Notes under the pieces: model-generated | What the model saw: the letters and a program-made list of their open reading frames with translations, nothing else | Databases searched by the model: none | Told to the model about the DNA's origin: nothing | Program-made: the position numbers and the translations under genes | Origin: Leptolyngbyaceae cyanobacterium | GTDB lineage: Bacteria > Cyanobacteriota > Cyanobacteriia > Phormidesmidales > Phormidesmidaceae | Direction of reading: 5' to 3' | Length of the DNA stretch: 24,000 nt | Assembly: GCA_050043105.1 (NCBI GenBank) | Contig: JBHJIV010000157.1 | Span: 1,470 to 25,469, forward strand | Shown: in pieces, positions 1 through 24,000 of the stretch | How positions within the stretch are numbered: position 1 is the stretch's first letter | How the letters are laid out: each line of letters starts with the position of its first letter

Positions 1-825
1 AAGAATGCCGGGAATTTGCTTCATTTGTTCTGCCGTGGTCTCGTACGTAACCCCCAGGTTAAAGGCTATGCGCCGACGTGCCATCCGCTTAAAGTTCTGA
101 ATACGGGAGCTGGTAATATCTGTATTAGCTATAATCAGTTCTTCCCCAGTCAGACTGCGGAGTCGAGTTGTCTTTAGCCCAATGTGCTCGACTGTCCCCA
201 CCAGATCGCCAACGACGATAAAGTCCCCTAGTTCAAAGGGGCGGTCAAACAAGATTGAGACATAGCTAAACAAATCGCCTAAGACTCCCTGGGCCGCCAG
301 GGCAACAGCGATACCCCCGATGCCTAAACCTGCCACTACAGCAGAGATATCAAACCCAAGATTGTCTAGCAAAAAGACTATGCCAATTGCCCAAACAATA
401 ACCTTGATGGCGGGCACTATGGCATTGACCGTCTGTTCTACAGCCAGGTCGTTACCCCGTCTTAACAAATATAGCCTGGCTCCATACTCCACCAGAGAGC
501 CTAAAAGTTGAATAACGAGAACAGTCCCGACAGCGACGCAAACCACGTTAACTGACTGTTGCAAAATCGAATGTAGAGATAAGTTGCTTACGGATATATA
601 AAACGAGCCCAGGCACAGCAGCAGTAGTACAGGCCGTTCAATGATACGTATGAGCCGGTTATCTAGATCAGTTGCTGTATACCGAGACCATTTTTTGATG
701 CGAGCTACTACAACAGCCTTAATAACACGAATCGTTAACAGCGCTACCAGAAACGTTGCGATCGCAATTAAATAATCTCTAACTGTATTATTCAGAACTT
801 CTGTACTTAAAAAACCGTCCAACAC
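1..825 (-). CDS. MscS-family mechanosensitive ion channel; N-terminal 275 codons, C-terminus lies beyond the window start
   Basis: Missing from the ORF track because the frame runs off the window edge. My reverse-complement translation starts at GTG (complement of 823-825), preceded by GGAGGA (complement of 830-835), and is open for 275 codons to position 1. It reads VLDGFLSTEV...AVVAGLGIGGIAVALAAQGVLGDLFSYVSILFDRPFELGDFIVVGDLVGTVEHIGLKTTRLRSLTGEELIIANTDITSSRIQNF. That is the pore-helix plus beta-domain pattern typical of MscS-family channels, with hydrophobic TM segments upstream of it. Confidence 0.85.
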   Translation of the reverse strand, partial: MLDGFLSTEVLNNTVRDYLIAIATFLVALLTIRVIKAVVVARIKKWSRYTATDLDNRLIRIIERPVLLLLCLGSFYISVSNLSLHSILQQSVNVVCVAVGTVLVIQLLGSLVEYGARLYLLRRGNDLAVEQTVNAIVPAIKVIVWAIGIVFLLDNLGFDISAVVAGLGIGGIAVALAAQGVLGDLFSYVSILFDRPFELGDFIVVGDLVGTVEHIGLKTTRLRSLTGEELIIANTDITSSRIQNFKRMARRRIAFNLGVTYETTAEQMKQIPGIL

Positions 826-988
826 GTATTCCTCCGTTAAAACCTCAGGTGCTAAAATCAAAAATTTGCACTTGAAATTCCATTCAAATAAAAAAACGGC
901 TGATAGTAATCCCTCTGTGGGTATAAAAAGTGTCTGAGCGCTGGTGCTCGAAAATATTCAAAATTTTCACTTGTCACACTGTGCGACC

Positions 989-2011
989 CTATGCCGCAGA
1001 GACGTTGTGCAGCGCGTCTAAAATTGACAACAGTTCTACAACAACACCGTTGGTCCAGCCAAACCCTATTTCGTTAGTGCTGTAGCCAAATTGAATCTCG
1101 TCTGAGACATTGCCTGAACAACGCTCTAGATCATATTTTTCTAACAGATAGCCGCAGCGCTCAAAGTCACTGAGGGCAAGGGTCACAAAATTCTCGGCAA
1201 TCCGTTTGGCTTCGGCCTGATAGCCGTAGCGCAGCAGCCTGCGGACTGCAATTAGCTGCAACGGTGCCCAGCCAAAGGGGGCGTCCCACTGATTGCCTGA
1301 AGTATAGTTACTGGTGCGAATACCGCCTGGGGCTTCAAACTTAGAGAGATTGTCGACCACTTGCTGAGCCTGTTCAACGGTGGCGATGTCGGCCCAGAGC
1401 AGATAAAAGGTAGTAGCAAATTCATAGTAGCGCCGCCGCTCGTCGCGAAAGTTGTAGTCAAGATAGAGCCCGCTATGGCTGTCCCAGAGATACTCATTGA
1501 TCAGCTTGGCCCGCTCGTCTGCTTTATCTTGCCAGCGCTGGGCTAAGTCGGGGTACTTAAGCGTTTCATTTATATAGACCAGGTCGCACTTCATAATATA
1601 CAGCAACACGTTTAGACACACAGGAGCATAGTGGATAATGTCAACACTAAATGGTCCAAAGCGGTTGGTTGGGTCTAGACCCGATTCACGCCTGGAGCGA
1701 TCGCATTTGTAAAATAGATCCGTTAACCGGTCGCCCATGCTGTCGTAATAAAGCGTTAGGTCATAGTCAATAACAGACTGGGTTCGATAGTAGTCTTTGA
1801 TCCGCTCAAAGTGGGTACGACCGCCCTCGTCACGCTCAGAAAAGATAACTTCGGGGGCGGGGCCATCACCAATGGCATAGTAGTGAGACAACCCTATGTT
1901 GGCATCTAGGTGGGGTGGGACATTCCAGTAATAGTAGTAGCTTTCGAGCTGGGGAATGGTGGAGCGTAGCCAGTCGATATCTTGACTGTGGGAAAACCAA
2001 CCCAACACCAT
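989..2011 (-). CDS. Trehalase-family (GH37) glycoside hydrolase, C-terminal ~2/3 only; probable truncated gene remnant
   Basis: 340-aa ORF. GNQWDAPFGWAPLQ and GFGWTNGV match the trehalase signature-2 and C-terminal motifs as remembered from E. coli TreA. The ORF starts where TreA is roughly 200 aa in, so the PGGRF..YYWD signature-1 region is absent. There is an in-frame TAG four codons upstream of the ATG (2021-2023), and only 117 nt separate it from the rfpC stop. Confidence 0.7.
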   Translation of the reverse strand: MVLGWFSHSQDIDWLRSTIPQLESYYYYWNVPPHLDANIGLSHYYAIGDGPAPEVIFSERDEGGRTHFERIKDYYRTQSVIDYDLTLYYDSMGDRLTDLFYKCDRSRRESGLDPTNRFGPFSVDIIHYAPVCLNVLLYIMKCDLVYINETLKYPDLAQRWQDKADERAKLINEYLWDSHSGLYLDYNFRDERRRYYEFATTFYLLWADIATVEQAQQVVDNLSKFEAPGGIRTSNYTSGNQWDAPFGWAPLQLIAVRRLLRYGYQAEAKRIAENFVTLALSDFERCGYLLEKYDLERCSGNVSDEIQFGYSTNEIGFGWTNGVVVELLSILDALHNVSAA

Positions 2012-2128
2012 TCTCCAGGACTAGATGAACAATGGGAGAAATAAATTCACATAATGAACTCTATCAAAAGCAAAACCAAGTAAATGACTCGTCTGCACCT
2101 CTCCTAAGCGTGCTTTGGACGCTTTGAT

Positions 2129-2509
2129 TTAAAAACTGGTGCGTAATGAAGAGAAAATTTGATCAGATATCGTCATCGGATCGTAAGGTTTAGTAATAAT
2201 CGATGAGACATCTAACTTGCCAAAGAATTCTTTCTCGTGAGACTGAGCTTTGGCTGTCAAGATAATGACCGGGATCTTTTGTGTTTTGGGGTTATTTTTT
2301 AAACGTTTCAAAATTGTTAGCCCATCCATACCCGGCATCATCATATCTAACAAGATGACGTCGAGTGTCTCTGACTGTGCGATCTCAATTCCCTCAGGCC
2401 CATTACTGGCTTTTAACACATCCCAGTGACCCGTAATCTCTAAGCAAAGCTGTGTTGCTTCTCGAATGTCGGCATCATCGTCAATAATGAGAATACGCCT
2501 AGTCGTCAT
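2129..2509 (-). CDS. rfpC: RfpC, single-domain CheY-like response regulator of the FaRLiP regulatory trio
   Basis: 126 aa from the internal ATG (complement of 2507-2509): MTTRRILIIDDDADIRE...VILLDMMMPGMDG...ILTAK, a receiver domain with all acidic-pocket residues. The longer 193-aa ORF-track version overlaps the rfpA 3' end and is rejected. Context is immediately downstream of rfpB-rfpA. Confidence 0.85.
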   Translation of the reverse strand: MTTRRILIIDDDADIREATQLCLEITGHWDVLKASNGPEGIEIAQSETLDVILLDMMMPGMDGLTILKRLKNNPKTQKIPVIILTAKAQSHEKEFFGKLDVSSIITKPYDPMTISDQIFSSLRTSF

Positions 2510-5093
2510 CGGTGGAGGTCTCCTGTTGAAAAAATGGAGCGGAAGTGTCTTCTCTAGAAACTCTGGGTAATATGGGCAGGGTAAAGTAGAAGGTACTCCC
2601 GGCCCCAACAGCGCTCTGGGCCCAAATTTTCCCCTCGTGCTTTTGCACAATGCTGCGGCAGATGGCAAGTCCCAAACCCGTTCCCCCCTGGTGACCAACG
2701 TCGGACCCATCTAGTTGCTCAAAGCGATCAAAAATAACCTCGACTTTATCTTTGGGAATTCCCTGCCCGTAATCTTTAACGGCGATTAGCAACAGTGACT
2801 CAGCAATCGCTAAACCAGCCTGTATCGCATCTCTCCCGTTATTATCTAAGCTTTTTTCGATAAATGATACATTCTTGACATGAATCTGCTGAGCATTGAC
2901 CTCAACAACGGTGCCAGCAGGAGAGAACTTGATCGCATTACTCAGTAAGTTAGTCAGAGTTTGAATGATCCTATCCGGTGCGACCCATAGCTGAACTGAA
3001 AGCGGAGAAACAATCAGTTGAATATCGTGCTTCTCGGCCATAGCCCGCATTTCATCTGCAGCTTGAGACATAATACTAGACAGATTACAGGTTCTTTTAT
3101 TAAGGTCTACCTTGCCGAGCTTAATACGCTCAACATCTAAAATATCGTTGATTAATCGTACATGTCTGTTTGTTTTTGAAAACGCGATTTCGTCCATGCG
3201 CTGGCGTTTGGCATCTGAGATATCTATTGTTTCTTGGGCCAATAGCCCCAACGCTGCTCGGATGGAGGTTAACGGCGTTCGTAATTCATGACTGACAACG
3301 GCAATAAATTCATCTTTCATCGATTCAATCACTTGCCGTTCGGTAATATCCTTAAAGATAACAACTGCACCAACAATCGTATCATTCTCATAAATCGGGG
3401 TGCTGACGTATTCTGTAGGAAATTCAAATCTCCCCAGCCGTTGAAAGATGTCACCAGCGACATGACAGGTTTGACCCTGTTTTAAGGTCTTAAAGATAGG
3501 GTTCTGTTGCCAACTGTAGGGTATTTTTTCTGACGATGCATGATTTACCAGCCTGTGCATAAATTGACCGATGAGTTTCTCTTTTGCATAACACAATATT
3601 CTTGCAGCGGCGGTGTTGACAAACTCCTTTTTACCGTCAGGATCTAGAACATAAATACCCTCACCTGCAGAATTAAGAATCAGTTCATTTTGATGACTAA
3701 GACGCTTGAGTGAATCCCGAGCCTGCTGCAGTTCTCTCAGGGTACGCTCTCGTTCTTCAATTTCTTGTTTTAGGTCTTCATTGAGCTGCTGCAGTTCGAG
3801 GGTGCGCTGTAGTACCCGCGACTCCAAGTCAGCATTTAATAATTGAACTTCTCGATATAGCTGAGTTTGATAGATAATTGAGGCAAATCGGTCGGACAGC
3901 TCATGAAAAAGACCAACTTCATGGGCTGTCCAAGGATTGGCCTGATCCTGCTTTAGCTCTCGCCAAGTTTCAAAAGATTGACGTGGGCGCTGCTGACGTG
4001 GGTCAGAGGTGTCTAGTTTGCCTGCCCAAATAGTTTCATAATCAATAGACTGACGAAACAGGCTCAGATATCCGAGAATACGATTGTGATGGGTTAGCTT
4101 AGCAATCATTACACTTCGAATACCGCCACCGATTAGGGCAGACGTCAGTGTCCATGAAAGCTGAGTCTGTTTGATATCAGACATAACCCACAGTTGACCA
4201 ACTGACTGATTAGGGGATTCAGTCTCAAGCCAGCGTTGCCAGTCTGGGAGCTGCTCTAAGATTTGCTGGTGGCGTTTAGGTAAAACAATCTTGGTTAGCT
4301 CAGGTTGAAGACCATTAAGCACGAGCTGACCCTTGGATTCTGCATCGTTTTTTGTAATATAGAGTCTGCCACCTACACTTTGTAAGTCTCTAACTGTCTG
4401 GTCAAGAGCCTTTTGCAAAGAATCTTGGGGTGTAGAATGCAGACGTGAGACAACTTGATTGATAATTGCCTCATGTCGTCCTTGTAGGCGGGTCAGGCGC
4501 AGTAGATTAGCATGGCCAATCGCCACTGCAACTTGATCGGCAATTAGCTGAACCACCTCTAATTCTTTACGACTAAACCTGCGGGGGGCACTATTGTGGG
4601 CCACTAACAGCCCCCAAAGCTGATGGCGGTGAAAAATGGGTACAGCCAAAGACGCTTGTACTCCCATTGCCATTAAATAGTCAACATGACAGGGGTCAAC
4701 CGGACGAACCCACAGGTTAGTTTTTAGAGGCTCCTGAGTTGTTTTATTAATCAGTGGACTGATGCCGATTTCTCGTTTTTTAACGTTAACAATCGTGCGC
4801 TGTCGGGCCTTGATAAACATCTCACGAGCGTGCTCTGGAATATCACCTGCTGGAAACCGATGGCCTAGTAGTGAGGGCAACCGTTCGTTTCGAATGGCCT
4901 CTGCAATCACTTCGCCACTATTGTCGTCATCAAACCGATAAACTTTGACCCGATCGGTTCCTAAGAACCCTCTCATTTCGTTGACAGTAGCGCTTAAAAT
5001 TTCAGGTAGCTCAATCGACTGACGAATGCGGTCGGTCATTCGATGCAACAGTTCCTCAGGGGTTTTAATTGCTCGAATAGATTGGAGAGTCAT
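2499..5093 (-). CDS. rfpA: RfpA, knotless phytochrome-type sensor histidine kinase (GAF-GAF-coiled coil-PAS-HisKA-HATPase)
   Basis: The GAF domain starts almost at the N-terminus, with no N-terminal PAS. It has the canonical bilin-binding motif VRPVDPCHVDYL (Cys codon at complement of 4689-4691). Downstream are a second GAF-like region, a coiled coil (LESRVLQRTLELQQLNEDLKQEIEERERTLRELQQARD), a PAS domain, the H-box VSHELRTPLTSI and the G-boxes DYGQGIP / GGTGLGLAI. I place the start at ATG 5093. The ORF-track start at 5225 is a TTG directly abutting the rfpB stop. Confidence 0.85.
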   Translation of the reverse strand: MTLQSIRAIKTPEELLHRMTDRIRQSIELPEILSATVNEMRGFLGTDRVKVYRFDDDNSGEVIAEAIRNERLPSLLGHRFPAGDIPEHAREMFIKARQRTIVNVKKREIGISPLINKTTQEPLKTNLWVRPVDPCHVDYLMAMGVQASLAVPIFHRHQLWGLLVAHNSAPRRFSRKELEVVQLIADQVAVAIGHANLLRLTRLQGRHEAIINQVVSRLHSTPQDSLQKALDQTVRDLQSVGGRLYITKNDAESKGQLVLNGLQPELTKIVLPKRHQQILEQLPDWQRWLETESPNQSVGQLWVMSDIKQTQLSWTLTSALIGGGIRSVMIAKLTHHNRILGYLSLFRQSIDYETIWAGKLDTSDPRQQRPRQSFETWRELKQDQANPWTAHEVGLFHELSDRFASIIYQTQLYREVQLLNADLESRVLQRTLELQQLNEDLKQEIEERERTLRELQQARDSLKRLSHQNELILNSAGEGIYVLDPDGKKEFVNTAAARILCYAKEKLIGQFMHRLVNHASSEKIPYSWQQNPIFKTLKQGQTCHVAGDIFQRLGRFEFPTEYVSTPIYENDTIVGAVVIFKDITERQVIESMKDEFIAVVSHELRTPLTSIRAALGLLAQETIDISDAKRQRMDEIAFSKTNRHVRLINDILDVERIKLGKVDLNKRTCNLSSIMSQAADEMRAMAEKHDIQLIVSPLSVQLWVAPDRIIQTLTNLLSNAIKFSPAGTVVEVNAQQIHVKNVSFIEKSLDNNGRDAIQAGLAIAESLLLIAVKDYGQGIPKDKVEVIFDRFEQLDGSDVGHQGGTGLGLAICRSIVQKHEGKIWAQSAVGAGSTFYFTLPILPRVSREDTSAPFFQQETSTDDD

Positions 5094-5225
5094 GAGAAAA
5101 GCAGGGGTATAACGGTTTCTAAAATTGAGCTGGTTTCTTGAGCTATGCCTGCATTGTTCAATTCTCTTTGGAAGTGCAAACGTCTCCAAGATGTAAAATA
5201 GAGGGTTGAGCCCTGGCGCGATCAA

Positions 5226-7151
5226 CTAATTAAAGACGCTGTGCTCAGTTAGCGTAGCCATGGCCTGCTGAAGCTGAGATCGCCTCAGCTGATTACAGAG
5301 ACGGATCAGCAGATCTGAGTCAGCCGATGATTTTTCGACTAAATCATCAGCCCCAGCTCTAAGAGCCGCCGCTTTTGAATCAGCATCGCTACGGGCTGTA
5401 AAGAAAATGATGGGTAGCTGATGCCAAATAGGGGCCTGACGGACGGCCTGGCAAAGTTCCATACCCGTAAAGTCCGGCATTTCCATATCTAGTAAAAGCA
5501 GGTCTGGGCATGCTGTTTGTAGCGTGACCCAAAAATCAAGTGGTTGACTGAGGGTCACCAGCCGCAGTCCTTTGGGTTCTAAGAGAACCCGCAGCGCTGC
5601 CAAGACTTGTGGATCATCATCGACGGCTAATACGGTGGGTCGTTGGCGATGCGATCGCACCTCTAACACACTCTTGAGCATGGTAGAAACATCTGGGCTA
5701 TGGAGAAAAGAGTGGCTGCCTAGCTGAGCGGCTTTAACGCGACTGGCGAGACTGCCATCGACACTACCGATTAACACTGGCAGCGGCGGCAGCTGATTGA
5801 TTAAATTCGACAGTCGCTCTAAATCACCCTGATCTAGAGTGGCCAAACAGACATTGAATAAGACTACATCCGGTAGCTCAGCTTTGAATTCAGCTGCGTC
5901 TGGTGAGCTATCTGCTTGCACTTCATGGCGCTGGGTGACCTTGATTGCTTGCCGTACCGCTTCTAATGCCGATTCGCTCAGCGCCACCTGCACAGTCAGG
6001 TTTTTTGCTTGAAGGGCTTTAATCAGCTGATCAAATAAGTCTGAATTGTTATCAATCAAAACCAATAGAGGAGCAGCTAGCCCGGTTTTTGACTGCTCTA
6101 TTTGATCACAGGTTTGAATGAGTTGTTCTTCTAATGAGTTAACTAGCTCAGTCAGCTGTTGTTGATCATAGGGGTTAGTCAGCGTATCCTGCCGGAGAAT
6201 TGTTTCAATCGCTCGGGCCAAATCAGAGCCCAAGCGAAGACCAAATATACCCAGCGCCCCGGTTAGACTATGGGCAGCCCGAACCGAAGCCTGTTGCAAA
6301 TCATGAGTAAGACAATTATTCTGTAGTGCTTGATTGGTTTGCTTTAATAGCTCAAGTCGTTCCAGCTGCTGAGGCTTGACCGTTGGCCAGAGCGTCACCA
6401 AAGCGGCTCTGGTCTTTTGATAATACATCACAGGATTGCTGCTGCCTAGAGCCGGTTGAGCGGGTGCTTCAGATGTATCAGTCGATTTAAGGCGATAGCC
6501 AACACCATATACGGTTTTAATCAGATCGCCCGGTGCCCCCGCTTCAGTTAGCTTGCGGCGTAATCCTTTCACATGGGACGTGACCGTATCTTCACCGGGG
6601 GCGTCACTGCAGCTCCAGAGATTATCTAAAATAGCACCTCGGCTAAACACCTGAGATGGGTTTCTCATAAATAACTCCAGCAGCCCATATTCTTTTGGCG
6701 TCAGCTGTAGAGTAATCTCTCCATAGTTAACGTCTCGACTATTGAGATCTAACCGTAGCTTACCCCACTCAAGTGTCGATAAAACTGGTGTGTGAACGCG
6801 TCGTAAAAGAACTCGCACCCGTGCTAACAGTTCTTCAAGTTCTAGAGGCTTGATCAGATAGTCGTCAGCTCCTGCATTCAGTCCGGCAATTTTTTTGGTG
6901 TTAGAATCTAGGGCTGTCACCAACAGCACAGGCATATTGTAAGAACGCTCTCGTAGACGACGACAAAACTGCAGGCCATCTAACTCAGGCAACACAATAT
7001 CTAAGACGACCAAGTCATAGCTAAAGGTGCTAACAAGATGCCAGCCAGTCTGACCATCATTGGCAACATCTACAGCATAATTTTCATCAGTCAAAACTTT
7101 CTGGAGAGCTTTGGCAACTGATTCATCATCCTCAACGAGTAGAATCCTCAT
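5226..7151 (-). CDS. rfpB: RfpB, multidomain response regulator / transcription factor (REC - OmpR winged helix - Hpt-like - degenerate REC - REC)
   Basis: 641 aa. N-terminal receiver: MRILLVEDDE...LVVLDIVLPELDG...DDYLIKP. OmpR/PhoB-type wHTH: LTPKEYGLLELFMRNP...TVYGVGYRL. C-terminal receiver: VLAVDDDP...LLLLDMEMPDFTG. The gene sits between the PSI paralog operon and rfpA. Confidence 0.85.
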   Translation of the reverse strand: MRILLVEDDESVAKALQKVLTDENYAVDVANDGQTGWHLVSTFSYDLVVLDIVLPELDGLQFCRRLRERSYNMPVLLVTALDSNTKKIAGLNAGADDYLIKPLELEELLARVRVLLRRVHTPVLSTLEWGKLRLDLNSRDVNYGEITLQLTPKEYGLLELFMRNPSQVFSRGAILDNLWSCSDAPGEDTVTSHVKGLRRKLTEAGAPGDLIKTVYGVGYRLKSTDTSEAPAQPALGSSNPVMYYQKTRAALVTLWPTVKPQQLERLELLKQTNQALQNNCLTHDLQQASVRAAHSLTGALGIFGLRLGSDLARAIETILRQDTLTNPYDQQQLTELVNSLEEQLIQTCDQIEQSKTGLAAPLLVLIDNNSDLFDQLIKALQAKNLTVQVALSESALEAVRQAIKVTQRHEVQADSSPDAAEFKAELPDVVLFNVCLATLDQGDLERLSNLINQLPPLPVLIGSVDGSLASRVKAAQLGSHSFLHSPDVSTMLKSVLEVRSHRQRPTVLAVDDDPQVLAALRVLLEPKGLRLVTLSQPLDFWVTLQTACPDLLLLDMEMPDFTGMELCQAVRQAPIWHQLPIIFFTARSDADSKAAALRAGADDLVEKSSADSDLLIRLCNQLRRSQLQQAMATLTEHSVFN

Positions 7152-7477
7152 AATTGATTGCCTGTATTAAACAGTTTTTTATTAGTGAAATTGAGTTAAA
7201 TCGGTGATGTTGTCTGAATGTATGGTCCATTTTTTTATTTAAATAAATATTAATGAATTCTCCCTTAACTTATCACTGAGTTTACAAAAGTTATATTTGT
7301 TATTAATCTAAAATTCAGCGGTGTGAGGCTCAAAAGCTTTTCTACTTCTTGATACATTCTCGATATAGAAGGCTGTTTATAAAAATCTTCTGTGGATAAA
7401 AGTAGTGAATAGCTAGAGGGGAAGATGTCTTACCCAAATTTTTGGTGTCTCGTTAAGTCTCCCCTCTGGATGCTTAC

Positions 7478-7618
7478 TCAAGGTGTGCCATGAAAATAGG
7501 TGCCATACTGTAAGCCGGGAAAAATGCGATTTAGTTCAATCATCACTCCAGATAAAATAACCAGAGTGGCTGCGGCCATGATGGGGGCACTGGTCAAATA
7601 TTTGATGAAATATTGCAT
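7478..7618 (-). CDS. psaJ2: Photosystem I subunit IX (PsaJ), far-red paralog
   Basis: 46 aa from the internal ATG (complement of 7616-7618), preceded by AGGAG: MQYFIKYLTSAPIMAAATLVILSGVMIELNRIFPGLQYG.... It matches the PsaJ pattern (..FLSTAPV....L...AG.LIEFNRF.P). The 29-codon upstream extension in the ORF track has no homology. Confidence 0.8.
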   Translation of the reverse strand: MQYFIKYLTSAPIMAAATLVILSGVMIELNRIFPGLQYGTYFHGTP

Positions 7619-7727
7619 AGAATTCTCCTGGTTAAAACATTGATATTGCTGTTCCTCGGGACGGTTTTGGTTGTGGCAGTTAAATAGCCACGGCTCTCGA
7701 CTCATGCCCTCAGCGATCGCAACCCAT

Positions 7728-8210
7728 CTATCGAGGGGATACCGACAGCTCAGAATCTTTTGTTGTGAGTTCTCCGGAAAGCAATTCTTTGACCGCTAGT
7801 AGAGGCCACAGTAGTCCTTGTGCAAAGGAACGAATGGCTAATGGGATATCGATAAAGATTTCAAACTCCTCTGGTTTAGACGATTGCTTAGCGTCAATTA
7901 GGTAGGCTCGACCCGACCAGCCGACAAAGCCTGCAAAGTAAAAGAAAATAACAAAGGGAATAATCACATCTAGGGCTCGGTCAAGTCTGAGCTGTAGATG
8001 CGGTAACCCATCGTCTCCACACAGCAGATTAGAGGCATAAAGCTGATAGGGTTGCTCAAAGTAATAGCTCTGGGGCGCATTATACATACGTTCTTGAAAT
8101 GCCCCTGAGGTTTGGCAAGGAACAAGATGGGTGCCTGTATCTGCCACGGCAGGTGAAGCAATGCTTGTCCAAAGCATTGTCGTCAACAAAATTGCAAAAA
8201 GCTTTTGCAT
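7728..8210 (-). CDS. psaF2: Photosystem I subunit III (PsaF), far-red paralog
   Basis: 160 aa with a signal peptide, then DTGTHLVPCQTSGAFQER...LLCGDDGLPHL...GFVGWSGRAYL, which is the typical PsaF lumenal domain and TM helix. AGGAGA lies 7 nt upstream of the ATG. Confidence 0.9.
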   Translation of the reverse strand: MQKLFAILLTTMLWTSIASPAVADTGTHLVPCQTSGAFQERMYNAPQSYYFEQPYQLYASNLLCGDDGLPHLQLRLDRALDVIIPFVIFFYFAGFVGWSGRAYLIDAKQSSKPEEFEIFIDIPLAIRSFAQGLLWPLLAVKELLSGELTTKDSELSVSPR

Positions 8211-8249
8211 AACACTGTCTCCTATTAGATTAAACCAAACTAAACCGGC

Positions 8250-8477
8250 CTACAGCGGTGTACTTTCGATAAAATCACCTTTCATGACGGGCTGAGATTC
8301 AGATGGTAACGATGTTGACACTTCTCCCATTATTTGCTCGCTATTGCTTTCTTTTTCAATCCAGAGAAAGATAATAGCGAAGATAGGAAACGGCAGAATA
8401 TAAAAAATCAGCGGGATCATAATCCAGGGTAGCCATGAAATGGCATAGTCTCCGGTCAGTTGAGTCATATCGGTCAT
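8250..8477 (-). CDS. psaI2: Photosystem I subunit VIII (PsaI), far-red paralog with a long C-terminal tail
   Basis: The N-terminal 42 aa, MTDMTQLTGDYAISWLPWIMIPLIFYILPFPIFAIIFLWIEK, match the PsaI pattern (..SYAASFLPWI.IP.......P.....L.FLYIE). AAGGAG lies just upstream. The ORF runs about 30 aa past the usual PsaI end. Confidence 0.75.
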   Translation of the reverse strand: MTDMTQLTGDYAISWLPWIMIPLIFYILPFPIFAIIFLWIEKESNSEQIMGEVSTSLPSESQPVMKGDFIESTPL

Positions 8478-8528
8478 GGGGCTCCTTTAGATGTCTAAAC
8501 AGCAATTCAATTGTTGTTGGGTCCGCGT

Positions 8529-9092
8529 TTAACCCAGACCACCTGACATAACGGCGTGGCTAACATTGACGGCACCGCGCAAAATAGCATCCAGCTCGTC
8601 AAAGTTTTCTAGCAACATGTAGGCAAAAATGGCTCCCCCTGTGGAGCCTAGCAAAATACCTCCGCTGAGCTGAAACCAGTCTTCTTTTTTACGCATAGGG
8701 CGCAGCGGGTCTCGGGAGTACGAGCCATAAGCCCCCTGGGGGTTACCTTGGAACGTACTCAAAGCAAAAATGGAAATCCCTAGACAGGCGGATACAGTGA
8801 TGTAAATTGCCGTGATTAGGCCACTTAGATTGGCCCCGTGGGCAGTCTCGCGCAGCGGTCCTACCACCACTTCTGGGCCTACCAGGAAATACCCGTGGGC
8901 CATGCCGATCTCTAACCCTCTTAAAAAGGGTGTGAGCCCAGCACGATAGGCTGGAAGATTGTTGATGTAGGCCTTTGCTAATTTAGAGCTATTGATGGGA
9001 GTTGCTAGATTTCCCAGCCAAGGGTTGTTCCGATAGGGCTGAATTGGATCATCCTTGGAATAGGCATCTGACCAAGTGGGTGTGGTTGACAT
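8529..9092 (-). CDS. psaL2: Photosystem I subunit XI (PsaL), far-red paralog
   Basis: 187 aa from the ATG (complement of 9090-9092), preceded by GAGGAGA: MSTTPTWSDAY...NLATPINSS..AKAYINNLPAYRAGLTPFLRGLEIGMAHGYFLVGP, the PsaL signature region. The ORF-track start at 9218 adds a non-homologous leader. Confidence 0.9.
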   Translation of the reverse strand: MSTTPTWSDAYSKDDPIQPYRNNPWLGNLATPINSSKLAKAYINNLPAYRAGLTPFLRGLEIGMAHGYFLVGPEVVVGPLRETAHGANLSGLITAIYITVSACLGISIFALSTFQGNPQGAYGSYSRDPLRPMRKKEDWFQLSGGILLGSTGGAIFAYMLLENFDELDAILRGAVNVSHAVMSGGLG

Positions 9093-9236
9093 TAGTAGTC
9101 TCCTCTGTAGCTTAGCTGGTAACTCTGTCGTCAGTAAGAAAAGTCTTGACCGCTGACCAACGGCCAAGACTCGTGTACGCAAATGAGGAGTTCGCGTAGT
9201 TAAACTCGTGCTGGCCAATAGGGTGGTGTACTCAGA

Positions 9237-11468
9237 TCACGGAAATCGGCTCGCTGTCGACGCAATTAAAAATGCGCCATAGGTAGCAATGTAGCCAACG
9301 GTAAAATGGGTCAGCCCCACTAGCCGGGCCTGTACGATTGATAGGGCAACCGGTTTATCTTTGGGATATCCAAAGGATAACGGTGTATGTTCATGGGCCC
9401 ACAAGAGTGTTTCAATCAGTTCTTGCCAATAGCCCCGCCAGGTAATTAGGAACATAAAGCTCACAGCCCAAGCCAGGTGGCCAAAGAGAAACATCCAGGC
9501 CCAAACGGCCAGATTATTGGTGCCATAGACGTTATATCCATTGATCAGCTGGGATGAATTGAGCCATAGATAGTCACGGAACCAGCCCATCAGATATGTG
9601 GAGCTTTCGTTAAACTGGGCAACATTACCACTCCAAATGGCTAAATGTTTCCAATGCCAGTAAAAGGTGATCCACCCCAGGGTATTGCGCATCCAATACA
9701 TGGCTAAATAGAATGTATCCCAGGCGGAAATATCACAGGTGCCGCCACGGCCTGGCCCATCGCAGGGAAAGCTGTAGCCAAAATCTTTTTTATCTGGCAT
9801 TAGCTTAGAACCACGGGCATCCAATGCGCCTTTGACTAAAATCAAGGTGGTGACATGGAGACCAAGTGCGATCGCATGGTGAACCAAGAAATCGCCAGGA
9901 CCAATGGTGAGAAATAGCGAATTAGTACCGCTGTTAATGGCGTCTAGCCACCCTGGCAACCAGACATCGCCATGGTTAGGCCAGGCGGTGGTGGCAATAC
10001 TATCCGAGTTCGATAGCAGGCTATTGATACCGTATAGGGTTTTGCCGTGAAACGCCTGAATCCACTGGGCAAAAACAGGTTCCACCAGAATCTGTTTTTC
10101 AGGTGCACCAAACGCCACCTCACAGTCGTTGAGCACATAGAGACCCAGGGTATGGAAGCCTAAAAACAGAGAGACCCAGCTCAAGTGAGAGATAATGGCC
10201 TCTTTATGGTTTAGCACCCGAGACAGCACATTATCTTCGTTCGCCTGTGGATCATAGTCACGGATTAAGAAAATAGCACCGTGGGCAAAGGCCCCCACCA
10301 TCAAGAACCCAGCAATATACTGGTGGTGAGTATACAACGCCGACATGGTGGTGTAATCACGCGCCAAAAAGGCATAAGGGGGCATGGAGTACATGTGCTG
10401 AGCGACCAATGAGCACACCACCCCTAAACACGCCAGGTGCCACCCGAGTTGAAAGTGAAGAGAATTGTTGTAGTCATCATAGATGCCCTTATGGCCACGA
10501 CCGGTACGCGGTGCAATAAAGAAACCACTCCATCCAGGCCCTTGGAGAGACTCGGTCATTTCTTTAATGCTGTGACCAATACCAAAGTTGGTGCGATACA
10601 TGTGACCAGCAATGATAAAGATAACGGCAATGGCAAGATGATGATGGGCCATGTCCGTTAGCCACAGAGACTCGGTTTGAGGATGAAAGCCTCCCAAAAA
10701 GGTGAGAATGGCCGTGCCTGCTCCCTGAGCGCTGTTAAATAGGTGGTCTGCGGTATCAGGATTTTGAGCATAAACACCCCAGTTGCCTGTAAAGAATGGC
10801 GTTAGTCCGGCGGGGTGGGGCGGCGATGCCAGCAGGTTGTCCCAGCCGACGTGCCGACCGCGTGATTCAGGGATGGCTACATGAATTAAATGCCCGGCCC
10901 ACGCCAGGGAGCTGACGCCAAACAAACCTGCCAAATGGTGGTTCAGGCGCGATTCAGCATTCTTAAACCAGGCCAGACTTGGACGAAACCGAGGCTGCAG
11001 GTGTAAAAACCCTGCATAGAGCATCACCGCTGCTAGCACCAACAAAAATATTGACCCCACAAACAGGTCGCTGTTGGTGCGCATGCCAATGGTGTACCAC
11101 CAGTGATAAACGCCGGAGTAGCAAATATCGACGGGGTTGTTGGCCCCGGCCTGGGTATAAGCCTCAATCGCAGCTGGTCCAAACTGGGCATCCCAAATAG
11201 CGTGGGCAATGGGTGACGTATTTAAAGGATCTTGAATCCATCTTTCAAAATTGCCCTGCCAGGCCACATGAAACAAAATGCCTGATATCCATAAAAAGAT
11301 AATGGCGAGATGCCCAAAATGGGAGGCGAAAATCCTTTGATAAAGACTTTCCTCCGTCATCCCGTCATGGCTTTCAAAGTCATGGGCCGTGGCGATGGAA
11401 TAAAAGAGTCGACGCGTGGTCGGGTCTCTCTGTAGATCCTGACTAAATTTTGGAAATTTTGTCGCCAT
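9237..11468 (-). CDS. psaB2: Photosystem I P700 apoprotein A2 (PsaB), far-red paralog
   Basis: 743 aa: [23 protein letters not shown]...[18 protein letters not shown] (FX cluster Cys pair). Collinear with PsaB throughout. Confidence 0.95.
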
Positions 11469-11531
11469 GGTTCTAAATTGAGCTTTCAGTAACGCATTTG
11501 AGAAAATTAAACAGTGAGAGTTAAACAGCTG

Positions 11532-13877
11532 CTACCCGACAGCAGCCATGCGAGCTAGGAAAAAGGCCCAGGTGGTGACAATCCCCCCTAGAAGATAGTG
11601 GGCAACGCCCACGGCTCTTCCCTGGGTAATGCTTAGGGCCCGAGGTTGAATAGCGGTGGTAATTTTGAGTTTGTTATGGGCCCACACGATAGACTCGATT
11701 AGCTCTTGCCAATAGCCTCGACCACTAAACAAAAACATTAGACTAAAGCCAAAGATAATATGCCCAGCTAAGAACATCACCCCGTAGGCAGACAGCGATG
11801 ACCCATAGGAGTTAATCACCTGAGAAGCCTGTGCCCACAGGAAATCTCGTAGCCAACCGTTGTTGGTAATCGATGATAAAGCAAAGTTACCCCCGGTGAT
11901 GTGGGAAATCGTGCCGTCGGCGTCTATCGTGCCCCAAACATCTGACTGCATTTTCCAAAAGAAGTGGAAAATAACAATCGAAAGAGAGTTATACATCCAA
12001 AATAACCCTAAGAAGACATGATCCCAGGCAGATACCTGACAGGTGCCGCCTCGCCCAGGTCCATCGCAGGGGAAACGGAAGCCTAAATCAGCCTTATCGG
12101 GAACTAAACGAGAGCTACGGGCAAACAACACCCCCTTGAGCAGCACCAGCACAGTTACGTGGATGGTAAAGGCATGAATGTGGTGAATCAGAAAATCAGC
12201 CGTCCCTAACGGTATGGGCATCATGGCAATCTTGCCACCCACGGCGATAATATCTCCTCCAAAGGCATGGCTCACTGGCTCGGTAAGGTTAGGAACTGTG
12301 TTCCCTATTCCCGATAGTTGAATGTTGCGCAAACCCCCAAATACATTTCCTAACGGTTCAGCCACCTGGGAGTTACCCACAGCCATGGTGTGAATATGTT
12401 GAACCCACTGGGCAAAGATTGGCTGCAGCTGAATGCCTGTGTCTGAGAACATATCTTGGGGGCGACCAAAGGCTCGCATGGTGTCGTTGTGACAATACAT
12501 GGCAAAGCTGTGGAACCCTAAAAACTGGCAGACCCAAGCCAGGTGAGAAATAATCACATCTCGGTGACGCAGCACCCGGTCAAGAACATTGTTGACGTTT
12601 TGAGCTGGGTCGTAGTCTCGCACCATATAGATAGCGGCGTGGGCCGCTGCACCCACAATTAGAAAGCCACCAATCCACACATGGTGGGTAAACAGCGATG
12701 TTACGGTGGCATAGTCCGTGGCTAGAAACGGATAGGGCGGCATGGCATACATGTGGTGGGCCACAATAATGCTCAAGGACCCTAGCATGGCCAAATTCAG
12801 CGAGAGCTGTGCATGCCAGGATGTGGTCAATACCTCAAATAGTCCCCTGTGCCCCACAGGCCCAATAAAGCTGAGAAATGACAACATTTTGGGAGTGCCA
12901 GCATCCTCTAGCATGACCTTAATGTCGTGGCCAATGCCCCAGTTGGTGCGGTACATGTGTCCGGCAATGATAAACAGAACTGCGATCGCAATATGGTGAT
13001 GGGCAATATCTGTCATCCATAGCCCCCCTGTGGCTGGGTTTAACCCCCCCCGAAAGGTCAGAAAATCAGCATAAGCGGACCAGTTTAGGGTAAAAAAGGG
13101 CTTAATGCCTTGGGCAAAGCTGGGATACAGCTCTGCCATCAGACTTTTATTGAGAATAAACTCATGGGGAAGCGGAATATCTTGTAATGAGACACCTGCA
13201 TCCAACAGCTTGTTTGTTGGCAGAGCAACATGAATTAAATGTCCCGCCCAGCCTAAGCTACCTAAACCCAGCAGCCCAGCTAAATGATGGTTGAGCATCG
13301 ACTGCACATTCAGAAACCACTCTAGCTTGGGGGCTCGTACATGATAGTGAAACCAGCCTGCAAACAGCATTAGCACTGCCATCACTAGTGCTCCCATGGC
13401 GGTCCAGTAGAGCTGAAACTCGTGGGTAAAGCCCTCACCGCGCCACATCTGAAACAGTCCAGACGTAATTTGAATGCCGCGAAAACCACCGCCGACATCA
13501 GCATTGAGAATATCTTGACCAACAATCGGCCAAACTACCTGAGCGCTGGGTTTTATATTGGTTGGATCACTCATCCAGGCAGAAAAATTGGAAAAGCGAG
13601 CACCGTGAAAATACATGCCACTCAGCCAAACAAAGATGACGGCCAGATGACCAAAATGGGCCGAGAAGATTCTACGGGAGATATCTTCTAAATCAGTCGT
13701 ATGACTATCAAAATCATGGGCATCCGCATGGAGATCCCAAATCCAGGTAGTAGACTTGGGTCCGCGTGTCAGAGACCGCTTGAAATGCCCCGGCTTGGAC
13801 CATGGCTCAAACGATGTAGGCACCGGATTATTATCAACAGCAACCTGCTGCTTCTGATCCGGAGGACTTGTGGTCAT
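11532..13877 (-). CDS. psaA2: Photosystem I P700 apoprotein A1 (PsaA), far-red paralog
   Basis: 781 aa: ...[16 protein letters not shown]...[29 protein letters not shown].... AAGGAG lies 8 nt upstream of the ATG. Collinear with PsaA apart from a longer lumenal loop (see findings). Confidence 0.95.
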
Positions 13878-13908
13878 TGAAACACTCCTTTTGCTATACG
13901 AACTGCGC

Positions 13909-13935
13909 GCGAACTAGCCCAATTGGCTAGTTCGC
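13909..13935 (-). promoter_or_regulatory. Perfect 11-bp stem / 5-nt loop hairpin spanning the chlF stop codon in the chlF-psaA2 spacer
   Basis: gcgaactagcc (13909-13919), loop caatt, ggctagttcgc (13925-13935). The chlF TAG (complement of 13927-13929) lies inside the stem. No U-tract follows on the minus-strand transcript, so it does not look like a classical intrinsic terminator. Confidence 0.35.
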
Positions 13936-15102
13936 CACTCCGGTTGATGTGTCTGCAGCGTTAATAAACTCAGCGTCTTCTCCAAGAAAGATAGGAAATG
14001 TTGTTTTACGGGTATCTTTGACCGCATAAATACCCAAGTTTGCCTGTACGACAACATCAGACCATGTCGGCACAACTGTCTTTTGAAAAGACTGTCCTAG
14101 CGGCAACCGATCAAACCCCAAAGCTGCCATATCTACGCCTATAGCCGCTGACCAAATGCCTGCTACCGGTAAAGCGGCAAGTAAAAAATGGACAGCGCGA
14201 GATGTCTCAAACGTTGCCCCTCGCCATAGTAGTTTCTGTTGATAGGCCTGAGTATGCTCAAAGCTATAGGTGCGATTGCTCTTTTTTGGCCGTTCTGCTA
14301 AAACAGAATGCTGCTCCGAGTGACGCACCAGCGCAGACGTGACCAAAGCCCCATGCAATGAGCAGAGTAACGCCCCACCAAACACGCCGATTACCCCCAG
14401 CTGGTGAAAGGGGTTAGCAAGAATATTATGGTCAGCCTGAAATTCCAGCATAAAGGTAAATGTTCCGGAAATTCCGAGAGGCATACCCGAAGCAAAACCG
14501 CCTTGACCGATAGGGTAGATCAACAACACTGAGACCGCTGCCGCAACTGGGGCTGTAAACGCTAGCGAAATCCAGGGACGCATGCCCAAACGATAGCTCA
14601 GTTCCCATTCTCGATCTTGATAGCTAATGCTACCAATGATAACGTGCAGCACAATTAGCTGATATGGACCCCCGTTAACCAGCCATTCGTCTAAAGAGGC
14701 CGCCTCCCAAATTGGATAAAAATGAAGTCCAATTGCTGCTGATGTCGGCACAACGGCGGCCGTAATCACATTATTACCGTCCAATAGAGCACCGGAAATA
14801 ACTCTCCCTGTACCCTCTATATCAACAGCAGGGGCGGCTATAAACGCCAGTATGAAGACAATGGCGGCCGTAGACAGAGTGGGAAACATAATCATCCCAA
14901 ACCAGCCCACATAGATTCGATTTTCGGTACTGGTCACCCACCGGCAGAAACGCTCCCAGGGAGAAATTGGCGCAGCCGCATCCACGCAAATAGCACGTCT
15001 CGATGGAGGGTCTACATTGGAGTGACCACTACCAGATAGGGTAGGCGACTCCAACTGTTTTAGAGATGATTTAGTAGTAATCACTTTGCTAAGCTGTGTC
15101 AT
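13927..15102 (-). CDS. chlF: Chlorophyll f synthase ChlF (PsbA4, super-rogue D1)
   Basis: 391-aa D1 homolog: [15 protein letters not shown]...[13 protein letters not shown]...[13 protein letters not shown]. It has YQDREWE where D1 has YMGREWE (QD motif; codons at complement of 14614-14619). FASGMPLG replaces FSDGMPLG (D170 lost). There is no HE...H...D.A C-terminal Mn-ligand set, and an N-terminal extension of about 35 aa is present. Confidence 0.9.
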
Positions 15103-15154
15103 CTAAAGCCTTGCAGTAAAGTTGTTATTTGAAGCAGTTTGACGTGACCGGGTT

Positions 15155-15186
15155 TTCTATTTGCTTCCACTGGAAGTCAGATAGAA
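15155..15186. promoter_or_regulatory. Interrupted palindrome 53-84 nt upstream of the chlF start codon (candidate operator or 5'-UTR hairpin)
   Basis: ttctat-ttg-cttcca-c-tggaag-tcag-atagaa. Two 6-bp arms on each side pair perfectly, and the centre has a 3-versus-4-nt mismatch. It lies in the 644-bp chlF/psbV divergent region. Confidence 0.25.
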
Positions 15187-15514
15187 AAATCTCTTGAAGG
15201 CACGAGCCGATTTCGACTCTCACTTCTCGACTAATTAACAAGCGCCTTTCAATCACCGTTCACGAAACCAAAGATAGTTGAATTAACAGTAGGGAAACTA
15301 TAGAAACAAAAGATGGAAAACTAATGAAGATAAAAATCCCCTATAGAAAAAGTTACAGTTTAGATACAGATACGTTATTGGGTACTGTCAAGCGCCTATG
15401 TTCTCTTTAAAGGATTTAGCCTGACTAACGTATAAGAAAAGGGTATGATATCTTCAGGCTGTAGCATACAAAGCCTGAGTCAATCGATTCGATATTGATT
15501 CAAGTAAGTTGCTG

Positions 15515-15562
15515 TGCGAGATTTTTTGAAAAAGTTATCTATGCCAGCATAGAAATCTCGCA
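15515..15562. promoter_or_regulatory. 10-bp perfect inverted repeat with a nested 6-bp palindrome in the chlF/psbV divergent region
   Basis: tgcgagattt (15515-15524) and aaatctcgca (15553-15562), enclosing ctatgc-ca-gcatag. It lies about 185-230 nt upstream of the psbV ATG. Confidence 0.25.
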
Positions 15563-15746
15563 TTAATGTTCTGCATTTGAGGGTCTAGAACTATTAAAAC
15601 CCTGATGAGCCAAGGAGAATTTTCTCCTGACTTAAAAAATCTAAACTAAGATTTTTTGACCGACGCTGTACAGGGTACTTCAAGGATAACGCACTGAGTT
15701 AGTGGGTGTTGAGGCGTTAGCAAAACAATTTTAGGAGAAAATCATA

Positions 15747-16271
15747 ATGCATTTCCATCTCAAAAAAATCTCAATCAAGCCTATCATCTCTACGATTTTT
15801 ACACTGTTGCTCTCGTCCATTTTATGGATAACTGTTGGGGATGACGTGGCCGGAGCGGTTGAAATTAATCAGGCTACTCGTACCGTACCGCTAAATGATG
15901 CAGGCGATCAAGTCACAGTAAGTGTTAAGCAGTTTACTACGGGGCAGCGAAAGTTTAATAGCAACTGTGCCCAGTGCCACTTAGATGGAGGTACCAAAAC
16001 CAATCCTGATGTCGATCTGGGTGCCGAACGGTTGTTACTGGCAACGCCCTCACGCAATAATATTAAGAGCATGATCGAGTATCTAGAAAATCCCACGACC
16101 TATGATGGATTAACGTCCCTAGAAGAGCTACATCCCTCACTCGCTCGTTCTGATCTCTTTCCTAAAATGCGAGAGCTAACGGAGGAGGATTTAATTGCGA
16201 TTTCAAGCTACATACTAATCCAGCCAAAAATTGTCGGTGAGCAGTGGGCTGGTGGTAAACCAAACCGGTAG
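15747..16271 (+). CDS. psbV: Cytochrome c550 (PsbV) paralog, PSII lumenal extrinsic subunit
   Basis: 174 aa with a signal peptide, then TVPLNDAGDQVTVSVKQFTTGQRKFNSNCAQCHLDGGTKTNP...ATPSRNNI..MIEYLENPTTYDG...ELHPSLARSDLFPKMRELTEEDL. It is collinear with canonical PsbV, including the CxxCH heme motif and the distal His in HPSL. AGGAGA lies 9 nt upstream of the ATG. Confidence 0.85.
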   Translation: MHFHLKKISIKPIISTIFTLLLSSILWITVGDDVAGAVEINQATRTVPLNDAGDQVTVSVKQFTTGQRKFNSNCAQCHLDGGTKTNPDVDLGAERLLLATPSRNNIKSMIEYLENPTTYDGLTSLEELHPSLARSDLFPKMRELTEEDLIAISSYILIQPKIVGEQWAGGKPNR

Positions 16272-16322
16272 CTGTAGACAAGCAAAAAGCCAGATTAGAC
16301 TGGCTTTTTGCTTGTCTACAGC
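16271..16322. terminator. Bidirectional intrinsic terminator shared by convergent psbV (+) and psbO-psbF-nblA (-)
   Basis: Perfect 23-bp inverted repeat: gctgtagacaagcaaaaagccag (16271-16293), loop attaga (16294-16299), ctggctttttgcttgtctacagc (16300-16322). The core GCCAG/CTGGC stem is flanked by an A5 tract on one side and a T5 tract on the other, so it reads as a terminator on both strands. It begins at the last base of the psbV stop codon and ends 9 nt from the nblA stop. Confidence 0.8.
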
Positions 16323-16331
16323 TTGAGAGAT

Positions 16332-16499
16332 TTAAGGATTTCTGATTAAATGCTTAACCAAATTCTCTCTCATCATCATTAGCTGCATGATGTCTATGAT
16401 ATATTCTTGAGCTTGAATAACTGTCAGCCCCTTGACCTGCTCTCTTAAAATTTGTATCTCAAACTGTTGCTCTAAGGTCAAATCTCCTGGCATTCCCAT
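16332..16499 (-). CDS. nblA: NblA-family phycobilisome degradation (proteolysis adaptor) protein
   Basis: 55 aa from the ATG (complement of 16497-16499), with GGAGGAG 8 nt upstream: MGMPGDLTLEQQFEIQILREQVKGLTVIQAQEYIIDIMQLMMMRENLVKHLIRNP. It aligns along its whole length with remembered NblA/Ycf18 sequences (LS.EQQF.........QV..........F.......M..EN......R). The 93-aa ORF-track version extends into psbF in another frame and is rejected. Confidence 0.8.
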   Translation of the reverse strand: MGMPGDLTLEQQFEIQILREQVKGLTVIQAQEYIIDIMQLMMMRENLVKHLIRNP

Positions 16500-16531
16500 A
16501 ATAATTGCTCCTCCATCGATTAAATGTGGCC

Positions 16532-16666
16532 TTAGCGCTGAACAAACTGCATCGCTGCGATCGCACCTAAGAAAAATACTGTCGGAATCCCCAGAGCATG
16601 TACTGCCAGCCATCTGATAGTAAAAATAGGATACCGAATCTCCTGGTCACGGTTGATATTAGCCAT
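16532..16666 (-). CDS. psbF: Cytochrome b559 beta subunit (PsbF) paralog; small ORF not in the ORF track
   Basis: Manual base-by-base reverse-complement translation gives [44 protein letters not shown] followed by a stop (44 aa). It is near-identical in pattern to canonical PsbF (..[31 protein letters not shown]), including the heme-ligand His. AAGAGG lies about 9 nt upstream. It starts 22 nt after the psbO stop. Confidence 0.85.
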
Positions 16667-16688
16667 CGGAAAAACCTCTTATTTACAA

Positions 16689-17513
16689 TTAAGCAACTGC
16701 TTGGTCGATCCGACCATAGAACTGACCTTGAATTCTGACATCCATCGGCTCTTTAGCACCAAAATCAGTATCAGAAGGTTGATTGCTTTCAAATAACCCA
16801 GCAATTTCTCCTGTTTTTCGATTGACTCGAGTGATTTGTAGAGAAATCTCCCCTTCACCCACCTCAAAGGACTTGCTGTTTTGACGGGAAAATTTCTCCC
16901 GATCTGCCTGAATTGGGAATCCTACTGCTGCATCATATCCTGATGATAATCCCCGTCCTTTTGGATCAATAAAATTGGATGTGCGATAGGGAGGTACCTG
17001 GAATGTTCCCACTAGTCGGGTTGTTGGGCTTAGCTTATTTGAGACATCTTGATTTTTAGCCACAAGTCCTTTAATCGTAAATAGCAGAGCAATCCGCTCA
17101 CCATTGGGAGGCTGTACCGTTACGGGCTGAAAGTCAAATCCCCCCTGCTCAGCAAAAGTGATGTTGCCATCAGAATCGACTTGTAAAGAACCACTTACTT
17201 GATCAAGACTAAAACTCTCGCGGGTGAGGGGTTTTGAAACTACGAAATCATTCTCCTGACTCTTGACCATAGAAGAGCCTTTTACTAGAAATGTCTCAGG
17301 TTGTAAACACAACCCATTAAGTTGATACGACTGATTAGCATCTATAGCAATTGCATCCCGACTGCTGCGTGACAGTTGAGGACAGTTATTGGCTAGACCA
17401 CTACCCTTGATGTCATCGTAGCTTAGTGAGCTAGCCTGTGGGCCGCCACTGCAGGCGGTAATTAGTCCAAAGCACAAGACTAATAAACCAGTTATTAACG
17501 TACGATATTTCAT
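16689..17513 (-). CDS. psbO: Manganese-stabilising protein PsbO paralog, PSII lumenal extrinsic subunit
   Basis: 274 aa from the ATG (complement of 17511-17513; an alternative ATG is at 17528): MKYRTLITGLLVLCFGLITACSGG...LSYDDIKGSGLANNCPQL...GLCLQPETFLVK...FQPVTVQPPNGERIALLFTIKGLVA...VPPYRTSNFIDPKGRG.SSGYD...TGEIAGLFESNQPSDTDFGAKEP.DVRIQGQFYGRI. It is collinear with cyanobacterial PsbO, including both disulfide cysteines. Confidence 0.9.
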   Translation of the reverse strand: MKYRTLITGLLVLCFGLITACSGGPQASSLSYDDIKGSGLANNCPQLSRSSRDAIAIDANQSYQLNGLCLQPETFLVKGSSMVKSQENDFVVSKPLTRESFSLDQVSGSLQVDSDGNITFAEQGGFDFQPVTVQPPNGERIALLFTIKGLVAKNQDVSNKLSPTTRLVGTFQVPPYRTSNFIDPKGRGLSSGYDAAVGFPIQADREKFSRQNSKSFEVGEGEISLQITRVNRKTGEIAGLFESNQPSDTDFGAKEPMDVRIQGQFYGRIDQAVA

Positions 17514-17659
17514 TTTTTGTTCTCTCATTAATGGCGTAGGCGCGTAACCAGACGAAAGCGCACTCGCAAATTTGTGAAAAGATGATAGTCCACACGATAA
17601 ATTCCCCCACAAAAAAATGGAGAACATATGAAGAGAGAGTTTATGTATCGCTGATTATT

Positions 17660-17695
17660 AACTTATGTAAAGCGATTTTCATATTTTCATAAGTT
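17660..17695. promoter_or_regulatory. 8-bp inverted repeat enclosing a perfect tandem 8-mer, in the psbO/apc divergent region
   Basis: aacttatg (17660-17667) and cataagtt (17688-17695). Inside is attttcat-attttcat (17675-17682 and 17683-17690). The background is AT-rich, so a chance occurrence is plausible. Confidence 0.2.
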
Positions 17696-17879
17696 CTCCA
17701 TTTTTTTTTCCTATTCTTCTTGCAAGCTTTAGTAAAACAAGTCTTCCTTACTGCTCAGGTGAGCATCTAGCTTTTTTAGCCAGATGTTTTCTAAAGAGTA
17801 AGACTCTAAATCTTGTTGGCCTGATGCAAGCGATAAATGCCTTCAATCAGCTATGTAGTCTAACGGAGAATGAATCACG

Positions 17880-18356
17880 ATGAGCCTGGTTACAGAACTC
17901 ATTCTGGGTGCAGATAGTGAAGCTCGCTATTTAGCTCCAAAGGAACTGCGGATTTTTCAAGACTTTGCCAAAACTGGAGAACAGCGTATTCGGATCGCCA
18001 GAGCGCTGGCAGAAAATGAACAGCGTATTGTGCAAAACGGTAGTCAGAAATTTTGGGAACGTTGTCCAAATACGCCAAGCAATAGCGGAAACGATCGTAA
18101 AACAGCCTCTTGTCAACGAGATCAAGGCTGGTATGTTCGTTTAATTGCTTATTCTATTTTGGCCGGGAGCGAACGCCCGTTAGAAGAGATTGGTACAGTC
18201 GGTATCAAAGCAATGTACAACAATCTAGAAATTCCGATTCGCAATATTGCAGAATGCATGCGCTGTCTTAAAGAAGAGGCAATGGCTCTTCTAAGTGAAG
18301 AAGATGCTCAAGAAGTAGCTCCATACTTTGATTTGATCATTCATTCACTTTTGTAA
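17880..18356 (+). CDS. Allophycocyanin alpha-type subunit, far-red paralog (ApcA2/ApcD2/ApcD5 class; exact paralog not assignable by eye)
   Basis: 158 aa: MSLVTELILGADSEARYLAPKELRIFQDF..TGEQRIRIA...KTASCQRDQGWYVRLIAYSILAG...VAPYFDLII. This is the AP alpha globin fold with the chromophore Cys at residue 78. It has the divergent PNTPSNSGN segment where canonical ApcA has ...SPGGNAYG.... Confidence 0.9.
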   Translation: MSLVTELILGADSEARYLAPKELRIFQDFAKTGEQRIRIARALAENEQRIVQNGSQKFWERCPNTPSNSGNDRKTASCQRDQGWYVRLIAYSILAGSERPLEEIGTVGIKAMYNNLEIPIRNIAECMRCLKEEAMALLSEEDAQEVAPYFDLIIHSLL

Positions 18357-18417
18357 ATCGCCGACTTAAATATTGTTGGGACCGTTAAATCATTTTCTAA
18401 ATTCAAGGAGAATATCC

Positions 18418-18903
18418 ATGCAAGATGCAATTACCACCTTAATTAATTCTTCTGATGCCCAGGGTAGATATTTAGACGATTCGTCGTTAGACAATTTACA
18501 AAACTATTTTCGCAGTGGTGATTTGCGGGCGCGGGCGGCTATGTCCATCAGTGCCAATACCTCCATAATTGTGACTAAGACAGTGGCTAAAGCACTGCTC
18601 TACACAGACATCACGGCTCCCGGTGGCAACATGTATACCTGTCGTCGCTATGCAGCCTGTGTTCGCGATATGGAAATTTTCCTACGTTACGCAACCTACG
18701 CCATGCTAGCGGGCGATCCATCAATTCTAGATGAGCGAGTACTCAATGGATTAAAAGAGACCTATAACTCGTTGGGGGTTCCTGTCGGCGCGACAGTGCG
18801 GGCCGTACAGTCGATGAAGGAAGTCGTCAATGAGATGTTAGGTGCAGAAGCTGGGCGAGAGATGGGAGTGTGTTTTGACCATATTTGCTCGGGCTTAAGC
18901 TAG
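18418..18903 (+). CDS. apcB2: Allophycocyanin beta-type subunit, far-red paralog
   Basis: 161 aa from ATG 18418, with AAGGAG 7 nt upstream: [31 protein letters not shown]...[54 protein letters not shown]. This is the ApcB pattern with the chromophore Cys in AACVRD. The ORF-track start at 18373 is a TTG leader. Confidence 0.9.
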
Positions 18904-18985
18904 CTCAATAAAATAACCCACTCCACAATCTCTTTATTAGAGACTTGTCCATAGCTAACTCTATTGTGTATTGGGACCATCCATC

Positions 18986-19465
18986 ATGAGTATCATCACT
19001 CAGGCGATCGCCAATGCTGATCGTGAGACCCGCTATCTCAGCCAGGGAGAATTAGATAGTATTCGCCTCTTTTTTCAAGATGGGCAACAGCGTCTGCGGA
19101 TTGCCTATATTTTGACTCAGAATGTGCAAACAATTGTAGAGAAAGGTAGTCAACGATTTTGGCAGCGTCATCCTATAACACCCAGTAATAGCGGCAATCC
19201 CACATTTCGGAGTTCCTGTCTGCGAGATCAAAGCTGGTTTATTCGTCTGATTTCCTATGCGGTTGTAGTGGGTGATATCGACCCCATTCAACTCAGCGGA
19301 GTGAGAGGGGTCAAAGAGATGTACCTGTCTCTAGAAGTCCCTCTTCGAAACGTCGCCGAATGTATGCGCTGCCTTAAAGAAGAAACCTTGGAACTATTGA
19401 GTTTAGAGGATGCGGCAGAGGTTGCCCCCTACTTTGACTATCTGATTCAAGGATTAATGCCCTAA
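18986..19465 (+). CDS. Allophycocyanin alpha-type subunit, far-red paralog (second copy)
   Basis: 159 aa from ATG 18986: MSIITQAIANADRETRYLSQGELDSIRLFF...ITPSNSGNPTFRSSCLRDQSWFIRLISYAVVVGD...VAPYFDYLIQGLMP. Closely related to the 17880 gene (shared RN.AECMRCLKEE....LLS.EDA.EVAPYFD). The chromophore Cys is present. Confidence 0.9.
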   Translation: MSIITQAIANADRETRYLSQGELDSIRLFFQDGQQRLRIAYILTQNVQTIVEKGSQRFWQRHPITPSNSGNPTFRSSCLRDQSWFIRLISYAVVVGDIDPIQLSGVRGVKEMYLSLEVPLRNVAECMRCLKEETLELLSLEDAAEVAPYFDYLIQGLMP

Positions 19466-19492
19466 TAACGTTTTAGATTTGGAGCTTTTGAA

Positions 19493-21880
19493 ATGCCCGA
19501 TCAGATTAATGGGGGTAGCCCAGTCATTCATCCACAGCTGTATCACACTGTCCCAACGGCTGTTATTACCGAAGCACAACAGCGAGATCGTTATCTAAAC
19601 CGGAGTGAAGCCACAGAACTCTCTACCTTTTTTGATTCTGGGTTAAAACGATTAGAGATTGCCAAAAATCTCACTCAGCATGCCGACAAAATCATTGCCG
19701 CTGGTGCTAATCGTATTTTTGTTGGCGGCAATTCAATGGCTTATCTAGAGCGTCCTAAAGACCCTCTAGGATTGCCAGGCTCAGGTTACTATGTAGGAGA
19801 AGATTATCTTTCTGCAGCCCGTAAGCAAAAAGAGAACTCTTCACGGATTCTTCCTCGTTCTGTAGATCCTACCAATAACTTAGCTGAATGGTTTAAGGGG
19901 CTCATGGCTGGGGGTAAACCTAGCCTTCCCAGCCGCTTTCGTGCTATTGATGTATCTCGTTATGGCGTTGTTCGGATGAAACGCTCTCTACGAGATTTAA
20001 GCTGGTTTTTGCGATATGTAACCTATGCAATTGTGGCAGGCGATACCAGCATTCTCAGTGTCAACACCCGAGGACTTCGAGGGGTTATTCCAGAAGATGT
20101 AACGTTGGCCACTGTTGTAGCCTTACGAGAAATGCAGTGGAAAGCGCTCACGTATTTCCCATCTGAGTCTGCAGCCGCGTCACTGGTCAAGCGATATTTT
20201 GATGTGTTGATCGCCGATTATTTAATCGAAAAACCCTCGCCTCAGCTGCGTGCTGGTGTTTCAAAACATCATCCGGGGCTACAGCTGCCCCAGAGCTATA
20301 GCGACAGTGCTAACCCTCAACCCCGGTGGGTAATCAAGCCCAATCTGCCCGATATTGAAAAAAATGAGGTGTTGCAGGCGGCCTATCGACAGATCTTTGA
20401 GCGCGATATTACTCCGCTGTACGGTGAGACTTTACTAGAGCTGGCTTCACAGCTTAAAAGCGGTCTCTGGTCAATGAAAGAGTTTATTCGCCAGTTAGGC
20501 AAATCGAGACTCTATCGACAGCTATATTATGAACCCTACACCCTCAGCCGCAGTATCGAACTGGCCTGTCGGCATTTCTTAGGGCGAGGGCTAAGCTGCC
20601 TAGAAGAGTTTCAGGGCTATTTTGAAGTCGTCTCTAACCAGGGTTTTTCGGCGTTGGTCGACACCTTGATCAACTCACAAGAATATGCTGATTATTTTGG
20701 TGAGGAGACTGTTCCCTACATTAGAGGGTTGGGGTTAGAAGCTCAGGAATGCAGGAATTGGGGACCGCAGCTAGATCTGTTCAAATACAGTACGCCGGTA
20801 CGTAAGGTGTGTCAGTTTGTCACCACCTTTGCTGGATATCAACAGCCTTTACCCAACCAGCATCCCTATGGTGTCGGTAATGATCCACTAGAAATCCAGT
20901 TCGGGGCCATATTTCCCCAAGAAACTCGTAATCCTAGAATGCAGCCCGCCCACTTTAGCGAGGACAGTCGACGGATTTTAATTAGCAATGGGGCCGGTAA
21001 TGGACATAGCGGCTTGAGCGACCTAATGCATCTGGGTAGGGCACCGGGTTCTCCCCAGCATCATCTCCTGAGATGGGAGTCTGTAGGCCGTCCCTTAAAA
21101 CAGAGGTCAAACCATGCTAATGGTGCTTCACCTAGCATGAATCTTACCCATCACTCCCATGATGCCGTCATTCATGCTGCCTATCGTCAAGTATTTGGCC
21201 ATGAAATATTTGATGGCCAACGTCAGTCTGTGGTCGAAATGCAGCTCAAAGCAGGCAAGATCACCTTACGAGAGTTTATCCGCCAGCTTGCCAAGTCTCG
21301 CCTATTTCGCGAGATGTCTTGGGAAAAGCTTTATGTTACCAAGGCCATTGAATATATCCATCGCAGATTACTAGGACGGCCCACCTATGGACGTCGAGAA
21401 ATGGCTCAGTTTTATGATATCTGTGCCTACGACGGGTTTTATGCCCTTGTTGATGCTTTGATAGACAGTGATGAGTATATTCGGGTCTTTGGCGAAACCA
21501 TAGTCCCTTACGAGCGCTATCTTACTCCGCGTGGGTTTGCGCTACGCTCACCGCAGGGACCTGTGGCATGGTCAAAACCTAGAGACAATCCACCCACTGT
21601 CGGTGAGTGGATGCGCAGTCATCCTGCTCCTGTTGCGTCGATGGTGTCTAATTTTGAGGCTGGCGTGACAACGCTTACAACGAACTCACGTCAACAAGCT
21701 CCCACCTTGAATGAAGCCCAATTAGCGCAACCTCAGACAACAGAATTATCTCAAAAGAATTTGGCTATCCATCCCAATAGCGGTGATACCTATGCAGAAA
21801 GTACGGTTAGACAGGCTGTCTCTGTTGCTGAGCCGCAGCCTGAGGCGACGGGACAACAAGAGGGCGAAAGTGAGCAGTAG
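19493..21880 (+). CDS. apcE2: Phycobilisome core-membrane linker ApcE, far-red paralog with two REP (linker) domains
   Basis: 795 aa. The N-terminal phycobiliprotein-like domain (QQRDRYLNRSEATELSTFF...WFLRYVTYAIVAGD) is interrupted by a loop insertion. Exactly two PBS-linker repeats follow: AAYRQIFERDI...FIRQLGKSRLYR...LINSQEYADYFGEETVPY and AAYRQVFGHEI...FIRQLAKSRLFR...LIDSDEYIRVFGETIVPY. GGAG lies 8 nt upstream of the ATG. Confidence 0.9.
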   Translation: MPDQINGGSPVIHPQLYHTVPTAVITEAQQRDRYLNRSEATELSTFFDSGLKRLEIAKNLTQHADKIIAAGANRIFVGGNSMAYLERPKDPLGLPGSGYYVGEDYLSAARKQKENSSRILPRSVDPTNNLAEWFKGLMAGGKPSLPSRFRAIDVSRYGVVRMKRSLRDLSWFLRYVTYAIVAGDTSILSVNTRGLRGVIPEDVTLATVVALREMQWKALTYFPSESAAASLVKRYFDVLIADYLIEKPSPQLRAGVSKHHPGLQLPQSYSDSANPQPRWVIKPNLPDIEKNEVLQAAYRQIFERDITPLYGETLLELASQLKSGLWSMKEFIRQLGKSRLYRQLYYEPYTLSRSIELACRHFLGRGLSCLEEFQGYFEVVSNQGFSALVDTLINSQEYADYFGEETVPYIRGLGLEAQECRNWGPQLDLFKYSTPVRKVCQFVTTFAGYQQPLPNQHPYGVGNDPLEIQFGAIFPQETRNPRMQPAHFSEDSRRILISNGAGNGHSGLSDLMHLGRAPGSPQHHLLRWESVGRPLKQRSNHANGASPSMNLTHHSHDAVIHAAYRQVFGHEIFDGQRQSVVEMQLKAGKITLREFIRQLAKSRLFREMSWEKLYVTKAIEYIHRRLLGRPTYGRREMAQFYDICAYDGFYALVDALIDSDEYIRVFGETIVPYERYLTPRGFALRSPQGPVAWSKPRDNPPTVGEWMRSHPAPVASMVSNFEAGVTTLTTNSRQQAPTLNEAQLAQPQTTELSQKNLAIHPNSGDTYAESTVRQAVSVAEPQPEATGQQEGESEQ

Positions 21881-21904
21881 GTCCCTTTTCCGCCTTAGAA
21901 TCTG

Positions 21905-21942
21905 GTTTCAAAAAACTCTGACGAGTCTGAAACTGCTTTATT
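21905..21942 (+). terminator. Weak candidate hairpin / attenuator downstream of apcE2
   Basis: gtttca (21905-21910) pairs with tgaaac (21928-21933). An inner actc/gagt stem encloses a tgac loop, and tgctttatt follows. The stem is imperfect, with an internal loop, so this is at best a partial terminator. Confidence 0.25.
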
Positions 21943-22035
21943 GGCAGCTTAACCCTTTGAACTATCACATTTATGTTGGTTGGTTTGGGGGTGTGTGTAT
22001 CTATCCCAAACATCAATATTCCAAACTCCAAAACC

Positions 22036-22569
22036 ATGAGTATCGTTAAACAGGTCATTCTCAATGCCGATGAAGAACTTCGCTATCCTACTCCTGGTGA
22101 GCTACGGATGATTCGCACTTTCTACAAAACAGGACCAGAGCGCATTCGGCTAGCTTAAACGTAAGAAGAAAAAGCTCAGGCGATCGTAGATAGAGGCACT
22201 CGAAAATTTTGGCAGCTTTGTCCGAGGACACCGAGCAACAGTGGTGATCGCCGCAAAACCGAAGCAGCTAAGCGAGATGTCGGTTGGTATATCCGTTTAA
22301 TTAGCTACTGTTTGTTAGCTGGCAACAATCGTCCATTAAGAGAGATTGGCTTAGTTGGAATGAAAGAGCTATATACCAATATTGGTATTCCGCTCACTAA
22401 CATTTTGCAGTATATCCGGTGTCTCAAAGCGGAGGCTATTGCTTTGCTAGATGAGACCGATGCAGCCGCTGTCATTCCCTACTTTGATGAAATCATTCAG
22501 GAATTGGCTCTGCCAGGGCCACCCTATTTTATGAACGATGGTATCGGTGAGAGTGAATCAGTCGTTTAA
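22036..22569 (+). pseudogene. Allophycocyanin alpha-type far-red paralog (Cys-less, ApcD3-like) interrupted by two in-frame TAA codons
   Basis: A single frame from ATG 22036 reads MSIVKQVILNADEELRYPTPGELRMIRTFYKTGPERIRLA*T*EEKAQAIVDRGTRKFWQLCPRTPSNSGDRRKTEAAKRDVGWYIRLISYCLLAGNN...VIPYFDEIIQELALPGPPYFMNDGIGESESVV. The stops are at 22156-22158 and 22162-22164. There is no frameshift, and the reading is collinear with the two intact alpha paralogs. The ORF track splits it into 21973-22158 and 22312-22569. Confidence 0.75.
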
Positions 22570-22618
22570 TCGTTTTTGAAAACCCACATTCAACAGCAGT
22601 CTGATCAAGGAGACTATT

Positions 22619-23677
22619 ATGACAATTTCAATGGGTGCGTTAAAACCAGCTAGAAGCTGGATAGGGGGACTTGACGACTGGTTAAAACGAGACAGCTATG
22701 TGTTTGTTGGCTGGTCAGGATTACTCTTGTTTCCCTGTGCGTACTTGGCTATAGGGGCCTGGTTTACCGGCACCTCATTTGTTACATCTTGGTATACTCA
22801 TGGTCTTGTCAGCTCTTATTTAGAAGGCTGTAATGTTCTCACCACTGCTGTGTCTACCCCGGCTGAAAGCATGGGGCATTCACTTTTGTTTCTATGGGGA
22901 CCAGAGGCCGGTGGGGATTTTACCCGCTGGTGTCAGATTGGTGGGCTGTGGAATTTTACTGCTCTTCACGGTGCACTCGGGCTGATGGGCTTTATGCTGA
23001 GGCAGATTGAGCTTGCCCGGTTAGTGGGTATTCGTCCCTACAACGCTATTGCTTTTTCGGCTCCAATTGCAGTTTTTGTGGCAACGTTTTTAATCTATCC
23101 CCTGGGTCAGTCCAGCTGGTTTTTTGGGCCTAGTTTTGGAGTGGCCGCCATCTTTCGATTTCTTCTATTTTTCCAGGGATTTCATAACTACACCCTAAAT
23201 CCCTTTCACATGATGGGTGTAGCAGGGGTATTAGGCGCTGCATTGCTCTGTGCCATCCATGGAGCAACCGTACAAAATACCCTTTTCAAGGACTCGGAAG
23301 GTAAAAACACATTTAGAGGGTTCTCGACAACTCAAGCGGAGGAAACCTACTCTATGGTGACGGCTAATCGCTTTTGGTCTCAGATCTTTGGTATTGCATT
23401 TTCCAATAAGCGCTGGCTTCACTTCTTTATGCTGTTTGTGCCAGTAACGGGCTTGTGGATGAGTGCAATTGGCATGATTGGTCTGGCCTTTAATTTGCGG
23501 GCTTATGACTTTGTGAGTCAGGAAATCCGGGCAGCGGAAGACCCTGAATATGAGACGTTTTACACCAAAAATGTCTTGCTCAATGAAGGGGTACGGGCCT
23601 GGGCATCAGAGCTTGATCAACCAGCGAAAAAGTTTGTCTTTCCAGAGGAGGTGTTACCTCGTGGCTTTGCTGAATAA
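22619..23677 (+). CDS. psbD3: Photosystem II D2 protein (PsbD), far-red paralog
   Basis: 352 aa: [44 protein letters not shown]...[25 protein letters not shown]...[23 protein letters not shown]...FPEEVLPRG. Full-length and collinear with D2. AAGGAGA lies upstream. Confidence 0.95.
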
Positions 23678-23781
23678 AGCAGGCAGCTCTCACTTTAATT
23701 CTGTTGGGTATCGGTGCAAAGTTCTAACAATCGCTGACCAACAACTGCACAACTACTCACATTTTGAGGAGGTCTAATTCT

Positions 23782-24000
23782 GTGGAAACACCCATTGAAA
23801 CTACTCCAGATCTATCTGTTACGCTTCCCACCGAAGCTGGCGCATTGTTCGCTCCAAGCGGACCAGGCTATAATGAAGAATCCAGTGGCTACGCTTGGTG
23901 GGCGGGTAATGCCCGATTTATTACCCCTGAGCTCACGGGTCGATTCTTAGGGGCCCATGTTGCCCATGCTGGGCTGATCGCTCTATGGGCTGGCGGTATG
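23782..24000 (+). CDS. psbC2: Photosystem II CP43 apoprotein (PsbC), far-red paralog; 5' end only, continues past the window
   Basis: GTG at 23782, preceded by GAGGAGG (23766-23772). My translation is [73 protein letters not shown], which matches the CP43 N-terminus (..[13 protein letters not shown]...[21 protein letters not shown]). The frame is closed upstream by TAA at 23725-23727. Confidence 0.85.

Follow-up and report, generated by a model that had tools for sequence, protein, structure and literature searches.

Far-red light photoacclimation (FaRLiP) clusters provide for chlorophyll f (Chl f) synthesis and far-red photosynthesis in some cyanobacteria. Does the 24,000-nt stretch of Leptolyngbyaceae DNA analyzed here (the window) hold such a cluster, and is that cluster sound? 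The original prediction had read positions 2129–24000 as FaRLiP, and this reading passed every sequence-level test we ran (paralogs, ChlF residues, ApcE2, regulators, synteny, and motif). Very probably, the region is the left four-fifths (~22 kb) of a FaRLiP cluster that is complete and canonical and belongs to an uncultured, filamentous, marine-type cyanobacterium related to Nodosilineales-type strains, with the stop codons in apcD3 and ~33 other window-private bases being assembly errors. The support is at the level of gene content and order, paralog scores, residue motifs, promoter motif, and synteny. The locus is a new, ordinary member of an already-known system.

Gene content and layout

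The features of the window are collected in Table 1. On the minus strand, the genes run chlF-psaA2-B2-L2-I2-F2-J2-rfpB-rfpA-rfpC, and on the plus strand apcD5-apcB2-apcD2-apcE2-apcD3-psbD3-psbC2. All six predicted photosystem I (PSI) genes (psaA/B/L/I/F/J) were found, on the minus strand, as were the predicted D2, CP43, three allophycocyanin alpha subunits, allophycocyanin beta, and two-REP ApcE, though the TAA interruption of the third alpha gene, apcD3, had gone unremarked. A knotless-phytochrome kinase and two response regulators had been said to complete the set. These were present, but psbV, nblA, psbF, and psbO, four more photosynthesis genes that separate chlF from the apc genes, had been overlooked.

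Table 1. Features of the window, from left to right.
Feature	Coordinates	Strand	Details
MscS-family mechanosensitive channel gene, partial	1–825	−	Translation; runs off left end; outside cluster
Trehalase remnant, 5′-truncated	989–2011	−	First non-cluster gene
rfpC, single-domain CheY-like response regulator	2129–2509	−	126 aa; Pfam Response_reg 92 bits
rfpA, knotless phytochrome histidine kinase	2499–5093	−	864 aa
rfpB, DNA-binding response regulator, long form	5226–7151	−	641 aa; Pfam
psaJ2	7478–7618	−	46 aa; NCBIfam PsaJ; 46 aa with PF01701 in L043; syntenic in FaRLiP loci
psaF2	7728–8210	−	160 aa; Pfam PSI_PsaF 124 bits; syntenic
psaI2	8250–8477	−	75 aa; NCBIfam PsaI over residues 8–43
psaL2	8529–9092	−	187 aa; NCBIfam PsaL; called 187 aa in L039
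psaB2	9237–11468	−	743 aa; TIGR01336 1437 bits
psaA2	11532–13877	−	781 aa; longer far-red form
chlF (psbA4), predicted chlorophyll f synthase	13927–15102	−	391 aa; PsbA-type homolog
Long FaRLiP motif, upstream of chlF	15297–15358	−	5′ box CTGTAACTTTTTCTA, gap, 3′ box CTTCATTAGTTTTCCATCTTT...
psbV (cytochrome c550)	15747–16271	+	174 aa; CAQCH heme motif; TIGR03045 200 bits, cutoff 178
nblA paralog	16332–16499	−	55 aa; Pfam NblA 61 bits; last in psbO-psbF-nblA operon
psbF paralog (cytochrome b559 beta)	16532–16666	−	44 aa; PF00283 in L039
psbO paralog	16689–17513	−	274 aa; Pfam MSP 328 bits
Short FaRLiP motif, upstream of psbO	17613–17632	−	
Long FaRLiP motif core, upstream of apcD5	17686–17705	+	Conserved block ~17655–17725
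apcD5 (= apcA2)	17880–18356	+	158 aa
apcB2	18418–18903	+	161 aa
apcD2	18986–19465	+	159 aa; 8uhe_I 'ApcD2' 251 bits
apcE2	19493–21880	+	795 aa; two REP (linker) domains; Pfam PBS_linker_poly twice
apcD3	22036–22569	+	177 codons; 8uhe_C 'ApcD3' 290 bits
psbD3	22619–23677	+	352 aa
psbC2, N-terminus	23782–24000	+	GTG start; runs off window; 482 aa in L039

This layout is identical in 12 other genomes by synteny comparison and agrees with the "lineage VI" (Nodosilineales-type) description of a recent preprint (10.1101/2024.05.15.594131). Every cluster gene is under strong purifying selection (dN/dS 0.02–0.21) relative to the nearest species-representative genome in our collection, the MAG 'Cyanobacteria bacterium P01_H01_bin.21' (JBCDIX010000025.1; L001). 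To the right of the window, contig L039 (99.8% identical) carries psbC2, psbB2, psbH2, DUF1257, and psbA3. To the left, both of the ordinary genes expected before position 2129 were found. The MscS gene encodes 371 aa with MS_channel Pfam domains in the near-identical L043, and the trehalase remnant, missing ~186 N-terminal residues (Pfam Trehalase positions 187–510 of 512), is separated from rfpC by a 117-nt spacer. The same 338-aa trehalase fragment adjoins rfpC in L043–L046, and the cluster edge predicted at 2012–2128 held up, with rfpC, the spacer, and the truncated trehalase recurring in four other independent assemblies.

The proposed comparison of far-red with white-light paralogs gave a far-red chain as the top PDB sequence match for all eight core products tested. 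The top four matches of PsaA2 were all far-red PSI (7s3d, 1605; 6kmx, 1596; 6pnj/7lx0, 1544; and 9eys, 1509, which we take to be a far-red PSI), against 1411 for the best white-light chain. PsaB2 likewise matched far-red PSI best (6kmx_aB, 1602 bits; 7s3d_B, 1594; best white-light chain, 1467), though it separates less cleanly, with the Fischerella far-red chain ranking under some white-light chains. The identities of entries 7S3D, 6KMX, 7LX0, and 6KMW are given in PMC10694217. PsaI2 has a C-terminal tail of ~35 aa that is kept in L001–L003 and L008. Using paralog labels taken from the molecule names in 8UHE, ApcD5 scored 312 bits against 8uhe_A 'ApcD5' (≤162 for white-light alpha subunits), ApcB2 305 bits against 8uhe_B 'ApcB2' (~259 for white-light beta subunits), and ApcE2 1034 bits against 8uhe_K 'ApcE2' (≤920 for others). 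ApcE2 also has VIPEDV at residue 198, the far-red ApcE2 motif according to the preprint (10.1101/2024.05.15.594131), and apcD3 is without the canonical Cys78. PsbD3 scored 725 bits against 7sa3_D/8eqm_D, from the far-red photosystem II (PSII) of Synechococcus 7335 (8EQM identity from PMC9843442), and 681 against the best white-light chain.

The T-rich FaRLiP motif, of which a long promoter-region form has been described (10.1101/2024.05.15.594131), occurs three times in the window, with none expected by chance. The copy upstream of chlF is conserved in 32 of 38 loci, and those upstream of apcD5 and psbO are also kept across loci. In the loci compared, the rfp genes have no such motif ahead of them, and the preprint says likewise. 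The motif-led units of the window would be chlF-psaA2B2L2I2F2J2, apcD5-B2-D2-E2-D3-psbD3-C2 (on into psbB2 and psbH2), and psbO-psbF-nblA.

The psbO-psbF-nblA operon and psbV

The psbO-psbF-nblA operon is convergent with psbV. This group is not new, having already been described for Synechococcus 7335 relatives. The PsbF paralog is 100% identical to its P01_H01_bin.21 counterpart, and the best PDB match of PsbO is 8eqm_O (358 bits; next, 296). We consider it possible, if somewhat doubtful, that these are housekeeping genes for PSII and phycobilisome turnover that lie inside the cluster by chance and outside the far-red response. In favor of this, Gisriel et al. state that both Synechococcus 7335 psbF genes "are not modulated by FaRLiP" and place the genes for PsbO1, PsbV1, and PsbF2 outside the FaRLiP cluster (PMC8689208; PMC9843442). 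PsbV, though its best PDB match is 8eqm_V, does not separate far-red from white-light homologs (180 versus 174 bits), and psbV has no FaRLiP motif upstream in any locus compared. Of 11 syntenic relatives, 6 have the nblA paralog (dN/dS 0.056 versus P01_H01_bin.21) and 5 lack it. Against chance placement, psbO is preceded at ~100 nt by the short motif, both in the window and in eight relatives, and the position of the island is unchanged in 11–12 clusters. In the preprint, psbO2, psbV2, and psbF2 count among the optional FaRLiP genes, and psbO is preceded by a short motif (10.1101/2024.05.15.594131). The far-red PSII of Synechococcus 7335 preferentially holds the isoforms that this operon encodes (PMC9843442).

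Stop codons in apcD3 and window-private substitutions

In-frame TAA codons interrupt apcD3 at codons 41 and 43 (22156–22158 and 22162–22164). If they and the other private substitutions were real, ApcD3 would be damaged, and RfpA with it: rfpA carries 13 error-like private substitutions (10 of them nonsynonymous) in its PAS and HisKA regions, at residues 482–644 of 864 aa (codons 526–688 of the 908-aa open reading frame). Partial clusters and pseudogenes are reported from nature (10.1101/2024.05.15.594131), and such a cluster would be decaying, with apcD3 a fresh pseudogene and far-red acclimation impaired or being lost. We judge this very unlikely. Both stop positions are sense codons in 12 relatives. 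Two independent metagenome contigs, L039 and L040, match the window at 99.8% identity and have an unbroken apcD3, and such same-population assemblies show the consensus base at each of the 35 private sites. These sites comprise 33 transversions (94%) and 2 transitions, whereas true divergence between the window and P01_H01_bin.21 has a Ti/Tv of 2.19. They are also tightly clustered (18 of 34 gaps between them are ≤40 nt, against 1.9 expected) and mostly nonsynonymous (24, versus 7 synonymous), and given this pattern, the private differences, the apcD3 stops included, look like assembly errors rather than marks of a pseudogene. Without its stops, apcD3 has a dN/dS of 0.046, and similar private transversions appear in other low-coverage assemblies (4.8–6.5x), such as L039 at 9862 and 9877. 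A 312-aa psbO open reading frame starting at 17627 was rejected as spurious because its ATG is made by a window-private base.

ChlF, regulators, and predicted far-red function

The D1 homolog bears the ChlF hallmarks claimed for it, with Mn-cluster ligands lost (D170S, H332K, E333D, H337T, and D342F) and a QD motif, Q162-D163, at D1 positions 127–128. It falls under the psbA equivalog cutoff (444 versus 596 bits), has no A344 equivalent in the alignment to the D1 reference, and retains YZ, H198, H215, and H272. Numbering follows a D1 reference sequence, which showed every expected landmark (Y161, H190, H198, H215, H272, and the ligand positions). Divergent PsbA paralogs without Mn ligands are known outside FaRLiP, and L034–L037 (54–57% identity, psa neighbors and motif absent) may exemplify them, but it is extremely improbable that the locus is a generic alternative-photosystem gene cluster whose D1-like gene is of the rogue or sentinel type, without Chl f synthase activity, as the gene has the QD motif, immediately precedes psaA2, bears the conserved chlF motif, is 63–93% identical to syntenic homologs in 34 FaRLiP-type loci, and is accompanied by all other FaRLiP-specific paralogs.

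RfpA consists of GAF (with a DPCH Cys-His at 133–136), PHY, PAS, HisKA (H602), and HATPase domains; its Pfam architecture begins with GAF, with no N-terminal PAS. The rfpA and rfpC genes overlap by 11 nt, from the rfpC ATG to the rfpA stop, and the RfpC protein is recorded identically in seven contigs. RfpB has the order REC, winged helix, Hpt-like (H294), and REC, and 23 homologs retain the His motif of its Hpt-like domain, which suggests a multi-step phosphorelay in the style of RcaE/RcaF/RcaC chromatic acclimation. RcaC also contains an HPt domain. The Rca system, however, has another class of photosensor and another regulon, whereas RfpA is a knotless, red/far-red phytochrome, and phosphotransfer through the Hpt-like domain of RfpB is putative. 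All three Rfp architectures fit published descriptions (PMC4390838).

The gene set is shared with Synechococcus sp. PCC 7335 (Nodosilineales, lineage VI; Gan 2014/2015, Ho 2017, Gisriel 2021–2024), whose far-red subunits (7S3D, 7SA3/8EQM, and 8UHE) top the matches of PsaA2, PsbD3, ApcD5, ApcD2, ApcD3, ApcB2, ApcE2, and PsbO. Both have a long-form RfpB with two receiver domains (PMC4390838) and the psbO/psbF/nblA-paralog/psbV group, though psbV, convergent in the window, is loosely described as lying in one operon in PCC 7335 (PMC8689208). The window's host is a separate, uncultured organism, known here from sequence. P01_H01_bin.21 is fully collinear with the window over 21 kb, with protein identities of 86–100% (ChlF 93%, PsaA2/B2 98%) and the three motifs placed identically, but its apcD3 is intact. 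Its DNA is ~93% identical to the window (dS 0.1–0.57), and it is therefore a different species. The heterocystous Chlorogloeopsis fritschii PCC 9212 and Fischerella thermalis PCC 7521 share the core genes and RfpABC control logic, but they have a different gene order, a short RfpB without the C-terminal receiver (PMC4390838), and a PsaB2 that resembles the window's less than some white-light PsaB chains do. The psbO/psbF/psbV/nblA island, a set of lineage-specific optional genes (10.1101/2024.05.15.594131), has not been reported from them.

By analogy with cultured strains, RfpA would sense far-red light and signal through RfpC, a CheY-like protein, and RfpB, which binds DNA and would activate promoters bearing the conserved T-rich motif. 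ChlF would then make Chl f, and the paralogous PSI, PSII, and bicylindrical allophycocyanin-core subunits would bind Chl f/d or red-shifted phycocyanobilin, so that photosynthesis in this organism may reach 700–750+ nm.

Gene content and far-red identity of the cluster

The gene content of the window was established from a listing of open reading frames (ORFs) and from profile searches. The original prediction had placed a far-red light photoacclimation (FaRLiP) cluster here, and every gene class that it named was found where it had put it. Its list nonetheless passed over psbV, nblA, psbF, and psbO, in the interval between chlF and the apc genes. It also counted three allophycocyanin alpha-type genes, all of which are present, but overlooked two in-frame TAA codons in the third, apcD3.

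Features of the window, from left to right, with the positions of promoter motifs and private sites (bases at which the window alone differs from near-identical contigs)
Feature	Position	Strand	Basis or remark
truncated trehalase	989-2011	-	Pfam positions 187-510 of 512; ~186 N-terminal residues absent
117-nt spacer	directly left of 2129		followed leftward by the trehalase ORF, then a partial MscS gene
rfpC, lone CheY	2129-2509	-	ATG overlaps rfpA stop codon by 11 nt
rfpA, GAF-PHY-PAS-HisKA-HATPase kinase	2499-5093	-	domain search
rfpB, REC-wHTH-Hpt-REC regulator	5226-7151	-	domain search
psaJ2	7478-7618	-	profile search
psaF2	7728-8210	-	profile search
psaI2	8250-8477	-	profile search
psaL2	8529-9092	-	profile search
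psaB2	9237-11468	-	profile search
psaA2	11532-13877	-	profile search
chlF (divergent psbA)	13927-15102	-	ORF listing and profile search
motif	15309-15328	-	~200 nt upstream of chlF; within 62-nt bipartite element 15297-15358
psbV	15747-16271	+	profile search
nblA paralog, 55 aa	16332-16499	-	profile search
psbF, 44 codons	16532-16666	-	translation
psbO	16689-17513	-	profile search
motif	17613-17632	-	~100 nt upstream of real psbO start
motif	17686-17705	+	~175 nt upstream of apcD5
apcD5 (allophycocyanin alpha-type)	from 17880	+	profile search
apcB2 (allophycocyanin beta)	from 18418	+	profile search
apcD2 (allophycocyanin alpha-type)	from 18986	+	profile search
apcE2	19493-21880	+	two REP domains (two PBS_linker domains)
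apcD3 (allophycocyanin alpha-type)	from 22036	+	profile search
psbD3	22619-23677	+	profile search
psbC2, first 73 codons	from GTG at 23782	+	remainder beyond window
private sites, RfpA to PsaA2 region	3163-3649, 8320, 9688-9697, 10338, 13312
private sites, ChlF to psbO-motif region	14630-14643, 17605-17626
private sites, apc-psbD3 region	19383-19393, 20911, 21715, 22156-22163, 22672-22698, 23604

Each product was ranked by bit score against all PDB chain sequences, and the eight products tested matched far-red chains best, as expected of FaRLiP paralogs. The four top matches of PsaA2 were far-red PSI chains (9EYS is taken by us to be a far-red PSI), its score against the white-light PSI of H. 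hongdechloris (6KMW) was only 1341 bits, and its 781 aa correspond to the longer far-red length. Separation was less clean for PsaB, where the Fischerella far-red chain ranked amid white-light chains. For the apc products, the namesake chain of 8UHE, as named in the PDB records (ApcD5, ApcD2, ApcD3, ApcB2, and ApcE2), came out on top with a margin of 45-150 bits over white-light forms. The identities of entries 7S3D, 6KMX, 7LX0, and 6KMW were confirmed in PMC10694217, and that of 8EQM, whose chain D is identical in sequence to 7SA3_D, in PMC9843442. The remaining photosystem I genes, psaL2, psaI2, psaF2, and psaJ2, were assigned by family and by synteny conserved in >25 FaRLiP loci.

Best PDB matches of the eight products (bits)
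Product	Far-red chains	White-light chains
PsaA	7S3D 1605; 6KMX 1596; 6PNJ/7LX0 1544; 9EYS 1509	best 1411
PsaB	6KMX 1602; 7S3D 1594	best 1467
PsbD	7SA3/8EQM 725	best 681
ApcD5	8UHE 312	<=162
ApcD2	8UHE 251	~155
ApcD3	8UHE 290	~155
ApcB2	8UHE 305	~259
ApcE2	8UHE 1034	<=920

The D1 homolog was aligned to a T. elongatus PsbA1 reference, all of whose numbering landmarks were verified. It scores below the psbA equivalog cutoff and has lost the Mn-cluster ligands (D170S, E189D, H332K, E333D, H337T, D342F, and no A344 equivalent) as well as QB-site residues, while keeping YZ, H190, H198, H215, and H272 (YZ and the P680 and Fe ligands). It has gained Q162-D163, a QD motif, at D1 positions 127-128; ligand loss together with this motif is what we take to be the ChlF signature. 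ApcE2 carries at residue 198 the VIPEDV motif, which a preprint on FaRLiP clusters uses as its far-red-specific ApcE2 query (10.1101/2024.05.15.594131). The window accordingly holds chlF, psaA2-B2-L2-I2-F2-J2, PSII paralogs, the far-red apc set, linked rfpABC, and a T-rich promoter motif. Neither a LoLiP (apcD4/apcB3) reading of the locus nor a generic rogue-D1 reading finds support in the PDB matches or ChlF motifs, and the identification as a FaRLiP cluster is upheld by paralog matches, ChlF residues, VIPEDV, synteny, and motif alike.

Conserved layout and cluster limits

A scan of species-representative genomes with ChlF yielded 38 loci, onto which the window proteins were mapped. Eleven genomes share the order psbC2-psbD3-apcD3-E2-D2-B2-D5 / psbO-psbF-(nblA) / psbV / chlF-psaA2B2L2I2F2J2-rfpB-rfpA, among them Leptolyngbya cf. 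ectocarpi LEGE 11479, Oscillatoria sp. CS-180, and Nodosilinea sp. LEGE 07088. A twelfth (locus L012) has the same apc and psb genes rearranged, with apc and psbD3-psbC2 upstream of chlF on the same strand. The layout agrees with the lineage VI, or Nodosilineales, architecture of the preprint, in which chlF is followed by psa and then rfp, and psbO2, psbV2, and psbF2 are optional FaRLiP genes (10.1101/2024.05.15.594131). The closest relative is the MAG P01_H01_bin.21 (locus L001; 93% identity in ChlF, 98% in PsaA2/B2). Purifying selection acts on the entire cluster, since dN/dS against this MAG is 0.02-0.21 for each of the 19 genes.

Several loci stood apart. In L030, a rearranged cluster variant, rfpB-rfpA-rfpC lie upstream of two tandem ChlF-like matches. 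Four further loci (L034, L035, L036, and L037), hosted by Pleurocapsa MAGs, Lyngbya confervoides BDU141951, and Leptolyngbya sp. SIO4C1, have 54-57% identity to the ChlF query, lack the FaRLiP motif and psa neighbors, and are probably other divergent PsbA paralogs rather than ChlF. PsaI2 of the window has 75 aa, roughly double what is usual for PsaI; it ends in an acidic, Ser-rich tail of ~35 aa that is kept in L001-L003 and L008, not in more distant FaRLiP loci.

The left boundary had been predicted at 2012-2128, and this holds: rfpC, the spacer, the truncated trehalase, and MscS are arranged identically in four other assemblies. The shortened trehalase gene looks like the scar of an earlier rearrangement at this edge, and according to the preprint it is downstream of the rfp genes that rearrangements cluster (10.1101/2024.05.15.594131). 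Neither an Rfam search at gathering thresholds nor a tRNA search gave a hit in the window; the edge is thus not marked by an RNA element or a tRNA integration site. To the right, the 99.8%-identical metagenome contig L039 continues with psbC2 (482 aa), psbB2 (509 aa), psbH2 (65 aa), a 48-aa ORF, a DUF1257 protein, and a minus-strand psbA of 359 aa that is presumably psbA3; psbC2, psbB2, psbH2, and psbA3 are putative far-red paralogs. With this continuation the cluster has its full set of 19 core genes as well as psbH2, and its end lies near window-equivalent 29.1 kb. Between psbH2 and psbA3 (L039:19282-19859, ~27.2-27.7 kb window-equivalent), the 48-aa ORF has no Pfam match and is possibly the psbH2' of the preprint; the DUF1257 protein has 128 aa.

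In-frame stop codons of apcD3

The two in-frame TAA of apcD3 fall at codons 41 and 43 (22156-22158 and 22162-22164), which are K/Q and L in 12/12 relatives. Exact-protein look-ups with ApcD5 and RfpC returned 99.8%-identical contigs of the same organism from five samples (ENA ERZ1740070, ERZ23487348, and ERZ4903328; Logan SRR3401489 and SRR22824269), and apcD3 is intact (AAA, TTA) in both contigs that span it. Against up to four such independent assemblies the window has 35 private sites, comprising 33 transversions and 2 transitions, whereas real divergence from L001 has a Ti/Tv of 2.19. The sites are clustered, with 18 of 34 gaps at <=40 nt against 1.9 expected, and their coding changes (24 nonsynonymous, 7 synonymous) fall in proteins that rank among the most conserved of all: ten lie in RfpA, and others are PsaB2 L594R, ChlF I158S, and PsbD3 R26S. 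A few similar private transversions are also present in the other low-coverage assemblies (4.8-6.5x). A true apcD3 pseudogene is improbable given the intact contigs, the clustering of transversions, and a dN/dS of 0.046 with stops excluded. We are nearly certain that the stops, the sole apparent oddity of the cluster, are an assembly artefact, and that they and the other private sites reflect sequencing or assembly errors, which low coverage or damage may have caused.

Two gene starts were also revised. The 312-aa psbO ORF was rejected, as its ATG, which overlaps the motif, exists only through a private base and the gene has 274 aa in clean contigs; a 908-aa ORF for rfpA likewise gave way to the 864 aa called on such contigs. 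The exact-protein look-up with window PsbD3 had no match because that protein carries private substitutions. Scanning metagenome contigs for the stretch around the apcD3 stops, with degenerate positions allowed, gave no match, and searching the literature for the accessions of the samples gave none either. As a caution, clusters of erroneous transversions in low-coverage metagenome contigs can give the look of a pseudogene and produce spurious start codons.

Promoter motifs, Rfp regulators, and the psbO-psbF-nblA unit

FaRLiP operons have been described as preceded by a T-rich motif (10.1101/2024.05.15.594131). We recovered the motif TTCATNAGTTYTCCATYTTT de novo, with three occurrences in the window against 0 expected. 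Across loci it lies upstream of chlF in 32/38, of apcD5 wherever that gene occurs, and of psbO in most; psbV, psaA2, psbD3, and the rfp genes have none ahead of them. This placement, in agreement with the preprint, suggests that the window shows three transcription units under far-red control and that the rfp genes are probably controlled separately. A consensus scan for sigma-70 promoters and terminators across 15000-18000 gave counts no higher than shuffled sequence.

The domain architectures of RfpA, RfpB, and RfpC agree with PMC4390838, where the long RfpB with two receiver domains, the form seen here, is described for non-heterocystous strains. RfpA begins with GAF and no PAS ahead, and is therefore "knotless"; its DPCH bilin-Cys motif and HisKA histidine are intact. 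Orthology of rfpA and rfpB rests on synteny and 46-92% identity to their counterparts in other clusters. Residues 267-341 of RfpB form an Hpt-like domain (Pfam 30.8 bits, over cutoff) with the motif (A/S)HSL(T/A)G(A/V)LGIFG, whose His is invariant in 23/23 RfpB homologs fetched. We presume the REC-wHTH-HPt-REC layout to be RcaC-like. An HPt domain goes unmentioned in the RfpABC paper (PMC4658448). The conserved His would turn RfpA-RfpC-RfpB into a four-step phosphorelay like RcaE/F/C.

The psbO, psbF, nblA, and psbV genes all lie inside the cluster, with the short motif ahead of psbO-psbF-nblA, of which nblA is the last gene, and none ahead of psbV. Published accounts of its far-red regulation disagree. 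For Synechococcus 7335, Gisriel et al. describe the counterpart as lying outside the cluster and as not FaRLiP-modulated (PMC8689208; PMC9843442), although far-red PSII there preferentially holds the same isoforms (PMC9843442); the preprint lists psbO2, psbV2, and psbF2 as optional FaRLiP genes (10.1101/2024.05.15.594131). Window PsbO is nearest to 8EQM chain O (358 vs 296 bits), while PDB scores for PsbV do not discriminate far-red from white-light forms. The nblA gene occurs in 6/11 syntenic relatives, with a dN/dS of 0.056. Because the conserved motif lies upstream of psbO, far-red control of psbO-psbF-nblA, not of psbV, is favored, and from sequence we lean modestly toward this unit belonging to the far-red response. 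As separate observations, psbV and nblA converge with 60 nt between stop codons, and psbV, without a FaRLiP motif of its own, shares a 644-nt divergent intergenic region with chlF.

A joint reading, prompted by the FaRLiP motif preceding psbO-psbF-nblA, is that the cluster of this lineage carries its own far-red-induced NblA, switched by RfpB at the end of an RfpA-RfpC-RfpB four-step phosphorelay; we regard it as tentative and rather doubtful. Under far-red light, RfpB would then trigger dismantling of white-light phycobilisomes through NblA/ClpC and simultaneously induce the far-red antenna core along with lumenal and cytochrome b559 subunits adapted to PSII of the far-red type.

The system is well known, its architecture has been described, and the source organism is uncultured. 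The window adds little new, being a further uncultured member of an early-branching Nodosilineales-type lineage with near-identical contigs already public. Its use is as a clean, fully annotated lineage VI example that includes the psbO-psbF-nblA/psbV island and three promoter motif copies. FaRLiP carries oxygenic photosynthesis past 700 nm and is relevant to shaded-niche ecology and to crop and algae engineering. The NblA paralog and the Hpt-like domain of RfpB are hinted at as parts of the far-red response, and through nblA the unit might link the breakdown of phycobilisomes to far-red light.

Follow-up and report, generated by a model that had tools for sequence, protein, structure and literature searches.

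A psbV gene and a convergent psbO-psbF-nblA unit as a probable lineage-specific optional part of a cyanobacterial FaRLiP cluster

Why should genes for PsbO, PsbV, PsbF and a small NblA lie inside a cyanobacterial FaRLiP cluster, and do they belong to it or merely adjoin it? The question is raised by a stretch of 24,000 nt from a Leptolyngbyaceae cyanobacterium (GenBank assembly GCA_050043105.1, contig JBHJIV010000157.1, positions 1,470 to 25,469), hereafter the window, in which psbV on the forward strand converges with a psbO-psbF-nblA unit (17513-16332) on the reverse strand (Table 1). An initial annotation had named these four genes and placed them in two convergent units; profile searches and ORF coordinates bear out the identities, the coordinates and the layout, and all four matches are far above chance. 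The genes of the reverse-strand unit are separated by 22 and 32 nt, and with gaps of this size psbO-psbF-nblA is consistent with an operon. The module is very probably a lineage-specific, optional FaRLiP part of Nodosilineales/Phormidesmis-type cyanobacteria (group VI of Antonaru et al.), encoding far-red paralogs of PsbO, PsbV and PsbF together with a small NblA.

Table 1. Genes and sequence elements of the module and its promoter regions, in window positions
Feature	Position	Strand	Basis or location
psbV	15747-16271	+	Pfam Cytochrom_C550 + TIGR03045
nblA (55 aa; start = Met39)	16332-16499	-	Pfam NblA
psbF	16532-16666	-	TIGR01333
psbO	16689-17513	-	Pfam MSP
Inverted repeat/hairpin	16270-16323	.	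psbV/nblA gap
psbO-facing FaRLiP motif	17610-17634	-	PWM
apc-facing FaRLiP motif	17684-17708	+	PWM
chlF-facing long FaRLiP motif	15298-15358	-	alignment + PWM

The module is flanked on one side by chlF and, beyond it, by psaA2, B2, L2, I2, F2 and J2 and then rfpB, rfpA and rfpC; on the other side lies the far-red apc operon, with three Apc genes, apcE2 and psbD3. The product of chlF (13927-15102, reverse strand) is psbA-like, yet reaches only 444 bits against the psbA-model cutoff of 596. The rfp products comprise a knotless-phytochrome kinase, a RR-wHTH-Hpt-RR regulator and a CheY-type protein, and the ApcE of the window has 795 aa and two linker domains. A divergent psbA paralog, a far-red psa set, rfpA, rfpB and rfpC, and apc paralogs with a short apcE2 followed by psbD3 identify the surroundings as a FaRLiP cluster, the gene order of which matches 17 other loci with an inverted psbV. 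In an apcD3-like gene of the window, two apparent stop codons lie at 22150-22170. In comparison with the closest MAG (P01_H01_bin.21, 96% related), dN/dS is 0.10 for psbO, 0 for psbF, 0.06 for nblA and 0.12 for psbV; all four genes are intact and under purifying selection.

PsbO, the manganese-stabilising protein encoded by the first gene of the operon, has 274 aa (the listed ORF runs on to 17627) and matches positions 2-242 of the 242 positions of the Pfam MSP profile (PF01716; E=2.6e-98, 328.5 bits). It has an N-terminal hydrophobic leader and two cysteines (NNCPQL and NGLCLQP), and its top solved homologue is 8eqm_O, with 358 bits against 296 for the runner-up. PsbF, the cytochrome b559 beta subunit, has 44 aa and is encoded in the cluster without a psbE partner. 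It passes TIGR01333 (87.3 bits, cutoff 61.15), conserves the heme histidine in RWLAVHAL, and finds its best solved homologue in PsbF2 of far-red PSII (7sa3_F/8eqm_F). The monocistronic psbV, inverted relative to the psbO operon and preceded by an AGGAG Shine-Dalgarno sequence 6 nt before its ATG, encodes 174 aa including a signal peptide. Its product matches Pfam Cytochrom_C550 (PF14495; E=3.3e-50), passes the TIGR03045 equivalog model (199.9 bits, cutoff 177.75) and has 8eqm_V as its best structure match (E=4e-52). The heme ligands are present as CAQCH and a distal His in ELHPS, and CxxCH and the distal His are kept in 31 of 31 cluster-linked PsbV sequences. By analogy with the orthologous PsbO, PsbV and PsbF isoforms seen in the solved far-red PSII of Synechococcus 7335 (PMC9843442), the three proteins would be exported or inserted and would assemble with PsbA3, B2, C2, D3 and H2 into a far-red PSII. 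If so, remodelling in one old FaRLiP lineage would not be confined to the chlorophyll-binding core: it would also take in cytochrome b559, the lumenal shield of the water-oxidising site and, probably, demolition of the antenna.

Such remodelling is already in the literature, so that the window adds one more example of a known four-gene arrangement; an earlier description for FaRLiP clusters, which the initial annotation had named as grounds for refutation, does exist (PMC6416890; PMC8689208; 10.1101/2024.05.15.594131). Chen (2019) reported an extra psbO and psbV in the FaRLiP cluster of Halomicronema hongdechloris and found both proteins increased in far-red light (PMC6416890). Gisriel (2021) described a psbO1-psbF2-nblA-psbV operon in Synechococcus sp. 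PCC 7335 and noted that the two psbF genes of this strain are not modulated by FaRLiP (PMC8689208); the operon was treated by the authors as lying outside the FaRLiP cluster (PMC8689208; PMC9843442). PsbO1, PsbV1 and PsbF2 are present in the far-red PSII structure 8EQM (Gisriel, 2022), and by mass spectrometry the operon isoforms are more abundant than their paralogs in far-red PSII of PCC 7335 (PMC9843442). According to the Antonaru 2024 preprint, psbO2, psbV2 and psbF2 are optional FaRLiP genes of lineage VI, the earliest lineage, and a short T-rich motif lies upstream of psbO (10.1101/2024.05.15.594131). The initial annotation had placed psbO, psbV, psbF and nblA outside the universal FaRLiP core set, and this placement is correct.

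The operon of PCC 7335 contains the same four genes, the first three in the same order, and it too lies back-to-back with a far-red apc-psbD3C2B2H2 operon; its proteins are the best PDB matches of PsbO, PsbV and PsbF of the window. Identities between the two are 62% for PsbO, 75% for PsbF, 56% for PsbV and 35% for NblA, which in PCC 7335 has 73 aa with a C-terminal tail. In PCC 7335, however, psbV is co-directional and the last gene of a single operon, and the operon is followed by the non-FaRLiP genes hfq and dapF, whereas in the window psbV is inverted and chlF-psa takes the place of hfq and dapF. H. hongdechloris shares the order apcD3 (XM38_010870), psbO (010880), chlF (010900), and its PsbO and PsbV increase in far-red light alongside the cluster proteins; the paper makes no mention of psbF or nblA (PMC6416890). 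Uncultured Halomicronema MAGs (L024) have the inverted-psbV layout of the window, with psbF present and nblA absent. Among cultured relatives, Leptolyngbya cf. ectocarpi LEGE 11479 combines an inverted psbV with the complete set of four genes. Lineage VI as described in the preprint has the same optional genes and the same arrangement of chlF, psa and rfp, with apc and then psb. Its motifs (61-nt chlF, long apc and short psbO) were recovered independently here; the preprint does not include nblA, the motif-less inverted psbV, or the hairpin between the convergent units.

The window itself encodes the RfpA/RfpC/RfpB cascade, which in far-red light would activate promoters with a conserved T-rich motif; copies of this motif face chlF, the apc operon and psbO. 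These are exactly the three matches in the window that exceed the shuffle maximum. The psbO-facing copy, with the core TCTTCATATGTTCTCCATTTTTTTG, lies 96 nt upstream of the psbO ATG and scores 25.7 with a PWM from whose training this site was left out, whereas 200 shuffled versions of the window gave no score above 20.3. Of 33 related loci, 27 have an equivalent site, usually at a distance of 77-160 nt from psbO. The copy in the window matches the psbO 'short motif' of the Antonaru 2024 preprint. The apc-facing copy, situated in the shared 366-nt divergent intergenic region and 171 nt upstream of the first apc gene (17880), scores 29.6 and is found in 34 of 34 related loci. The chlF-facing long motif, derived from an alignment of 13 chlF-upstream regions, extends over 61 nt (CTGTAACTTTTTCTA, a spacer, then TCTTCATTAGTTTTCCATCTTTT...) and scores 35.5. 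A consensus promoter and terminator scan was uninformative (6 promoter-like sites, 6.4 expected), and one of its 'terminator' calls is actually the psbO-facing motif.

The psbO-facing motif is presumed to be an RfpB-dependent promoter element, to which RfpB would bind, and through it psbO, psbF and nblA would be expressed in far-red light as a single transcription unit, together with the other cluster genes. The initial annotation had proposed co-regulation of the whole module by RfpB. For psbO-psbF-nblA this is supported, since a copy of the conserved FaRLiP motif lies upstream of the operon itself; the part of the proposal that concerns psbV fares differently, as set out below. The psbO-facing motif of PCC 7335 is degenerate: its score is 9.0, that of the window 25.7, and the clade of that strain gives scores of 3-14. 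Complete loss of the psbO motif in this clade was considered and rejected: the T-tract alone has gone, and the 16-nt core TTCATAAGTTCTTCAG is still there. The window carries the full cluster on a single contig, has all four genes and keeps the psbO-facing motif intact, which makes it a cleaner case than PCC 7335.

No FaRLiP motif facing psbV was found in 14 inverted-psbV loci (the window and 13 relatives), where the top score is 0.5 for the window and does not exceed 3.7 for the relatives, all below the null 95th percentile. RfpB control of psbV is therefore not supported by the sequence. On this reading psbV would form an inverted unit apart from the operon and lacking a motif, and both units would end at a shared hairpin. 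This hairpin lies where psbV and nblA converge, in the 60 nt that separate their stop codons; it consists of a perfect inverted repeat of 24 bp and a loop of 6 nt, with an MFE of -43.2 kcal/mol (z=-10.2, 200 shuffles). All relatives with an inverted psbV have a strong hairpin at this place too, although its sequence is not conserved. The hairpin of the window was not called by the terminator scan because it has no canonical T-tail; it is probably a shared bidirectional terminator or a 3'-end stabiliser. The Rfam matches on the hairpin (scan of 15000-18000) were sub-threshold microRNA hits, an artefact of the long perfect stem.

The regulation of the module may accordingly be split, with psbO-psbF-nblA in the RfpB regulon and psbV escaped from it to an unrelated promoter that is constitutive or answers another signal. 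The missing psbV-facing motif points this way, as do the inversion and the strong hairpin that set psbV apart from the operon; loci of the other architecture have psbV at the end of the psbO operon, so that the inversion would have taken away its inherited promoter. On the other hand, far-red light raises the level of the cluster PsbV in H. hongdechloris, a strain with this gene order, there is no locus at which psbV has left the cluster, and the chlF long motif, about 390 nt from the psbV start within the same 644-nt chlF/psbV divergent intergenic region, could act bidirectionally. A split of this kind is possible, though we consider it rather unlikely. Given that psbV lost its promoter context by inversion, and that its protein is still far-red-induced in H. 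hongdechloris, one may ask whether the chlF motif serves both directions.

Canonical NblA is an adaptor for Clp-dependent degradation of phycobilisomes. The nblA of the window was listed as an ORF of 93 aa (16332-16613, reverse strand); the true start is Met39, because the longer frame overlaps psbF and the resulting 55 aa equal the length called in the 96%-related MAG. The protein aligns over its full length to solved NblAs; the alignment takes in the LxLEQxF motif near the N-terminus and, towards the C-terminus, Leu51 and Lys/Arg53, residues that we take to be required for phycobilisome binding. Its PDB matches are 2q8v/2qdo (E=1e-7) and 1ojh (E=3e-5), and it resembles canonical NblA (PDB 1OJH, 2Q8V, 2QDO, 3CS5) in its length of about 55 aa, its end-to-end alignment and the conservation of LxLEQxF and the C-terminal helix. 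It passes Pfam PF04485 (61.3 bits, gathering cutoff 25, E=1.2e-16) but fails the NCBIfam NF045916 equivalog cutoff (31.4 against 100 bits), and by these scores it is a divergent family member. It also differs from canonical NblA in that it sits in a light-quality cluster and not under nutrient-stress control.

While far-red allophycocyanin cores are built, such an NblA would hand visible-light phycobiliproteins to the Clp protease. In Chlorogloeopsis fritschii, nblA transcripts are up in far-red light (PMC6424891). With lower probability, the cluster NblA may be a dedicated far-red member of the FaRLiP system, which would share an RfpB-dependent promoter and a transcript with psbO and psbF and would target visible-light phycobilisomes and spare the far-red allophycocyanin cores. 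If this is true, antenna demolition would be built into the programme of the cluster in two-thirds of the lineage. It is also rather unlikely that the cluster NblA has no role in clearing the old antenna and serves, for example, in turnover or size control of far-red allophycocyanin cores, or is a dispensable passenger. The failed equivalog cutoff is in keeping with such a role, and so are the absence of nblA from 11 of 33 informative clusters and two length classes of cluster NblAs, about 55 aa and about 73 aa, a hint of functional drift; the longer class has a conserved C-terminal tail. Against it stand the alignment of the binding positions, the dN/dS of nblA, and other FaRLiP strains, in which far-red light raises nblA transcripts and lowers phycobiliprotein. 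A search for homologs of the 55-aa NblA gave one match, at 91% identity. Intact nblA orthologues are recurrent, being present in 22 of the 33 informative related clusters, and yet nblA was not found in published FaRLiP gene inventories, apart from a passing mention for PCC 7335, a point of interest to specialists.

The initial annotation had called for a comparison of synteny among FaRLiP clusters, and this comparison shows the position of psbO to be conserved. Every PsbO at least 59% identical to that of the window is encoded back-to-back with the far-red apc operon (about 35 genomes or MAGs), and relatives at 50-55% identity have no FaRLiP context. Downstream of the cluster psbO, psbF follows in most loci, nblA in the proportion given above, and psbV in all loci with enough sequence. 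The cluster genes had also been taken for paralogs of housekeeping copies. In eight related genomes a cluster and a canonical psbO occur together, at within-genome identities of 47.6-53.8%, and the two fall into separate, clean clades, the window PsbO grouping with the FaRLiP-linked one. Since these eight genomes have a canonical psbO as well, the view that the cluster psbO, psbF and psbV are extra paralogs and not housekeeping genes is supported by the sequences at least for the relatives. The canonical psbO of the closest MAG, P01_H01_bin.21, was sought among ten NCBI hits via cluster membership, and none was assignable. As a marker of far-red PsbO, a lipobox-like LTAC signal was rejected, as both PsbO clades have LTAC, and a structural argument from clade-diagnostic PsbO residues was dropped, as only three columns are strictly diagnostic.

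That these are instead the main or only psbO, psbV and psbF of the organism, expressed in all light and merely adjoining FaRLiP genes, is very improbable. In its favour, a second copy was not found in the genome of the window, its PsbV scores above the cutoff for ordinary PsbV, and the PCC 7335 operon copies were named PsbO1 and PsbV1 and described as outside the FaRLiP cluster, with a psbF pair that is not FaRLiP-modulated; the separate canonical psbO of the eight relatives, the distinct clade of cluster copies at 48-54% identity to the canonical copy of the same genome, the invariant linkage to far-red apc genes, the FaRLiP motif facing psbO and the far-red increase of the H. hongdechloris cluster copies all stand against it.

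PsbV of the Thermosynechococcus-type PsbV2 family (TIGR03046, PDB 4LJI) was considered as an identity for the psbV product and rejected, with 73.1 bits against a cutoff of 148.35 and a match to 4lji_A at merely E=4e-14. The 'psbV2' label of the FaRLiP papers is not the same as PsbV2 of the TIGR03046 type.

The psbV gene and the psbO-psbF-nblA operon that converges on it lie within a far-red light photoacclimation (FaRLiP) gene cluster, with chlF, psaA2, psaB2, psaL2, psaI2, psaF2, psaJ2, rfpB, rfpA, and rfpC on the minus strand of the window, and three apc genes, apcE2 and psbD3 on the plus strand. According to the ORF list and curated HMMs, the four genes were accurately called and placed in the initial annotation (see the table). 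The mechanical nblA ORF is 93 aa long and extends into psbF; a start at Met39 yields a 55-aa product, which is likewise called in the closest MAG, the marine Cyanobacteria bacterium P01_H01_bin.21. The intergenic gaps of the operon are 22 and 32 nt. PsbV retains its heme ligands (CAQCH and the His of ELHPS), as does PsbF, and PsbV is an ordinary c-550 rather than the Thermosynechococcus PsbV2 type. All four genes are intact and under selection, with dN/dS values against the closest MAG of 0.10 (psbO), 0 (psbF), 0.06 (nblA), and 0.12 (psbV).

Features of the psbV/psbO-psbF-nblA module and its surroundings (window positions)
Feature	Position	Strand	Evidence or remark
Trehalase-family ORF	989-2011	-	340 aa
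chlF	13927-15102	-	
61-nt chlF-facing element	15298-15358	-	
psbV	15747-16271	+	Pfam Cytochrom_C550 E=3.3e-50; TIGR03045 199.9 bits (cutoff 177.75)
Perfect 24-bp hairpin	16270-16323		In 60-nt gap between psbV and nblA stop codons; MFE -43.2 kcal/mol, z=-10.2
nblA	16332-16499	-	55 aa from Met39; Pfam NblA E=1.2e-16
psbF	16532-16666	-	TIGR01333 87.3 bits (cutoff 61.15)
psbO	16689-17513	-	Pfam MSP E=2.6e-98
psbO-facing motif copy	17610-17634	-	PWM 25.7; 96 nt upstream of ATG
apc-operon-facing motif copy	17684-17708	+	PWM 29.6
apcD3-like gene	22036-22569	+	In-frame TAA at 22156-22158 and 22162-22164 (codons 41 and 43)

The trehalase-family ORF, which aligns to the C-terminal two-thirds of its Pfam model only, adjoins rfpC downstream and forms the cluster boundary on that side. 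Between apcE2 and psbD3, the apcD3-like phycobiliprotein gene carries two in-frame stops; the corresponding codons in the closest MAG, whose gene is intact at 177 aa, read AAA (Lys) and CTA (Leu). The remainder is 95% identical in protein sequence to that MAG with zero indels; the stops reflect either very recent pseudogene formation or an error in the sequence.

Genomic contexts were collected through a PsbO protein search, and a scan of species-representative genomes gave 34 loci, annotated by tblastn. The top PsbO matches (97 and 96% identity) are both in the closest MAG and are followed by a long series at 59–75%. Every PsbO at least 59% identical stands back-to-back with a far-red apc operon, while matches at 50–55% have unrelated gene contexts. 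The synteny comparison proposed in the initial annotation found the window layout, with apc leftward, psbO, psbF and an optional nblA rightward, psbV leftward, and chlF and psaA2 rightward, in 18 loci; in 13 loci, that of Synechococcus PCC 7335 among them, psbV runs in the same direction as the operon and closes it. psbV was found in all loci with enough sequence, and psbF is absent from 7. An Elainellaceae MAG (GCA_051117555.1) has a FaRLiP cluster of a different lineage, in which a 59% identical psbO, back-to-back with the apc operon, is accompanied by a 112-aa hypothetical gene and then rfpC/A/B instead of psbF, nblA or psbV; it fits the rare lineage-V variant of Antonaru et al. (2024). A 2.9-kb contig (PWXP01000261.1) with apcB2, an apc gene, psbO, and psbF belongs to a MAG labelled Planctomycetaceae. 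Its genes agree with those of Nodosilinea sp. P-1105 in percent identity to the window proteins, the two share an identical apc-facing motif, and the contig almost certainly entered that MAG as a binning contaminant.

In the relatives listed here, the cluster-linked psbO is a paralog of a canonical copy. A search with one canonical PsbO (the 50–55% identity class) recovered a second psbO beside the cluster copy in Oscillatoria sp. CS-180, Leptolyngbya cf. ectocarpi LEGE 11479, strain LEGE 07310, cf. Phormidesmis LEGE 11477, Phormidesmis RL_2_1, MAGs J06627_28 and P01_A01_bin.114, and H. hongdechloris. The two types separate cleanly in a neighbour-joining tree and share 47.6–53.8% identity within one genome. 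This search did not identify a canonical psbO of the window's organism or of the closest MAG; by analogy with the relatives, the organism probably has one.

Among solved structures, the window PsbO, PsbV, and PsbF match best to chains O, V, and F of 8EQM (for PsbF also 7SA3), far-red PSII from Synechococcus 7335, with 358 bits for PsbO against 296 for the next best match. By mass spectrometry of that complex, PsbO1, PsbV1, and PsbF2 exceed their paralogs in abundance (PMC9843442). They are the products of a psbO1-psbF2-nblA-psbV operon, a four-gene operon including "an nblA paralog" (Gisriel et al., 2021; PMC8689208). The H. hongdechloris cluster has additional psbO and psbV genes, psbO lying between the first apc gene and chlF by locus tag, and both proteins rise in far-red light alongside the cluster proteins (Chen et al., 2019; PMC6416890). 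psbO2, psbV2, and psbF2 are listed as optional, possibly ancestral FaRLiP genes of the earliest lineage, VI (chlF, psa, then rfp), in a preprint that does not mention nblA (Antonaru et al., 2024; 10.1101/2024.05.15.594131). psbO, psbV and psbF go unmentioned in both the Gan et al. (2015) survey and the Gisriel (2022) paper on PSII evolution. The original observation is correct, but the arrangement has already been described for FaRLiP clusters, an outcome that the initial annotation itself listed as refuting it. The present analysis makes small additions, namely the lack of a psbV-facing motif where psbV is inverted, a position-conserved hairpin between the convergent units, and the frequency and two length classes of nblA.

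In the proposed mechanism, far-red light would act through RfpA/C/B, with RfpB presumably binding DNA, to turn on motif-bearing promoters, including that of the psbO-psbF-nblA operon. The operon's PSII products and PsbV would then join PsbA3, B2, C2, D3, and H2 in far-red PSII, and NblA would hand visible-light phycobiliproteins to Clp. A T-rich intergenic motif has been reported in chlF, long, and short versions, the short one upstream of psbO (Antonaru et al., 2024). When the sequences upstream of chlF in 13 related loci were aligned, a 61-nt element emerged, consisting of CTGTAACTTTTTCTA and TCTTCATTAGTTYTYCATTTTTCTT separated by a spacer of about 10 nt. With a 25-nt PWM from its 3' half, exactly three window sites outscored the maximum of 200 shuffles (20.3); they face chlF (35.5, a member of the training set), the apc operon, and psbO. 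The psbO-facing copy is also present in 27/33 related loci. It is degenerate in the PCC 7335 clade, which is at least compatible with the report that the operon does not respond to far-red light there, although the sequence by itself supports no further conclusion; for PCC 7335, the two psbF genes are stated not to be FaRLiP-modulated (Gisriel et al., 2021). Neither the window nor any of 13 other loci with inverted psbV has a copy directed at psbV; the best scores (at most 3.7) are under the shuffle 95th percentile. psbV is the weakest link of the mechanism, being without its own motif, yet in H. hongdechloris far-red light raises the amount of the cluster PsbV protein. The explanation would be either bidirectional action of the chlF motif, some 390 nt away, or the use of another promoter.

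A strong hairpin of differing sequence occupies the psbV-nblA gap of every relative with inverted psbV, and several resemble classic bidirectional terminators (A-run, stem, T-run). Lacking a T-tail beyond its stem, the window hairpin was missed by a consensus terminator scan. Rfam matches to microRNA precursors were sub-threshold artefacts of the long stem.

nblA is present in 22/33 informative loci; where it is missing, psbF and psbV mostly lie too close together to accommodate it. In Chlorogloeopsis fritschii, far-red light raises transcripts of nblA genes outside the cluster two- to threefold (PMC6424891). NblA proteins from the clusters are conserved and intact and fall into two length classes of about 55 and 73 aa. 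The longer form, with a conserved C-terminal tail of some 18 extra aa (approximate consensus PQxQYSQSIxFQxK), occurs in clusters with co-directional psbV (loci L003, L018, L022, L028, L030, L035, L037, and L040-L043, with nblA downstream of psbO), and the 55-aa form without it in the window and the other inverted-psbV clusters.

Follow-up and report, generated by a model that had tools for sequence, protein, structure and literature searches.

A 55-codon gene that lies inside a FaRLiP cluster in the window (the whole 24,000-nucleotide stretch of DNA analyzed here) encodes a member of the NblA family, and we put at roughly 55% the probability that it is a functional NblA adaptor gene, the last in a psbO-psbF-nblA unit, that belongs to the FaRLiP regulon. 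NblA is an adaptor that marks phycobilisomes for degradation; it is classically induced by stress, and it hands the phycobilisomes on to ClpC. The arrangement of the three genes is already in print in the form of a passing remark without follow-up: Gisriel et al. 2022 (PMC8689208) mention that the psbO1-psbF2-nblA-psbV operon of Synechococcus sp. PCC 7335 includes "an nblA paralog". What the present analysis adds to that remark is the recurrence of the gene across mostly marine clusters, the strong constraint upon it, its systematic difference from the canonical nblA genes present in those genomes, and its place in an operon with a promoter box of the cluster.

The gene content of the window is that of a FaRLiP cluster (rfpCAB, psaFLBA, chlF, psbV, nblA-psbF-psbO, apc genes, apcE2 and psbD). 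In particular, a block on the minus strand comprises an rfpC-like receiver gene, rfpA (GAF-PHY-PAS-kinase), rfpB, psaF, psaL, psaB, psaA and a gene for a divergent PsbA of 391 aa, which we take to be chlF; on the plus strand, beyond nblA-psbF-psbO, follow three allophycocyanin genes, a short two-REP apcE and psbD. The nblA gene is positioned between chlF-psaABLF-rfpBAC and apc-apcE2-psbD, and so inside the FaRLiP cluster. The original prediction had placed it within a far-red acclimation cluster, and the flanking rfp, psa, chlF, apc, apcE2 and psbD genes confirm this. (Note that the ORFs of the rfpC-like receiver, at 2129-2710, and of rfpA, at 2499-5225, overlap by ~210 nt and that the rfpA ORF starts at TTG; the overlap probably arises from the choice of start codon in the mechanical ORF list. 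The rfp genes are flanked by a trehalase-family ORF at 989-2011 that matches profile positions 187-510 only and that may be N-terminally truncated or mis-started.)

The product of the gene belongs to the NblA family. Against PF04485, the Pfam model of NblA, it scored 63.4 bits (E 2.7e-17; gathering score 25), with residues 6-54 aligned to profile positions 1-49 of 50; the protein had been predicted to align end to end with NblA, as it does, and the PF04485 score, which had been named beforehand as a possible refutation, lies above the cut-off. The product could also be matched to solved NblA chains (2q8v/2qdo, E 1.2e-7; 1ojh, E 2.8e-5; 3cs5, E 4.7e-5; residues 6-53). An AF2 monomer model with a mean pLDDT of 89.5 has a short helix from residue 9 to 21 and, beyond a loop, a long one from 27 to 53, and this predicted helix-loop-helix is the NblA topology. 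In our NblA comparison L7, E10, Q11 and N46 of the product are invariant, and F13, L25, Q29-A30-Q31, Y33, M41, M42, L47 and K49 are conserved at ≥ 90%. Bienert and colleagues are said to have found in 2006 that Leu51 and Lys53 (Anabaena numbering) near the C terminus of NblA are required for phycobiliprotein binding. By ungapped alignment, the product has L at position 51; at position 53 the window protein has R, and two orthologues, those of a TARA metagenome contig (L001) and of the metagenome-assembled genome (MAG) P01_H01_bin.21 (L004), have K. The 55-aa product is too short and too divergent for a word-indexed protein search using 5-residue words, which returned a single match, and an exhaustive HMMER search and look-ups of gene context were used instead.

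These same two orthologues served in estimating the constraint on nblA. The values of dN/dS were 0.06-0.10 at a dS of 0.27-0.70, which is constraint equal to that on the neighboring psbO and psbF, and nblA is, by this measure, under strong purifying selection. Because of these values, an open frame that arose by chance or a pseudogene in decay can be excluded. Such an origin might have been suspected from the length of only 55 codons, from the score of 33.4 bits against the NCBIfam NblA equivalog model NF045916 (cut-off 100), under which strict model the product is an NblA-family member and not an equivalog, and from a Foldseek search of the AF2 model against the PDB that returned nothing significant (best E 2.2, to Rho fragments), a two-helix hairpin being too small for that search to be informative. 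Set against the Pfam E value, the dN/dS maintained up to a dS of 0.70, and the retention of length, ribosome-binding site (RBS) and position in ~5 sublineages, the chance that the ORF is of this kind is negligible, and the conservation data already refute it. A longer version of the ORF, of 93 aa, that begins at 16613 and overlaps psbF was rejected; all of the orthologues are 55 aa long and keep the RBS, and the true start of nblA is therefore 16499.

The genes psbO, psbF and nblA are co-oriented and are separated by intergenic gaps of only 22 nt and 32 nt, the second of these running from the psbF stop codon (16532-16534) to the nblA ATG (16497-16499). The coordinates thus confirm the original description of nblA, with 32 nt between the psbF stop and its own start and with a GGAGGAG RBS. 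A motif of the (A/G)GGAG type is found at the same site in 6 of the 7 cluster nblA genes compared, with AAGAG in PCC 7335. On the other side of nblA, 8 nt past its stop codon, begins a perfect hairpin (free energy -45.6 kcal/mol, z = -10.5 on folding) that reaches into the stop codon of the opposing psbV gene and that reads as a bidirectional intrinsic terminator common to nblA and psbV. Hairpins that likewise consist of an A-tract, a GC stem and a T-tract, functionally equivalent to that of the window but different in sequence, lie 3' of nblA in L001, L004, L089 and L092. A simple consensus promoter/terminator scan, which expects a run of T after the stem, did not flag the 24-bp hairpin. From the gaps of 22 and 32 nt and the terminator hairpin that follows nblA, we infer that nblA is the last gene of a psbO-psbF-nblA unit; the tight, operon-like linkage to psbO-psbF claimed by the original prediction is borne out by these gaps, by the conserved RBS and by the terminator shared with psbV. 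Extension of the psbO ORF to an ATG at 17627, which would give a protein of 312 aa, is spurious, as homologues of 274-276 aa match a start at 17519. The spurious extension (17520-17627) overlaps the promoter box that faces psbO.

Table 1 Genes and sequence elements of the psbO-psbF-nblA region, by position in the window
Feature	Position	Strand	Basis and remarks
psbO paralogue, first gene of the unit	16689-17519	minus	PF01716, 328 bits
psbF paralogue (cytochrome b559 beta)	16532-16666	minus	PF00283, 59.8 bits; TIGR01333, 87 bits; outside any psbEFLJ operon
Shine-Dalgarno sequence GGAGGAG	16508-16514	minus	8 nt 5' of the nblA ATG; read from the sequence
nblA paralogue	16332-16499	minus	55 aa, stop codon included in the coordinates; product MGMPGDLTLEQQFEIQILREQVKGLTVIQAQEYIIDIMQLMMMRENLVKHLIRNP
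24-bp perfect hairpin	16270-16323	unstranded	A-tract/T-tract core AAAAAGCCAG...CTGGCTTTTT; between convergent nblA and psbV
psbV paralogue (cytochrome c550), convergent with nblA	15747-16271	plus	PF14495, 169.8 bits; TIGR03045, 199.9 bits (cut-off 177.75)
chlF upstream motif, full length ~62 nt, T-rich	15297-15358	minus	Conserved block in an alignment of six chlF upstream regions; nhmmer E 2.8e-15; reference copy
Box TCTTCATATGTTCTCCA (FaRLiP-type), facing psbO	17618-17634	minus	98 nt 5' of the psbO ATG; nhmmer with chlF profile
Same box, facing the divergent apc operon	17684-17700	plus	nhmmer with chlF profile, and pattern count

The psbO-psbF-nblA unit shares a putative cis-element with other operons of the cluster. 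We built an nhmmer profile solely from the conserved block upstream of chlF and then ran it on the window and on related clusters. In the window this profile, derived from chlF, found two more copies of the 3' half of the motif, one facing the apc operon and the other facing psbO. The core of the box, TCTTCATNNGTTNTYCA, occurs three times in the 24-kb window against an expectation by chance of 0.02, and its only sites are 5' of chlF (15314-15330), psbO and apc. The psbO-psbF-nblA unit is preceded by the conserved T-rich intergenic motif of FaRLiP, in the form of the box at 17618-17634. The box facing psbO is present in the same orientation in 11 of the 12 related clusters; its nhmmer score in the window is 8.0-8.4, weaker than the 13.8-15.3 obtained in the close relative L004, and in PCC 7335 there is a partial match only (3.8-5.2). 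Consistent with these findings, the box in the window independently reproduces a "short motif" reported 5' of psbO in bioRxiv 10.1101/2024.05.15.594131. The authors of that study propose, without demonstration, that the motif is a target of RfpB, and in the literature a function for the box and recognition of it by RfpB both have the standing of hypotheses; nblA goes unmentioned there and is outside the 19 core FaRLiP genes of that study. The features of a classical stress-regulated nblA locus, namely an isolated position, a separate upstream region and an NtcA site, are absent here: nblA is 32 nt from psbF, no NtcA-type site (GTAN8TAC) is found near the psbO-psbF-nblA unit, and the sole match in the window is at 23028. 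Because box sites precede chlF, apc and psbO, far-red co-regulation of nblA is, on this cis-element evidence, plausible.

The psbO-psbF-nblA arrangement recurs. Using context look-ups of PsbO homologues together with scans of genome and metagenome contigs, we found it beside a divergent far-red apc operon in the window, in L001, L004/L005/L009, L084, L089, L091, L092, L093, L094 and L095, and also in Synechococcus sp. PCC 7335 (L002/L003) and the 7335-like L097. The carriers constitute about five sublineages of related, mostly marine clusters. In 4 of 12 related clusters (those of Oscillatoria sp. CS-180, Nodosilinea sp. P-1105, Leptolyngbya sp. SIO1E4 and P01_A01_bin.114) psbO-psbF-psbV is present and nblA is missing, and tblastn at E values up to 100 detected no remnants of nblA in the psbF-psbV gaps of these four. 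Since these related clusters lack it, nblA is dispensable for FaRLiP; it is not a core FaRLiP gene and is found only with the optional psbO-psbF module of an early-branching lineage. Among the 80 NblA loci that best match the window protein (one genome per species), two are in a FaRLiP context (L009 and L084), and the others are stand-alone or 5' of cpcBA-like genes.

Several further observations were made on these loci. In the window group psbV is convergent with nblA behind the shared terminator (window 15747-16499), whereas in PCC 7335 (L002 11059-11812; 7-nt gap) and in L097 (3001-3800) psbV follows nblA in the same direction, and the module must therefore have been inverted at psbV at least once. 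On the BRYA16 metagenome contig L092 (2121-2600) one far-red allophycocyanin alpha gene is split into ORFs of 48 aa and 62 aa, which is either a frameshift or an assembly error. In many Phormidesmis-type genomes a canonical nblA lies directly 5' of, and co-oriented with, cpcB/cpcA-like genes, with nblA at about 6001 and the cpcB-like gene 0.5-0.8 kb downstream (loci L017, L018, L024, L026-L030, L032, L034, L043, L044, L048, L049, L051, L055, L073 and L080), a further instance of nblA adjoining antenna genes. Lastly, contigs with a cyanobacterial-type nblA occur in MAGs labelled Saccharimonadales, Verrucomicrobiota and Microbacteriaceae (L020, L037 and L041), and these are most likely mis-binned cyanobacterial (or cyanophage) DNA.

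Published work on far-red light bears on whether the gene is part of the regulon or is a functional paralogue that merely travels with the psbO-psbF-psbV module, is expressed constitutively or under general stress, and occupies a position in the cluster that has no regulatory meaning. We regard the latter as rather unlikely. It draws on PMC8689208, where both psbF genes of PCC 7335 are called "not modulated by FaRLiP", a statement that argues against far-red induction of nblA in that strain; on PMC9843442, from the same group, in which PsbO1, PsbV1 and PsbF2 are described as not encoded in a FaRLiP cluster; on the location of the PCC 7335 module at the edge of the cluster, next to hfq and dapF, with a partial psbO box; and on the four related clusters without nblA. 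However, the psbO-oriented box is common to chlF and apc and is kept in all but one of the 12 clusters, and in Halomicronema hongdechloris far-red light raises the levels of the additional PsbO and PsbV encoded in the cluster, along with those of other cluster proteins (PMC6416890). In the FRL-PSII of PCC 7335, PsbO1, PsbV1 and PsbF2 are the predominant isoforms (PMC9843442). The lack of an NtcA site, and a gap to psbF that leaves no room for a separate promoter, likewise speak against an nblA that is independent of the cluster. Moreover, the MAG nearest the window (PsbO 96% identical) contains at least two more canonical, stand-alone nblA genes (L067 and L070); the regions upstream of these are long, and they are more likely to be the copies regulated by stress; the number of other nblA copies in the genome, which the original prediction had put forward for counting, is thus at least two in this close relative. 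Transcripts of nblA are also reported to be up in far-red light in Chlorogloeopsis fritschii (PMC6424891) and in Synechocystis (PMC11423583).

The cluster-linked NblAs differ from their nearest non-cluster relatives at particular positions. Position 14 is Glu in 8 of 8 cluster-linked NblAs and in none of the 56 nearest non-cluster proteins (44 Lys, 11 Gln, 1 Thr), position 43 is a residue other than Val in 7 of 8 against 0 of 56 (Val43 being invariant in the latter), and Glu replaces Asp at position 45 in 7 of 8 against 2 of 56. As a family-wide signature E14 was rejected, as distant NblA subfamilies outside FaRLiP contexts have it too; it is diagnostic solely relative to the nearest paralogues. 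The window NblA is 33% identical to that of PCC 7335, 51-64% identical to those of the L089, L091 and L092 types, and 45-63% identical to its nearest canonical relatives. In a neighbor-joining tree with bootstrap the window group was recovered at 100%, and monophyly of the cluster-linked NblAs received support of only 14% and 2%, the 51 columns being too few to resolve it. The more alike two PsbOs are, the more alike are the corresponding NblAs (Spearman 0.74 over pairs that are not independent), and this correlation together with the shared residues favors common descent of the cluster-linked NblAs with the psbO-psbF module. The lineage of the window has changed further (R39Q and Q40L): its group has Gln39-Leu40, where 54 of the nearest 56 non-cluster proteins have Arg39 and all 56 have Gln40, which points to faster change in that lineage. 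The NblA of T. vulcanus also has Leu at position 40.

These substitutions raise the question of whether the main role of the cluster NblA is not to work alone but to pair with the canonical NblAs in heterodimers or to modulate them, such that a different set of phycobiliproteins is attacked and the far-red allophycocyanin paralogues, for example, are spared. The close relative has three or more nblA genes, the residues at positions 14, 43 and 45 are linked to the cluster, the window lineage has diverged further at positions 39 and 40, and a precedent exists in NblA1/NblA2 of Synechocystis (Baier et al. 2014, as cited in PMC6424891 and PMC7966870). Nevertheless, the occurrence of E14 in distant subfamilies outside any FaRLiP context, and the possibility that the substitutions are neutral drift in a fast-evolving protein of 55 aa, make such a role seem quite improbable to us. 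A related conjecture, which we hold to be doubtful if not quite so remote, is that the cluster-linked NblAs are a dedicated far-red subfamily, inherited with the module since before the split of PCC 7335 and the window, marked by E14, non-Val43 and E45 and wired to RfpABC, whose members would, by virtue of an altered surface, attack visible-light phycobilisome components and spare the far-red allophycocyanin paralogues. If true, this would amount to a switch for antenna turnover that is triggered by light color and is substrate-selective.

Comparison with known systems sets our preferred reading, that of a functional adaptor gene in the FaRLiP regulon, in context. The "nblA paralog" of PCC 7335 (PMC8689208) resembles that of the window in being directly 3' of an extra psbF and adjoining a divergent far-red apc operon, and the two proteins are of the same family and have E14 in common. 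Unlike the window protein, the PCC 7335 protein has an 18-residue C-terminal extension in addition to being only 33% identical, psbV lies 7 nt after nblA and co-directional with it rather than convergent behind a terminator, and the module is at the edge of a cluster segment beside hfq and dapF, with the psbO box partial. The canonical NblAs of known structure (Anabaena, 1OJH; T. vulcanus, 2Q8V/2QDO; S. elongatus, 3CS5) are similar to the window protein in size, Pfam family and predicted helix-loop-helix, and their LxLEQ..F / QAQ.Y / NL..L core matches it; their genes, however, stand alone and have their own stress promoters, whereas the nblA of the window is embedded in a photosystem operon. 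In C. fritschii PCC 9212, nblA1 and nblA2 (PMC6424891) have the same proposed role, the lowering of phycobiliprotein during far-red acclimation, and are induced 2-3 fold in far-red light. Those genes are outside the cluster, and the changes there are largely independent of RfpABC according to PMC6424891, whereas the nblA of the window physically belongs to an operon of the cluster and is probably transcribed with it. In Acaryochloris marina MBIC11017 an nblA similarly travels with horizontally acquired light-harvesting genes, in that case those for phycocyanin on plasmid pREB3 (PMC11633204), but it has its own promoter of the HLR1/RpaB type and is induced by high white light, not by far-red light.

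On the reading that we prefer, RfpA/B/C would, in far-red light, activate promoters with the TCTTCAT..GTTCTCCA box, that of psbO among them, and NblA would be made together with the far-red paralogues of the PSII extrinsic proteins and cytochrome b559. The NblA dimer, a helix-loop-helix, would then bind phycobiliproteins and pass them to ClpC-ClpP, such that the visible-light phycobilisome pool would fall while far-red allophycocyanin cores are installed. Each of these steps (the far-red induction of nblA, the binding of the box by RfpB, the Clp-dependent degradation and the choice of substrate) is put forward here as a proposal, and the clearing of white-light phycobilisomes by this NblA as a hypothesis. 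The placement of nblA in the cluster suggests that far-red acclimation and the breakdown of the antenna are turned on jointly. Should nblA prove to be induced by far-red light, it would exemplify the recruitment of a stress-response adaptor into a regulon that responds to light quality; otherwise the gene would be one more NblA paralogue. Far-red acclimation swaps the phycobilisome core and lowers total phycobiliprotein, and the cluster nblA, a version of which is carried by the cultured strain PCC 7335, is a genetically tractable candidate for the removal of the old antenna.

Follow-up and report, generated by a model that had tools for sequence, protein, structure and literature searches.

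The window (the whole 24-kb stretch of DNA analyzed here) carries a 44-codon minus-strand gene, psbF2, which, on sequence grounds, is a genuine second copy of psbF located within a far-red-light photoacclimation (FaRLiP) cluster. Its product is probably a far-red accessory isoform of the cytochrome b559 beta subunit, made together with PsbO2 and NblA, which pairs with the single housekeeping PsbE and whose special property, if it has one, lies in its N-terminal tail.

PsbF proteins are typically about 44 residues long, with one transmembrane helix and a heme-ligand histidine in an R-W-L/V-x-x-H motif. The ORF list of the window contains a 44-aa frame at 16532-16666 on the minus strand, for which the following features were established:

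16532..16666 (stop codon included), minus strand: psbF2, encoding a 44-aa cytochrome b559 beta paralogue, assigned from PF00283, TIGR01333 and pN/pS
16675..16680, minus strand: Shine-Dalgarno-like AAGAGG, 8 nt 5' of the psbF2 ATG, read from the sequence

The psbF2 product passes the curated cut-offs of both Pfam PF00283 (Cytochrom_B559; E=1.7e-16, 59.8 bits, cut-off 30) and the NCBIfam equivalog TIGR01333 (cyt_b559_beta; 87.3 bits, cut-off 61.15). It has the single helix and the heme histidine which are the hallmark of the cytochrome b559 beta family, His23 lying within an RWLAVH motif and being invariant in all 22 intact orthologues. These data bear out the original prediction, made from the sequence of the window, that a 44-aa PsbF with its own ribosome-binding site and the heme-ligand histidine is read in the other minus frame. 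Likewise, purine-rich boxes resembling AGAGG or AGGAG precede most psbF2 orthologues. A protein identical to PsbF2 is encoded on 11 public contigs, and the 10 contigs shown, mainly from marine metagenome assemblies, have the same neighbors, as far as each contig reaches. The gene had been described as hidden, which does not hold: gene callers recognize it and label it 'cytochrome b559 subunit beta', the GenBank entry of the identical protein being 'MAG: cytochrome b559 subunit beta [Cyanobacteria bacterium P01_H01_bin.21]', and only a 60-aa ORF threshold conceals it.

Related loci were collected with PsbO2 as anchor and one genome per species, leading to 34 loci. Among these, 32 possess a FaRLiP-type psbO2 (61-96% identity) with FaRLiP apc genes and psbD on its 5' side in nearly all cases, where the contig reaches, and L039 and L040 contain a psbO of only 50% identity and lack FaRLiP genes in its vicinity. 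Two of the 32 FaRLiP-type loci fall outside the psbF2 count, their contig ending too early. In the 30 species-level FaRLiP loci extending past psbO2, psbF2 is located directly 3' of psbO2 in 23, while seven (L016, L019, L023, L028, L029, L041 and L044) lack it and show a short clean gap instead, a distribution which suggests repeated loss of the gene from FaRLiP clusters. In L016, about 65 nt separate psbO2 from nblA, and the clusters devoid of psbF2 include those of Vasconcelosia minhoensis LEGE 07310 and Cf. Phormidesmis sp. LEGE 11477. Isolates carrying psbF2 include Leptolyngbya cf. ectocarpi LEGE 11479, Oscillatoria sp. CS-180, Nodosilinea sp. P-1105 and Synechococcus 7335. In Phormidesmis sp. 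RL_2_1 (L042:8329-8484), the C-terminus of psbF2 is frameshifted (…GAIAPCSLFKDSLSFRGY), and this copy is either a pseudogene or the product of an assembly error at 3x coverage.

Orthologues come from 22 other species-level genomes. Over the 21 distinct intact psbF2 sequences, pS averages 0.70 and pN 0.115. Pooled over the whole protein, pN/pS amounts to 0.166, with values of 0.067 for residues 12-44 and 0.51 for residues 2-11. Judged by these ratios, psbF2 is under strong purifying selection. These values and the identical protein on 11 contigs place psbF2 far outside what a chance frame would give. It is missing from 7/30 clusters, and Table S8 of Antonaru et al. 2024 records it in only 17% of surveyed FaRLiP clusters and in 14/20 clusters with psbV (bioRxiv 10.1101/2024.05.15.594131), so that psbF2 is dispensable for FaRLiP. 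PsbF2 is an optimizing subunit and not an essential one.

Two longer frames overlap psbF2, as originally reported, a 93-aa frame on the minus strand (16332-16613) and a 61-aa antisense frame on the plus strand (16432-16617). As both exceed psbF2 in length, one of them could be the real product and the PsbF-like frame a relic. However, the sole family match of the 93-aa frame is NblA, over residues 44-92 only, and the frame proves to be composed of a real gene at its 3' end and of a spurious, non-conserved 5' extension of 38 codons. The real gene is the following:

16332..16499, minus strand: nblA paralogue, 55 aa (PF04485, E=2.7e-17), called as 55 aa on related contigs

The description of the 93-aa frame as a decoy is thus not upheld: its last 55 codons are a gene with its own GGAGGA box at 16509-16514, and only the 5' extension is spurious. 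In the 14 related loci having both genes, the extension is open across psbF2 in four and closed by stop codons in 10. The 61-aa frame has no family match in the profile search. Furthermore, purifying selection acts on the frame of psbF2 itself, which is also the gene called on all public contigs. It is thus extremely improbable that either overlapping frame is the real product, and psbF2 is retained as the gene encoded at this position. As for nblA, it was found in 17/30 related clusters, 14 of these 17 loci also carrying psbF2. NblA is a phycobilisome degradation protein, and a paralogue encoded inside a FaRLiP cluster could help to clear white-light phycobilisomes during far-red acclimation.

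Judged by its gene content, the window is a FaRLiP cluster, as marked by the presence of chlF. Besides psbF2 and nblA, the following genes were identified:

989-2011, minus strand: trehalase
2129-2710, minus strand: rfpC
2499-5225, minus strand: rfpA, phytochrome-type kinase
5226-7151, minus strand: rfpB
within 7478-7705, minus strand: psaJ paralogue
7728-8210, minus strand: psaF paralogue
8250-8477, minus strand: 75-aa ORF at the psaI position, no family match
8529-9218, minus strand: psaL paralogue
9237-11468, minus strand: psaB paralogue
11532-13877, minus strand: psaA paralogue
13927-15102, minus strand: chlF (psbA4, divergent D1 paralogue), PF00124 match, between the psaA paralogue and psbV2
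15747-16271, plus strand: psbV2, far-red cytochrome c550 paralogue (PF14495, E=3.3e-50; TIGR03045, 199.9 bits, above cut-off)
16689-17513, minus strand: psbO2, far-red manganese-stabilizing protein paralogue, 274 aa (PF01716, E=2.6e-98)
17880-19465, plus strand: three allophycocyanin genes
19493-21880, plus strand: apcE2
about 22036-22569, plus strand: fourth allophycocyanin-type gene
22619-23677, plus strand: psbD (psbD3), far-red D2 (703.7 bits)

The chlF product scores 444 bits against the psbA equivalog, below the cut-off of 596. Within this cluster, which comprises chlF, psaA2/B2, apcE2 and rfpABC, psbF2 lies between psbO2 and psbV2 and is co-oriented with psbO2, psbV2 being convergent with nblA. 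This layout recurs on the 10 contigs with the identical protein and in 23 species-level loci. The gene map thus agrees with the earlier claim that this psbF stands alone between psbO and nblA.

All related contigs have psbO2 called at 274 aa. A longer, 312-aa psbO frame, extended over 17514-17627 on the minus strand, was rejected: its ATG at 17627 is specific to the window (position 17626 is A, and C in L002) and falls inside the conserved FaRLiP upstream motif, and the real psbO2 start is 17513. The 75-aa ORF occupies the place expected for psaI2, flanked by the psaL and psaF paralogues, and gives no Pfam match. It bears a long acidic, serine-rich C-terminal extension and is called as 75 aa on related contigs. 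The allophycocyanin-type gene between apcE2 and psbD3 (21973-22569, plus strand) contains in-frame stops at 22156-22158 and 22162-22164 ('RLA*T*EEK'), where the 99.8%-identical contigs L002 and L004 read 'RLAKTLEEK'. The window differs from L002 at 28/17469 positions, mostly by A/T or A/C transversions, and the two stops look like low-coverage assembly noise rather than the mark of a pseudogene. No match came from Rfam and tRNA scans of the window.

The arrangement of psbO2, psbF2 and nblA is compact, psbF2 starting 22 nt past the psbO2 stop and nblA 32 nt past the psbF2 stop. psbF2 would be the middle gene of a psbO2-psbF2-nblA transcript, which would start at a FaRLiP-motif promoter, end at a 24-bp hairpin and be induced in far-red light. 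The elements on which this proposal is based are:

16270..16323, no strand assigned: perfect 24-bp hairpin between the convergent nblA and psbV2 (-43.8 kcal/mol)
17617..17632, minus strand: FaRLiP motif copy, TTCATATGTTCTCCAT then a T-run, about 120 nt upstream of psbO2
17686..17701, plus strand: FaRLiP motif copy facing the divergent apc operon
15313..15328, minus strand: FaRLiP motif copy upstream of chlF

By direct folding, the hairpin has a z of -11.5, and 0/200 shuffles fold as well. It is likely a bidirectional terminator of the psbO2-psbF2-nblA transcript, and it was missed by the generic terminator scan because it has no T-tail. The inverted repeat overlaps the psbV2 stop codon by 2 nt. 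A generic sigma-70 scan of the window found promoter-like sites at the shuffled level only. The FaRLiP motif pattern, TTCATWAGTTYTCCAT (a 16-nt core) followed by a T-run, has 3 matches in the window vs 0.08 expected, two of them being back to back in the divergent psbO2/apc intergenic region. A relaxed form of the motif occurs at the same three places in nearly all related clusters (~30 species), almost never elsewhere in the 20-kb loci and not at all in the two non-FaRLiP psbO loci. In the shuffled controls, a match with at most three mismatches was obtained in 4/680. Directly in front of psbF2, no motif copy was found. A T-rich FaRLiP motif has been reported upstream of chlF, apc and psbO, in agreement with the motif of the window. 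From these positions, we infer that the psbO2-psbF2-nblA transcript is under FaRLiP control.

PsbF2 and the housekeeping PsbF, encoded by psbEFLJ, belong to the same family and share their length, their histidine ligand and a nearly identical helix, while they differ in genomic context (psbO2/nblA vs rubA-ycf48-psbE...psbL-psbJ), in their tail and in overall identity (64-75%). Over residues 12-44, the two groups are 89% identical to each other, compared with 91% and 90% within each group. Over residues 2-11, identity is 48% among PsbF2 proteins and only 25% between PsbF2 and housekeeping sequences. Within this tail, position 4 is hydrophobic in 22/22 PsbF2 and 0/9 housekeeping sequences, and Arg6 is present in 18/22 and 0/9, respectively. 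Position 8 is Gln in 13/22 PsbF2 and Glu in 8/9 housekeeping sequences, while position 9 is Glu in 14/22 PsbF2 and Pro in 9/9 housekeeping ones. The resulting consensus is M-T/A-N-Φ-N-R-D/E-Q-E in PsbF2 vs x-x-x-N-P/F-N-E-P in housekeeping PsbF (Φ, hydrophobic). Thr24Ala (HAL vs HTL) was rejected as a PsbF2 marker, being mixed in PsbF2 (13 T, 9 A) and also found in the housekeeping copies of the clade. Database comparisons follow the same division. The nearest proteins, at 77-86% identity, nearly all have an N-terminal N-x-N-R, and those which can be placed by identity to the psbF2 of a retrieved locus are in FaRLiP loci. The first matches without N-x-N-R appear at 73-75% identity, in a rubA-ycf48-psbE-psbF context which continues with psbL-psbJ in L049 and L050.

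As the difference from the housekeeping protein is confined to a tail of about 10 residues, any far-red-specific property of PsbF2 must reside there. The N-tail of PsbF lies on the cytoplasmic side of PSII and is often unresolved in structures, which fits the many PsbF chains of only 28-39 residues in the PDB. The cytoplasmic tail conserved in PsbF2 alone (N-Φ-N-R-D/E-Q-E) could be a functional adaptation rather than the result of drift, a reading regarded as possible but doubtful. An adaptive tail might serve as a docking site, at the cytoplasmic face, for a far-red-specific partner, namely PsbD3, an assembly factor or the ApcE2 bicylindrical phycobilisome core. Such a tail might also direct cytochrome b559 into the ChlF 'super-rogue' complex, or retune the b559 or QC-site side path for a photosystem with less oxidizing headroom. 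If such an adaptation were true, cytochrome b559 would possess a natural isoform specific to light quality, which could serve as a genetic handle.

The best PDB match of PsbF2 is chain F of 7SA3/8EQM (E=4.5e-20, 77% identity), which correspond to the far-red PSII of Synechococcus 7335, PsbF2 being modelled there as the beta subunit in its canonical place, next to PsbE and with one heme b (PMC8689208, PMC9843442). The cryo-EM assignment of PsbF2 rests on two residues and was called tentative by the authors (PMC8689208). In the same organism, mass spectrometry of far-red PSII detected both PsbF1 and PsbF2, the latter being more abundant (PMC8689208, PMC9843442). Gisriel et al. stated that the two Synechococcus 7335 psbF genes 'are not modulated by FaRLiP' (PMC8689208).

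The same observations can be read as those of a functionally equivalent spare, psbF2 providing extra beta subunit during PSII build-up, through dosage or local co-expression with psbO2/psbV2, while its tail drifts neutrally. A helix and heme region as in housekeeping PsbF, a fast-evolving tail, the loss of the gene from some clusters and the joint presence of PsbF1 and PsbF2 in the far-red PSII of Synechococcus 7335, from genes reported not to be FaRLiP-modulated (PMC8689208), agree with such a role. However, N-Φ-N-R has been kept in ~20 species with synonymous sites near saturation and is found in 0/9 housekeeping copies, the location of the gene behind a FaRLiP-motif promoter is conserved, and PsbF2 exceeds PsbF1 in far-red PSII (PMC9843442). 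A mere spare is hence considered rather unlikely, and a far-red accessory isoform, with any far-red-specific property carried by the tail, is the preferred reading.

Cytochrome b559 is an alpha/beta (PsbE/PsbF) heterodimer, for which psbEFLJ is the usual, yet not strictly defining, gene context. psbF2 departs from this context: tblastn searches of the 24-kb window with PsbE, PsbL and PsbJ queries, judged conserved enough for this use, found no such gene (best E about 1, 0.06 and 0.3, respectively). The PsbE query also had no match in the 44 loci searched, and none of the 34 psbO loci has a psbE, psbL or psbJ, so that the absence of a partner psbE beside psbF2, noted from the start, extends to these loci. 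A housekeeping partner is encoded elsewhere in a related genome. MAG P01_A01_bin.123 carries psbO2-psbF2-nblA on JBCBZT010000006 (L017) and rubA-ycf48-psbE-psbF-psbL-psbJ on JBCBZT010000083 (L049), its two PsbF proteins being 70% identical. In a PsbE protein search, the best 120 of 3107 matches were mostly Nostocales-type PsbE, and none of these came from MAG GCA_038748405.1. Among the matches listed, P0066 and P0068 (129-136 aa, on contigs of less than 1 kb) match both PF00284 and PF00283 and may be PsbE-PsbF read-through or fusion calls.

Because its helix and His23 are indistinguishable from those of housekeeping PsbF, PsbF2 should take the canonical beta position. By analogy, it would share one heme with the single housekeeping PsbE, encoded elsewhere in rubA-ycf48-psbEFLJ, and would join far-red PSII when assembly begins, in the step that brings D2 and cytochrome b559 together. 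PsbF2 may also be part of the ChlF-containing PSII-like complex. Two modes of pairing had been envisaged for the orphan subunit. Pairing with the housekeeping PsbE is supported by the chain modelled beside PsbE in Synechococcus 7335 far-red PSII, whereas nothing supports a beta-beta homodimer. Similarly, the suggested link to far-red PSII is the best-supported reading, on the basis of the FaRLiP cluster and of the Synechococcus 7335 far-red PSII orthologue (7SA3/8EQM).

Alternatively, PsbF2, or a PsbF1 displaced by it, could be a new subunit, occupying a non-canonical site or assembling with itself into a beta-beta heme protein. Homodimers of this b559-like type have been obtained in vitro or by heterologous means, and neither the window nor the 34 related psbO loci provide a partner psbE. 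Candidate sites are the single helix of the apo far-red PSII structure and the ChlF complex, Gisriel et al. 2021 having discussed a PsbF paralogue as a possible filler of the unassigned transmembrane helix (PMC8689208). Nevertheless, the more complete dimeric far-red PSII lacks this extra helix and has PsbE/PsbF2 at the canonical site (PMC9843442). In addition, the heme-binding helix is constrained as in housekeeping PsbF, and a housekeeping psbE exists in the psbF2-carrying relative described above. We thus consider a non-canonical subunit very unlikely, and an accessory isoform which joins the housekeeping PsbE at the canonical position remains the preferred reading.

Debate continues on what cytochrome b559 does as a redox component of PSII (review PMC12661325). 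As a natural and possibly conditional beta isoform which differs only in its cytoplasmic tail, PsbF2 is a convenient experimental handle. psbF2 also adds detail to far-red PSII remodelling. Since the existence, location and orphan status of the gene have been published and the protein is annotated, the window adds no new kind of element. The present analysis contributes a wider distribution of psbF2 (23/30 clusters, with repeated loss), its N-tail signature and selection statistics, as well as its conserved nblA partner and the placement of the FaRLiP motif with respect to the operon.

In Synechococcus 7335, PsbF1 is encoded by psbEFLJ and PsbF2 by an operon with psbO, nblA and psbV (PMC8689208). 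The PsbF2 of the window shares with it the N-terminal signature (MTNIGREQ in Synechococcus 7335), the psbO, nblA paralogue and psbV partners and the lack of an adjacent psbE. The two differ in their surroundings: in Synechococcus 7335, psbV comes next on the same strand, at the cluster edge, whereas in the window psbV2 is convergent, with chlF beyond. Furthermore, the authors considered the Synechococcus 7335 duplication to be 'relatively unique and recent' and no part of the FaRLiP cluster, while the psbF2 of the window is inside the cluster and found in many species. A duplication that is 'unique and recent' to Synechococcus 7335 does not fit this distribution, psbF2 being shared by about two dozen species and having been lost several times.

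Among lineage-restricted accessory FaRLiP genes which replace a housekeeping subunit, psbF2 resembles psbH2, psbO2 and psbV2. For these three, far-red-specific transcription or translation is evidenced, in contrast to psbF2, for which Table S8 contains none, stating that expression 'lacks data' (bioRxiv 10.1101/2024.05.15.594131). The same table lists psbF2 as an accessory FaRLiP gene of ~45 aa, 'between psbO2 and psbV2, same orientation as psbO2' (bioRxiv 10.1101/2024.05.15.594131). It matches the window exactly, with a Nodosilineales-type cluster and a short motif upstream of psbO, and nothing essential differs; the nblA located 3' of psbF2 is unmentioned in this study (bioRxiv 10.1101/2024.05.15.594131). 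The novelty implied by the original prediction is thus not sustained, psbF2 being in Table S8 (bioRxiv 10.1101/2024.05.15.594131) and the Synechococcus 7335 operon having been described (PMC8689208). Collectively, the psbF2 of the window fits both the Table S8 entry and the Synechococcus 7335 PsbF2 and, therefore, represents an already known gene.

Follow-up and report, generated by a model that had tools for sequence, protein, structure and literature searches.

The window, the whole 24,000-nucleotide stretch of DNA that was analysed, is a far-red-light photoacclimation (FaRLiP) cluster. It carries rfpC/A/B, psaJ2/F2/L2/B2/A2, chlF and paralogs of psbV, nblA, psbF and psbO, and then apcD5, apcB2, apcD2, apcE2, an interrupted apcD3, psbD3 and the start of psbC2. 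The sequence was compared with two moderately distant relatives, a metagenome-assembled genome (L001, 93% nucleotide identity) and a Tara scaffold (L059, 91% nucleotide identity), and with contigs of the same species, among them L078, L079 and L089.

The extra paralogs lie between chlF and apcD5, at 15747-17513. They comprise a psbV-like gene for cytochrome c550 (15747-16271, plus strand), nblA (about 16332-16499, minus strand), a psbF-like gene for a cytochrome b559 beta subunit of 44 aa (16532-16666, minus strand) and a psbO-like gene for a manganese-stabilising protein (16689-17513, minus strand). These four genes also occur in L059, L078 and L079.

The apcD3 gene (22036-22569, plus strand) encodes an allophycocyanin alpha-type subunit of the FaRLiP cluster. 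Translation starts at the ATG at 22036 and the gene has its own TAA stop at 22567-22569. Two further TAA codons interrupt it in this contig, at codon 41 (22156-22158) and codon 43 (22162-22164). The initial annotation, made from the sequence alone, had reported these two in-frame stops, and the deposited sequence does contain them. It had also described a single frame kept over 177 codons and collinear with two intact alpha-type paralogs, which agrees with our reading. The frame is open except for the two stops, and the paralogs read RIARALAEN (gene at 17880-18356) and RIAYILTQN (gene at 18986-19465) at the stop site, as was stated.

The interrupted gene is an ApcD3 ortholog. It lies between apcE2 and psbD3, an arrangement that is the same in L059, L078 and L079, and the ORF map and Pfam assignments place rfpABC, chlF and psaA2/B2 in the same cluster. 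Both halves of the gene match the PF00502 profile collinearly, at profile positions 1-35 and 40-155, and this profile is present in all apcD3 homologs. More than 100 intact ApcD3 homologs are found, with identities of up to 94-95%. The closest solved structure is the ApcD3 of Synechococcus sp. PCC 7335 (8UHE chain C, listed as 8uhe_C 'ApcD3'; E = 5.5e-87, 294 bits), followed by that of Chroococcidiopsis thermalis PCC 7203 (9I1R chain C, E = 4.2e-76). Both ApcD3 chains are matched over their full length. ApcD5 (3e-55), ApcD2 (2.7e-40) and ApcA (~1e-30) are weaker matches. The window gene resembles both ApcD3 structures in its position within the FaRLiP cluster, in an Ala that replaces the bilin Cys and in a PGP(P/S)YF C-terminal extension. 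Both structures contain K-T/V-L at residues 41-43. The window gene has TAA at 41 and 43 instead, unlike its conspecific alleles.

The chromophore Cys position, residue 78 (22267-22269), is Ala, as initially annotated. Of 75 orthologous loci, 50 have Ala and 25 have Cys at this residue. The C-terminal tail, previously estimated at ~16 aa, is 18-19 residues long, includes the segment PGPPYFMNDG and is kept in orthologs. The window gene combines the Cys78/81 to Ala replacement with this extension, which is the majority form of ApcD3. A Cys-less ApcD3 with a tail is already a known kind. The presence of Ala instead of Cys in ApcD3 has been described (PMC4390838), and the Cys is retained in only 27% of ApcD3 sequences (PMC12152189). 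In two cryo-EM structures (PMC10810746, PMC12152189), ApcD3 holds phycocyanobilin non-covalently and takes the place of ApcD in the far-red core. The proposal that the intact protein would bind its bilin non-covalently is supported by the phycocyanobilin bound in this way in the published ApcD3 structures (PMC10810746).

The two stops had been assigned to helix Y, but they fall in helix A. An AlphaFold2 model of a close ApcD3 ortholog, with a pLDDT of 84.5, places helix X at residues 3-13, helix Y at 20-31 and helix A/B at 33-61, and codons 41 and 43 both fall within the last of these. The recommended alignment with ApcD3 orthologs reveals sense codons at both positions and no internal stop in any of the 75 loci. 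At position 43 these loci have L (72 loci) or I (three loci); position 41 varies among K, T, Q, R, N and G.

Each stop is one substitution away from a sense codon, as had been noted, and the actual codons are AAA and TTA. L059 reads GCT AAA ACG TTA GAA, from which the window differs by exactly two single-base changes. At 22156 (plus strand) the window contains T in place of the A found in L078, L079, L089, L059 and L001, which converts codon 41 from AAA (Lys) to TAA. At 22163 (plus strand) it contains A in place of the T found in the same five sequences, which converts codon 43 from TTA (Leu) to TAA.

The claim that the gene is otherwise undamaged, with an intact RBS region and an intact psbD3, holds in part. 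There is no further decay in apcD3, the upstream region is conserved and psbD3 is open over 352 codons. However, psbD3 carries two adjacent changes private to this contig, and no canonical Shine-Dalgarno sequence precedes the apcD3 ATG, although the upstream region is nonetheless conserved in relatives. Among orthologous loci, a stretch at 21976-22010 (TTGGTTGGTTTGGGGGTGTGTGTATCTATCCC), which precedes the apcD3 start by ~30-60 nt, shows roughly the conservation of the coding sequence. In L008 and L010 the stretch is followed by a 7-nt insertion, which indicates that it is not translated, and its role may be that of a promoter or a 5'-UTR element. The 198-aa calls of some gene callers arise from running the apcD3 ORF through this stretch.

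Apart from its two stops, apcD3 evolves under constraint. When the stops are excluded, dN/dS relative to L001 is 0.046 (32 synonymous and 6 non-synonymous changes), a value without the relaxed selection of a pseudogene. The window's own branch contains 10 synonymous and 3 conservative missense changes. No relaxed selection is seen in apcE2 or psbD3 either. The natural divergence between the window and L059 consists of 71% transitions, and A<->T transversions, the class to which both stop-making changes belong, are rare (46 of 953 substitutions). Independent accumulation of two nonsense mutations was considered and rejected. The probability of two such hits this close together is 0.0005 for each later substitution and does not exceed 0.007 (0.7%) overall, even when all 13 remaining changes of the branch are taken to be later ones. 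A nearby double nonsense is so improbable that the pattern needs a special explanation.

Exact protein look-ups of the window's ApcD5 and RfpC identified ten conspecific contigs. Five are from ENA, namely ERZ1740070 NODE_409, ERZ23487348 scaffolds 366 and 5142, ERZ4903328 NODE_438 and a contig of ERZ1740067 (847 bp, 2.2x). The other five are Logan contigs, two from SRR3401489 and three from SRR22824269. All but the 2.2x contig, representing five assembly/run accessions, are 99.76-100% (about 99.8%) identical to the window. The alignments of the ten contigs are free of gaps and jointly cover the entire window. The longer contigs have a coverage of 4.8-6.5x, which indicates that the organism is rare in the sampled communities.

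Four of these contigs encode an uninterrupted ApcD3 (P0124). They are ERZ1740070 NODE_409, ERZ23487348 scaffold_366, Logan SRR22824269_367464 and one further contig of 20-50 kb, which was counted but not displayed and is probably ERZ4903328 NODE_438. The uninterrupted protein is identical to the window translation at 175/175 other residues. Codons 41-43 are AAA ACG TTA in the three conspecific contigs read at this site. With four intact alleles, the lesion is not reproduced in independent sequence of the same population. Over 2,970 nt, L089 (Logan SRR22824269) differs from the window at six positions only (20911, 21715, 22156, 22163, 22694 and 22698), and all six differences are private to the window.

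Other searches returned no conspecific sequence. Exact look-ups of the truncated apcD3 fragments and of the window PsbD3 gave no match, in the case of PsbD3 because the window protein carries private changes. A metagenome scan with a degenerate pattern covering the ancestral and derived states gave 0 matches, and a protein-based scan of the same collection found nothing nearer than 89%. The collection evidently contains no conspecific contigs. In the ERZ23487348 scaffold (L079), ~100 nt at the psbD3 start cannot be aligned (L079 14709-14718, window 22588-22687), and the psbD3 call there has 325 aa, 27 fewer than in the window. This discrepancy is a local deletion or mis-assembly in the L079 contig.

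The two stop-making bases belong to a larger set of contig-private differences. At 34 sites across 24 kb, 2-4 witnesses share one base and the window alone has another. Transversions account for 32 of the 34 and transitions for 2 (binomial P = 2e-15 versus the natural spectrum). The changes include 16 A:T>T:A, 8 G:C>T:A and 7 A:T>C:G. Twenty-four are non-synonymous, two of them nonsense, while six are synonymous and four intergenic. Random transversions in the same genes are expected to be 82% non-synonymous and 4.5% nonsense. The private coding effects match unselected noise. In these genes, earlier divergence shows strong purifying selection, with a dN/dS of roughly 0.05-0.1. The private sites are also strongly clustered, with 17 of the 33 neighbour gaps at or below 32 nt, a figure reached by none of 20,000 random placements. 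They fall in ~10 small clusters along the contig, none of which exceeds the length of a sequencing read. Of the private sites, 16 can be aligned in L059 and 10 in L001, and all of these show the conspecific consensus base. The set thus displays the marks of error: it is private to one assembly, its spectrum is unnatural and it has no codon-position bias.

The largest group lies in the phytochrome-kinase gene rfpA (3163..3649, minus strand), where 13 private differences within 490 nt, 12 of them transversions, result in 9 amino-acid changes. Four independent contigs, L082-L085, agree with one another and differ from the window at these sites. Twelve of the 13 are located in two clusters of less than 100 nt each (3163-3225 and 3551-3649), and the site at 3436 is isolated. 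A pair in psaB2 (9688..9697, minus strand) results in L594R and F591Y, and a pair in chlF (14630..14643, minus strand), A>C twice, in I158S and F154V. The pair in apcD2 (19383..19393, plus strand) consists of two T>A changes causing V133E and D136E, and L078, L079, L080, L059 and L001 all carry T. In psbD3, a C>A and a T>A change (22694..22698, plus strand) turn the conserved D2 motif KRDRFVF into KRDSYVF (R26S/F27Y). KRDRFVF is kept in the conspecific contigs, in L059 and in a Nodosilinea PsbD3. Four transversions, A>C three times and C>A once, form a cluster in the intergenic region between the psbO-like gene and apcD5 (17605..17626). The C>A change at 17626 creates an ATG upstream of the psbO-like gene, for which the ORF list then gives 312 aa versus 274 aa in the conspecific calls.

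Similar noise occurs in the conspecific 2.2x contig (L086), which contains 17 transversions in 68 nt. Clustered non-synonymous transversions at 11756/11759 are common to L078 and L082, which indicates that some such polymorphism in the population is real. At these two sites and at 10132, the window groups with L079 against L078 and L082; at 9897/9900 it groups with L078 against L079 and L082. The polymorphisms that look real are each shared by two contigs, which indicates that the contigs are mosaics of at least two co-occurring haplotypes.

From these sequence comparisons, we infer a technical cause: the two TAA codons of apcD3 are very probably base-call or assembly errors in one contig. The stops occur in this contig alone, the independent assemblies that are nearly identical to it have an intact gene, and the accompanying changes have an error-like spectrum without a selection filter. 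The initial annotation had offered a very recent inactivation, an artefact or something stranger. The intact conspecific contigs and the contig-wide private transversions favour the artefact. The statement of a disabled gene holds for the deposited sequence but is probably wrong for the organism, in view of the intact alleles in near-identical contigs and the contig-wide error pattern. In the organism, apcD3 would be an ordinary functional gene, whose subunit would bind phycocyanobilin non-covalently at the ApcD position of a far-red bicylindrical core. The contig is probably a low-coverage metagenome assembly, in which the A at 22156 would have been miscalled as T and the T at 22163 as A. The stop pair would be one of the ~10 clusters of wrong bases and would happen to strike AAA and TTA, each one A/T swap from TAA. 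A/T swaps make stops at 9.7% of the possible apcD3 positions, which makes a stop-making pair not implausible where errors are clustered. Given clustered errors, the double-nonsense pair is a few-percent event, and the finding was chosen for being eye-catching.

The private differences resemble the errors of low-coverage short-read metagenome assemblies. They are confined to one assembly, form read-scale clusters, are dominated by transversions and are blind to codon position. They are also absent from every other assembly of the population, and the 2.2x contig is similarly noisy. Unlike commonly cited Illumina error profiles, in which A<->T swaps are less frequent, the present set is rich in such swaps. 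A point against error is that other substitutions are better known as Illumina errors than A<->T transversions. In addition, the intact alleles of the witnesses, which may stem from other samples or strains, speak only for a 99.8%-identical population.

A real and very recent double nonsense, by which apcD3 would be a nascent pseudogene in a private hypermutator or in a culture-adapted or mutagenised clone with clustered unselected transversions, is unlikely. The broader version, in which all 34 private changes are real and a natural or culture hypermutator lineage with an unusual clustered spectrum has just had its apcD3 knocked out, is judged slightly less probable still. The stop bases are present in the deposited sequence, and one substitution is enough to turn each conspecific sense codon into the stop. 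The lack of other decay (10 synonymous and 3 missense changes on the branch, dN/dS = 0.046) fits an extremely recent event. Multi-nucleotide mutation events are enriched in transversions, which also agrees with a real lesion. The FaRLiP cluster would be neutral under white-light culture, and the few clustered transversion polymorphisms common to two other contigs are probably real. As in a nascent bacterial pseudogene, an otherwise intact, collinear ORF contains in-frame stops and the orthologs are all intact. Unlike in a nascent pseudogene, there is no relaxed selection, the stops are unshared with relatives, and they are part of a contig-wide, error-like set. By extrapolation, an unfiltered divergence of 0.14% over a ~6-Mb genome would amount to thousands of changes and hundreds of knocked-out genes. 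The mixture of 16 A:T>T:A, 8 G:C>T:A and 7 A:T>C:G fits no single known mutator. The read-scale clustering and the like signature in the 2.2x contig point to a technical cause, and the other four assemblies of the population are intact. If the mutation were real, ApcD3 would not be made, and, by analogy with Synechococcus 7335 mutants, the far-red core of that lineage would fail to assemble. In Synechococcus 7335 the whole core is abolished once any of its far-red allophycocyanin subunits is lost (PMC10810746), which would make a real loss costly in far-red light.

It is extremely improbable that the stops are real but bypassed by an ochre-suppressor tRNA, by read-through or by a hop from GCU (codon 40) to GCU (codon 47) as in phage T4 gene 60. 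The likeness is one of resemblance: the first stop directly follows a GCU, with a matching GCU 21 nt downstream, and the stops lie within a 4-bp inverted repeat, CTTA-AACG-TAAG. Against bypass, TAA ends 9 of the 20 window genes, in the same TAA-A and TAA-G contexts, and no tRNA gene is present within the window. The local RNA fold is not significant (z = -0.72), and the first stop has no slippery sequence. A hop would, according to the model, remove 7 residues of helix A. The conspecific contigs are simply sense-coded at this site and conserve no recoding device, and we find neither a conserved recoding signal nor a stop-codon reassignment. A deliberate edit, that is, a designed marker-less knock-out through two point changes to TAA near the 5' end, can practically be dismissed. 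The two changes are indeed the minimal edits for placing tandem stops early in the gene. However, 32 further private changes of the same type occur in other genes and in intergenic DNA, which no design would add, a marker or scar is absent, and the source appears to be a metagenome-type contig of 25,471 bp.

Three local mechanisms were also examined. A single multi-nucleotide mutation or compensatory flip from CTAA-AACG-TTAG to CTTA-AACG-TAAG gave way to the contig-wide pattern. With the two codons fixed, the complementarity of the inverted repeat is expected by chance in 1 of 2 cases. An ectopic donor for short-patch gene conversion was rejected, as the window contains no second copy of the mutated 15-mer with up to 3 mismatches. 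The motif CTAA N4 TTAG, a candidate for a motif-linked error, has a single occurrence. A literature search on nonsense-disrupted FaRLiP genes found nothing specific.

If the stops were real, the locus would be a natural apcD3 knock-out within an otherwise complete FaRLiP cluster. It would provide a natural test of the assembly of, and energy delivery in, a far-red core that lacks the terminal-emitter-like subunit ApcD3. It would also bear on the question of whether ApcD3 or ApcE2 is the functional far-red terminal emitter. One study argues for ApcE2 (PMC12152189), and in Synechococcus 7335 the loss of any single subunit abolishes the core (PMC10810746).

With base-call or assembly error as the preferred reading, the locus carries a lesson about data quality. 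The contig would contain ~1 wrong base per 700 nt, in clusters, and its RfpA, PsaB2, PsaA2, ChlF, ApcD2, ApcE2 and PsbD3 proteins would carry spurious substitutions as well. As they stand, the proteins of this contig would be unfit for residue-level comparison of far-red paralogs, and an annotation pipeline would miscall apcD3 as a pseudogene.

Two minor observations concern the region around rfpC. A trehalase-like ORF that abuts rfpC (989-2011, minus strand, 340 aa) covers only ~60% of the TreA/TreF models, at their C-terminal end. It was considered as a second damaged gene and rejected, since the conspecific contigs contain the same 338-aa gene, which indicates that this length is natural and that the gene is undamaged. 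The stop codon of rfpA (TAG) and the start codon of rfpC (ATG) lie in an 11-nt overlap at 2499-2509 on the minus strand (ATGACGACTAG), an arrangement that suggests translational coupling of the two genes.
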